From the NCBI GenBank assembly GCA_030704615.1, contig CM060734.1, forward strand, positions 16,678,001 to 16,742,000: 64,000 bases of DNA, written 5' to 3'. This DNA is from Takakia lepidozioides (Eukaryota > Plantae > Bryophyta). Below, piece after piece: positions 1 to 64,000 of the stretch. Position 1 is the stretch's first letter; each line of letters opens with the position of its first letter. The notes beneath the pieces are model-generated. The model was not told the DNA's origin, ran no database searches, and was given only the letters and a program-made list of their open reading frames with translations. Made by a program: the position numbers and the translations under genes.

Positions 1-229
1 CACATTGCATAGGAGGCATTTCGCGCCGGTGCCAAAGCTTGTGCCCGATGTGACCAGTTGGTTCCCCCAGCATGAGATAGATGAGATGCGTAGGGTCTCG
101 GGGTATCGTAGGTCTCGTAGGCGTTATGGCCGGTGACGAGCAGGCCACCCCCCCCTCGGCCGGTGTCCTCAGGCGGTCCCCCTGATCCGGTGTCCTCATC
201 TGATGATTCTCCGCGCCGACGTCACTCCC

Positions 230-760
230 GGAACGTCGCAAATTTAGCGACCTACGGGAATTGCTAAATACCCTGGACCCCCCGGCAACGGCCTGCGACG
301 CTGGGAAGACGCCCCTACAGAGCGTTGCAATGTTGCGACTCCTGGGAATTGCAACGAAGGCCGAGGGAGGGGGTTCCATGCCTCCTGCTGCGTTGGGGGG
401 ACGTCGTCCATTTCTAAAAATGGCAACGTGACGGAATCGCCTTCACGTCGCTGCATGGGGCGACGCGAGAACATCACAAATGGAGGTCAGCTGCCTGGGG
501 GTCTGGCGACGCCCGGGAATCGCAAGGCCGTCGTCGCAAGCCTGGGGCGTTAGCGGGTAGTTCGCTTGCGTCAACAAGGAATCGCCGCGCGTCGCAGTCC
601 CTGGGGGGCGCCGCTAGCTCCAGGATGGGGTGATTTGATTGCAACGCCGCTCGGAATCGCTAGGGCATCTTGGACCCCAGGGGGCGTTGCAAGGACGTCG
701 CTGGGGCGGGGGTGGGGTGGTAGCCAACTGGTATTTGCGGTGGGGTTTTGGGGTTTTTTT
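230..760. repeat. Cluster of short GCGACG/CGTCGC direct and inverted repeats, CACTA-type subterminal repeat region
   Basis: Many gcgacg/cgtcgc/ttgcaacg motifs of the same type as those inside the CACTA element at 11637-12762; no terminus identified. Confidence 0.5.
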
Positions 761-767
761 ATCGTTT

Positions 768-816
<49 letters not shown>

Positions 817-959
817 GTTTTCTCGGGTCGGGTTGTGCTTCGTGCTTGCAAGAATTGCATGATTCTAATCTATAGGTCGACCCACCAAATCCACATGTCC
901 ATTAAGGTTAGAATGAGGATCAAAATGGCAACTGAAAAAATTTATACATAAAGCGAGTA

Positions 960-3230
960 CTACCTGTACATGTCTCTAACTGGGAACCATCCCTCACTCC
1001 TCATCACCTGATTCATAGGAGTACTCGTCCGAGGAATGCAAGCTACACACTGGGCCTCCACTTTGGAGGATGATGAGGCCGAGTCCGAGATTACATCATC
1101 CTTCAAACCACCCCCTACTACTGGCTCTCCCGCATCCGGCTGAGCCACTGAACTACCCATCCCCACCCCTATAGATGCACTATCCTCTGTCAATTGTGGC
1201 GCCTTGGCCATTGAGGCTACAAGGGCCTTCCACCCCTGAGTCTTGGCAAAGTCGTGCTCGAGGGAGTAGGGAGGTCTCTCAAACGGTTTTTTCTGCACAT
1301 GACATACAAATGCAATGACAGGTCAGAATTCATGATGGAAGGAGAAGCTCAAAAAGAAGAATGGGTATGACAAGGGAAAGAACACTTACGAATCGGGTGA
1401 CAAAACTCTTGCTTCCGCCGGGGCCCCACTTGTGTGTTGATTCCGCACACTTCTCAAGGCAGGCTGCAGTTGCCGCACGGCCCCTCGCGAAGATCTCTTT
1501 GTTCAGCTCTTCCCTCTCCCCTGCAATGAGAGCCTCCCAAGATTCATGTCCAGCCCCAACAAAGATACCATAAATTTTAATCAACTCCATACCGCAATGA
1601 AGTACATGCATTCAAAGACGCCAATGACAGAATGAAGTGCGTCTTACCTTGGTTATTCTATGTGGCCGCATGGTCGTTAGTTCGCCTTGAGGGCCTTGCA
1701 AATGGTTTGTCGCGCACGGTACCTCTTGTCCTTGAGGTTCTTTCCCACCAGCTCCAAGAGCTTCCCCTCATTCCACTCACCTGGAAAATTGCCCTCAAGT
1801 GCTTGCACGAGTGCTCGCCTATGGCGATGTGATTGGCGTGGCCAATCAAGATGCCAAGGGAACCACCTCGCCGCCAAGTCAAAGGCCTGCTTTTTCATGG
1901 CCTCTCAATACTCACCAATGGGGTCACCGACCTTATTGGTCTCTAAGGGGGGCACCACCATCTTTGGCAAATCAGGGACGCGGGGACCCGAGGTCTTTAC
2001 CTCGTCCACGCTCTTCTCAACAACCTCTCCCTTGTCTTTTGTTGCCCCACTCGTGCCCTCCCCCAGTTGCACCTCTCTCCTTCTACGCCTCTTTTTCTTA
2101 GGCTCCCTCTCGTGGGCCCGTTCTTTCCCCTTCCCCTGCACTACTACCCTCCCCTCCTCCATTACTTCCCTACCCTCCTGGATGGCTAAGGGAATCTTGG
2201 GGGTACGAGGTCTCTTCCTCTTCTTCTTACCATCCCCACGGGCATGCACCGCCACTATCCCTACTTTGTCGGTGGCAAGCCCACTGCCTACCACAATGTA
2301 TGCCACGAATGCGCCAAGCTCCTGAACACAAAACCCACAGAATTAGAAACAAACCAGAAACAAAATGAAAAGCACCGGAAAGAAAACAAGGTGAAGGAAA
2401 GTGGCTCACCTTTGCGTCCATGATGCCAACGTTGCCCTCGGTCCCCGCTGGTGGTGCAGCCCGCATAAGGCCCTCTCGGAATAAGGGTGGAAGCCTGTCC
2501 CATGCACTCAATAGGCTCGCAGGTGGCGCCCCAAAGTCCAGGGTCTTCTTCATTGACCGTTCAGGCGACGGACTTCGCAAGGGGCCCTCCAAAGCTAGTG
2601 TCTCCCTCCTCTTCCCCCTCCCTTTCCCGTGCCCCCCTATTTCCCTCTTCCCTCTTCTTGTCTTCCTCCCTCTTCCTTTCCTCCTCCTTCTACCTCATTG
2701 CGGCCTCCTTTGAAACCTCCCTCTTCTCCCAATGTGATGAGGAACCACCCCCCCTTATAAGCCCTCTTGGCTACAAAACAAGGGGGAAAGGCATTGGTGC
2801 TGGGGGTAAGCTCAAGCTGCCCATACTTGGCGGCAGATCTGAGAATGCGCTTCCCCTCGTAAGTGTCAGGGCCCTCCATCAGCCCGTGGGGTGGCGTTCC
2901 AGCCTGAACATTGGGTGCACCACCCTGAAGTGGAGGCTCATCCTCAGCCTCGACCTTCGAGGGGGTGGAGACCTCGACGGCCTTATGGCACGGTCCTCTC
3001 ATATAGCCGCCTATAGGGCTAGTGAGTTTGGACCAAGCGGACCGTGTCACTGGCCGTCAATGACAAAAGGGTTGTCAGGCCTCTCTACCTTAGCGGCAAG
3101 CGATTCTTGGTCTTTCAACGGCGCCTTCTCTTTCTCCATGGGAGGCGCCTTCTCCTTGTCCTTTGGCGGCCCCTTCCCCTTGTCCTTCGGCAGCCCCTTG
3201 TCCTTCCCCTTGTCCTTCCCCATACTCAGA
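960..3230 (-). pseudogene. Degenerate spliced gene of unknown function, K/E/G-rich, probably TE-associated
   Basis: Successive minus-strand ORF fragments (960-1298, 1658-1882, 1905-2306, 2637-3050) with GT-AG-like junctions near 1645, 2322 and 2406; stops and frameshifts; no recognised domain. Confidence 0.35.
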
Positions 3231-3554
3231 GCTTATCCCTGCGCCCACAACACTACTACCATGTCATTTCATATGCCAAAAACAAACAAGAAACTACTCT
3301 CCCCCTTCCCCTCTCCCCCTCTCCCTCTATCTTTTTCTCCTTCTCCCTCTCCCCCTTTCTGTCTCTGCTGATAAACAAAAAAGAAAAGGAGGGGGGGGGG
3401 CTGAGAGCGTACTTGCTGCTGCTCTCAGCCCTTCCCCACCATTCCAAAAAGAAAAAAGAAAAGGTGGGCGGGGGGGGGGGGGCTGAGGGCAGCCTGCTGC
3501 TGCTCAGTCCCCACCCGCCCCCCCAATGTTTTTTTAATTTCTTTTGCTCCCTCT

Positions 3555-5495
3555 CTCCCTTTCTACCTCTATCTCCCCCTCTCTCTCCCTCTCTCCCTCT
3601 CCCTCTATAACTTTTTGGATTTCATTTGGCCCTGATATTTACCATTTGCTTCTTTCATCTAAACTGGATGAAATACATGAATAATGGTGACCTATTCTAA
3701 AAATCCAAGAGGTAGTAATTTGTACCATCATAAATGATGGCAGTTACTAAACCTAAGCCTATACCATAACCCTAAGATACCTTTTTATGGGATATCATCC
3801 ATTAACGAAATGCATCTCTTTAAAATGTGATTTTTCATCCACCCTGGATGAGAAATCGGGAAGTTGTGCCCTAAACGGGCCGACATATTTCACAGCACAG
3901 AACTCGTGCTTCAATGATCCTTGATGATGCGCCGTGTAAACCTGCTCCCTTGCGGCTACATGGTACTCGTGATGGCTGGCTTTTGGGATGCGCATTGGCA
4001 AATAGACAGATTCCTCTCTGGCAGTCGACAATGCAGTGATCGCTCTGCTCAGAAATTTATGATTCTGTTAAATTCGTAGCGGCGCTCTTACTCCTCGTTG
4101 GGAAGTACTCCACCCCTACTTAGCCACAGATTACATGTTGCTCTCTTTCTGTATGAGCTACTCTCTATCTGTGAACACTTCTACTTTGATTGCGTTCTGC
4201 TGGAGACATCTATTGGACGCCATGGCGCAGGGCATACCACAAACACTCAAGGTTTTTTTTGAGTGTACCCTTGCTTGGATTATGATTTGTACATGCTTTA
4301 GAATTCAACACTGACATGGATAGCAACTGTGAAAACCTGCCACTCACCTGATGCATCCTCACTAACACACATCTCTATGTGGTGGTTTTTGGGACGGGCA
4401 CAGGTGAGGGTCTTCACTTGTCTTGAATTATTGAAGCTTGCAGAGTCTGATTCATGCATAAGGGATTGCTGCTACCGCCTGAAGGTGCTGATACCAACTG
4501 TTGTTTCAAATATGCCATCTTGCTGCCTCAAATCGGCTTCAAGTCTGCTCTAATGAGGATCACCTTCTTACTCCTTATCCCTGTTTTTGGTTCTTGATAA
4601 CCACTTCTATATGTTTTGGAGTTAAGACACACAAGGGACTTCATAGAAAACAAAATCTCTATTGAAGGCTCTGGCTGTTTTCAACAAAAGTACATGGCTG
4701 CGGCTATAGCTCTGGCAGCATGGAAACTAAGCTCTGAAATGAAACACCATGGCCTGGCTCTGATGGATCAGAAGATAGACCTTGTGATAACAAACATTCT
4801 TCAAGGCTCTTATATCACCACTATTTCATTGCATGATAGGGGACAATGGTTTCTGAGTTCATTTCTTTAACTAGCAAAGTTTGTTATGAGGCCCTGGAAT
4901 ACCACTCCAGGCCCATATCTACTTGAGGGTACTCAGCCCTATGGTTTGTGTTGTTAGAAGTCTGGCTTATGACTTGGCACTGAAGCACCTTCAGACCTGG
5001 CCCCATCAGTATTTTGGTTTTCAAGAACTGCTTGCTGGTAGATGTTGTGCGCTTCCTACCTTATACTATGGCAGAGTTTTGATCTTGAAGTCCTAGAATA
5101 ACTATCCAGGCTTACATATGCCTGAAAAAACTCAGCCCCGTTTCTACTTTATGAATCTTGCATGTGTCTTGGCACTGACAGATCAGTTTCACGCCTACAC
5201 AGGATGCTGTTTTAGGAAGATGAATGGCTCAAGAACTAGATTATGTAAGGCTTGACCCGTGTCAACAACAAAAAATGAATGCTTTATGTCAACTTATGGT
5301 GCTTTCAGGATATGAATGACCAGGAATCCCGCCCTCCCACCCTGTTTTTTCAGATACCCTGAAAAGTTATAAGATGTTCAAATGAGTTGGTAAAAGGGGT
5401 TGTTAGATGATGTCCTGTAAAGGGTTGCTTTGTCTTTCAATGACAATGACCTTAGTGGTCTTGTCCATGTCTTGACATGACATGTATATCTTCTC
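3555..5495 (+). mobile_element. PLE non-coding region (pLTR-like), diverged copy A
   Basis: Colinear with 7373-9110 and with the reverse complement of 61270-63018: (CTCTCC)n tract, TTCATCC..GGATGAA palindromes, CCTCACTAAC hairpin and GGTCTTGTCCATGTCTTGACATG motif. Confidence 0.75.
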
Positions 5496-5499
5496 TCAC

Positions 5500-7360
5500 T
5501 TCTTATATGGATAAGTTACACCTATATATGTATATGGTTTCTTGACGATACGGATGATAATCATACCGGTTTCATCCCTTTTTTTGCCTGAGGTGCTATG
5601 GTTTTGTGGCATGCTGATGGGATTTCATCCCGTTTTCATCCTGTTATGACAAATGGCCTCCTGGAATGGCCATTGCTGTGATAAACCTGGTTCTTTTAAT
5701 CCTAGTATTCTTAACAGCTTTCATTGACTGACAAACTGTCAGCTTTGGAATGAATGAATTACCTGGATGAATGTCGCAGCCTGACACTAAATCGTCAATG
5801 CAAACCCTATTTCCTCCTTTGCGCATTGACATCTCCTGCGCGATGGGCATGGTAAAGCCAGGGGGCTTAGGCAAGTGGTTACGATAACCACTTGCTTGGC
5901 TTTTTAAAGGATTCTATGAATGATCCCTCATGGTTCAATTATGAACGCCAGCGCTTCTTACGACATCCAGGATGGTTATCATCTTTGCTGAAGTGATTGC
6001 TGATGAGGGAATTCATGCGGCAGTTATGAATGACAGGCTGCTTTGGTGTTTCTGTGAATCCTTCCCCCTGAAGAATTATGAACGGCGGCACTCCTTATGA
6101 AGACAGGAAGGCACCCTTCCTCTTTATAATGTATGCTTTGCTTGCACTGGCTCAATGTTTTTTGCTCAGTCTCATTTTACTAAGACTTGGAGCTGTTGGA
6201 GCTGCTCATTGTCTTTGTTCAAATCTGCTTTCAAGGACGTCGTGCTGTTTGGTGCAAGGGCTTGCTGCTGTGTCTTGCTCAGTTTATTTGCAGGCTGGGG
6301 AGCTATGGCTAGGATCCCCCAGTTCGTTCAAAGGTTTTTGAGATCTGGTTTGCTACCGGCCTAGGAATTATGACATCTTGTTTTGCTTGAATTCTGATTG
6401 TTGGACATCGATAGCAAGTATGACTACCTGCCACTCACCTCGTGCATCCTCACTAACACACAATATTCTTGTGGTGGTTTTTGGGACGGGCACAGGTGAA
6501 GGTGGTCATTTGACATGATGATTTTCTAAGCATACAGGATTCCGTGGTTTCTTCAAGGGTACAAGGGCTGCTGCCTGACCGACTCGTTCATCAGGGATTA
6601 TGGTACTCTCTCTGGTTTTCACAAACTACAAAGCTTCATCTGGTTTTTTGTCACTCAAGGACAGTAATGATCTTTGTTTCTTAGTTTATGACAGTCAAGT
6701 TCCAAACTTATGACTTCATTTGCTGGTCACTATTCTGACCTGCATATGTTTTTTTCAGAACCACAAGGGGTACTTGTGTGTTTTTCACAAACCCCTAGCA
6801 TCTACATGACAATCAGGCCCTATGGAATTTTTCAACTGTTCTGTTTATGATACCCTGCAGAACTAATTGTGAAATCTCTTTATCATACCATAACATTTGT
6901 ACTGCTCTAAACAGATTTTTGACATGCTGATAATATCCATCAGACATGTACACTAGGCTTTGCAGAGTCACATGTGATACATGCTTGGATTTTCAGCCAC
7001 CTTTAAACATCTGCATGGCTTTTTGATACAAAGGCTACCTGGAAAACAGCATCTGTACTTTATGCTTAATAATAATTTTCCAGAGCTGTATCTAAAACAG
7101 TATGGAATATCACTTGCCTTTTTGTATCTGCAAACTAATTGGGGTACAAAGGCTCTTTGATAAAGAGCTTGTATGTGCTGGAATGTACCCATTTGGAACA
7201 CTATAACAACCTGATAAACGGCATCTCCACAAGATGCATAACAATTATCAGGGATATGCTAAGTAAACAGCATGATGTCTCTTTGGCCTTTTATCTCTGG
7301 ACAATCAGGATACATTGGCAGTATGGTAAAGGATATTTTGCATTCTGGAAGGGCCATGAC
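5500..7360 (+). mobile_element. More diverged related unit between copies A and B
   Basis: Contains the conserved CCTCACTAAC...GTGGTTTTTGGGACGGGC hairpin at 6420-6509; the rest is only weakly similar. Confidence 0.45.
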
Positions 7361-7372
7361 TGAGCAGCAGCA

Positions 7373-9200
7373 CTCTCCCTCCCTCCCTCTCTCCCTCTCC
7401 CTCTATAAATCTTTGGATTTCATCTGGCCTTAACCTTTTGAGGTTATTTAGTTTTTCATCCCTGCCTTTTTCATCCAAATCTGGATGATTTTATTTTATT
7501 GGATGATGAAACTTAATATACAGAAAGCTAGAGTTACCATCTATTTTTTTCATCTAAACTGGATGATCTACATAAATAATGGTTACCTATTATAAAATCC
7601 AAGAGAATAATAAAACTACCATCATAAATGATGGCAGTTATTAAACCTAAACCTATACCATAACCCCAAAAGATACATTTCTATGGGATGTTATCCAGTG
7701 CCAAAATGCCTATCTTGGTAAAATGTGATATTTCATCCATCCTGGATGAAAAATCGGGAAGTTTTGCCCTAAGCAGGCCGACACACTTCAAGCACTGAAC
7801 TCGTGCTTCAGTGAACCTTGATGATGCGCCGTATAAACCTGCTCCCCTACTGCTACATGGTACTCGTGATTGCTGGCTCTTGGGATGCGCAGTGGTGGTT
7901 AAACAAATTCTTCTATGGCAGACGACAAAGCCGTGATTGCTCTGATCAGGAACTCATGGTTCTTTATTTTGCAGCGGCGCTTTTACTCCTTGTTGGGAAG
8001 TACTCTATCCCTATTTATCTACATATTACTTGTTGCTCTCTCTTCGTGTATGAGCCACTCTCTAGCTGTGAACGCTTCTACTCTGATTGCGTTCTGTTGG
8101 AGACAATCTGTTGGACGCCATGGCGCAGGGCATACCACAAACACTCAAGGTTTTTTGAGTTTACCATTGCTTGAATTGTGATCTGTACTTGCTTTAGAAT
8201 TCAACACTGACATGGATAGCAACTGTGAAGACCTGCCACTTACCTGCTGCATCCTCACTAACACACATCGCTATGTGGTGGTTTTTGGGACGGGCACAGG
8301 TGAGGGTCTTCACTTGTCTTGATTTCTTGAAGCTTGCAGTTCCTGGTCTTGCAAGTGTGGATACTGCTGCTGCCTAAGCTGCTGATGCCATCTGCTGTTT
8401 CAAACTGCCACCATGCCGCTTCAGACCTGCTCCAAGATTGCTCCAATGAGGATCTGCTTCTCTCTTTACCCCTGTTTACGGTTTTTTACAACCACATTTG
8501 CATGTGTAGGAGTTTAGCTATGAAGGATACAAGGATACAAAATAGCAGTTATTACTTTGACTGCCTTGATACTTGGCTCTGAAATGAGAACTCTTGATAT
8601 GACTCTGATGGATCAAAAGGATAGGCTTTGATAGATAACACACATTCTTCAAGGCCCTCATATCATTTTGGTTTCATGGCTTGATAACAAACTGGGGTTT
8701 CTGAGCTGCTCTTTCACCTTGGCAGAACTACTTTATGTGGCCTTAAAATACCATTCTGGGCTCTACACTGTTGTTTCTTCTTCCTTTTTAAGAATCTTGC
8801 TTATATCTTGGTTCTAAAACATCATCTTCAAACCAAACCTGCAATCTGGTTTTTGAAATGAGTTTAAAATGGATTCTTGAGATGATGATGTGTACTATGG
8901 TGCTTTCATGATATGAATGACCTGGAATCCCACCCTCCCGCCCTGTTTTTTCAGAGACCCTGAAATGTAATTGGGTATTCAAATGAGATTGTAAACATGA
9001 AAGAGAATGTTAGATGGTGCCCTGTAAAGGGCTATTTTGTCTTTCAATGACAATGACCTTAGCGGTCTTGTCCATGTCTTGACATGATATGTATATCTTC
9101 CCTCTCTTTATTTGATCAGTGTACTTAGTGGTTTTTGTACACACCATCTACCCTTACCTTTCTCCTTTTCACCTTCTCATTTTGTTATATTGACAAATGT
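7373..9200 (+). mobile_element. PLE non-coding region (pLTR-like), copy B
   Basis: 7373-9110 is a near-identical reverse complement of 61270-63018 (identical 88-aa spurious ORFs 7915-8181 and 62215-62481), which lies 3' of the PLE RT; 9064-9200 is also similar to 17127-17010. Confidence 0.85.
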
Positions 9201-9402
9201 TCTCGGGGGGCTTTGACAGAAAGTCACCAAAGGAGGTCCTAGCTGGAATGAGGACCTCATAGCCCTGGGGTATTAGTCCCCACTACCTCCTCCAATTCCT
9301 GCTGTGCAGGCAAGCCTCGCACAAGTCACACCAAGCGACTTCCATGCTGCATTGCAAAAGATGGATACTGAGGCCGTGGAAAATTCAGGTGATTAAAACC
9401 CC

Positions 9403-10758
9403 GTGTTATTACTTGAAACCTTGGCTTGGGAAAATTGGGTTGCACTTGGCATCATGGCAAATAAGAATGGCAGGTACCTGGAGAAGCTCCAGGAATTCAA
9501 TACTAAAATGATTGAGGTACTGGAAGATGATGCCGAGGAGCTGATACAATGGGAAAAGAAGGGATCATCCATTGAGGCAGCTCTTAGAATGGCGAACCCA
9601 GAAGATGACCAGACTGTCTCCACGCAGAAATCTACAAACACATCTGAAAAAGACTTCATCCCTTCTGTAAGTAATCACCCAATCCTTGGGCACATGATTT
9701 TACCGGATGATGAAAAAGAGGCAGTGAGAGAATTCTGTGAACAAGTAGAAATCTCACAAGTGGAACAAGAAAGGGCAGCAGGTGCCACTCCTGGAAATCT
9801 GCAATTTGTCCCTTGGTTGCCTCCCCGTGCAGTTGAATTAGAGGTTGCCAATAACGATCACATGATGTGGCACCCACATGCTAATATCAATTTATTGGCA
9901 CCCATTTCTATTGAAATGTGGGTCAAATGGGGCAACATTACTCCTGCTGAACGCAGTAGGTGTGCACAGGATGCTAAGGAGGGTTTTCAGAGAATAAAAA
10001 AGGAACCTATTGCTGTGGCATGGCCACTAAGGACCTTCTACTACAAGCTCTGTGACAAAGGTGAGAACCTTACCCTGAGGACCAAAAATGACTTGCCGAC
10101 TGGTTCGGCTAGATCCAAAAATCACAAGAGTCAACTCTTCAACTGGCATCGTCCCTACATAAGATGTAACTGTGGACAAGGAGGGGCACCCTCTTCTTGC
10201 ATTGGGAGTGTTGCTTGGTTTGACCATATGGTATGGTATATGCTGAACAATCTGATTGTGTTCTTCCCTGATGATGCCTATCCTTCGGTGCAAACCAAGT
10301 ATTACAGCTTTCTGGTATGGATCATGCGGGCTGCCAGATCTGCCGTTCTTGCACAAATTACCTTCCAGATGACCCGGGGCTTCATAATGGAAGCAGCTTG
10401 TGAATTCTCAATTGACCCCCAAGCCAAGTTGCTTGGGAAGTTAGGAGAATCCAAGGGGGCCAGATACATTGAGAAACTTGTGAAACCTGGGTCTTTTTCA
10501 GACAGCCTTCCCAGGCCACAATTCAACAGCTACAAACGACAGCGTATGGAGGGGCAGACGCCTCCTCAACAAGGCAAGAACAATGCCACTCGAGGCAGAG
10601 GTACCCCTGGTCGTGGAAGAGGTCTCTACCAAAGAGGAGGACGCTCTGGCAGGGGGCAATACTCTACCAACACCTCTGAGAATTCAAGAGCAACGAATCG
10701 GTCATCACTTGGGGGTTCGGGTCTTTGTGTGTTGTTGTTGGAGCAGATAAATGTATGA
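9403..10758 (+). CDS. Uncharacterised ~450-aa ORF with acidic helical N-terminus and RG/RGG-rich C-terminus; candidate ORF1 of the PLE
   Basis: Long open frame starting just after PLE copy B; RGRGTPGRGRG..RGGRSGRG tail; last ~15 codons probably run into the adjacent LINE remnant. Confidence 0.55.
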   Translation: MLLLETLAWENWVALGIMANKNGRYLEKLQEFNTKMIEVLEDDAEELIQWEKKGSSIEAALRMANPEDDQTVSTQKSTNTSEKDFIPSVSNHPILGHMILPDDEKEAVREFCEQVEISQVEQERAAGATPGNLQFVPWLPPRAVELEVANNDHMMWHPHANINLLAPISIEMWVKWGNITPAERSRCAQDAKEGFQRIKKEPIAVAWPLRTFYYKLCDKGENLTLRTKNDLPTGSARSKNHKSQLFNWHRPYIRCNCGQGGAPSSCIGSVAWFDHMVWYMLNNLIVFFPDDAYPSVQTKYYSFLVWIMRAARSAVLAQITFQMTRGFIMEAACEFSIDPQAKLLGKLGESKGARYIEKLVKPGSFSDSLPRPQFNSYKRQRMEGQTPPQQGKNNATRGRGTPGRGRGLYQRGGRSGRGQYSTNTSENSRATNRSSLGGSGLCVLLLEQINV

Positions 10759-13700
10759 GGATGGAGGTGGCGTGCTGAGGGTGCTTGGGATGAGCCACCA
10801 GGGAGGAGTATGCAGTTAGCAGCATATAGGTGATATGGGAGGGGTGATGGCGGGAGACATTCAAATCGTAGGGGATAGTATAGCCTTGAAGTGAGGCATA
10901 TCTGGCCATATGTAGCGTCAGGTACAATAAACATTGGTCAGACCAGGAGCTGTGTAATGTTATGATACTTGAAGGACCTGGGGCCCCCACCGTGTTGTAT
11001 ATCATTAAGTGTGTGGTAATATGAGCTGGGATTTACTGGCATGAAGTTGTATCCCTTGTGTAGTGATTTTGATGCGGGGGGGAGGTATGCTAGAGTAGGT
11101 GTTTGGGAGGGGGTAGTGTTTTGCCTGCAAGTGAAGAGTGGGAGTAGGTGTAGATGAGAAGTTAGAAGGGAGGTAGACCATCTGCAGGTTCCATGGAAAT
11201 TTCGGGGTGTACTTGTGAAAGTATTTGCTGGGGATGACCCAGTGGTGTTGGTGGGGAAAGATATATAATGGTGGAGAGGGCACGGGTTGTTGCTCTACCT
11301 GGTGTACAGAGAGTTTTGGTCGCATCTCACTTGCAAGTTTGAATCCGCTGTCTTTAGACTATACACCAGGAGATACAACAATTTGCATTATGCACACAGG
11401 GGGTAGGACATATGCTAAAGCGTGGATTCTGTGTCATGACCGTAACACTTGGGGCAGATGCACGATATCATAAGTCATGCCCGATCAATCCATTTCGGAC
11501 GACGAATCTGAGCTCCGTAATCAACCGATAGAGCACACACTAGAGGACGTGGACCCCGAGTTGGCAGCACTGCATAGGCTTCTAGAACCCGGGGACATCT
11601 TTGTAGATCTTAGGCCAACTGACAACATTAGATATACTCTACACCGTGGAGGGGGGGGTTTAGCGATGCCCGGCGTCGCTATTCGCCTATTTTCGGGCCC
11701 GCGAAAATCGTGAATCTGCGGCACCGGAGGCGTTGCAGATGTGTCGCTATGAGAACGTCATAGATGTAGGGCTTAAGGCGACGCCGGGGGGGGGGGGGGG
11801 GGTCGCAGATTTGCAGATGCGTCGTTATGAGAACGTCCCAGATGCAAGACTTAAGGCGATGCCCGGGGGGTCGCAGATCCAACCCCCCTGAAAAATCCCC
11901 ACTAACGACGCCCCAAGCGTCGCAATGACTGCGACGCCCGGGGCGTCGCTATAGCCACACAGGAGGGAGAAAAAATAAAATAAAATAAAATAAATCGTTT
12001 TTTTAAAGCGACGCCTTGGGGGTCGCTTATTGAGGTTTTTTTTAATTTTGAATTTTGAAAAATGATGGGATCCACACGGTTCAAAAAATGGCGGACACAC
12101 ACTTGCCACGTAGTGTCAAACCTAACCCATAAGCATGTGTTTGCAAGTAGCCGACGTTCCTAAATCATTCAACGTGTTGTTAGGCAAATTTGAACTCAAG
12201 CCCTCTAAATTATACACATAGTAAGACACTTCATACTAATCAACATATCAGTTACAAAACTTACACACAAACTCATGATTTAATTGGACATAAGGTAGTT
12301 CATGCATACATCGGTTGCTCGTCGGGACCTCAAAGCGATACTCCTCGCGTCGCTCAAATGTAAGCGACGTCTTTGGCGTCGCTTTTCCTGTACCCTCTAC
12401 TGCAAAAACCAAAAAATGATTTGCGACGTCTCAGCCGTCGCTAAAAATGACTTACCAAAAAAAAAACTCAAAAGCCACGCCCAGGGCGTCATTAAAAAAA
12501 CGACGTTGTTTTTTTTTTTTTTTTTTTTTTTTTTTTCTTCGGAGTGCTTGAAGGCGTCGCAACCTCCCAACCAACATTCGGAAGATCGCACCGGGGGCTG
12601 ACTCCCAGTGCGTCGCGATTTTATGGATTTGGCATTATGTCTACGACGCCAGGAATGTCGCATGGGGGCTTGCGACGCAAGATGGGGGCGCTGCGGGGGT
12701 GTCGCACAGGAGAGGCGCCACTGGGGGACAGGTATCGCTAAACCCCCCTAAACTTAGTAGTGATAGTTTATGGACTACATGAAACATAGTTGAATTCATG
12801 GAAGGGGACGTACTTATACGTGTAGAACACCAAGTTTACAAGTCTAGGATGCTAGTATGGGAGATGATCGAAACAATTGGTAGAGATAGAGAATGGATGG
12901 TGTCCAAGCGTGAAATCTTATCTTACAAGAACACTTTGAGAGATATCGTCAGGCACTGACGGAGCTGGTGAAACATGCCAGGTTTGGATCAGGCAGTAGT
13001 TCCTGACCATCCAGATATAGGAGACGTACTAATTTCATATAGTGTTGATTTATCACCATATACTAACCCGAGGCCAGCATTCTCATTTCTTGTATTGTAT
13101 ATGCAAGTATGATCTCAGCTTTGATCCAGGTAGCATCTGGGGCTAGTATCGGAGAGTATGGGGGAACTTTTGAGGATAAAGTTTGAGGAGGCTAGATGAA
13201 AATGTTTTTGGAATGCGTTGATGTTACGTTTGGGTATGGATGAGAGAATCCTGGGCTGAGGGGGTGGGGTATGCACATCCGGGATGGGCCGGAATGGTAT
13301 AAGGGATGGGGGGAGGGAGAGTGAGATCGGGTAGTGGTCTCAGTTGCATAAGCTATTGATGTGAACGTGATTGAGAAGGTAGGACGGGATTTCATTACAG
13401 GTTTTGAGGTAGAAACCATCAAGCAGGCTTAATGACGAGTAGTTAAGACCCCCTTGTCTAGAGTAGTGATAATCCGCGGGAATGTATTTGAGATGCAAGA
13501 GCTGGGTGAATTTAGCCTAGTCATGGTCTATGTTAGATGGGGGTTTATGGGTTCCGTTGAAAGAGTGTCCTAGCAGCGCAATGTCCCCGTTGAAGTCGCC
13601 AGCCAATATGATATGGTGGTGTTAGGTATTTGGGTGGGTGACTGTTGCGAGATAGTGCTAAGTATGTCGGGTATAAGGGGGGAGGTCGTTGGTATGTGAG

Positions 13701-14530
13701 GGCATATACAGGTGTATGAGGGTAATAGGGCATAATGCTGGTGGGTGTAGTTGGATGATTTGGAGGTGAGAGCGGAGGGGGATGAGTACGGTTATTTTTG
13801 TGGTTGTACTGGGAGAATGGTGTGTACGAAGAATACCTAGTGCGACACCTCCTCTAGCAGGTTTGTATGGTTCCAAACGGCGTGAGAGACATTGTTGGGC
13901 TGTTGGGGGGTTTCCATATAAGAGGTAATAATCTGGTAGTAGTTTATTTATGTAAGAACTGCTAGTATTGTGGGTGTATAGTTTGGTTTCTTGTAGGAGA
14001 AAGATATGTGGTTGCGAGGATTCGGTGAAAAGATGGAGTAGACTTTGGATACTTGTGGCTAGGGATCCCACGTTCCAAGAGGTGATAGTGAGTGCGTTAA
14101 GGCCATCTCCCAGGGTGGTGGGTACGTGGTTGGAAGGGGGGGTACCTCGGTTGGAGTTGCTACTGTGGGGGGATCGTATCCGGGTATCGAGGTGATGGCT
14201 TTAAGTGTGGCAGAGAGGATATATGGGGAGAGGAAGGGGAATTTATTGGTGTTTAGGTGGTGGGTTTGATCGGGCGGAGGAAATGTTGTGAGATGGTCCC
14301 CTAGAATTTTATGTACCACTCCGGTTTTGAAATCTAAGAGGTTGAGAGAGCTGTGGATCTCGGATAAGTAGTGTGGAGGGGCCAAATAGTTGTGAGGAGT
14401 GGGGGCAGCTTTTATAATTGGTGTATGAGAGAGCGGATTTGCGAAATGGAGCAGGAGTGAAGATATCCATTACAAGTCTCGGGAAGGGGAGAGATAGTTA
14501 CGATAAGGGAGAAGAGGAGTTGTGATGTGG
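10715..14530 (-). mobile_element. Degenerate L1-type LINE remnant (APE endonuclease and downstream region), interrupted by a CACTA element
   Basis: 13658-14385 encodes WNVGSLATSIQSLLHL..PHIFLLQETKL..GGVALG (APE motifs) and APPHYLS..GVVHKILG..NKFPFLS, matching 26668-27414; outer boundaries approximate. Confidence 0.7.
11637..12762. mobile_element. Non-autonomous CACTA (En/Spm) DNA transposon
   Basis: Right end TAGTAGTG (reverse complement CACTACTA); left end CTCTACA (mutated CACTA); both ends continue into G6-8TTTAGCGAT; 3-bp TSD ATA at 11634-11636 and 12763-12765; dense gcgacg/cgtcgc subterminal repeats. Confidence 0.85.
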
Positions 14531-15470
14531 GGAAGTTTTTGAGTTTGTGGAGGCCCGAGGGCTTACAACTCGAGGGGGCGGAGCTCCGCCTCCCCGCTAG
14601 ACTCTCCAACTTCTGTTAGTTATGACTAACTTTTAGGGATCTGATATCTTCCCCCCGCCTCCCCCCCCCGCTCATTTTGGACCTATTTTTAGCGCCTCCG
14701 CTACTCTGGCCTCTTTGCTATCTTAGCTTCACCCGTCGCCATGGTTTGTGTCCCGGCTCATTGTGTTACTCTGCTGCTTCTCCATCGCGTGGATCTCAAG
14801 TTCAAACATGCCCTATACCGGCTCTTTCTTGCGCTCCTTTTGAGCTTTACAGCAACTGATTCCAAGCTCTACTTCGCCTCCCAGCTCACTCAAGGATCCT
14901 GCGAACTACGTCTCTCTGGGATAGATGGTGTGCGCAACCTGCTCTATCAGCCTCCATATCAGCTGTGTATTTTGCCGCCCACAACTACTCACACTCCCTC
15001 AACCGCTGTCAACCGGTTTTTCTCTCACACTCAGAAACCTTTGCAACAGTTATCTTTTCATTATCAAGTTCTTAAGCAACATATGTATTGTTTTCATATG
15101 AGGAGACAAGTCTCCTACAAAGCTCTCTACAAAGCTTACACAATCCAAACGTATCAGCACATGTTTGCCCACTACTAGCTTCACAACACCCAGGCCTCGC
15201 AGAGGCGATTCTACGCGATTCCCCGCAACGCAGTTGACTCTACATCGGGCCTCTGTTACTATTCTGCACCTCTCTCAGCACTGGTCTAACTACCCGGACT
15301 ACCTCCCTGATTACGAGCATCTCAACAACCGTGGCCCGTATGGATACTTCTTAGTGCTATCAGCCCCACTGGAGCTCTATCTACGAAACGGATCACCATC
15401 AACGATCGGGAGTTCGTCGTCCACCCCCCAGTGTCGGAGGGAGCTATGTGCTCTACCCCTTCCCCACCAT

Positions 15471-16211
15471 ACAGGGTGGACACTAAAATACCTCTAAAAT
15501 GGGTCTATGATTTTTTCATTCCTCTTTTATTGACTTTCATCTATACCAGATGAGTCACCAGAGAACGAAAAATTACCTCTGTAGGGGTTGACACTGGCAT
15601 CCTATCTATGATTTTTCCATCCATACCGGATGAAAAATACCAGGATATTAATTCGTTTTATTCCTCCTTTATGGCCTTTTTTTTCCGTACTGGACGAGGC
15701 TTTTCTTAGGGGATGATGAATTACCTGTTAGGATGAGAAACCGCTGCCTTGGATGATATGTACTGTTTTTTCATCCTAATGATGGACCTTCTCCAATTAG
15801 ATGAACTATTTCTTCAAATCTCCAGGGCCATCATAAGCTGCATTTTTCATCCAGTTCAGATGAAAAAGTTAACAAGTTCATCTAATTGGAGAAGGTCCAT
15901 CATTAGGATGAAAAAATAGTACATATCATCCAAGGCAGCGGTTTCTCATCCTAACAGGTAATTCATCATCCCCTAAGAAAAGCCTCGTCCAGTACGGAAA
16001 AAAAAGGCCATAAAGGAGGAATAAAACGAATTAATATCCTGGTATTTTTCATCCGGTATGGATGGAAAAATCATAGATAGGATGCCAGTGTCAACCCCTA
16101 CAGAGGTAATTCCTCGTCCTCTGGTGACTCATCTGGTATAGATGAAAGTCAATAAAAGAGGAATGAAAAAATCATAGACCCATTTTAGAGGTATTTTAGT
16201 GTCCACCCTGT
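15471..16211. repeat. Long near-perfect inverted repeat (337-bp arms, 67-bp spacer)
   Basis: 15471-15807 is the reverse complement of 15875-16211 with about 4 mismatches. Confidence 0.95.
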
Positions 16212-17200
16212 CATAATCCATCCGGTATAGATGGAAAAACAGGAAATGAACACTGATAAAACCGGCCAATTCCAAGGAGGGAGGGAGGGAGAGGGAGGGA
16301 GAGGGAGAGAGAGGGATCCCACCAACCAGCCCCTGGTATGGCAGTCCCTTATGGAGTGAGTGTGTTATGCACTCACCCCGTAAGGGAGTGCATACCAGAC
16401 CCCTTCATAAGGTTTCTCCCTCTTCAAAGTAGATTCCAACCCCCGGATAGTTTTACCATAGGGGCTGGAAATGCCTACTTCCTCGCCTTTCCATGTTTAA
16501 GGATCAATAAATGGGTGTCATGGATCAGCAAACAGGGATAAGAGAACACTGTACAAACCCACTCTAGACAAGTGTAACGCAGGATGGTAGCAACCTGTTG
16601 CCCATCTATACACCGTCCTGGTTTTAAGGCCAGTTTTTCCAAAGGTATGATAAGCACTAACATATTATATATGCATATTTGCTTAGTGGTGCTACATAGA
16701 GCAAAGCCACTTGTAGAGAGGTATGAAAGCATATAAGCCTAAGAGTGTCTAAAACTGATACAAGGCATCAGCTACAGGATACCATCTAACACGAGTAGAT
16801 CATGTAGAACGTATACACACACTCCTGCAGGTGGTTTTACTTGGGCCTAGCTCAATATATCAATATGAAGACAACATCCAAAAGCATTATGCTTACCGTA
16901 AAGACCTCCGTGCTTAAAATCACCAACAAGTTTTTGCTGGAGGACATATCTTATGAAGGTCATTGCTCCATATCTTTGTCATGGAGGGACCTTCTGCCAG
17001 GCCAAAAAAAACCCATGTTAGTATATCGAAATGATGAAGAAATAACCAGAAAGGAAAGTGGTAGATGGTGTGTACAAGAACCACCAAGTAGAAGATACTC
17101 ATGTCATGTCAAGACATGGACAAGACCCACTGGGGCACCACCAGTATTTTAACTGTCAGGAAGCGGCAGACTGCCTATATGGCGAAACCATGGAAACCAA
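15875..17200 (-). mobile_element. Non-autonomous PLE derivative with an inverted terminal duplication
   Basis: Shares GGTCTTGTCCATGTCTTGACATG (17091-17127), the GGTATGCACTC hairpin (16346-16397), the (GAGG/GA)n tract and GGATGA palindromes with 61270-63120; no coding sequence. Confidence 0.7.
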
Positions 17201-17541
17201 CAAAAGGATTGGCTTTTCTTCCCTGATCCCCCTGAGAATTTACAGGAAGCTACAGGGAATCTAATTATAATTTGTCACCAAGTTTGGTGAATTATGGAAG
17301 TGATGACAGACGGCATCAAATTATCAAGCCGGAGGCATTCGCGAAGGGCGATTAAATGGAATTCTAGCTCATCCAATGGATGGAAAAGGGAATTTCGACC
17401 TGAAAGCTGGATGGATGAAAAAACAACCTAGCGCCAGCTGGTCATCCATTGGATGGATGAAAAAACCACATTTATCATTATCTCCAAGGTATCCAGGGTT
17501 AGTAGTTTATTGTGTTCTACCGTTTTTAAATTATAGACTCA

Positions 17542-20089
17542 TGTAGGAAATAATAGTTTAAGACTATCCTTCACTAGTTTAAGAGGCCCCAAAACCACCA
17601 TAAAAGAAGAGCAAGCTCCTCTTGTTCTTCATCTAGACTCATTTCTTTGCTTTGGCCTATTGCTTGTGTAGTTAGTTTTGAGCTTGAGGGAGCTAGATCC
17701 TAGAGGGTTGGTGGCTCTCTAGTAGTAGAAGCAAGCATAGTTGAGAGCGGGATAGTCCTAGCTCAAGGCCTTGTGGCCATGTGAGGCAAGAAGTAGAGGA
17801 AGCGCTCCATGAAGTGAGAGACTTGAGGACAAGTAGGAGGCCGGAGGAGGACCAGATTAGAGTACAATTCTACCGAGCGATTTAGTACATCCCGAGCTCC
17901 AGCACTTGTTTGAGAGGGTGACTTACCATATTATCTTGACCTCTGAATTCAATTGTTCATGTGTTGTTTAAGCTTTCCCAAGAATGGACCCTATAGCATT
18001 GCTTGCTAAAAATTGATAAAAACTATCCCTCTCTCAAAGAGGATGTGTGTGAAGCCTTGTGTGCATGTGTGATGAGCACAGGTGAGAAGCCCCAAAGAGA
18101 CAGCCCGCCTTTAGGAATCCAACCCAATGACGTCAGGGAAGTGAGGGTAGATGTCCATTATTAAATTTAAGGAGAGGGCAAGCTTGCATGACGTGACGAA
18201 GCTCTTGTCAAAGTTCCATTTCTAGCTTAGTGGTAACGGCCATATTGCATGAGACGGCAAAGCTGTCGCCAAAATCTCCATACTATTAAGTCCATTTACA
18301 AGTTCATAAGCCCCCTGGCCATGGAAGACCATGGGAGGCATGATTTAAGCTATTTTGTAGAGAGCTGCCCAAAAAAGCAGAGCCCAGCACTAAAGTGCCG
18401 ACACCTTAGGCGCCTCTAGGCTGGAGGTCAACCAAGGAGGTTGCCTAGAATCGCCATGGAAAGGCGCATCTAACACGGGTGGTGCGGCCTTGCCCCGTGG
18501 GGGGAGTTGACCCCTGGAGCAAAGTACGGGTTGCTGGTACACTGCGTGGCAGCACCATGCGCCATACTCGGGCCCGCGCAGGAACGACACGAACGGCAGG
18601 GACGACGGAAGCCTGCTATTACCCATTGGCCCCACGCGGCGGCGGGCCAGTAACGCCGCGCCGCGTGGCGCTGGCCGCGGGGTATCGGTTTTAACCACTG
18701 GATATCGCGACGGACTCTACCAGGGACTACTGGTCCCAGGTACGGGTATTTTAAGGGGGGGTTTCTCCCTATGCCTTTGATTTCTTGTGCACTATTCATG
18801 GTGTTCTTCTTGCATGGGAATGAATGTATGTTTTAGCAAAGGATAATAAAGGGTTGGTACCATTGGATAGGCCCAATTGAAGCCATCAGTTTGATATGTA
18901 TCCCGGGGCTTGTGAAAGCATGGCTCGCGAAAGCACGGCTCGCGGGTGGATGCCATAGGCAGAGAGAGAGCGCCCAGATACAGGGAGGAGAGAATCCTTG
19001 GTAGGGGTTCCAGAAGGTAGAAGATGACATGTTTCAAATTCGTTCTAGGCTGGTTGCTTGCATAAATTAATCAGATTATATAAGAAGTAGGTAGAAGAGG
19101 CGCATGGAATGGACCCTTTGACCCATTGAATGTTTAATCATTGTTTAAACACCAGGGTGGCAAGCGGATGAGAAACTGATAAGAGGCGGATTTCATTCAT
19201 CTTGGCCCGGTGATTGCTTAAGTTGCTAATGCACTATTGATTGGGTTTGCTATAAGAATTTAGGGGCGCTCCTAAGGTGGAGAGCGGTTCCCGGATGCTC
19301 CCAAAACAAAGGGCATTCCCAAGGCACCTTGAAGGTAATTCGAGTAGTTCCAGGATCCTATGAGGGTTCTCTATTTCTACGGATTTCATGCATTTGAGGA
19401 AGGTTTTAATTATTTGTTATTTATTATTCAGCGGGGTAAATCCGCCTTGAACAAGGGATTTTATCCGGACCCCATAACTTCAAAATGGAAGTTTTAAGGG
19501 AGGTATTGTCCCCTTCCGCCGAGGATATTTGAAAGCAAATACCCGGCCGTTGGAGGGGCTTTGGACCAAGGAACGACCATTGGTTTCATTAGATCTCGGG
19601 AATCACCTAGAGGTTTGAATTGCTATCATTCACCCGATGGACTGACCATTGAGGTTGAAACTTTGGATCGCTCCAAGCAGGGGAGACCGACTTGGGAAAG
19701 CGGATCTGGTCCCTTCCTCGGAGGTAGGAAACTAATCCACCTCGAGATTTAGGAGGGGGCCATTGGGCAGGAGATAGATGATTCCCGTCTCCCTGGGGTC
19801 GGGATTCGCTTTGTGAAGGGATTTGAAGGTTCGTCCCGACTATAAGCCTGTTGGAGCTCAGGCATGTAGAAAGTAGTAATAAACAAAAACTTGGAAGGCA
19901 GTTCCGATTAAAGACATAGAAAACCATAAACAAAATGTAAGACTAGGAAACGCAAATCGCCCTGTGAAGTGGAGTTGTCAAGCTTTGCTTTGCCGGTAGG
20001 AATTTAGAATGTGTTAGATCCACTCATAGCTGCTGCGGACCCCTGCAATTACCGCAGTCGGGTAGGCAGTTCGTTGAGCCCAACCTACA
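17542..20089. mobile_element. Probable solo LTR
   Basis: Begins TGTAGG and ends CCTACA (TG..CA, 6-bp terminal inverted repeat); non-coding; no matching TSD found. Confidence 0.45.
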
Positions 20090-20266
20090 CTGCAACTTAC
20101 CACGACCCCCTAGGCTAGTATGCCGTCATCCTGGCCGCGTGCAACCAAGGCTCGTCACTCCGCCCCACAGTACTTGCTCCATCCATCAATCAACCCAGAT
20201 ACAAGCACGAAAGTGATGACAACCCCCAACTATTCAGGTACTTCCCCACCGCGCTCTCTCTCTCTC

Positions 20267-20299
<33 letters not shown>

Positions 20300-20498
20300 C
20301 CAAGTGTTTGGAGCTACCCCCACTCTCCCTACTATCCGGCCCTTCATGCTGTGCTCTATTAATGCTGCCCACATTCTATTCCACTCGGAGTATGGCCTCC
20401 CCTATCCCCTTAGTTCTCAATTATCTGTTTGTTATCTACTATCATAACTCTCACACCCCCCTGCTGCTCTATTTACCAGTACCTTATCCCTCATGCTC

Positions 20499-20679
20499 GA
20501 CAACCAGCATGTAGCCCAGTGGTAATGGACACATACCACATTGGATGTGGTTGTGGGTTCAAACCACGGTCTGGTGTGTCATGAAGGTGTCCACCTTTCA
20601 GCTGGAAGGCAGTAGCCCTTGTGGTGAAGTGACACCATAAGTTACGCTCCCTTCGGGAGGCGTCATACTTTTTTTTTTC
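20499..20679 (+). mobile_element. tRNA-derived SINE
   Basis: A-box TAGCCCAGTGG, B-box GGTTCAAACC, ACCAG/CTGGT acceptor-like stem, 3' stem-loop, oligo-T tail, 11-bp TSD CCCTCATGCTC (20488-20498 and 20680-20690). Confidence 0.85.
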
Positions 20680-22547
20680 CCCTCATGCTCATGCTATGAC
20701 CCCCCATGTGATTTCATTGCACTCAGCATACACTCCTCCCAACGCAATTTTACTATCTCACAGTTATTATCTCTCCCCTCCTACGCAGGTGTCACCCCCC
20801 ACTCGGGCTGGACCTAGTATGCATGCTCACTGTTTACCCCAGCTATCTGCTCAAGATATCTGCCTGGCTACATCGCTGCAACTTCCCCAATGTTCACTGG
20901 ATCACCCTGCTAACTACAACTTTGCAGCTACATTCAATCACTCCACCCAGTTGTTGTCCAACATCCTATACACTGCCCCTCTACTAGTTACCCTCATGCA
21001 GTATGCAGTTGCTATGTCAATGATTCTACAACTCGACACTATGCTGATAGACCATTACCCTGTGAGCGCCCTTAATTATTCAGGCTCTCAAATCTGTGTT
21101 CCTGCTCTCACACCCCCCACTCCTCACTCCCCCCCTATTTTTTGTAATACTACCTTGATATTTTTCCACATGTCCACGAGCCTTACTCTATCACAAAGAC
21201 GCCATGGCCATTTCAAATATCAACATGCCACTTTATTATTGCTATCCTCCACTCGTCCACCCACTCCACTTTGTCACCCTCACATACACAACTCATTGCA
21301 TCTTCATTTCCAACACCAGTTCACCCTAAATTTTCCATCCCAACCCCGCCAGTCGCTCATCCAGTACTGGTGCCCACTGGCAAGGGATCCTGATGCACTA
21401 ACTCCCCCCTCGGCTATCCACTTAACCACAATCCCCACTCCCGCATTATCAGCCCTCAGGACCGCCAGCCCTTATCAATCTCAACCACACCCTTCTCTAT
21501 TCAGCCCACCCTCAAAGCTATGCTCCGACAGCATTCCACAAGATTCCATCTAACTCACCACACCCAGATGCCCAATATTGGTCCCACACCCACCACCCTC
21601 CCCCTCTAAACATAATTCCCAATCTATGCATCCCATAACCTGCTCACAAATTCGCCTCCCCTTGACACAAACAACGTACCAATTACCAGGGCCCACTGTC
21701 CAGCCTTTCCCCACCCCCGACTTCTCCTTATACCCACCACTTCACACCCGCCCAAATGCTCTCCACATGTGCTCCTCACTCACACCCCCTCTAGCACCCC
21801 TCCTATCTAGCCCACTCCTCTCTCACCACACTCAACCCCCCCCACTACACCACATTCACTAAACGTAGGCATGCCACTCACTGTAACACTCACTGCGATC
21901 ACCTCCAGCCGTCGCTACATTCACCCCCACAATCATCTTGCGCCCATAGCCTTGAACTCACCCACTTACACCCTCACTATGTCAGTGCGGCAGCCTCATT
22001 ACTCATACAATCCACCCCTGCGACCACTTGCTCGGTTGATGGGCCACTCGTATCCTCAGCAGACACAAATGTTCGCTGCTCAGACCTATATCGCCCCTAT
22101 CCGTGCAGGCCGCTTCCCTTCCTGCGCATGCCAACCCCCGCCCTCATTATGCTTACCATCGCGATTATATCTACAAGCCTGCAGGCTGCCCCCTTAGCTC
22201 ACAAAGCATCTCGGTATTTACAGCCACTTCAATACCAACTCAAGCTGCACCACAAGCTGTACTATTATATTGGCCGCCCCCATCACGCTCACCATATCCC
22301 ACAGCCCTCCACCTCACACTGTCGCTATTCAATCCCAATTACTACGCTCAGGCAACCTGCCTTTCCGCTTCCCTTTGCTCGCATACCTGCCTTGCCTTGC
22401 CCAAGCCACCAGCTCTTGCCCACCTATATATTCTCCTCACCTCTCCTCCCTCCTCCACCCCAGGGCACTGATTACTGACTTACCCCTCGATTACCTATAC
22501 TCACTTCCCCTCTCTCACTCTCTCCTCATCTACAATCTCTCTGCAGT

Positions 22548-22609
22548 GGTAGCCCTATGGGGTCAAGTGACACCATAAGTTACGCTTGCTTCGGCAACGC
22601 GTCCACCTT
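22548..22609 (+). mobile_element. 5'-truncated SINE/LINE 3' tail related to the SINE at 20499
   Basis: Shares GTAGCCC..AAGTGACACCATAAGTTACGCT with 20612-20648; 12-bp TSD TCTCTCTGCAGT (22536-22547 and 22610-22621). Confidence 0.8.
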
Positions 22610-22833
22610 TCTCTCTGCAGTATATACTCTGATTACGCTAGAGCTCCTCCATCTCTCTGTACCCTCTATCTTACTGCACAAACCCCTCCCTCGCGAACTC
22701 GCATCTCCCCCATCCCCACTCATGTCTTCTCTCCCACTGTCTGCTCCTCCCCAAATCCCGACCAAAAAACAAAGCAGCTAGCAAACTGCCCATCCGTCCT
22801 ATCCCCTCCCCCTCTCACCTCCCTGCAGCAGAT

Positions 22834-24865
22834 ATGGAGCTCAAATTTCATGATGCCCGCAGTATTATCGACCCCCCTGCACCGAGCCTTCCCAATTCGC
22901 TGGTGCCCTCAACGAGCGTGCTCCCGGCCCCCGATCACGACCAGAAGATGATGGACCACGATGTCACGACACCCCCGCCCCACAGTCAAGACCAGTTCAG
23001 TAATGGCCCGGGCTCCTCCAACCACAAGGCCAAAAGGGCCTCCAGTGAGGCTAACAGTACCGACGACCCGACTCCATCCGAATCTAAGAAGCTGCGCAAT
23101 CACCTGCAAGACACCCAAGAGCTACTGAACCAAGAAATCAGCAGCGAAAAGAAAGCCCTCCACCTTTGGTACGGCTTCTAGAATATGGAGATCTAAGCTT
23201 ATGAAAACAATAGGCCTATTATTGCTGAGCACCGAACTATGGAGGAGCTTCTGCTGCTGGGCATCCCTCCCAGAGAATGTGACAAATTGTTACACTGCAA
23301 GAAATCCTTCCCATGGGTGCCGCAGAGGCTCTACCCTACCACCCGCCCCGATGGCCAAAGTGGTCAGAATCTGCATCTCACGCAACTGCCAAGCGGCACC
23401 ACGGTCGATCCTAGGTCACAGGGCTACCAGCCCACCCCTATCATGTGATGATAAGATTCGACACTGAGGCTGAGCTCCTACGATCGCTCGTTCTCACCCG
23501 GGCAACTCAACGCTTCTCGGACATGGACATAAAGCTGGGTAATGTCCTCTACTCCCCTATTTCTGTCTATTCCAAGCCCGCCACACAGATTTGGTCTGGG
23601 CTTCCAAAGGTCGAACTGATGCATCCCGAAACAGACGGTCTGGCCCTGGTCCGAGGTGACATAGCCTTTGTTCTGGAAACAGAACCTGGAGTCAAACTAC
23701 AAGGAAAAGTAGAGAAGTCATTCGATCTCAATGCATCCTCAGACATGCTGACGATACTTTACAAGGCACATGGGGGGTTATCAGTTGGCATATGGACACA
23801 CTCATAAGCCGCAGACCTATGACACATGGGATAATTTGGAGACCTCCACGTGACCAAGCCAATCAATCCCGACTCATCTTTTGGCTTCATCAATCTGGCA
23901 ACGGAAGACACCCGGACCAGAATTATGGAGCTAGGGATTCGCATTGATAACGTGCTCATCAAGCCACGCATCAGGATAAAAAATCAAGGCAAAGAACCCG
24001 TGGAGCCAACGTAGATACCATCACCGAGCGTAATGCGCTCACCATAGTGGCGAAGAATCTAAGCACGCTGCACCCACAACAATCCATTCTTGCCGAGCTC
24101 CACAATCTTTTCGGCCCTGGTAACATCACTCACACTCATTTTTGCAACATTGCTTTCTCGGAGACTTCCAAGCATTTGGGCATGCTTCATATTACCTGTA
24201 AGAACCCTACAATCTACACTAAGTGGTGTAGCAAGCCAGACTTCCAACTCCATGGCAAGTTCATTACGGTCACCCCCCACCACAACAGTATCAATGGAAT
24301 CGCACCGCCGGATCAGGAACTGCTCGACAAGCTGAAGGTCTCTAATATTAACCAGGCTCTGTTTGACACTGTTGAGTCAATCTCTATCCAACCTGCTCCC
24401 AGGCAGGCGGTAGGCCACGTCGAGTGGATGAAGGAAATTGACAAGAAGCTTGAGGCTCACTCCATCTCCATCAGAACTGACCTATGTAATGACATCAATG
24501 ATATGGAGCACAGGCTGTCTGCATCAGTCAACAACCAGCAACTTGCCTATCATGAGGATATGATATCCCTGCATAAATCCATAACGGATAACCTCGGCCA
24601 TAATCTGGTGAATTTTTATCATCATGTGGATCTCGTCTTTGCTAATCTCCCTAAGCTTCTAGGGCCTGGATCCTCGGATTCTACTCTACCAAGCGCAGGG
24701 TCCCCACAGCCTGGCCCCAACACAGTATTCAAGACCTTCTACCATGCTGCTCCAGAGTTCACTGGTCTGCTACCCGCAAGCCCATCTGCACCTTTGGGCA
24801 TTGGATCGGTTCGCATCCAGGAGCATGTTGACGAATCAACCCCGCCAGCCACGGCACCTACATAG
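22834..24865 (+). pseudogene. LINE ORF1-like region (RRM-like segments, coiled coil), disrupted
   Basis: Chain of ORF fragments 22834-23181, 23239-23448, 23445-23807, 24047-24865 upstream of an APE-containing ORF2 start. Confidence 0.55.
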
Positions 24866-25876
24866 CCCTCCGACTCTCTCCTCACAGGTGTAACGATGCA
24901 TCCACATGCGTAGCCACAACGGTCTCCATCGCGCCCTCAGCATTAGCTTCTTCTCTGCTAGAGTAGTTTGCTATCTAGTCTTGCTGGTATCGCTCTGCCC
25001 ACCCTCAGTTGTATCACGCTGGGACATAGTTTTTTCAAACCCAGCCGCTGCGTTCAAATTCTATATCACTTTACCGCTCGGGTCACACCCCACTCCTCCC
25101 TCTCTCGCTTCATCTTGCACTTCTAATCCTAACAGCTACATATCCATTAACATTACCCCTCCCTAACTCCTGTCTGCTATGGTTCACCACTCTGCCAGCA
25201 TACGTGACACATCCCGTCATCCCCTACCAACCCGTGCCCCAATCATATTACCCCCATTCATCGCCCAGTATACATCCCTGTACCCATTACTTTTCATCCT
25301 CAGCTCCTCCCCCCCCATGTCCACCACATGAGTCATCCCCCCCCCCACATAAAAATCGGCCCCCACAGTGTGGCCTGCCGCGCCACATCTGGCCCCCCTG
25401 ATTGGCCCCTGCTTCCACTTACTTATCATTACCCAGCTATGTCAAACCCTCTATGTCAACCCAGCTATGTCAACTCTCTAAGCCCCACCCTTCTGCATTC
25501 TGCCACCCCCATCTTGACACCCAACTTGATATTTATCACCCCATTGTCATACCCGGGCCCACCGTATCAGGTGTCCTTTACCCCTCCAACCCCACCTCAT
25601 AATCCACTGTCCGTCACTCTCTCATCTATACTAGTCCAGTCGACATCAACAACAGCAATCCTCCCACCCCGCCCCCCAAGGTCCACCCCCCCTCATCACC
25701 CACTCTAGGTACCCTCCTCTCCCCCTCCGTTTTCATCCCCCTCACCCCAAAAAAACATTCATCCACCGATCACTTTACATCCACCGCACCCTTACCTTAC
25801 ACCATTCCCTTCCGCCAGCCAAAATACCACTCCTACGCTCTCTCCTACGTGCCCAAGCCACTTATCCATATATAAA

Positions 25877-27375
25877 GTGCGTATAACACTCCCAACCCAA
25901 CTCCCCTGCGCGAAGTACCCTGCCACATGTCACGACTACCTCGCACGTCCACAAGCTCTCTCATCCATGCCCTTGCGCCATGACTTTCACCCATACCACT
26001 CACCTACTTACCCTATTTCCGCCACATCACGCACCTCAACCCTCACCCTCTCACAACCCACTATACATCTATACCACCCTCCATACAACGACCACCTTAA
26101 AAACCACTCTTCTCAAAATCACAACCCATTGGTTGAACCCTTATGCCATACAACCTCCACCAGCTCCACCAGCGCTCATAACACCACCCTCCCTCACTTT
26201 ATCACCCGCACCCCCTACATCCCACCTACCTCACATACTCACATATCTGCCATCCACAAAAACTTATCTTATTACCCACTGCCCTCATGGTCGGTACCTT
26301 CAGCACCCCTAGCTTCCAAACACTCCCTACACCACCCCCCGTCCCACTACAATAAATTCCGAATTACATTTGCATCCCTTATATTGTTGCGGTGTGGAGA
26401 CATCCATCCCAACCCAGGGCCTAATACTATTAATGATATCATTACCGAACTCCCCACCGATCCTCAGAAAAGATATTCACTATATTTCCAAACTGACACC
26501 CCCTCACTTACACCTGCCTATCAACATCTCTATGCTCACTTCTCTCCCTTTCTCCCTCACCTATGTACCACTAACCATCCACCCACACAACCCATTGCCA
26601 CCTTCGGCCCCCCAACTACTAATACCTAGCACTTGCCAAAGTTACCCGCGACCTCAAAGACCACCCCTTGCAACACCTTCTATTCTCCCTAATCATCATC
26701 ATCTCCCCATTACCCACGGTTTGCAATGACTACATTGAGGCCCATAACGATGCACATGTGTGCGCACTCCTACTAAAACTCCAAAACCTACCAGCACAGT
26801 CTCACCAATATTTGGCCCCTCCACATTATTTATCTAACCTGCACGCATCACTCCATCTCCTACAATCCAAACCTGGGGAAGTCCACAAAATTCTCGGTGA
26901 ACAGCTCACAAACCTCACAGACCCTCAAACTATCCTTAACAAATTCCCATTCCTATCCAATAACATCCTAACCGCCACCATCCAAGCCAGATCCACCATT
27001 ACCGGATGCCATCCCTCTCCTGCCCCACCACCCTCACCCCCCTCGCCCACACCTGATCATAGTAGCGATCCCCCCACACCTACAACAGCCAATCACCCCT
27101 GCTCCGCTCCCTCCCAATTTACAAATACCCTTAACATAACCACATGGAATGTCAGTTTGCTTGCTACCAGCATTCAAAGTCTCATCCATCTCCTCATGGA
27201 CTCCACACCGCCCCATATTATTCTTCTACAAGAAACCAAACTCAATACACACAACCCCAATAGCTCCTATATCAACAAATTTCTCCCAGCCTACCACCTG
27301 CTATATGGGAACCCATCTCCGCTACACAATGTCTTAAACGGCGGTCAGCCCCATACCATCCCACCAGGGGAGGTG
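25877..27375 (+). pseudogene. 5' part of LINE ORF2: 2A-like peptide followed by APE endonuclease start, truncated
   Basis: LLRCGDIHPNPGP at 26384-26422; LNITTWNVSLLATSIQSL..PHIILLQETKL at ~27130-27245. Confidence 0.75.
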
Positions 27376-28695
27376 TTGTCTCACAACATTGTAGCTTGTC
27401 TCACAGCAGTGTAGAGTAAGTCACACTGTCAGGACACGTGGATATGTGAGAATGATAGGTGGTAAGTATGGATGACTTAGTTGGATGAATGCTGGGTGAA
27501 TGCTAGTTTAATGTTGTCATTCATATGTGAGATGAGTGCACCTGCAAGGGACTTAGGCTTTTTCGAGAGAACGTTTTCATTCTCAAGCAAGCACATCGGG
27601 CTGACCCCACTTTTTCAAGGCCAGTGCACCTTTGTGTCAAGTAAAGGGACATCTATGTGATCATGCTCACAGCTCGGATAGAGCATGAGCATTGCCAAGA
27701 CATGCCTTTTCTTGATGAACGTCCCCTTCAATGCCTATCGGTCAAACTGCTGAGAAGAAAAAAGAATAATCCATGTGATATGCACACGCGAGTAGAGGAT
27801 TTCTGTCTTTGGCTGACTCTTGACATTTATATTGTTGGAGGGCAGAATGAATAACTACACAGCCGAGTTGCTCATCTCTGAGCTACACCGCTCAATTGCT
27901 CGGATATGCTTGGACAAACTCACAAGTCAAAGCTGGTGCAAGAGAACATAGAAGTAGAAGAGTCGAGATGTGTTAAGCAGCTCCAACTACTCTACATGTT
28001 TCCAGTGCAGGCTTCTTGGAATGGTGCGATGGACAGGATATGATTTGAGAGTAGAGTTCTTTGTAATACCTACTCATAAGCACCAAGACAGGGACAGTTA
28101 ATGAAGAACATTTAGATATTTGTGAGCTTACTTCCACTCCACAATGAGACGGACAAAGGTAGAGAACTCGTCAGTTCATAGCTCTCCATTACACAAGCCA
28201 CCACTTGTAACAATAAGTCAGCTTCATGCATACTGTAGATGATGTAATCCAGTTACCTGCCATCAATAATTAGGAGTTGACAAAGGATAGAAAGATGAGA
28301 TTTTGGTAGGCTGCTCAAATGAAGAGTTCAACTAGTGCACTTTATCTAGCAGCATGTTCATACATAGACCTCAAAGAAAGCGAGTAAATCGGATGTTACG
28401 GTAGTCATAGACACAATAAAACCAATGGATAGATCTTCTGTAAGCAAAAATTAAAATCACAACATGGAAAGAAACTGAGCTATGGGGTGTGGATTTTACA
28501 TGAGCGGTGAGCATGAGCATGAGCAAATATAAGCATGAGCAGAGCATAATCCAAGGAATATTCCCGGATTTTGGCCCGCCACCACGCAATTTCCCACTGC
28601 TTTTGAGGTGAAAAATAGGTATGATAGCCATCATTGTGGCCCATAGACCGCAGATGTGGTTTATCAAGATTTGGTTCGGGAGTTGCCGAACCTAA

Positions 28696-28952
28696 ATAGT
28701 CAGTGCAGACTATATGAGAAAAAAATTTAATGGATAGATAGTCGGTGCCGACTATAGGCACCGACCTCCATCACGGGTATAGGCGCACGACAAAAATGCG
28801 CGATAATAGGTCCGTGGTAATAGGAAATTTTGTAATAAACAGGATTTTTTGAACATGGTTAAAATAGACGCATTCGACATTCGGAACTTTGTTATTTATT
28901 TTCCGTGGAATAGTATCCAATGGCCGCTTAAGGAGTAGTTGACAACGACTAT
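28696..28952. repeat. Three RTAGTCG-N4-CGACTAY-type palindromes
   Basis: atagtcagtgcagactat 28696, atagtcggtgccgactat 28738, gtagttgacaacgactat 28935; same motif as the array at 48.2-52.1 kb. Confidence 0.8.
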
Positions 28953-29148
28953 AGCCATTGGAGGGAGTGGGAAACGTTTGCGGCAATCATTTTCCCGCTC
29001 GTGCATGTAGAAAAACAGAATAGAAAGGAGCAAAAGTGATGGCCTTGTCTGTTAGGGCTACGTTTCTGTTTAACAGGTGACATTCCACTTTGTGAAACAA
29101 CATTCACTGACGTTACCTCCACGATGGTGAGAGGCCATCTTCACACAG

Positions 29149-29748
29149 GTGAGGGCAATCCTCCAGCGCAGGAATCACAAGAAGGTGGGTGTGGTTGAGC
29201 GGTATGACAATGATGAGGGGAGAGGTGCAGAAGAACATGGGAGTGAAAGTGGACATTCGCCTGATGCCAATTTTGAAGCAATTGGAATTCCTGCGGTGGA
29301 AGAAGACATGGGGAGCAGGCCTGCCTCCCCTCAGCTGGTAAACATCACGGAATACGAAGAAGGGATGGCCGACTGCATTGCCTTCTTAGAATCCAGATTG
29401 CCTTTGTGGTGTGCGTTGGATTCGGAGTCAGAGTCATCCGACAAGAGTGTGGACGAGGAGGAAATTGGGGAGTATCCTGTACATGTTTTTGAAGAATTGG
29501 AGGTCGTTGAGGAAGAGGACTTCCATTGGAGTGGTGTTTGCATAGACTCTTTTGTCAGTTCTGTTGAACAGGTTATTGTGACCATGGAAACAAAGGCAAT
29601 GGACTCATGTAGTATTTGCCTTCAGTTGACACAACGGGGAGAAACTATACGCATGCTCGGTGTGTGCCTGCACTCCTTCCACAGTGCATGCATTGACAGC
29701 TGGGCTCAAGTGAACGGCACATGCCCCCTGTGCCGGCGTCGCTTGTGA
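29149..29748 (+). CDS. Acidic protein with C-terminal RING-H2 finger (putative E3 ubiquitin ligase)
   Basis: CSICL..GETIRMLGVCLHSFHSACIDSW..NGTCPLCR is a C3H2C3 RING-H2 pattern; start uncertain. Confidence 0.8.
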   Translation: MRAILQRRNHKKVGVVERYDNDEGRGAEEHGSESGHSPDANFEAIGIPAVEEDMGSRPASPQLVNITEYEEGMADCIAFLESRLPLWCALDSESESSDKSVDEEEIGEYPVHVFEELEVVEEEDFHWSGVCIDSFVSSVEQVIVTMETKAMDSCSICLQLTQRGETIRMLGVCLHSFHSACIDSWAQVNGTCPLCRRRL

Positions 29749-32700
29749 GAAACAATGTCGAGTTGCATTTTCATGTTGAATTGTTTTGCCCGGCCTTTTG
29801 TTGAGGGCCTCACTGTCATCTTTAGTGCTCTCCTATGTATGGAAGCTTCCGGGGGATGCCTCGGCGTGAGCCTGGTCACGTGAGCACAACTGCGTTCACG
29901 CCACGTCACCTTGCGCCAATGCCACATCACGGGGCTCACTCCACGTCATCACACTTGAAGACCGCGTCACCACGTGCCCAGGAAGAAGTGGAGGGTATTC
30001 CCGCGGATTGGCACCCTTTACCGCGGAAAACAAGCTGGGACGACATAATAAAGGCAGTGGTCATTCCCACCTGAAAGCAACAGATGAATAAAGGATGGAT
30101 GAATGTACAGTTGGATGATAAACAGATGGATGAGTGTGAAAAATGAATGTAGATGGATGAATAAGGGATGGATAAGAGTCAAATGGATGAATGTATAATG
30201 GATGTTGAGCAATGAAAAACATTCATGACAGGAAGATGCATGACTAAAACTTTAGACGAATGCACAATGTATATGACATGAGTGTGGAAGGTTTGTGGGG
30301 TGGATTAAAGAGTACAGAGGATGAATGTATAATGGATGTTGAACAAAGGAAAACATCATGAATGGAGCACGCATGAATACACTGTAGATAAAAGCACAAT
30401 GGATATGACAAGAGTGAGGGAGGTTTGTGAGATGGATTCATACATATTGCAATTTAAATGGTAGTTGATTCTTTGATTATTTTTCTTCCAAAGGAACAAC
30501 TCGGTGGAGGAAGGGGATTCAACGTTTCCAAAGAGGATTGAAACAGAATATTAAACATACATAGTCAGTCTGACTAGAGTCAGTACAATGTATCCCCGCT
30601 TCCTCTGCATCTAAGTCTAAGATTTAAGAACTCCGGATCTACGCTGGCTACACCTACGGCCGGGCAGTAAAAATTCAGGGATAGGGACTCGGCCGCTGAA
30701 GTGCCATTGCTTCGGCATAATCAAGAAGCAGAAAATTGGAAAGGGGGCTGTCGAAAACAGACTCGCCAAAATGACTGTATCTCCTGAAGATCCACCGCTG
30801 CATTTCTGAAAGACAGCCTGAAAAAGTTATTACTAAATTTGATGTTATTGAGAAATTGAGTATGACTCCCAAAGTGGGTTTAGCACTTACTCACATGAAA
30901 AGTCGTTGTCGACCTGCTTATCTTCGGGATCGTCATCATTTCGAATTTGAATCCGATCAGTCTGTGTGCCTGAAGTGGAGCCAGACAAAAGGGGAGGAGC
31001 ACTGTGTGTAGAGGTCAGAATCACCCTCCATGCCAAAAATGCTTCTTCCGCCTGCCTTGCATGCATGGTAAGTTGCTCCTGCACAAGACAGGAGGACATG
31101 AACAGTTCGGTGGGGGGATTTAAGCAGATGGAATGTGTGATGTAAAGAAAGAAAATCAATTCAAAAGGGAGAGAACGAACCTGTGGACACAGAAAGATCG
31201 ACCACCCATGCAGAGTGGTGGCTGCATGACCCCAGCAGTATTTGCATGAACGCTGGGGATTTTTCCTTTGACACCTCCCAGGAGTGCCATCTGGTCTCTT
31301 CAGAGTCTGACTGGACTGCATGAAGTTGTACAAAATGTCATCGACATGCGGCTCATAGGGGGGGTTGACGAAACAACCCTGGTCAGAAATCTCAAAGCTG
31401 CGGATGGAGGATGGTGTCTTTGAGGTGCAAATCCTCCGCAAGCAGATCGCCTCGAACATCCTCGTCTGTCAAAGATAGCAGGTTAGTGTGGTAAACACAA
31501 TCTATAGTGGAAGTGTGTACATCGGCTATTTAGAACTCAGGCACAAAACAATCATTTTTATCACGAATCGGTGATGATCGGTGTCGATCATGACAGATTC
31601 TTCTAGAGTGGAGCTGCAGAGAACATTGAAAATCATCATGAAAGCACAAGCAGAAGGGAGACGGCATACCAGCTGACCAGGGAAACCCCTTTCACAAGAT
31701 AGAGGTTGTTCACACAATTCCATGTGCGCAAAACTTCAAACCCTGAAGATTTCAGGTATGATGCCAATGCCCAACGACTATCTTTGTCACATGACTGAAA
31801 AAGCAGAAGTGTCCATGCATCAGAGAGGAAATTATTACAAAACCCGAACACCCAACTCCAGTAGTTATCCTCGAATTTATTCCAGCCTGGCGTCTTGCTC
31901 TTTGGAAGAACTTCTGGCACAGCCTGGCCATCCGGGATGTCGAGAATGACAAAGTCAGCCGCATATGTTTTCTGCACACTGCACACGAAGGTGGGACCTG
32001 TGCTCACCTGCAACAGACATGTTTTTTCTAAGAACGATGGAAAGAATGTTTTCAAAGAACCAGACTGAAATACTGCCAATGAAACTTTCAGAGAAAAAAA
32101 AAAGAAACTGGAATTCTCACCAGATTGAGGAATGAGATTATGTTGTCCCAGGTAGGCGAAGGCACCCCAGTGTATCCTCTCTTTCGACTCTGCATCATCG
32201 ACAGCCAACCCTCATTGACAATTTTAATCTCTCCTACCGAATCAGAACGGGAAGGGTGTGGCTTGGCATCGAACACGCACTGAACTGTGCGGGTATATCT
32301 TCCAGCAGTGAAGTCCTGCCCACTCTCCATCTCCTTTTCTTTCTCCTTCCCCTTGTCCTTTTCCTTCTCTTTGGACTTGTCTTTGTCCTTTGGCTTTGCT
32401 GGTGAGATGGCTATGACATCAAGAGCCTTGTCTTTTGGTTTGCGGCCGGCCTTCTTTCCCTTCTGCGGCGTTCCCAGAGCATCAGGCTCCTTGGCAGCCA
32501 ATGTTGTTATGTTTCTTTGGTACTCTTCGTCAGTCAGAGGCGCCAACATCTCAGCATTATTGTTCAAATATTTCATATGCTGTTCTTGAAAGGTCGTGTG
32601 CTCCGGTGGGCAGTCAAGGTACCAGCCACAGTTTCTGAAGTGAGAAGGACTCCAGTCCTTCAATATCCCTGCAGTATACATGGTTGGATCGTTTGCAGGG

Positions 32701-32904
32701 TCCGACCACATGTCAAGATAGTCTGGAATACCGCTCAGTGATTTCATTCCATAAGCACATATTTCATGTACCTGTTAAACAGGAGATAAATCCCAACCCA
32801 CCAAAGCGCGAAGTGAGAAAGATGCAAGTAGCACAAAATGAAAAAAACATGGAATGAAATGGCTCTGAGAACTGCTCCAAGGACCTTTCAGGACCATGCG
32901 ACAG

Positions 32905-33675
32905 CTCCGGATGTGAATGTCGTCAACGCCATTCAAAACATTCCATTCAATGATACTGTGAATACACCCTAATCCACGTGAATGCAAACTCTCGCTTTGG
33001 AATGACACAGACATAGAAGTGAATGTCGTCAACGACATTCACTTTGGATTTGTGAATACACTGCTAATCAAGCCTATTGATTTCTCAAAAGAGGCAAAAT
33101 CATTGGATGGAAATCAGAAACTCGAGTAAGGAACCCTCCCCAAAAACTCAATGGACATTCATAACGAACATAACACTGAGGACCTCATAATAACACTGGA
33201 TGTGAATGGCGTCAACGCCATTCACAAAATTACGAACAAGGAACCAATTAATACATTAGCTCCCAATCCATGTAAATTCAAATTGTCGCTGGTGAATGAC
33301 ACAGACATAAAAGTGAATGTTGTCAACGACATTCACTTTGGATCTCTGATAACAGAGCTAATCAAGCCTCAAGATTTCTCGCAAGAGGCAAAAGCAATGC
33401 AGAACAACTGAATGTCTGCATTGACATGCAGCAAACTAAAGTGAGGAACCCTCACTGTAAACTCTATGGACATTACAAAAACTTACATAATTCTGAGGAC
33501 CTCTCAACAACTCTGGATGTGAATGTCGTCAACGCCATTCAGGGACATTATCAATTCTAATCAGGGATACTATAATTACACCCTAAGCTCCTAATCCAGG
33601 TGAATTCAAATTCTCGCTTAAGAATGACTCAGACAAAGAAGTGAATGTCGTCAACGACATTCAATTTGGATCTAT
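32905..33675. repeat. Three ~300-bp tandem units in an intron, each with two GAATGTCG-TCAA-CGACATTC-type palindromes
   Basis: Palindromes at 32915, 33021, 33204, 33315, 33521, 33643. Confidence 0.9.
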
Positions 33676-35527
33676 GATTACAATCCTTATTAAGCCAAAT
33701 TATTTCCCAAAAAGTGCAGTAGAGTTTCCAGTATGATATTGCACCTGTACACAACTCGCATCATGGCCCACTCTCCTCCAACCTGATTGTCAAAGTCGTT
33801 GGACCGTAAAATGTTACCATCTTTGGAGAACTCCCGGAAAAAACAGTATCTCCAGGTGAGACCTCTCCACTTCCTTATGTATGCCTCCAATGACATTTGG
33901 GGAGGGGAAACAATCGAAATGTTCAAGTCCTTCAAAGTCTGATCCAGCACAATGACGGCGCGCTTTTCGAGCTGCAAATTGTATATTTGTCAGTAATGCA
34001 AGTAAGATACTCATCACATAATTGAAGAAAAGAAAACGGCTTATTTGAATACACACCTGACTCCAAAATGTAGCATTATGGAGCCAGTTATCAAACACCA
34101 AATCACTGATTCCTTCCACCTTTGTGCCAGGCTGTATGGTGCTCTTTGGGAACTGATTCAAGTCCTTTACTGTCTGATCTGAGTTCCATATCTCCAGCCA
34201 CCTTATTTTTGTTTGTGGGTCGACCATGGATATGGCCAGCCGGTGCAATTTCTCCTGCTGCATCTCCAGATGTACATGCTTGTCACAGTGAGATTTGATC
34301 TGCTAAAGGAACTAAGAACCAAGTCCAGGATCTACTATTCTAAGCTGTTTTCCGAAGGCGGACATCAATTTGGTTCTTCGCATTTCAAACTCCTTCTTTA
34401 TTGCTGCTTCCACACCCTTTGATGTCCTTAGTTCCTCTAGTGTAGTGCGATAATATTTGGATTTTCCCTTCTCAGCTGCCTCTGCTAGTTCTTGCTACAT
34501 TGATTCAAATAGTGATTAGCACCGAAGGGACTACAAACATGTATTCGAAAAGTAAACTGAGTACAGACTCGGGCTTACCGCATACATGTACTCCAGAAAC
34601 GCCTCTCGAGTCAAAGAATACCAAGTGTCTGCAGCTCTTCTTGTTTCGCACTTCTTGATTATATTGGGGGGGAGTACTGTCCGAAAATCATCCAGCTTCA
34701 TCAGACCAATCCTCTGAATTCGGAATAGTGTGTGGACCAAGCTTGTTGTCACATGCGATTTCTCTGTCGATCTGCAAAAACATTGGAAACATTGCATTTC
34801 TTAACACTGTTTTTTTGGGATTAGCAAGACACTACAGAGGGAATGAAATCTCTAGGATGACTTACTTGTTCACGTCGTGCATAGCTGTAAGAAGCCTAGC
34901 GATGTCGTTTCCTGGATCCAAAACCATTGCCTCCACAACAACATGCTTGTCTTTGTCTTTCGCATGGTGTTTATGGATGTATCCCATCCATGCCAGCAAT
35001 CGGTGGTTGCCGTCCCAGACGTAGAACATGTGGTTAGGTGTTCTTTCCCATCATGAGGCCCAGCTCGAACTCCTCATTGGCATCTTTCCAGCACTCATCC
35101 CAGGTATCACTGATCTCTGGAGACACTAATGTGCTTTTCCCATTTATATCCGTTAGTGACACATAAAAAACTTGTGTTTCAAGTCTGTATCCATGCACGA
35201 AATCACTCTCCAGTTTTGTTATGTCATGGGAAAGAGGTGGACGCACAACATGCATAGATATCATCCGGCACAGAGGGATGTCCAGACGCCCTCCAGATAC
35301 GAGCATGTCCCTTATAACCTCCTGAGAGTTTACCTTTTGGAATGACATGAGTTCTTTCACCTTGTCAAGGTAGTGCACTTCAGATTCATCTGCTTCATCG
35401 TTATTCTCTGAGCTTTTTCCAGACTCGTCCCCATCTCCAGATCCTTTCCCCTCTGATCCTGTAGGCTTGGACCTCAAAGTTTTCTGCACGATGCCATTCA
35501 AATCTGACTGAGTAATGTGCAAATAGT

Positions 35528-36995
35528 GAACGGCGGTAACGACCGTTACCTCATTCGTAAAGACCCGGCCAGGATTTCTTAGTTAGAGAGGATGGCACCT
35601 TACGGGACCTGCCATATGAGGATGGCACCTTCCGCCGCGTAAGGTTCCTCCTCCCGAGGAGAGGAAGCACCTTACGTCGTGTAAGGTTCTTGCTCTTGTG
35701 AGCCGTCTGATCAAGGAAATCGCAGCCATCAAAATGCGAAATCCTTGTTGTTTCTTTACGCAGGGTGAGGTCCTTGGACGGGGGCCTTCCTGAAACTCGG
35801 GGGCTAAGGGCGTCCTTCCGTGTGGTCAAACCCGACCAAAAGATGATGTCATGACCGGGTTTTGGACGTATGCCGAGCACTTCTATGTGTGAAACCCGGA
35901 CCCAAACCCTATGTCGGGTCTGATCTCCGAACTCTCCGTGAAAAGCTGGAAGTTAGGAGATCGGGTCCCGATCTTTGACTTTCACCTGCTATAGCAGGTT
36001 GGTTTTGGCGATCACCTACCGAATAGGTCATTCTTGTGTGTGAAGCCCGTGTGGAATGTGTGTGTGAAAGAAGGAGACTGGCAACGCAAACCGGCTCGTC
36101 CTGGGAGATGGGGTTGCTACATGGACGGACCCCTCGCCAAGTCAACGGGTGGGACCCTGGGTCAAACCCATTCCAACGATGATGTCATTGGAAGGGGTCT
36201 GGTCTACATGGAAACAAGCTCTCATGCACTTCTCTCATGCACTTGGCTACCCCCTCCTCCTAGGCCCCTCATTTCAGGAAGGGCCCCCATCCCCGTCCTC
36301 GGGCCTCACCCTATGCATTATCTTCCATATTAAAATATTTTCGAAATATTTTCCAGGTGCAGTGAAACTTCCATGCATCAGCATAGCACAACAACGGAGG
36401 TGAAAAGCATTTCATTGAGCCATCTTCTACACTCCCTTTCACCAATCACGGTAATGTCTGGACGTTAAGGTGATCAAATCTCTCACATCCCAAACAGCGT
36501 CTGGGTCCTTAGCAGTGCGGATGCGTGGCTGGGGCTGCGCACTGAGTCTGCGTGGCACTCAGGCCAGAAGAGGCGCAGCTCGGGCCCGCGGCACTATCCT
36601 ACTTACGCTTGGGACTTAGTGCTGAGGACCCGCCTCACCGGCTACAGCCCGGTAGTGGGGCCTTCCTGAAACTCGGGGCTAGGCACTCGGCTACCGCCGA
36701 GTGCCTAGCCCCGAGTTTCAGGAAGGCCCCCGTCCTCGGGCCTCACCCTGCGTAAAGAAACAACTAGGATTTTTTTACCATGGAGGGCTGGGATCATCTC
36801 AATCTGTCGGCTCACAAGAGCAGGAACCTTACGCGACGTAAGGTGCCTTCCTCTGGAGGAGAGGAGGAACCTTGCGCGGCGTAAGGTTCTATGCTCTCAC
36901 CTGGAGGGAAAATCCCTCCGCGTAAGGCGCCATCCTCTTTAACTAAAAAATCGTGGCCGGGTCTTTAAGCGAGGCGCTAAGGCACTACCTCGTTC
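35528..36995. mobile_element. Non-autonomous DNA transposon with long imperfect TIRs (Mutator/foldback-like)
   Basis: ~300-bp TIRs (GAACG..TAAAGACCCGGCCA.GATTT.TTAGTTA.AGAGGATGGC.CCTTACG..); perfect internal hairpin at 36657-36730; no clear TSD. Confidence 0.75.
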
Positions 36996-38237
36996 AAAAG
37001 ACATCCAACATTCAGCCCCTGGATTGATAACAAAGGACTCGTGGTGTGGAGGATTGCTGCTCTCACGACCACATCGTCCTACTAGCCTCGCATCTATTCT
37101 TTCGTTACACAAAGTTTACAAGTCACAGCATGCACTATGATTCTCATCGAACACCAAACTATGATCTATTCCCGGTAAGACCAGATAACGTTGACATAAT
37201 AGAAGACCTAAACAGGGTTGTGCAGCATGCATCATTCTTCTCTTCCTCTGCTATCAAATTTTTTAGTTTGCCTCTTGACTGGCGCGAGCTTCCCATCTCT
37301 GATTGATGATAGTTCACACTCTTCTAGGGTTTTTACACTAGACAGTAATCTAGCCTACACAAAGACACACAGATACCAAGCCACATTCCGATGATCCTCT
37401 TGGCTTTTTAATTAGAGCTGAACATGATCCCCACAATTGGAGCTCGAGAGGATGAGAGAAAGGCTGCTTTAGATAAGAACCCACATGATAGTAGTAAGGG
37501 ACGGTGAATCTGAAGAAGGGAAAAACAATCCATGAAGCAAAGAATGGCAATCAACTCCGACCTCAGAAAGCATCTGCTGCATATGACAGGAGCCATTCAA
37601 CATCTGAGGGCACTCTCGATTAGTGCAAAAGAAATAGGAAAAACAATGGTGAAAGAGAGAGCGTCTGACTCCTAAATCATGAGTATGACAGCCTATGCTC
37701 AGCTCCAGTAAACATAAACTGGCTGAGAATCTATCACTCCTATGAGTCAAGTAGTAAAAGAACTACTCCAACATGCATCCAATTTCATCAGTAGTCCACA
37801 ATGCATCCACCTTTCTGGGCACATAGCATTCATCTCCATATGCAGACTGAGCACATCATCAACCTCAGGACTCCAAACATGAAGCTGAAGAGTGCAAGAC
37901 TTAGAATCAGCCAGAGGCCAAGGACACAAGCACCACTTCCTAACATTTGGAAATCCGTCTGTACAAACGGGAAGTGTACAGTGCGAATGTTACGTCAAAT
38001 CAACGAAGTCCTCCAACTGGCGAAGTATTCTGTCTGGGGAAAATGAGATGGGCCTCTCATTCATAGCCCATAAAGGGTTGTTGAGACACAGGCGAAGCTG
38101 AAGGCTTGGGATTGCATTACCACCCTGTCAATTGATGAGCAGTCCAGTAAGTCCAAAGCCTCAGTTAATTACACCAACTTTCCCATAAAAATGAACCAAA
38201 AAGTCATTGTTGACTTGAAGCAGGTTGATCTTCTCAT

Positions 38238-41200
38238 CTATTTTAACTTGCGCTTCTTTCTGGCCAGTTCTGACCTTCTTTCCTCCTCTTCAATCAATGC
38301 CAGTTCCCGATCATCTTCCTCTTTTGCAATCTTTGCACTGCATCACACAACTCCAGTTAAGAAGGGGAAACATCTTTCAAACTGATGTAACTCCAGACAA
38401 TCCACTTCAGATAACCTACTTATACAGGAGCCATATTACTACCAAGGACCCTAGCCTTTTATTCCAACAATTGATAAAAAGAGTCACTTATAGGATTGTG
38501 CTGGCTGAAGCCCTCGCCATCATAATTTGCATATGGAACACCACGGGACACCAGTTCAGCAACACACCTCCGACGTTCTTCTGCTTGAATCTTACTGAAG
38601 CCAACCTCCATGTTCCGGTCATCTTCATCGTCCACATCACGATACTTGTTGGGATTGTACCTGTTTCACTTGAACTTTAGCTTTGGGTGTTGGGTGTGCA
38701 ACTGTTAAACAACGAAATTTCTTGGTTCTCACGAAGGTTCACTGAGGACATCTCAGGCAAAGAAAGACCATAACAAACTTAGCAAACTGAAACACACAAA
38801 CAAATGAACAAATATGACTCAAGCCTTCAAGAGTCATACCAAGTACAAGACAATTTAACCATTCTTCACTAGCAGTAACTAGTTGGTAAGACTGGCACTG
38901 ACCTACCGGTACTTCATACAATACTGAGGGGAGCATGTTCAGATTGTACTCATAAGACGTTGTTTGCCGTAGCCTTGTGGCCATTGACCCCGCGCCCAGT
39001 TTGAGCGGGAACAAAAGGGACAGAACCTACCTCTGTCAGGGGCTGACGTTGGTAGTAAGACTTACCTCCATATAAAGACTTAATCCGGGTTTTCCAGATA
39101 TCCTCTAGAAATCCCTTCACACAAGCATCAATCTGCTGTGTGTGATTTGCCCAAAAACTAGGCCTCAGGAGGGCCTGGGCTTTTGGCTCAGCCTCGAGAC
39201 TTTCAAAGTTGGTAAACAGAGGTACAGGCACAATTCCCTTAATAGATTTGAAGAGAGCGTCTCTTTGGTGAGAGAACCCCGGACAGTGTATCAGAAAATG
39301 AATACTGTCTTCAGATTGCCCACACAACGGGCAATTGCACTCTCCCTTTCCTCTCTGCTTCTGTTTGCTGTTCAAAGGTAGGCTTCCTGCCCTGAGTTTA
39401 AATTTCAGTCTAGTGCCGAGAGTGGGTAGACCCTTGAGGTCATCCAAGATGTCCTCCCCCATGTCACAGACTGGAAACAAGTTCAGGGAAGTTTTCTGCC
39501 TAACTTCATTTTCATCAGACAATCTCATGGCAACAGACATGGCTGAGGACACTACAGCCTCTAAGTCAGATTTATCCAGCAGGGTCAGGACTTGCGGATC
39601 CAGGTCCAGGTCCTTGAGGATCTCTTCTACTCTCTTCTGCCAGGACTTAGCCTGTTTGACAGGGCGGTCCTGTTTCCAAGATATAGAGTCGATTAACTTA
39701 GGATATCTGGTGTTGGGCATATGTTGCAGCTGACCCCACCATCTGACCTTGAATTCATCTCGTCGGGAGCTTAAGGACGGAATGCCAAACTCACCCCGAA
39801 CAGCCACATTGGCTGTTTTGGAGCATGCTGACATACACTCCTTAAGCACCCCACTTGAATGGATTCTAGAGACTTAGCCTGGTTGGAGTTATCAACCCAT
39901 ATAGCAGATCCGTATTCCAAGGCAGGTCTAATAACGCGACAAAGCATGGTTTTCTTAACCTCAGAGTTGACCCCTCTGCAGTGGAAAAATTTAGTGAGCC
40001 CCAGAGCTTTGCCCTTGCCAGTTTGAACAACTTTCCGGATATGTGCATCCCAATTACAATTGGAGGAGAACTCAATGCCCAGGTAAGTGTAGGAAGGGAG
40101 GACCGGGATCTCTTGGCTACCCCACTGCCACTTAAGATCACTTCCTCCCTCTCCTCTGTCGTTGAATGCTACCACTGCACGTTCAGAGACAGAAACTAAG
40201 TATGTCTGAGCCCACTGTCAGAGTACTTCACAGATCTTCTTGTGCTGGCCTACCGGGGTTCAATGGTCAGCAGCAGTGCTGATAGATGAAAGGTATATCT
40301 GCAAAGGAAATCCTGTCCATAGAGTAAGTGCTTACCCGAACATCTTTTGTATTATGCTGGAGACACCATGATAACCACCCCTGCCATGCTCATCTCCATC
40401 AGCCAAAAAAGAGTCCGATGACTCCTCATTGTCCGAACCCCTCCGTCTCAGTTGCTGGCTATCAACCTTTCTTAATTTATTTGGTCTCAAGGGCCCCGGT
40501 TTTATAGGAGCTTTGAAATGTTTTGCTTGCACACCCTGAAACAGTCACAGAATAAGCACATAGACAAGTATGATTTCTGCATCCCACAACATAAACAGTA
40601 ATCCAAACCAATCGAATGAAGCATCACTACCACAAACAAACAGGATAAGCAACGACATACCAATAATCTATAACTGCCATAAATTCAGAGCACCTTCAGG
40701 AGTTGAAAGATTCCAACACCTCTCCCAGGAGCAAACTTGAACCTCAGCCATTTTGAGACGGGACTCGTTCTAGGCACTACGAACAACAAACCTGTCTTGA
40801 AGTTTCGGACTGCTGCCTTACTTGAGCTCCACCAACTGAAGCTGGTCTATACAAGGCATTGGTAGGCACCCTCTTCTGCACGCCACTGCCTTGCACCTGA
40901 GCATAGCCTTTGCGTTCATCCCTCAAACTGCTCCTTGCAGACGCGGTATTAGATCCAGTAGTGGACCTCCTCAATCCCTCACTTGCTTCCACACGGAGTG
41001 GCGGACCTGGCCCAGAGATAACCTTGGTTGGCAGAGGTTTGGAGTGCCCCCTAACCAGATTTGATACATCTGGTCTCTTCAGTTTGTCTGAGGCAAGTGA
41101 CTGTTGGGACTTGACAGGCTTATTATATGAGGAAGGTTGTGAGGCTCCCGAGGATTTCAACCTCTGGTCAGATTTTGACCTCTCCATTTCTGGCGTATGA

Positions 41201-43261
41201 GATTGTCGAAATTTATTTTGCTGATGCAGGTTTGATGACGAAGGTACTCTGGATTTTGAAGTGTTGACAAGCTTCAAGGGTTTGGAAGAACGAGATGAAG
41301 CATCCTTTGTTGATGCAGCAGTCCGGTGTTGCTCTGAACTTTGACGTTCACCTACCACCTTCTTTGTGCCTTCCAGGTGTGCTCTCAATCCTGCACCAGA
41401 AGAGTTCAGGAAGTTTTCAGGAGAGCATGAGGACACAATGAAATCAGACAACATATAGGGCACTACACAAACTGAAAACAACTCTGGTGACAAAGTACAT
41501 AAGCTGCAAGCCAAACCTCTTTGAAACTACTGAGCACGTCAAAACTAGGGACTCATAGGACTGCTTGCACAACTACCTGTGTGCTGTGTTCACTAGTGAA
41601 ACTCCTTAGGTCTACTGTGCACCGCAGGTAGCAGTGTCCTAGGGTCAAAACTAATATATAGACATTATGCGAGTCCCACAAAACTGAGAAGCAAGCTTCA
41701 TGCAGTTAGGGCTACAATTCTTTCACTCAATCTTCATTCAGGAGATTTTTATCCAACCACTAAATCATACCAGGCTTTGGAGCTTGTGAAGACTTGTCAG
41801 GGGCTTTACTCGGTGCATCTGAAAATAGAAACGAATAGTCACGTGCCTCTTTTAACTGCTGGGCTTTCAATGCAACCTGTAGAAGTTATTTCAAATTTGT
41901 CATTAGGTGAGAATACCAGATAAACAAATAGTTTTGCTTGAACACGTACTAGTACAGTTGGCATCTTTCCATTCAATCATCTTCTCAACAGCACTAAGTG
42001 CAATGAAAGGATAACGAAGTAACAACATGAAATTGAGTTGATATTGCACGAATCAATACACACAAAAGTAGATTCAAAATAACCTTTTCAAGTTACCAAC
42101 TATGCAGATGTGCAACAACCTGGTCATTATAGGAAATACACACCTAACGTTTTGTCTGAATTGGCATCGTTATGCCACTTGACAGCCCCAATATTCGTAC
42201 TCTAACTTCTCTCTCCTTGTCAAAGATTGGAGTGTAAGCCGATAGCCTCCCATCGAGCAATTTTGTAGTGATATTGAAGCTGGATGCATGATTTCAACCT
42301 ACCTCGTTTATAGGCTTGACTGGCGTTGAAACCCTTCTCTCTCCAGGTTTAGAAGTGCTTGCAGATCTAGAGCTTGGCACAGCAGATGACAAAGATGGTC
42401 GTTTTGTTGCAATTTGCTCAACCTAAACACCAGGGCCTCTGAAGTTAAAACAAACCTGTAGCTGTCACCCCATCTGCTACTCTAGACAAAATGAGCTCTG
42501 ACCTGAAGTTCTGGTGTTGTTTCAGTCACATTCAGGGACATGATGACTCGCAAGGGTTAAGGAGCTGTTCTGTACATATTATCCTGCTTCCTCACTTCTG
42601 TGCTTTTCTAACTTACGAATTTAGCAGGTCAATGGTAAATTTAAAGTCAGAACCTCTGTTTAAGATGCAGGCGAAAGAGGTACATATAGCCAAGGTTGAC
42701 TCTGCCCAGTGTAGCATTTGTCAAACTAAAAGGTGGTTTCTAATGTCCAGTCTTCCACTCAGAGACTTACTATGATTTGAAGTGAATCAATATCAATTGC
42801 TATGAACAAGGAAGTTATACACCTAAAAAAGGGAGAGAAAGAGAGATGGAACAGCTGCAAAGCCAAAGGTTTACAATATTAATCTTTACCTACAATTTCT
42901 GCACAGTAAGGAAGAAAAGAGGCATAACATGCTAGCTGGAACCAACCTGGGCCTGCTTTGCAGCTCGGGCGGCGACCATTTCAGAGACCTTCCTGGCAGC
43001 AGCTTCATCAAGGATGCGCTTGGCCACAACAGGCTTGGAGGGACCGAAGAAGGAACCAAAACTGCACAAAGAGTTTGCCAAAGACATGAAGTGGAATAAC
43101 GGAGCAAAATCAACCTGAGCATTGAAGAAAACAGAAAATTGCAACGGGCGCACCAGCTTGCACAATAAAAGGACCTACCTTCGGTCATATGGAAGAGCAC
43201 GCTTCTTGCCCTTCGTGTTTGAATCCAACTGCAATCGCCCCTCTGCCATCGCAGGGGTCAT
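38238..43261 (-). CDS. SPT2: SPT2 chromatin protein (histone chaperone), multi-exon host gene
   Basis: Exons approx. 43178-43261 (KKRALPYDR), 42946-43061 (FGSFFGPSKPVVAKRILDE), 42303-42423, 41771-41818, 40792-41390, 40336-40535 (DSFLAD..GVSSIIQKMFG), 38568-38660 (YNPNKYRDVDDEDDRNMEVGFSKIQAEERR), 38238-38337 (SAKIAKEEDDRELALIEEEE..stop); GT-AG introns. Confidence 0.9.
38944..40176 (-). mobile_element. 5'-truncated LINE (RTEX-like) in an SPT2 intron
   Basis: YTYLGIEF..W..HI, RPALEYGSAIW, AVRGEFG, LKFKLRAG, CPLC..EDSIHFLIHC zinc finger, terminal GVNGHKATA; one frameshift; 11-bp TSD gcatgttcaga (38933-38943) / gcacgttcaga (40177-40187). Confidence 0.85.
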
Positions 43262-43989
43262 AGACCGAGCATAGAACCTGCTTCAGGCAGAAGCGTCAAG
43301 GATCATCTACAAGCCTTCACGTAAAACAAGTGCTATCGCGTTAGGGCTTGCCCTACCAACATAGACCCTAAAACTACACTAACTTAACTCTCGCACACAT
43401 ATATAATAGGGTGCAAAGGGAAATAAAAGAGAAAAGCAGAGTCCTTTTCTAAATTCAGACATGCATGCAACAAGAAAACAGTTAGGTTAGAAGGCATTGG
43501 CCACCGGCCACAGCAGCGGGAGTGTCTTTTCCTTACCTCTTGAATGGTGCACTTTGTTGATTAAAGAGGCTAGAAACAGCCAATCATCCTCAGCCTTGTG
43601 CGCCGCACTTGGTACCTCATGACCCAAATCACCCTTTCTTCTCCCTACATTCGCTTCTGCACTAATTTACATATCATCTCTCAAGCAAGAAAACCAATTT
43701 TCTTTGATACTCGATCCCATGAATTGCATGCTCCCCTCTCAAGAACCTCCCGCTCATGTCTTAACATTGACTGCACTGTGATCAACAAGAGCATTCCGCA
43801 CCTCTGCCCTCGAGAAGCATATCAGTAGAACGAATGCTTCTTCCCTCAGCCTTTCCCCTACAAACAGTAACCTACTGTGAACATTCGTCCAGAATCCATC
43901 CATACCTCAGACTGCCTGTCTAACTGAGATCCCCCTGAAGAATATCCCACATCCAAAGATTCCTTCACCCTAAGCTGTTACTCTCTATA

Positions 43990-44265
43990 CTAGGGTAGCA
44001 TGTGCGATTGGCCCAAGCGTCGAGTGTCATCTATGTCCAAGTGCAATCCCCTATGTATCCAAGAGTGTCTCTTATGTCGAGCCCCAAATGTGACCTCTAG
44101 GGTAGTCTGTGCCGTTGGCCCAAGTGTCCAATGTCATCTAAGCCCAAGTGTAAGATCTTCTATGTATCCCAGCACGTCTCCTATGTCAAGGCCCAAGTGC
44201 GACCTCTAGCGTAGCTTGTACCTTTGGCCCATGTGTGAGGAATTGAAATCTAAGACCAAGTGCAA
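43990..44265. repeat. Degenerate ~108-bp tandem repeat, ~2.5 copies
   Basis: ctagggtag..ttggcccaag..tgtcatcta..cctatgt..gacct units. Confidence 0.75.
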
Positions 44266-45991
44266 TTTCTTAGAGGAGACCACGCATCAGATACAAAATA
44301 GGAGAAGATCCTAATGTACAAGCACCCAAACATAGCAGATATACTTTCATTAGTTAACATTGCTCTTGATATTAATGAGCATCAAATATAAATTTGTATA
44401 ATTTTTTATTTTTGTGAAATATGTTTTTAATCAATAACAGCCACCGGTAAATGGCTGGAGACCACCGGTGAAAACCGGTCGTTGTTTCTTCTTCCTTGAT
44501 CTCTTGTTCGCAAAAGTCTGGCCTTCGTGGGATGTGGGCGTGGAGTGGGATGTGTTGCGTGGATTCGTGGACAAAGAGGGCAGTCGTGACAGCATGCGCA
44601 TCCTCATGGTGCAATCTCCTCTCTGCGATGATGAATCGCACCAATTATGTTCTGCAGACTGCGTTATCTTCCGTAATTCCTCTACCCGCCCCTCAAATCC
44701 ACCTATCCCACCTCACTCACCTTTGCATTAGTGTTCCAGATGACTAGTGTATGCATGCATATAAGCAAGTAACTTGCACTCAACAACAGACGGTTCCAAC
44801 GTGCAGCAAGCATTGCTTTGGGGGTGCCAACGGGTGTGTTTGGGATATTGTAGGTTTTCGATGTGCAACTTTTAAGATGTTGGACGGGGGGATTGTATGG
44901 TGACATGGAAACCCTAACTATATTGTTATTTGACTCTCAGAAAGAAGCAGCAGTAGCTCTGGAGGAGGAGGTTCGGTATTAAAGGTGTTGATCATCCTTG
45001 CTTGGTAGCTACCATTTTAATGTGGGGTGGTAGGGCTTGTGATAGGGGCTTGTGGCTTCTCAGTGTTTGTTGCCTAGGTTTCAAGAATCGAAAGGCCATT
45101 ATGGGGAATACAGTTCCTGTAGGGCCCAATACCACTGACAGAGGAGGTCAGAGTCAAAAGCTCCTAGCACACAGAGAAGGTCTCGGGTTGTTGGAGCCGA
45201 GTGGCAGCATATAGATGAGGTGAGTAAAGATTGTAAGGTCTGTTTCCTTGCAAAAGATTGCCAAGGTGTGGCTCCAAAGAGTTGGTTTTAGTTTTCAGTC
45301 CCCTTTTGTCTTTAGGGAATGTAGCCAGTATAAAGTTTTATGTATGTTTGTAAACAGGGGTGGTGTATGACGAGAAGGAAGAGGTTCGGGGGCTTTTGAA
45401 GAAGGTCAGTGCTTTATTTCTCTCTAGGAGTATCATTAAATTTCTCTCGTCTGAGTAGTTCCGACAGACCATGACTAGATGGATTTAACCTATAATTGAG
45501 AAATATGGATTGCCAGAATACACTAACCGAGATTGATTAAATGTGTGTAGATGTGAGTGGAACTTCAATATCTGTGTTACAAGGAGTCAACAAATACCTT
45601 ATGATCTTGACCGTCTATTGCTGACTATGACGCATCATTAAGGGCAGGATTTTCAAATCGCGATAGTCGACGTGCCGGTGCGATTACCGACGATCACCAG
45701 TCTCCATGTTTCTATGGAGTGGGAATACCTGCTATCGCGCACGTATCTGTCTCTCACTTGGGTCCTGTTGTATCTGTCAGTGTCACTGTTGATTTGTAGT
45801 ACAGCTCTAACACCTCGGACGTGCGTGAGTGATTTGGCGAGCGTGACTAGTTAGAAGAACGTATGACCTCTTGGAATACACAATGGATACTAATGTTGAC
45901 CCCACTGTGAGATCTGACATTTTACGCAAAGTGAAGCAAGAGGGGGAATATCACAGAAAGGGCTTGCGGCCTGGTTTCTCAACGCCTCTTT

Positions 45992-47315
45992 ATGGAACGT
46001 TCGGTTCCTAAGTTGGGCGATGGCGGCTCTCTAACTAAGAAAATTTTCGCAGAGAAGTATGGGTTGTACGCTGAAGGGTTGAGTCCTAAACCTGTCAGAG
46101 TGCCTAGAGATGTTAGCTCAGAAAACGTCGAAAAACTGTTTGGGCCAGTCATCAACAAAAACGGACATAGTTACATTCACAGTAATGACCAAGGGTTGAT
46201 AGCGAGAGTAGAGAACCTGTGGATGATACTACACCAGAAGGCATATGTTCCATCTTCACGACTGATTTCACTGGGTATGGCTAGAGGAATTACATGTGAG
46301 CAACAAGGGAAGAAGATGAATTGGGCTCTCTATGGAGAGTGGACGAATGCTGAGCAGCGACGACGTAAGGCAATGTCTGAGGCCCTGTCAATGCTAAGTG
46401 TAGGTGAAGAGGTGGACTTCAAAGTGGAAGAGCAAGGATATGACAACAATGGGAAAACTAAAAGCAATGCAGGTACTACGATTTTTGTGTCTGGACCTAC
46501 ATTTTGGCAAAAACTCGCTTCTCGTTCTTTCACGTCAATGAAGGTGTTTAGGGTTTAATGTGTGACGGAAGATGGTCTAATATTGCATGTGTATGCTTTC
46601 TTTGTGCAGGTGTTGTCCCAGAAGAGCTTCAACAATATGTTGCTTTTGCACAGAAGATGCTAGAGGAGGCCCAGGAGAAGATACTGTTGGCTTAACTTAA
46701 GGAAGACACTCCGATGGCATGCATGCGAGCACAGAGCCAAATGGAGGATCAAAATAACCATTTGACAAGAGCCCAAAATCGCCTGACATCCTTGCTTGCT
46801 GAGTTAGAGAGTCTGAAATGTGAGGAGGCATCTGTATCGAGAGATGTGTTGCAGAAAAAGATAGACTCACAGAAAAGCGTAGTCGACGCTTTCCAAGCAC
46901 TTGATAGTGAAGGTAAGGAAGAGAATGAGCGTGTCAATCGCAACTCGAAAGTTGTAAGCGGCAGATTGTATGCTCTGGAAGATAAAGTCACGTTGGCTAA
47001 ACGCCACCATGAAGCCGCAGTTTCACTTACAAGAAAGGTACAGAAGGGGCTGGCCAAATATTCTTTATGTTTACCTCTTCCATCTACATCAATCATGAGA
47101 AACGGAGCAAGTTTACAAAGCAGCTTATGGGTTGAACATTGTCCCTTTTGTGGGCTGGGACCAATGTGGGCAGGGATGATAGCTTCATGTAACATGTTTA
47201 CCACCCTTGGCGCGGAAATGTCCACTTAGTCGTTCAACTAATTGTATCGAGCGATTATGTGAAGAGGAAATGCAGGAAGGTCTGTGTTGGCATCCAGAAG
47301 CCGGGTACTGGAACT
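45992..47315 (+). pseudogene. Spliced coiled-coil protein with degenerate C-terminal RING-like finger, likely TE cargo
   Basis: ORFs 45992-46558 and 46714-47229 with a probable intron (acceptor near 46609); CPFCGLG..IASC followed in another frame by HVYHPW..; premature stop and frameshifts. Confidence 0.5.
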
Positions 47316-48200
47316 AACAAAGGAGATCAGCATCAACAGCGCACACCTGAAGATTGCACCACTCCAGGTGAGTCCCAAAACTATTCTTGAAACTATACTT
47401 TTGTGAGTCCTCTAGTCTAGATAGCTCAATGCTATCCGTTTTGGGTTGGCGAAGTTGAGGAACAGAAGCAACAGTGGCAGGTTCACGTGTCGTGGAATTC
47501 CTATCCAATGTAGCAGGTGTTCCAAACACTCTATATCGCACTTCACCTGTAAATGGCAAAACCCATTATTTTCTCTCATTGTCTCGAATTGGATCCAAAA
47601 TGCGATATGTTGTGCCGGAACCGCCATCGATCTCAGGCTCTTCAACAACCAACGAGAATGGGTTGATGCCAAATCTGCCTCGAATTACTTTGTCCTTGAG
47701 AAAGACATGTTGTCCCTCAGCCATGACCTTGATATCGTCCATGCCAGGTGGGCAGTTCAGCAGCACGAAGGACTCCATACTGGCCGACCTCAATACTGCA
47801 CCACAGTGGTACCGAACACGAGCGGGTGGGGTGCACTGGCAAATGCAGAAAGCCTCTGAGCACGGAATCCACACTCCTCCGATCATCACCAAGCATGCAT
47901 GGAATCTGTGATATGGACTAACGAACTGTACTAGCAACGGTCAGAAATTATTGAGAATTTTTCATCCGTCTGTTTTCAATAATATTTTTCCATCCGTCTC
48001 CATCCATTAAGGATTTTGTTAGCAATGGTCGGCACGAATCTCAAGCGGAAGAGGTGCACGGTGCCCACAACGTTCCCTCCACAAAGGATGTGAAGATTCA
48101 AAATAATTCCGAAGAATCAGAAGAACCATAGTGAACGAAGATAGTAAGTGCCCATGGACATAACCACAATGTTGCGCGGCCTTTACGGCCACGGTAGGTG

Positions 48201-51200
48201 TTAGTCGCCACCGACTTCAGTGAAGGACTCTATTTTGTGGCATACGTGGGGGAAGTCGGCGGCGACTATCCCCTCCAATCATGACCGACATTGCATAGTT
48301 GGGATGTAGTCGCTGCCGACTACATCCTTTCCGTTCAATATGGCCAATCTTGTGCTTTCCATGGCACTTTCATGGTGAGGATGAAAACATGGATCAGACG
48401 ATTTCCATGTATAATTACAATGTAGTCGGCAACGATTACAGTATTGTATTCATATTGTGGAGAGTACAATTGAAAATGATTATCCATCCTAGGATGAAAA
48501 TGAGGTGCCTATTTTTCATCCATGGGGAGCGGCATGAAGAGGTAAGGGGAGGAGAGGCTGCCATGTGGCACCGATCGGACAGTTCCTACATTTGGTGGAG
48601 CCTCAAGTGATCATATGCTTGTCACGAGCATGAAGTTCTAATATCTTGGGTGGTCTGTGCAACCTCATTGTTGTCCAAAGTACACACTGTCTTCGCCCCT
48701 CCTTTGCAAGGATGCCGTGTTTCCGGAACGAAATCGAGTGCCCTTATGGAGGCATGGATTACGAACTCTTTGCGCCGACACCAGGAGACGTGGTTATTTG
48801 GCTGACTGATTTCGTAGACGAGTCTGGGGCGAAGCGGGAATCGTTGACAGCGTTCGAGTATTTGCCAGGCCAGTACCTTTTCGAGAGGAGTAAGGATCTA
48901 GGTCTATCAAGTCCGTGGCTCTTCCACATCGTTGACTCCGACTTTCGCACCTACGGTGGGCGAGCGGGAGAGTGTGCACGGCCATGCTTTGGCGGTGGAA
49001 CTGCTGCCAATGGACGTGGGTGAACTCCATCACGAGACGTACACTCTCCAACCAAGCACTTTCTCATATCCAATGTATGGGGACATTTGCATTGGGATGT
49101 CCCCCGAGATGGAGGCGGACTCTGGGCCCACAATGAAGCTGTCCATATTCGATGGTGGTTTGATTGAAGGACACGACATTTGTCGTCAACTTGAAAAGGG
49201 CCGCCACAACGACTGCAATCCACTTTACTTGGAGGAGCCCCCTCACTCATGAGCTGGTCTTCAGACCAGTCGAAGTTCCATCCACTTCGTGACTTCTATT
49301 CAGTTGGCATATGCTTTTCACTTGCAAGCAGCAGGAGTAGAGTTGGCGAGCTTCATTTGCAAGTAATGTGGATCAATAAAAAACCCATTGTGACCTCTCA
49401 TATGTGGAATTTGTTCTCACAATTGGCTCTCACAATTTGTTCTCACAATGTCGCACTCCTCATGTCGTGTGGGATTGGGATCGGGGGTACATTATGTAAG
49501 TGCTTGCCACGCTATAATCGGCATCGACTGGAGACATCATTACCACCTTCGAAAAGTGGTAATGATGACTATGTGGGCGTCCATTGAAATCGTCCATTTG
49601 GACATAGTCGGAGCCGAGTATGGAGTGAAGACACCGAAAGTCCTTGAGAGCTTCCACATTCCGGGGTTGGTGGTAGTCGGCACCGACTCCAACGTCCTCC
49701 ACTCGGTTTTTATACACATACGGGAAGTCGCCACCGACTACAAAAATAGGGGATTGGCGGAAAAATCGACTGTAGTCGATGCCGACTACATAGCCTAGAT
49801 GGTAAAATGTGCGAAGTGTAGTTTCAATGACCTGTTGTGGTGGTAGTTGATAGCGACTATCCGCACGGATAATGCCACCCATTGTTAAATTCCGTAGTAG
49901 TCACTGCCGACTACAACATTAGCATACAAAATGAAAAAATGTTAAGTTTGCATGGTATCATTGGGTCGTTGACGGCCCTTCATAAGGCTTATGGAAAGCC
50001 GGATTTTCCGTGGTCCTTCAAAAGTGTATGCTCCATGAACACATAGTCGGGAACGACTACGGTAATCTACATCACGACGATGACGGTGTGGCATGTGCAT
50101 GTAGTCGGTAGCGACTATCCGTTGGAATCATGACACCCATTGAACAATTGGAATGTAGTCGCTGCCGACTACATTATTTCGCATAGAACATGTTGTAATG
50201 CGAGGTTTTGGTGTGTCCAAAACCTACGGTCTTGGACGCTTGATAAACGTCGGTAAACATCCGTAAACTTCGCTTCGCTCTTTCGTGTCCATACGATGAG
50301 TCCGAAACAGGAAATGGCTAATTGGTCAATGAATGTGTTCCGTGTGGCCATTACGCAATACAGTTCGGGACGATGAAATTGTATTGTGGGTTTTATTTTC
50401 TTTATTAGTAATAAAATATTATAGTAATATTGTGTAACATTTTCGGCCACAAGTATGTATGCATGAAATTCAAATTGAACTTGTTCCGTATAATGTACGA
50501 ATGAAAAATTGTTGTGAATGTGGAAGTGGATGACGTTTTTGGGGATGCTAGCATCCATTCATTTTCGAAATCAAATTTTGGATTGGAGATTTCGCCGCGT
50601 TCCATGGAGTACACATCCAACATGGATGAGGGCACATGGCTCGTAAGCATAGGTGTAGTATTTTAGGCATCCGTTGAGGGCCGCATAGAGTTGTTTTGTC
50701 ATGCCTTTGTGTGTGCTCCACTGTGCCCCCTGCTGTGAACTCGTTTTTCCACCTCTCGACCCTTCGCATTCCTTTGCACTGTGGAGCTGCGGAAGTTGAG
50801 TCACGGAGCACATTGGGGATGACGACGACGAGTTTGCCCTGTCCACGCAAAATCGTAGGGTCCTACGCACTCGCATGGTCGTCTCCTAGCAGAGTACTGA
50901 GGGCGGTCCGGGTAAACCACCATAGAAGACCGGGAAGCTCCGGAAGAAAGGAATGACCTCGCAGGAAGGAGGCATGGTGTCCACAGCCGCCACCTTCTCC
51001 GGGGAACGCATTCCTCAATCGTCCCCTACAGCAGCAACCGGCGCCTCGCCTGGTCCAGCCACAAGCGCACAGGGAGGTGGGACCTCCAATCCGGCGAGTG
51101 CCTTCAACGTTCAAGCAGACATAGTGTTGACTGCTGACATGCACAAGCAAGCGCTTTTGTCCTTGACAACAAGCGCGATGAACCACACTATGAGCTCCAT

Positions 51201-52053
51201 TGCGCACTTGCTGAAGAATGGGGCTCCTCCACGAATCCCGTTGTGTAGGATGAAGCCACTTCCGGCTGTTCAAATGGCAGAGCGACCGGGCATCAACAAG
51301 CTCAAGCTATTCTTCGAAGCAGATAGGTACAACGAAGCCTTGGCCTCATTGCTGCTTTCTACAAACAACGACAATGGAGAGTCGCAAGAAATCGAAGCCG
51401 CGGATCGGGAAAAATGGTCGGCACAATGGCAGGTAGCGGACGCCGCATTTGAGAACGACATCAAGAACACAGAGTGGGAGTTCCTATCGAACAAATGGCT
51501 CCACATATATGACGGCAATCACAGGTGGTACACATGGATGGAGGTAATCTCAGAGCAACACGCCGACGATGCGAGCTGGCACTACCGTGTAAATGCGAAA
51601 ATAATGGATGTGAGGAGTTCGGATCTTGGACTCATACGACGAGCAATGAACAGAATGAATGTGTGAGTATTCCTTTACATCTCTGCTCACATGAGCGTAC
51701 CTTTCATTTCACCCTGAGCATGGGTGATCCTGCACCTATCGTATCCACACCTCTCCAAACGTGGTTATAGTCGGCAACGATTAGTGCATATTATGGACAT
51801 GCACACTGCAGAGACAATAATGCCCATGCACGACAATGGGTGTAGTCGGGACCAACTACAACTCCCTACGCACAAGTTGGGCGATATTGGGGATATAGTC
51901 GGTGCCGACTACCACTGTGTTAACCTTTTACAAACCTCGTTTGCTTTACACTAATTGTGGAGGGCAGAAGTAGACGTGCTTTATGTTTATTGTTTCCTTC
52001 TTGTTTTAATTCTCTATTGATTCCAGCACGATGTATTAGTCGGTCCCGACAGC
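48201..52053. repeat. Dispersed array of ~18 GTAGTCG-N4-CGACTAC palindromes flanking the ParB-like ORF
   Basis: Copies at 48201, 48252, 48306, 48422, 49514, 49604, 49673, 49724, 49772, 49843, 49897, 50043, 50101, 50155, 51767, 51842, 51895, 52036. Confidence 0.9.
50953..51666 (+). CDS. ParB/Srx-like domain protein (probably first exon), paralog of the gene at 30.9-37.3 kb
   Basis: RIPLCRMKPLPAV..KLKLFFE..W..QW..FE..HIYDGNHRWYTW..H..AMNRMN aligns with the other gene; GTGAGT donor at 51663 at the homologous position. Confidence 0.75.
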   Translation: MTSQEGGMVSTAATFSGERIPQSSPTAATGASPGPATSAQGGGTSNPASAFNVQADIVLTADMHKQALLSLTTSAMNHTMSSIAHLLKNGAPPRIPLCRMKPLPAVQMAERPGINKLKLFFEADRYNEALASLLLSTNNDNGESQEIEAADREKWSAQWQVADAAFENDIKNTEWEFLSNKWLHIYDGNHRWYTWMEVISEQHADDASWHYRVNAKIMDVRSSDLGLIRRAMNRMNV

Positions 52054-52209
52054 AGCACTCACTCGGAGGGATACAACTCATGGGACATAATGGAAACAAA
52101 CGAGACAAAGGAAATGAAATGTTTCTTTAGCAGGAGGCCACAGAATCCCAAGCCATACTCTTTAACATCAACTTTGTAATGGCTGTGGGAAGCTTCCCAA
52201 TGACGCAAT

Positions 52210-52350
52210 GGCGTGAGCGTTGCGCGTGAGCGCGCGAGCGTACGCTCATGCCAGCTGACGTGGCGTGAGCGTCATGTCAGCATGCTGATGTGGCGGCAAA
52301 TGATGACGTGGCACTGTCCGTCATCTGCCACGTCAGCATTAACATGCGCC
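52210..52350. repeat. GC-rich self-complementary block of GCGTGAGC and TGACGTGGC/GCCACGTCA motifs
   Basis: Seen directly; a similar block lies at 29862-29980. Confidence 0.65.
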
Positions 52351-52785
52351 GCCTATAACCGAGGATGGTCATATGACCGTGGAATTAATGCAGGGAATCT
52401 TGCCTAAATAGAATCAAGACTACCATGAGGCCTACAATTGTAGCATCCAACATTGTGCAATTACAAATGCTTGTTTCACTTTTACAATTACGAGGACGAG
52501 AAAATATCCTCACAAAGTGTGCGCCATAGAGGCTGCCACTCGAAGACCTTCCTCCCTCCTCAAATAACAATGAGAGTTAGGATCATCTTCAAAAGATGAT
52601 TGAGTGCATAGCGACAGCAAGACATGTAGACTTCGAACGGTGCAATGACAAAAGTGCTTTTAAAAGTTGTCACTCAGAGGCTCACTCCGTATAGTTGGAG
52701 GCCATATCATTGCACCGCCAACGAATTGATGTGAATTACACATTTCAAATCATGGTCGTCCACATACCACATTGCATAGTTGATG

Positions 52786-55700
52786 CTACCCATGTGTTGT
52801 ATCCCACTGCAATAGAGTATCGACCTCGTTGAAACTCATAGTGGCCTGGTGAATGAAGTTGTCACGTTTGGGATCGCAAACCATCTTCTTCAAAAATATG
52901 AAATACAAATGTTTGCAGGGTATGAATTTATCTCTCTTGCCCAAACTGGTTGATAGCATATTCACAAAATCAGGACATGTGCAATTGGGGAAATTGGAAA
53001 CCGTGATGTCGTAGGTCCTGTCATGAACAGTAGATGTGGAAGTGATGATTGTGAATACCCGACTATATCCTGGATCGGGTACTTCCGTGGTGCTTCCAAC
53101 ACGAGCTTGGAGCATTCTTGCGGACTCCACTTTGCCAAAGTGTTCAGCGGTTGGAGGGAAACGCCGAACGAGCTTTCCATCTCGTTTGGTTGGCCACAAG
53201 TCAGGATTTGCCGGGGGGACCCGGGAGGACGTAGATGTAGTAGCACATGCATGGAGTTGGGGTTGTCTCGCAAGGGAAAAGCCTGCCTCCTCCAACATTT
53301 CAATCTCCTGAAATCTGAGATGTGTTCCCACCTTCACGGGCCAAACGGTTGGAGGAGATGGCTTCATCACTACGGAAGGACGCACAGTTCCATGCACACA
53401 TCTGGCACAATCATCTGCGCAGAACCAGAACTTGTGGTTCTTGCCTTCTGGTTGACCGTATGGACGCATCAAACCCGTGAAAGTCGGAGTAGGAGTTCGG
53501 GCACCACCTCTGGATATAGATGAAGTGCACTTCTCGAAATTAGTTGCCCTGATCGCTGTACATTTCACGAGACCCTACACTTGTGCGTTCTATGTGCCAA
53601 ACGTGGTTGGGGCATGCGGACTCAAGCACATCAAGGGGGTTGTTTCTCTCCTGCACCATTTCAATGGCACTATTTGATGTTGGAGCTTGCCGTCGTGTTG
53701 GAGGTTCCTCCACAATGGAGGTTCCGGACATGGAGCTGTCATACAGGGGAACACAAGGCTTTGAGAAGTTATCACGGTCTACCCTGTGCAAATCGGAATC
53801 CGAACCAGGTGGAGTGTTCAATTTCCTCTTACAGGAGCCGAATCTCTCATCCCTTTCAAGATGTAGAACTCTATAAACAAGTGGCGTTCCCTGGGCATAC
53901 ATGCTCACCGCCCGTGCTATCTTGATTGGATCCCCAGATCTGTTTGCAGCACGCAACATCAACTCCCATTTGTCCGGACCCTTGCCACCAACCCCACCTC
54001 GCAAGAAATCACGGTATCGGGTTTGTTGTTGCAAGGCACGTCTCAAATCATCTGTTGTTGCCACATACAAATCCCGACCTCGTTTCCCAGACTGCTGCAA
54101 CCATGCGTTGTGCACAGTTTCTGCCAAATTGCAAGATGGCATGTCCGCCATTTCCTCAATGGACATGTTCTGCAAAGTGGAGAACCACACTTCAAAACAG
54201 TGAACAGAAAACAACATAAAGATGACACAATAAAATGGAAAGTAAATGTGTGAATAAAGCAAGAAATATAAGCCTCGTACCACTGGCATGGCTACTCCCC
54301 ACTGTCTATACTTCGGAACGCCAGCCAATCTTCCAATGCTCTCATACTCTCAAGTGATGCAGCTCCAGAAGAGAACCACCAGGCACGAATTGTCTGGAAC
54401 AAAGTGTCCGCCTCCTTCATTGTTCTAGCATCTTTGTACTTTTTGCACAATTTACGGTGCTGAGTCTGCATCTGTGGTTTGATGTCCGACTTTGTATGGT
54501 TTTCCAGAGATTGTGTCCAATGGAATAGACATGTACGCTCTCTTCCTCGCATTGGCACTTTTGGGTCGCCCGATCCGAAGACAATACGAACAGCATTGAA
54601 ATTTGCTTGAGCACTATCCGCCATGAAACTTGCGAAATTTGGAGATGGCAGCCCATGACACGTATTAGGGAATTCCACATGAGCTTCTGGGATTCTGTAT
54701 CCTCGGATTGCATGTCACAAACTGCAATTGTCATAACTCGTTGGTACACTATATCGTAGATATGACAAGCCATTGTCGTCCAATCCTTCACTCGTTTCAC
54801 ATGATCAAACATAAGAAAACAGTTCTGCAAGTCTCCAGTCTTCTGCATCCGCTTCACGAGGCTAATCCCACTGCCCTCCCCAACAGTCGACATTTTGAAA
54901 AGAAAAACTTTGATGGTACCTTGACCTGGGAATACATTGTCCTGGATGTAATCGTACTTGCTCACTCGTTTCAACTCCAAAATGTTGTCTATGTAGCCTC
55001 TGATACCAGAGCCCATTCTTAATGCATTGATCTGATGCCGAATGTTAGGTGAATTCAAAGTGGAGAAATGATCCATGACCAGGTCCAATGCTGCACCGTC
55101 AAGTTTAGTCCCCACATAATCTCCTTCACTCAAAATATGGTTTTCCAAGAAGGACTTGCTTGCGCCAAGAGCAATTGCAGATGTTGTTGCGGATGGGTTT
55201 CTCCCGAACTCCTGTTTAATCAACCTCGATATTGTCTCAACACTGTCCCTATAATCCCCCTTCGAGACAGGATGGTTATGGAATCCGAAATGCACACAAG
55301 CTCTTGTCATTGTTTCCAAACGGTGGACAATATAGTACATTCTTGCTCCGCAGAGCGCCAAGCAGGATGGCACAAGTTTGCAGAATTTGCAGACAAAAGT
55401 GTTTGCCGGTGGTGGGGCAGTCCCAGGCTGAAATGGATTTTCCGCCAGACCCTCCCATTTGTTTTGATTATGAACCCCAGACTGAAGAAAGTGTCTGCAA
55501 TTCAAATTATCACACCTAAGGTGTCCATTGCAAACTGTTCTCCTGAAAACAAGCTTGTCATCATTCTGAATATTGGATGTTTTTGTTCTGCACCACGGGT
55601 GCCCGTCGTGTTTCTTGTCCATTCCATGCATCATGATTGTTACACCTCCAACTCGCGGAGGAGGAGGCAGCTTGAATAGGATATCGCCATCAAAAGTCTC

Positions 55701-56175
55701 TGGCAAGAACTTCACAGGCACCTGCTTCAAAGATTCCCAATCAATTCCTCGCAACTCACTTTTGAATCCAGCCATTCCTCCCATCGCCCGTAATTTTGGA
55801 ATGACACTACAAATCTCTTCTTCATCAGCTTCTCCAACCACAGTAGGAAGGACTGGATTTGGAATTTCACTTATGTCATCATCGGACGAATCCGAAAGCT
55901 CAACGATTGGAGTGGAGGACGTCTGTTCTTTTTTCACCACCACCTCCCTCTTGTTTCAACGACCGAAGCAGCAGTCCCGGCGTCACATATGACCCAAGGG
56001 ACTTTCGCCGAGGCTCTCCAAGTACTCTGTATCGACCAGGGCGCACTCTCCACTGGCTGACATGAGCCGTCTCATCACGGTTTTGGAAAGAGTATTTCAA
56101 CAACTTTCCTTTCAAATCGTACACCTCTTTCTCCAAAAAGATGGAGCCATTCTGAAGCTGAAAACGGGTAGCCAA
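52786..56175 (-). pseudogene. Mutator-like (MULE) DDE transposase with N-terminal Zn-binding domain and C-terminal SWIM finger, frameshifted
   Basis: DGHPW..C..HLRC..C..CKFC..CGARMY..HNHP; MFDHVKRV..; FMADSAQANFNAVRIVF..CLFHW; NLAETVHN; SWIM CTCPDF..CKHLYF; frameshifts near 54680 and 53570, intron ~54200-54305. Confidence 0.8.
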
Positions 56176-56916
56176 GACATGTTCCAGAACAATTGCAAAT
56201 CCATTGTCAAGGACTTCCTAGGAGAACGGCACTGGTTTGTCGTCAGAGAAGAACTCCGCTTCAGAGGAAGTCATCTTCTTTCCTCGCATACGTTGATACC
56301 TTGTTATCGCAGACCTTCAGTGTAAATCAGTTTACTGATGTCTCCAGAACACAGTTGAAGAATAAGCAGAGAATATGGCGGAGGAAGCTCAAACGACGAC
56401 TGTGCATATTCTGTTATTCCTTCCAGATATGCAGCCGTCCATTTTAATTACTTTTCTTGTGGGCCCAGTGGTCAGAGTTATCCCTAGGAGCAATGTCGGC
56501 AGCTGTTAAACCGTTAATCAGAACCTCATCAATAAACACAATAACAAGCCGACTTCCTGGAAGCATGCCACAGGATCTGAGGGTGGGATTGCAGATTAAG
56601 TAAATGTATCTTTATACTACTACCAATGATCATGCGCACCTGGAAAGTTCAAAATGTGAAACGAACGTGGGGTTGGCTAACAAGGATGAACGTGTATGAT
56701 ATCCCAAAATTTGTCATCAAACTCTCGTTCATTTACATATATTTGTCTAAGACTGTGCGCCAAGATTTCTGGGATTCGCTGTTATTTTTAATATTGAAAC
56801 CGTTCTAATAAAGAACACGCCGTTTATTTTGGGCGACACATGTCAGACATCGATAACTGAATACGAACAGATGTACACTAATTGCTGGCATGTGCACTAA
56901 TAAGGGAACGACTATG

Positions 56917-58339
56917 TGTAACGGTCACGCGAGAGGGAATCCGATGCTTCTAGAGACAAACAACAACGCACGCAATCCCGCAAGAAATCGGGAGTCACTT
57001 CATTTTTCTACTTTTTGCGCTTAGAGAGAGAGTGGTAGTCAAGCTGGAGAGGGTTCCGTCTACAATACGTAAGAGAAGAAAGTCTCTTTATTTTACTTCC
57101 ATTAGAGAGAGACGCAGAGCAAGAGAGCAAATGACGAGGCGTCGTTTGTTGGAGAACACAGGGCCAAGGCAGCAGGTGAACGTGGAGACTGATTCACAAG
57201 AGCAGACCGAGACTGAGGCAGCGGCTGTGACACAGTCGGCGATAATAGTGCGCGTTGGAAACGAGCCTGTGGATGCAGAGATGACTTGCAGGGAAACTGA
57301 AGGAGGTGGAAGTACGAGGAACGCTGAACTTAATGCAAGCACAACAAGCCCGTCAGGGCCTGACACTCCGTATTGCCGGTTTGTAGACTCTGCCAGCCAT
57401 CGAAGGCAGCTGGCGGGGCTCGGTCAAATCCTCCCCACCCCCGCTCTCATCCCATCGGCGTCGTCGCCCATGTCACGTCGTCGCCCTGCGATACCAGTCC
57501 GCCAGTCCTTGTAACCTCATCTCGTGATATCCCATGTAACCCGCCGCATGTCAGCCCCTGTAACTCCAACTCATGGAACCCGCGCATTATAACCCTGCTT
57601 CATGTAACCCCAACTCCTAATATCCGATGTAATCCTATATCGTGTAATCCCGCTATCATGTAACTCTATATCGTGTAACCCTATCTCATGTAACTCGCGA
57701 CCATGTAACCCTGTAACCCTACCCCTCAGTGCCGTGTAACCCTAAATAGTGTAACTCTGCCCTTTGTGAGCCAAACAGTGTAATCCCCATTGTCAGTTCC
57801 ACCAGCCCTCCATTCCTTGTAACCCCACCTCATCTAACCCTTCCAATGTAAGCCCCGCCACATGTAATCCCGACCGTGTACCGCCCGCCATGTAATCTTG
57901 TGACACCCAGTGTAACCCTTCATAGTGTCACCCCGTACCATGAAACCCTCCAATAACCATCTGTAACCCCAAACCGTGTAACCCCCCACCATTCATGTAA
58001 CCCCGACTCATGTCACCGTGTCAGTTTTGATCACCTCACCAATGAAACATGTAACCCCGATTATGTCACCCTTTGTAACCCTATATCGTGTCACCCAATG
58101 CTTGTTACCCTCCAGTGCTTGTCACCCTAAGTAACCCCAGCTCATGGAACCCCCACATGTCCACCCTGTCACCCTATGTAAACCCGCCTCATGTAATCCT
58201 ACCAATGTAGCCTCACCTCTTGTCACCCTCATAACCCCGGCTCATGTATTCCCAATGCATGTGACCCTATATTGTATATCCCGAGACTGTAACCCCAACG
58301 TGGTGGGAAAATTTGGTGGGCTCGGAGAGGTGTCAGACA
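56917..58339 (+). mobile_element. Probable LTR with internal TGTAACCC-rich repeat tract
   Basis: TGTAAC start, TCAGACA end; dozens of degenerate (T)GTAACCC units at 57510-58300; no TSD found. Confidence 0.5.
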
Positions 58340-58429
58340 TTTTCAATTTTATGTATTGCATCAATACTGTCATTGTGAATGTCGCCTCTAGAGTGGACCG
58401 GTGTTCCAGCCACGTTGGCAAATTGCAAA

Positions 58430-58760
58430 GATGAGTGGAACATATTTCTATCGTTTAAGTCTGAAGTTTGTGCCTCCATATGTGGGACCTTTTTGCATTC
58501 GAAAATTTATGAATGAGGACGTTTACGAGTTGGAGCTGCGAGCGGAAAGCAAAGTACACCATGTGTTCCATGTCTCGCTTTTGAAGCCGTATTTTCAGGA
58601 TGAAGTGTGTCCAACTTGGCATCAAGTTTTGCGTCCACCACTTGTGTTGTTGAACATGAAAATGAACCCGAGTACGAGGTGGAGGCAGTACTTAAATCGA
58701 GGAGATTCAAGAACCGAGAAACATAGTAACTCGTGAAATGGAAAGGCTAGGTCATATCAA
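58430..58760 (+). pseudogene. Ty3/Gypsy chromovirus integrase C-terminus and chromodomain fragment
   Basis: YVGPF..YELEL..VHHVFHVSLLKPY, then frameshifted EPEYEVEAVLKSR..LVKWKG. Confidence 0.85.
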
Positions 58761-58974
58761 AGAGCTACCCAAGGGCCTAACAAGAAAGATCATGTTCAAG
58801 ACAGCTCACCCACAAAATGCCCAGTGCATTTTCTCCACACATAAACCAGAGGGGGCAGTCCATGTCCAAGAACTCCCTTGTTCCATACTTCTTCATTTCT
58901 GCAACAATCTGAAGTCCACCTCTTAAAAAAAAAAAAACAAAATCTGCAACCTGCATAGCATGGCCTCAAAGAAA

Positions 58975-59065
58975 GTAGAAGACCCTCGCCTGTCGCCCGT
59001 CCCAAAAACCACACACCAAGGTGAGAGTTAGTGAGGAAGCTTGAGGTGCATAGTGGGTCTTCTAC
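58975..59065 (-). ncRNA. Most diverged copy of the conserved PLE-associated structured RNA motif
   Basis: GTAGAAGACCC/GGGTCTTCTAC closing stem around CCTCACTAAC..GTGGTTTTTGGGACGGGC (minus strand). Confidence 0.6.
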
Positions 59066-60059
59066 GCATGCTATAGCTTTCCAAATTAAAACTATGCTAA
59101 AGCAGGAAACATAAAGAGGTACAGAGCCAAATTTACATGAAAAATAGACTCTTGGACTTGATGCCCAAGAGGTAATGTCATTCCCCTTGGAGCACTATTA
59201 GAGATATCACAGGTTTACAGCAGAATCAGCTGTAAAATATACGTGTTGTATGCAGAAGTAAAAAAAAGTTAAGAAATCTCAAGGCAAGGCAAAAAGAACC
59301 CATAAGCCTAAGAGGATATGTTATAAACGGAACAGATTATCTCCCTGTCAACCATCTGCAGAGTCCATAATCCAATCAATAAGAATTAGTTTCATGAATT
59401 TGCTTATAAGTAAGCCCAGGGTTCAGAGAACAAAAAACTTTAGTGTATACCATGCAATGCTTTAACATAAGCTTATTACCATCAAGAACCTTCCTTGCAA
59501 AGCTTACCTATGTTCAACAAGAGCCTTTAAGTTAAAAATAAGGAACTCTCGAACTTATGAAGCAAGGCTGCAGGTAATGACCAAGTTATGATGCCAGGGT
59601 AAGATACATCTCCCTGTCAATAGTTGGCAGAGTTCAAAACCTTTGTAGCCAAAACCATACCCCTGGAAATTCCCCTCAAGCAGGTCCTAGGGCTCCAAAG
59701 CCACCATCACTACTACGTTTCCTACAATATTTTTCCAAGTCCCTTAGAACCAAACCACCAGCAGGGTAGTAGTTCATCGAACCTTAAAGGCTGCGGGAGG
59801 TTTGCAGCCTGCGACATCCTTGCTACGAGTCAAACGACACCCACCAACGTACCAACTCAATCGCAGAGCAAGGCAAGCGATTGTCAAAACAAGAATGCAG
59901 CAAATTTAGGAAGACGAGAAGAGAGAGGACTTAGCATCAGGAGGGAAGTGCTCCTGCAGAATTTCACCATCCTGTAAGCCCCTTGTTTCTGACAGTACAT
60001 AGGTACTAATGTCAAAGATTTCTCAATCTCTCAGAAGAATCGGCCGCCCCCACCAACTG

Positions 60060-60850
60060 CCTCGTACACCATCATCAGGGGGTGTGTAATACGCAGGTTG
60101 CATGGACCAAAAACCCGGCAGGTTTTACATGAGGGAAATCTCCACTCAGCATGCCCAGCAAACAAAACCACGACAGTACACTGACACCCTTGAGGAGAGT
60201 CTGCTGCCCCAAAACAAGCCGCCCTGTGCACCATCATATGGTAATGTGTAACCAATCTAGCAACGGTAAAAAATCAAACAGGTTTCCCATCAGCCTACGA
60301 GCCTCTCGATTTTGACAATACCCAGGCCAAGGATGCCAAGGCATTCGTAAATAGGTATCTGCAAGGTAATCGTGAGGGGTTCCTGTGAAATGTAAGTCCA
60401 GGAATCATACATCCTTTGTAGAAAACCCTTGGACTTTGCGGAACAGCCGCCATCCCTGTAACCGCCTCGTACATAATCATGAAAAGACGTTTTAAAAACT
60501 TTGCAAGGGCCAAAAGGACTTTGATAAATCAGTATGGTAATGTATCACCACCAAAAAAACTGCCCTGTACATCATCATATGGTGATGTGTAACCATTCTT
60601 GCAAGGGTAAAAAACACCAAACAGGTTTCTCATCACCCTGTGAGCTTCTCGATTCTGACACCGCCGGGGCCAAGGATTGCTTAGCAATCGTAAACCTATT
60701 TCTGCCAGGTAATCCAAAGGGGGTGCCTGTGAAAGGTAAGTCTAGGAACCCGTTGGTCTTACAGGGAGATATACCAACTCAGAGAGAAGCCGCATATGCC
60801 ATCATGATCAAGCACGCAGCATACCGTGCAATCATGATAATCGAAGGCAA
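60060..60850. repeat. Degenerate ~340-bp tandem duplication with recurring GCC.(C/T)GT.CA..ATCAT submotif
   Basis: 60221-60400 is similar to 60562-60750; submotif also at 60060 and 60464. Confidence 0.6.
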
Positions 60851-61216
60851 AGCTTACCCGATCCACCTGCAGGGTAGTCTTAGGTGGTACATGGTCTGTC
60901 GGGAATGTAATCACAGCACATCCAGGGTTCAAAACCCGAAGCCACCAGAGATAATGCTGTTACAAATAACCTTTATAAGATGCATAATCAATCTATCCAT
61001 AAATTGTTTTTTCCATATATAAACAACCAGTGCCAATTCATTAATTTACTGCATCAAGTAAATTAAGTAGCAGGTTTTTTAGAGAGATGACAGATACATT
61101 ACCTTTCTTAGAGAGAAGAAAGGTAGTTATAACATGTATTGTCAAGAATGAACCAACGAAATATCATTTTTCCTAGAAAAAAGGAAAATGATGACAAACT
61201 GCAGCAACATGATTAA

Positions 61217-61262
61217 ATTGTACTCATAAGACGTCGTTTGCCGTAGCCTTGTGGCCATTGAC
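61217..61262 (-). mobile_element. 46-bp 3' tip of the RTEX-like LINE
   Basis: Matches 38943-38988 with one mismatch; candidate TSD gattaaa on both sides. Confidence 0.85.
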
Positions 61263-61269
61263 TGAGGAT

Positions 61270-63299
61270 TAAAGAGAGGGAAGATATACATGTCATGTCA
61301 AGACATGGACAAGACCGCTAAGGTCATTGTCATTGAAAGACAAAACAGCCCTTTACAGGGCACCATCTAACATTCTCTTTCATGTTTACAATCTCATTTG
61401 AATACCCAATTACATTTCAGGGTCTCTGAAAAAACAGGGCGGGAGGTGGGATTCCAGGTCATTCATATCATGAAAGCACCATAGTACACATCATCATCTC
61501 AAGAATCCATTTTAAACTCATTTCAAAAACCAGATTGCAGGTTTGGTTTGAAGATGATGTTTTAGAACCAAGATATAAGCAAGATTCTTAAAAAGGAAGA
61601 AGAAACAACAGTGTAGAGCCCCCTTAAGCAGGTATAGGCCTAGAATGGTATTTTAAGGCCACATAAAGTAGTTCTGCCAAGGTGAAAGAGCAGCTCAGAA
61701 ACCCCAGTTTGTTATCAAGCCATGAAACCAAAATGATATGAGGGCCTTGAAGAATGTGTGTTATCTATCAAAGCCTATCCTTTTGATCCATCAAAGTCAT
61801 ATCAAGAGTTCTCATTTCAGAGCCAAGTATCAAGGCAGTCAAAGTAATAACTGCTATTTTGTATCCTTGTATCCTTCATAGCTAAACTCCTACACATGCA
61901 AATGTGGTTGTAAAAAACCGTAAACAGGGGTAAGGAGAGAAGCAGATCCTCATTGGAGCAATCTTGGAGCAGGTCTGAAGCGGCATGGTGGCAGTTTGAA
62001 ACAGCAGATGGCATCAGCAGCTTAGGCAGCAGCAGTATCCACACTTGCAACAGGAACTGCAAGCTTCAAGAAATCAAGACAAGTGAAGACCCTCACCTGT
62101 GCCCGTCCCAAAAACCACCACATAGCGATGTGTGTTAGTGAGGATGCAGCAGGTAAGTGGCAGGTCTTCACAGTTGCTATCCATGTCAGTGTTGAATTCT
62201 AAAGCAAGTACAGATCACAATTCAAGCAATGGTAAACTCAAAAAACCTTGAGTGTTTGTGGTATGCCCTGCGCCATGGCGTCCAACAGATTGTCTCCAAC
62301 AGAACGCAATCAGAGTAGAAGCGTTCACAGCTAGAGAGTGGCTCATACACGAAGAGAGAGCAACAAGTAATATGTAGATAAATAGGGATAGAGTACTTCC
62401 CAACAAGGAGTAAAAGCGCCGCTGCAAAATAAAGAACCATGAGTTCCTGATCAGAGCAATCACGGCTTTGTCGTCTGCCATAGAAGAATCTGTTTAACCA
62501 CCACTGCGCATCCCAAGAGCCAGCAATCACGAGTACCATGTAGCATCAGGGGAGCAGGTTTATACGGCGCATCATCAAGGTTCACTGAAGCACGAGTTCA
62601 GTGCTTGAAGTGTGTCGGCCTGCTTAGGGCAAAACTTCCCGATTTTTCATCCAGGATGGATGAAATATCACATTTTACCAAGATAGGCATTTTGTCACTG
62701 GATGACATCCCATAGAAATGTATCTTTTAGGGTTATGGTATAGGTTTAGGTTTAATAACTGCCATCATTTATGATGGTAGTTTTATTACTCTCTTGGATT
62801 TTATAATAGGTAACCATTATTTATGTAGATCATCCAGTTTAGATGAAAAAAATAGATGGTAACTCTAGCTTTCTGTATATTAAGTTTCATCATCCAATAA
62901 AATAAAATCATCCAGATTTGGATGAAAAAGGCATGAAAAAACTAAATAACCTCAAAAGGTTAAGGCCAGATGAAATCCAAAGATTTATAGAGGGAGAGGG
63001 AGAGAGGGAGAGAGAGGGACCCACCAGCCAATCCCCTGGCATGGCAGAACCTTACGGAGTAAGTGTGGTATGCACTCACCCCGTAAGGGAGTGCATACCA
63101 GACCTCTTCTCATAAGGTTTTCCCTTCCATGTAGTTCTATCCTCAGATAATATTTATCCAAAGGAGTAGAATCCTACATCCTCACTTCCTCGGATCAAGA
63201 ATGAAATGATGGCATAAAATGTATCATAGCAACACTAGTATAGTATCACTTAGAAAAGAACGTAGAGTTCAATGGTATAACATAGCTCTGTATAGGTTT
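61270..63299 (-). mobile_element. PLE 3' non-coding region (pLTR-like), copy C
   Basis: Directly downstream of the RT stop; near-identical to 7373-9110 except small indels (e.g. ~20 extra bp near 61620). Confidence 0.85.
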
Positions 63300-64000
63300 T
63301 TAGAAAGTACCTTTCAGTTTCTCAATAAGCTCTTGTAAAGGGAAGAGCAGGCCAGGGAATGAACCACGTTCAAGGAATTTTGTCAAGATACGAGCAAGTT
63401 TTCTGGTCTTGAAACCATTCCTCCCAAGAGTGTTAATCAGACACTCCTTCCCAGCCAGATCAGCATTGCTGGAAATGTATAGAATAGGCACAGCTTGTGA
63501 AATCACAATGTTGTAAGATTGATTCACAGGCCTATTGGATAAGAACTGGATATATTGAGTGTAAGAGAAAGGAAGTAGTCTTCTCTTGTCATATTTCTGG
63601 AAATGGAACTCACATGTGTCACAGTTTGAGACTGTAATCTGGATATTCATGAAACAAGCTTCCAACCCCACGTATTGGGAATCGTTTTTAGTACGTAGTA
63701 GCTCAGGTTTGATCTCCACTACATTGAGTAGGTAGATCCACCAAGGGTTGTTGCTGCTTATGTCTGCCCGTGGGTCCAGGAATAGCATTGCATCACCCAC
63801 ATTTAGCCAGCATATATCATCAATGTATCTGAAGGCAGATTTAAACATAGGCATAAGCTGGAATTGTCCTAAAGCTGCAAGCCTTAAGATGAATTTGATT
63901 TCATAAGAAAGGAAGTACATGTTGCACCATAATGGTGAGCATGAAAAACCCATAGGTATTCCAGAAATCTGCTGCCATACACGGTCCCCTAAGGCGACAA
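63300..64000 (-). CDS. Penelope-like element reverse transcriptase, C-terminal part (5' end outside window)
   Basis: VWQQISGIPMGFSCSPLWCNMY, FRYIDD, thumb YDKRR.LPF..SNRP..SYN..ISQ; stop at 63300 with no C-terminal GIY-YIG. Confidence 0.9.
   Translation of the reverse strand, partial: VALGDRVWQQISGIPMGFSCSPLWCNMYFLSYEIKFILRLAALGQFQLMPMFKSAFRYIDDICWLNVGDAMLFLDPRADISSNNPWWIYLLNVVEIKPELLRTKNDSQYVGLEACFMNIQITVSNCDTCEFHFQKYDKRRLLPFSYTQYIQFLSNRPVNQSYNIVISQAVPILYISSNADLAGKECLINTLGRNGFKTRKLARILTKFLERGSFPGLLFPLQELIEKLKGTF

Follow-up and report, generated by a model that had tools for sequence, protein, structure and literature searches.

To our knowledge, Penelope-like elements (PLEs) are the least understood of the major classes of eukaryotic retroelements, and we know of no mechanistic explanation for the transmission of introns to their new copies, a trait unlike other retroelements. 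In Penelope and in a Chlamys element the transcription start and a 5′-UTR intron lie in the pLTR, and spliced as well as unspliced RNAs occur (PMC8557442, PMC2377424). The significance of intron retention by PLEs is unknown (PMC8557442). Hammerhead ribozymes are present in PLE terminal repeats and in retrozymes (PMC4209133), and for one PLE studied in vitro a protein-binding RNA motif was assigned to the opening 172 nt of the ORF, directly after the junction of pLTR and ORF (PMC11167929). Outside the PLEs, the 5′ splice site of murine leukaemia virus lies in a stem-loop of which, according to mutation tests, the pairing and not the sequence matters (PMC2794156).

Here we analyze a repeated hairpin in a 64,000-nucleotide stretch of Takakia lepidozioides DNA (the window), which an earlier note had described as a structured RNA of a PLE family, perhaps a ribozyme.

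Results

Four distinct copies of a conserved module are present in the window

All five hairpin copies (c1 to c5) that had been reported were present, and their stems read as described. An 18-mer representing the core had five exact matches in the window against 0.05 expected, all of them at these places, and exact matches to a 10-mer were found at the identical five positions. The modules, and the parts of copy c1, are positioned as follows.

4313 to 4420, plus strand: module c1, its limits deduced from loose contig ends at 4312/4313 and 4410-4420
4329-4337 and 4409-4417, plus strand: closing stem P1 of c1
4345-4349 (CACCU) and 4402-4406 (AGGUG), plus strand: stem P2 of c1
4362-4366, plus strand: CUAAC of c1, with putative branch A at 4365
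4403/4404, plus strand: predicted acceptor of c1
6404 to 6518, plus strand: module c2, in low-copy unit B; its acceptor at 6495/6496 is used in RNA
8209 to 8321, plus strand: module c3, within terminal-repeat unit A3
58967 to 59081, minus strand: module c4, the most diverged of the window copies
62075 to 62187, minus strand: module c5, in the inverted duplicate (99%) of the c3-bearing region

Because c3 and c5 lie in the two arms of a single inverted duplication (99%; 7379-9110 versus 63014-61270), the number of distinct hairpin copies is four and not five. At 84%, c1 is a paralogue of this ~1.8-kb unit. Independent contexts are provided only by c2 and c4, both of which share just ~80-170 nt with other copies; the unit holding c2 has sequence in common with the other copies only across the module. 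Copy c4 has one additional P1 pair and one A-C mismatch in P2.

The module probably belongs to an endonuclease-less Penelope-like lineage

The surroundings of the modules contain the following features.

3540 to 3607, plus strand: CT-rich simple repeat joining units; a second one lies at 7375-7407
3608 to 5505, plus strand: non-coding unit A1 of the terminal-repeat type, high copy in the genome
7408 to 9143, plus strand: unit A3; other genomic copies have a (CT)n run at ~9142-9144 (loose ends at 9142 in run X5 and 9144 in X6)
9241 to 10758, plus strand: ORF1 homologue of a two-ORF element, ~100 nt after unit A3
61270 to 63014, minus strand: inverted duplicate (99%) of 7379-9110, consisting of the CT-rich joint and unit A5
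63303 to 63998, minus strand: C-terminus of a reverse transcriptase (RT), ~230 residues, cut by the window edge

The RT fragment, downstream of which unit A5 is located on the minus strand, displayed 49-54% identity to P0012, P0013, P0016 and P0052 in tblastn searches. It emerged only by this search with relatives: Pfam analysis of 20 window ORFs revealed no RT, and a PDB sequence search with the RT piece gave nothing useful. Within the window no RT follows the ORF1 homologue. An intact arrangement is found in L017, where direct repeats of 1585 nt that are 99.9% identical and hold the module flank ORF1 and an RT of 709 aa without additional domain; the RT ORF ends ~135 nt before the repeat, and no ORF follows it. 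Relatives have 1.6-kb pseudo-LTRs with the module, ORF1 and RT, and lack a nuclease. RT motifs A, B′ and C can be recognised in related elements, and the precomputed Pfam listings contain PF00078 for seven relatives (including P0016) and no nuclease family for any of them; our own Pfam scan of two ORF2 pieces of L001 gave no match. Judged by these proteins and repeats, the context of the module is probably an endonuclease-less, two-ORF Penelope-like lineage together with its non-coding derivatives, and the RT fragment, ORF1 and the L017 pseudo-LTRs support the previous assignment of the hairpin to PLE terminal repeats.

Units A, B and the unit of c4 could not be convincingly aligned outside the module, and the ~110-nt module is the sole sequence common to these non-coding units. 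Its depth in DNA exceeds that of the unit B flanks by a factor of roughly 40-100. The non-coding units need no translation, yet share only the module; a cis role in mobilisation would explain this no less well than control of splicing.

The hairpin evolves as a folded RNA

A covariance model search of the window and of public contigs carrying related retroelements yielded 22 distinct copies. Among these, 87.9% of cells were paired, compared to 38-47% in slid controls, and both sides had changed in 12 of 21 pairs, counts that derive from alignments fitted to the model's own structure and are thus biased in its favour. Covariation of the closing stem, reported from the window copies, was borne out and rose with sampling: in P1, seven of nine pairs have changes in both partners, and covariation extends to P2b and P3. 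On the strand as oriented in the earlier note we counted 41 G-U pairs against 12 A-C mismatches; this excess indicates that the strand that folds is the plus strand in that orientation. The five-copy hairpin evolves as folded RNA, and covariation and G-U excess together support the view of a structured element whose stems covary and whose core is conserved. From 5′ to 3′ it is organized as follows.

Conserved single-stranded motif GACAUGGAUARCAA, followed by the 5′ strand of P1 and a short bulge
5′ strand of P2 (CACCU), followed by P2b and P3
Terminal loop, in which a probable CUAAC-type branch point and a tract rich in U and G are located
Returning strands, with the acceptor CAG/G (the slash marks the splice site) within invariant P2 (AGGUG)
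Start of the exon, ~14 bases that complete P2 and P1

Other parts of the original description did not extend to relatives. The core is invariant within the window but not beyond it: a probable-RNA contig has a variant core, and related elements keep parts of it only. Exact-pattern scans of metagenome and genome contigs accordingly found nothing, the patterns having been taken from the window core, which relatives do not share. A harvest of copies by means of a spurious ORF across the hairpin produced no candidates either. The apical stem is not kept in relatives, nor is the bulged-A helix that had been proposed between ACUAAC and GUGGU; instead, relatives have CUAAC in the terminal loop.

The AG of hairpin copy c2 serves as a 3′ splice site in probable RNA

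Evidence from reads consists of assembled contigs of runs X5 and X7, which are RNA according to a software guess and behave consistently with RNA. They define these features of unit B.

5826 to 6130, plus strand: exon 1 of the spliced transcript, the contig start being a lower bound for the transcript start
6131 to 6495, plus strand: spliceosomal GT..AG intron of 365 nt, whose final ~90 nt supply the 5′ strand and the loop of hairpin c2
6496 to 6602, plus strand: exon 2, beginning with ~14 nt that supply the 3′ strands of P2 and P1
6603 to 6758, plus strand: second GT..AG intron (X7 joint from 6601 to 6758, cut +1)

A contig of X5 matches 5826-6130 without mismatches and continues at 6496, skipping 365 nt with GT..AG ends. 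This probable RNA contig joins 6130 to 6496, so the CAG/G within hairpin c2 serves as a 3′ splice site. The joint is absent from DNA run X1, in which a contig runs contiguously over 6102-6318; the intron is kept in genomic DNA and gone from the RNA contig. Read depth in X7 was 16-88 inside the intron versus 299-395 in flanking bins, and a paralogue contig of X7 reaches the same acceptor from a different donor. Splicing was therefore seen for c2, the only window copy so supported, and for one paralogue; among the assembled contigs, no spliced contig was seen for the high-copy A units.

The AG used in c2 is located 38-39 nt downstream of CUAAC. A CURAY motif is present 29-44 nt upstream of AG in all 19 copies that retain the acceptor AG/GYGRRG, and in 17 of these 19 the last 28 nt are free of AG. 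Between branch-point motif and AG lies a tract that is U/G-rich, as opposed to pyrimidine-rich. Distinct copies of the module with its splice signals intact numbered 22. Based on its sequence and spacing, the branch-point-like CUAAC is most probably the branch point used by the spliceosome. An ordinary intron branch point was among the outcomes that the earlier note had named as contradicting its own proposal, and it is this outcome that the use of the c2 AG and the CURAY spacing support.

The hairpin as a probable structured acceptor, and competing explanations

The fold covaries, its context appears Penelope-like and its AG serves as an acceptor in RNA. The hairpin is probably the 3′ end of a spliceosomal intron in a PLE pseudo-LTR, folded into a structured acceptor that would throttle splicing. 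The intron would sit in the pseudo-LTR, the region of promoter and 5′-UTR, of an endonuclease-less two-ORF Penelope-like lineage and in the non-coding derivatives of this lineage. The acceptor and the tract upstream of it would be sequestered in helices and the branch point accessible, from which we infer the throttling. In this manner the hairpin may set the ratio of spliced to unspliced RNA; the spliced fraction would be destined for expression and the intact, intron-containing fraction would be the template for new copies. Alternatively, the helix over the acceptor could be neutral or an aid to 3′ splice-site choice.

A smaller but real chance is given to the explanation, compatible with an acceptor role, that the hairpin is a cis recognition or packaging signal for the RT or the ORF1 protein of the element. 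Since the hairpin straddles the splice site and splicing destroys it, such a signal would exist only in unspliced RNA; only intron-containing RNA would then be copied, and these elements would keep their introns for that reason. A splice-straddling signal of this kind, with its 5′ half in the intron and its 3′ half in the exon, might be what the RT or ORF1 protein recognises, though this is rather unlikely. Telomerase-type RTs do bind structured RNA. That unalignable non-coding units have only the module in common, its greater depth in DNA, the covariation in P1, P2b and P3, and invariant stretches longer than splice signals need all agree with a cis signal. On the other hand, the RNA required by the PLE studied in vitro lies in the start of the ORF and not in a 5′-UTR intron (PMC11167929). 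Moreover, the module is 600-1000 nt away from the 3′ end of the unit, far from the expected start of priming; the RT binding or priming signal suggested before keeps some probability.

We consider it improbable that the site is a dual (recursive) one, in which CAG/GUGAGG would first act as acceptor and GUGAGG then as donor to a 3′ splice site before ORF1, a second step that would strip the rest of the pseudo-LTR from the mRNA. This idea agrees with GUGAGG directly following AG in 16 of 19 acceptor copies, including positions +4/+5, which are unpaired in most relatives, and with a YAG/G that closely precedes the start of ORF1 in L002-L006 and L003; it is also in line with the 5′-UTR intron of Chlamys-3_cRei, which spans the pLTR-body boundary (PMC8557442). 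However, the spliced X5 contig retains 44 nt past the acceptor, the next intron of the transcript starts 107 nt further on at a donor of its own, and among the joints listed none with GT..AG ends starts at the hairpin.

An undescribed self-cleaving or branching ribozyme, the idea favoured in the earlier note, is very unlikely. It was attractive in view of a conserved core and covarying stems, without a hammerhead, in a class of retroelements that usually carries hammerheads. The conserved features are however exactly those of a spliceosomal intron end, the AG is used together with a GT donor 365 nt upstream, the core is kept across relatives only in its splice-signal-like parts, and the bulged-A helix is not kept. 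Rfam, the comparison suggested at the outset, matched no known family: no match was obtained at the gathering threshold for the whole window, and permissive E-values gave only noise for the hairpin, region 3000-11000 and L001. The best match on the hairpin, HDV-F-prausnitzii (11.4 bits, E 7.8), is below the gathering score, and none of the known self-cleaving ribozymes in Rfam 15 (hammerhead, HDV-like, twister, pistol, hatchet, hairpin and others) reached it; the scans of the window and L001 also found no hammerhead. The likeness to group II domain VI found no Rfam match either, and its candidate adenosine is 29-44 nt away from the AG.

Equally small is the chance that the repeat acts at the DNA level, as an internal promoter or protein-binding palindrome. 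The intron of Penelope does overlap the internal promoter region (PMC2377424, PMC8557442) and the long invariant blocks could be protein sites, but the stems stay paired through sequence change with many G-U pairs on one strand only, a pattern not expected from a DNA protein site. In addition, probable-RNA contigs start several hundred nt upstream of the hairpin, and in Penelope the sequences essential for transcription lie outside the intron (PMC2377424).

Further candidates were considered and dropped: an snRNA or spliced-leader RNA, which has an Sm-like U run in its favour but the wrong order and no counterpart in Rfam; a miRNA precursor, since conservation falls on the loop instead of the stem; a coding exon, since indels are not multiples of three; a tRNA-derived SINE; and an opposite-strand hammerhead.

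Discussion

The hairpin is a small, well-defined RNA module of ~110 nt with probable branch point and acceptor, available in 22 distinct natural variants with compensatory changes; both divergent plant PLEs and the non-coding units derived from them conserve it. It raises the questions whether RNA structure sets the balance between spliced messenger and unspliced template, and whether the identity of the template depends on a structure that splicing removes. If the cis-signal explanation were true, it would provide a concrete mechanism for the inheritance of PLE introns and explain why protein-free passenger units retain the module while all else diverges. The results also remove a false lead, as the hairpin is most probably not a new class of ribozyme.

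With group II domain VI and the U2/branch-site helix the hairpin shares an ACUAAC-type sequence and an adenosine able to bulge. Group II introns have a domain V hairpin, and their bulged adenosine precedes the 3′ splice site by 7-8 nt, whereas here this distance is 29-44 nt, domain V is absent and the intramolecular helix is not kept. Recursive splice sites, or ratchet points, are found in long animal introns and similarly have an acceptor AG directly followed by the consensus donor GURAG; in contrast, the one spliced contig obtained here keeps the downstream sequence.

Yeast introns of the COF1 type also have conserved secondary structure at the intron 3′ end near the branch point, but there the stem lies between branch point and AG and aids recognition, whereas the stems described here enclose the branch point and contain the AG (PMC3239191). 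Murine leukaemia virus is another retroelement that needs both RNA forms and hides a splice site in a stem (PMC2794156); that site is a retroviral donor tested by mutation, and ours is an acceptor of a plant PLE known from sequence and contigs. The hammerheads of PLEs and retrozymes are likewise small conserved RNA structures in PLE repeats that also occur in non-coding derivatives (PMC4209133), but the module has no hammerhead core, and what it conserves are splice signals and not a catalytic core.

Closest are Penelope of Drosophila virilis and Chlamys-3_cRei, which belong to the same class and have a terminal-repeat intron upstream of the ORFs that is retained in genomic copies. A comparable hairpin is not described for their introns in PMC2377424 and PMC8557442. 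In the elements studied here, by contrast, the last ~90 nt of the intron and the first ~14 nt of the exon form a long covarying hairpin, and this module recurs across divergent two-ORF, nuclease-less elements and non-coding units.

Copies of the hairpin in the window

All five sites at which the earlier note had placed a hairpin read as it stated:

4313..4420, plus: copy c1, in terminal-repeat type unit A1
6404..6518, plus: copy c2, in low-copy unit B
8209..8321, plus: copy c3, in terminal-repeat type unit A3
58967..59081, minus: copy c4
62075..62187, minus: copy c5, in terminal-repeat type unit A5

An 18-nt core has five exact occurrences versus 0.05 expected by chance, and the exact occurrences of a 10-nt upstream core coincide with these same sites. 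The five copies are a non-independent sample: c3 and c5 lie within a 1.7-kb inverted duplicate (7379-9110 versus 63014-61270, 97.7-99% identity, 52 kb apart), and c1 belongs to an 84% paralogue of the ~1.8-kb unit holding c3 and c5. The duplicated regions, 7379-9110 (plus) and 61270-63014 (minus), are two young copies of one terminal-repeat unit in opposite orientation; an ORF1 comes after one copy, and an RT end before the other. Copies c2 and c4 have only about 80-170 nt in common with the others. Thus, a module of ~110 nt, comprising the hairpin plus flank, persists where the surrounding sequence of c2, c4 and the remaining copies is unalignable. The module is bounded by loose contig ends at 4312/4313 and 4410-4420, in DNA it is covered roughly 40-100 times as deeply as the unit B flanks, and folding of single sequences yields a long hairpin (z-scores of -1.4 to -3.7).

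Three further features of the window were recorded:

15471-15807 / 15875-16211: 337-nt inverted repeat with 99% complementarity, a foldback with 67 nt between its arms
29149-29748, plus: ORF with a well-defined RING-H2 finger at its end (E 2.5e-11), probably a host-gene exon
52786-55943, minus: long ORFs with a weak SWIM zinc-finger match (E 0.0028)

The fold covaries in related elements

Diverged modules are present upstream of ORF1 and downstream of RT in two public contigs with related retroelements (L001 and L003). For seven sequences, RNAalifold predicted the closing stem P1 and the stems P2, P2b and P3, with 7 pairs altered on both sides. A covariance model built from these seven sequences was then run on fetched element loci, several of which are one element in different samples; it matched only the strand of RT, and did so in every locus with enough flank. 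In the 22 distinct copies, 87.9% of cells were paired versus 38-47% with slid partners, the alignment used for this count having been fitted to the model's own structure. Both-sided change was found in 12 of the 21 pairs, and the covariation score was reached by no shuffle. The covarying closing stem of the earlier note was borne out, since 7 of 9 P1 pairs covary, individual positions showing as many as five pair types. Stems P2b and P3 covary too, and P2 (CACCU with AGGUG) hardly varies. G-U pairs outnumbered A-C mismatches (41 versus 12), and therefore the strand on which the hairpin had been given is the folding strand. Together these results show a genuine fold.

Splicing at an acceptor inside the hairpin

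Contigs of four public runs were compared with region 3600-9200, assembled contigs being the only evidence used; runs X5 and X7 are, by a guessed label, probably RNA, and X1 is a deep DNA run. A 350-nt contig of X5 is identical to 5826-6130 and then resumes at 6496, skipping 365 nt with GT..AG ends, and the 6495/6496 junction is CAG|G within c2. The 6130 to 6496 joint was not found in X1, where a contiguous mismatch-free contig (6102-6318) spans the donor. Because the X5 joint lands on CAG|G of c2 and has no counterpart in X1, a 3' splice site in use lies within the hairpin. In run X7, a paralogue contig enters the same acceptor from a different donor, a second GT..AG intron (6603-6758) lies 107 nt downstream of the first acceptor, and depth is 16-88 inside the first intron versus 299-395 in the flanking bins. 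These results show that the AG of the hairpin is used as an acceptor, as seen for one window copy (c2) and one paralogue; no spliced form of the high-copy A units was seen in the contigs. The branch-point-like motif of the earlier note, CUAAC, lies 38-39 nt upstream of the used site, and its second A is the predicted branch adenosine.

A second YRCAG is conserved ~41 nt past the hairpin AG in 5/5 window copies and could be an alternative acceptor:

4437-4444, 6531-6537, 8331-8338, and the equivalents in c4 and c5: second conserved YRCAG

Another X7 contig joins 8302, 3 nt after the hairpin AG, to 5441 in the A unit's 3'-terminal region, with noncanonical ends; it probably stems from a non-coding unit that was shortened by deletion. 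Two module copies of related contig L027 (4280-4398 and 5755-5873) have CAA instead of CAG ahead of GUGAGG, by which the acceptor AG is moved one base; the donor-like GU is retained and P2 has one mismatch more.

The 22 copies keep a single-stranded motif preceding P1, ACCU, CURAY at 29-44 nt upstream of the AG, a U/G-rich tract devoid of AG, and GGG(C/U)ACAG|GUGAGG. The branch motif is located in the terminal loop, which P3 closes, and the GGGACGGGC stretch ahead of the acceptor would fit G-runs before acceptors, if introns of this genome generally carry them. Since the relatives keep just those features, the "invariant core" of the window is, judged by sequence conservation, a family-specific putative branch point, tract and acceptor. 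Of the pairings described previously the closing stem stands; the small apical stem and the proposed ACUAAC/GUGGU helix are not conserved in relatives.

The module belongs to Penelope-like elements

The window units are joined head to tail via CT-rich simple repeats, and in run contigs other A-unit copies give way to (CT)n at ~9142-9144. Two coding regions adjoin the units:

9241/9403-10758: ORF after unit A3 (ORF1), with unnamed homologues at 33-39% identity
63303-63998, minus: C-terminal 230 residues of RT, found by tblastn with the RTs of relatives

In transcript sense, the RT fragment immediately precedes unit A5. Contigs with homologues of the window ORF1 carry a second ORF of ~600-770 residues, which in L001 has RT motifs A, B' and C in telomerase/PLE style; 142 relatives of this RT ORF were found, and seven of them bear PF00078 in precomputed Pfam annotation. 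The full plan is seen in L017: direct repeats of 1585 nt (99.9% identity), each beginning with a (TTC)n run and having one module, enclose a 429-residue ORF1 and a 709-residue RT without a nuclease domain. The Penelope-like element (PLE) context recognized earlier was therefore right: the RT fragment, ORF1 and the L017 plan indicate that the element class is Penelope-like.

Immediately ahead of the (CTT)n joints a motif, GCCC-N4/5-GGGA(U/A)GUACC, is conserved, which is likely the 3'-terminal hairpin of the element:

L001 13338-13406 and 15080-15148; L017 1-44 and 1585-1629; L004/L005 first 100-200 nt: GCCC-N4/5-GGGA(U/A)GUACC motif

The L001 motif follows a UGAUGAG that looks hammerhead-like and has no Rfam match.

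Possible roles of the module

In Penelope and one Chlamys element transcription starts in the pseudo-LTR (the terminal repeat), which contains a 5'-UTR intron; Penelope RNA exists spliced and unspliced, intron removal abolishes reporter expression without loss of the RNA, and the reason for intron retention in these elements is unknown (PMC2377424, PMC8557442). In the predicted fold the acceptor and tract would be locked in helices whose partner strands are upstream intron and downstream exon sequence. Because they would be so held, the hairpin should slow acceptor recognition, and the RNA would thereby be divided into spliced messenger and intact template.

Two other roles may coexist with a slowed acceptor. 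Unspliced RNA alone contains the hairpin, which is also the sole thing common to the non-coding units; this suggests that it serves proteins of the element as a signal in cis and, if true, would tie intron retention to template choice. Secondly, the consensus donor directly after the AG, conserved beyond pairing needs, and the YAG|G just ahead of ORF1 in relatives suggest a possible dual use of the AG|donor site, as acceptor and then as donor, although the single spliced contig bears no sign of it. That YAG|G lies within a few to ~30 nt upstream of the likely ORF1 start (L002-L006, L003), suggesting a further conserved intron ending there.

Rfam 15 gave no match in the whole window at gathering score, and only noise at permissive thresholds on the hairpin, its 8-kb neighbourhood and one related locus. 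None of these scans contained a hammerhead, in keeping with the absence of a canonical one noticed earlier. Two similar G-run/C-run palindromic blocks (3380-3540), inside the CT-rich tract preceding unit A1, produced many spurious miRNA-family matches in the permissive scan. The earlier note had suggested that the RNA was perhaps a new self-cleaving or branching ribozyme, or else an RT binding or priming signal, and had itself set ordinary splicing against its reading; a used spliceosomal acceptor is what was found, and by that criterion there is no support for a new ribozyme or branching RNA.

The original observation is thus confirmed and extended to a structured splice-acceptor module of plant PLEs, of which, as far as our literature searches show, there is no earlier description. 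Murine leukaemia virus regulates a splice site in the same spirit (PMC2794156), but there the site is a donor, whereas here it is an acceptor.
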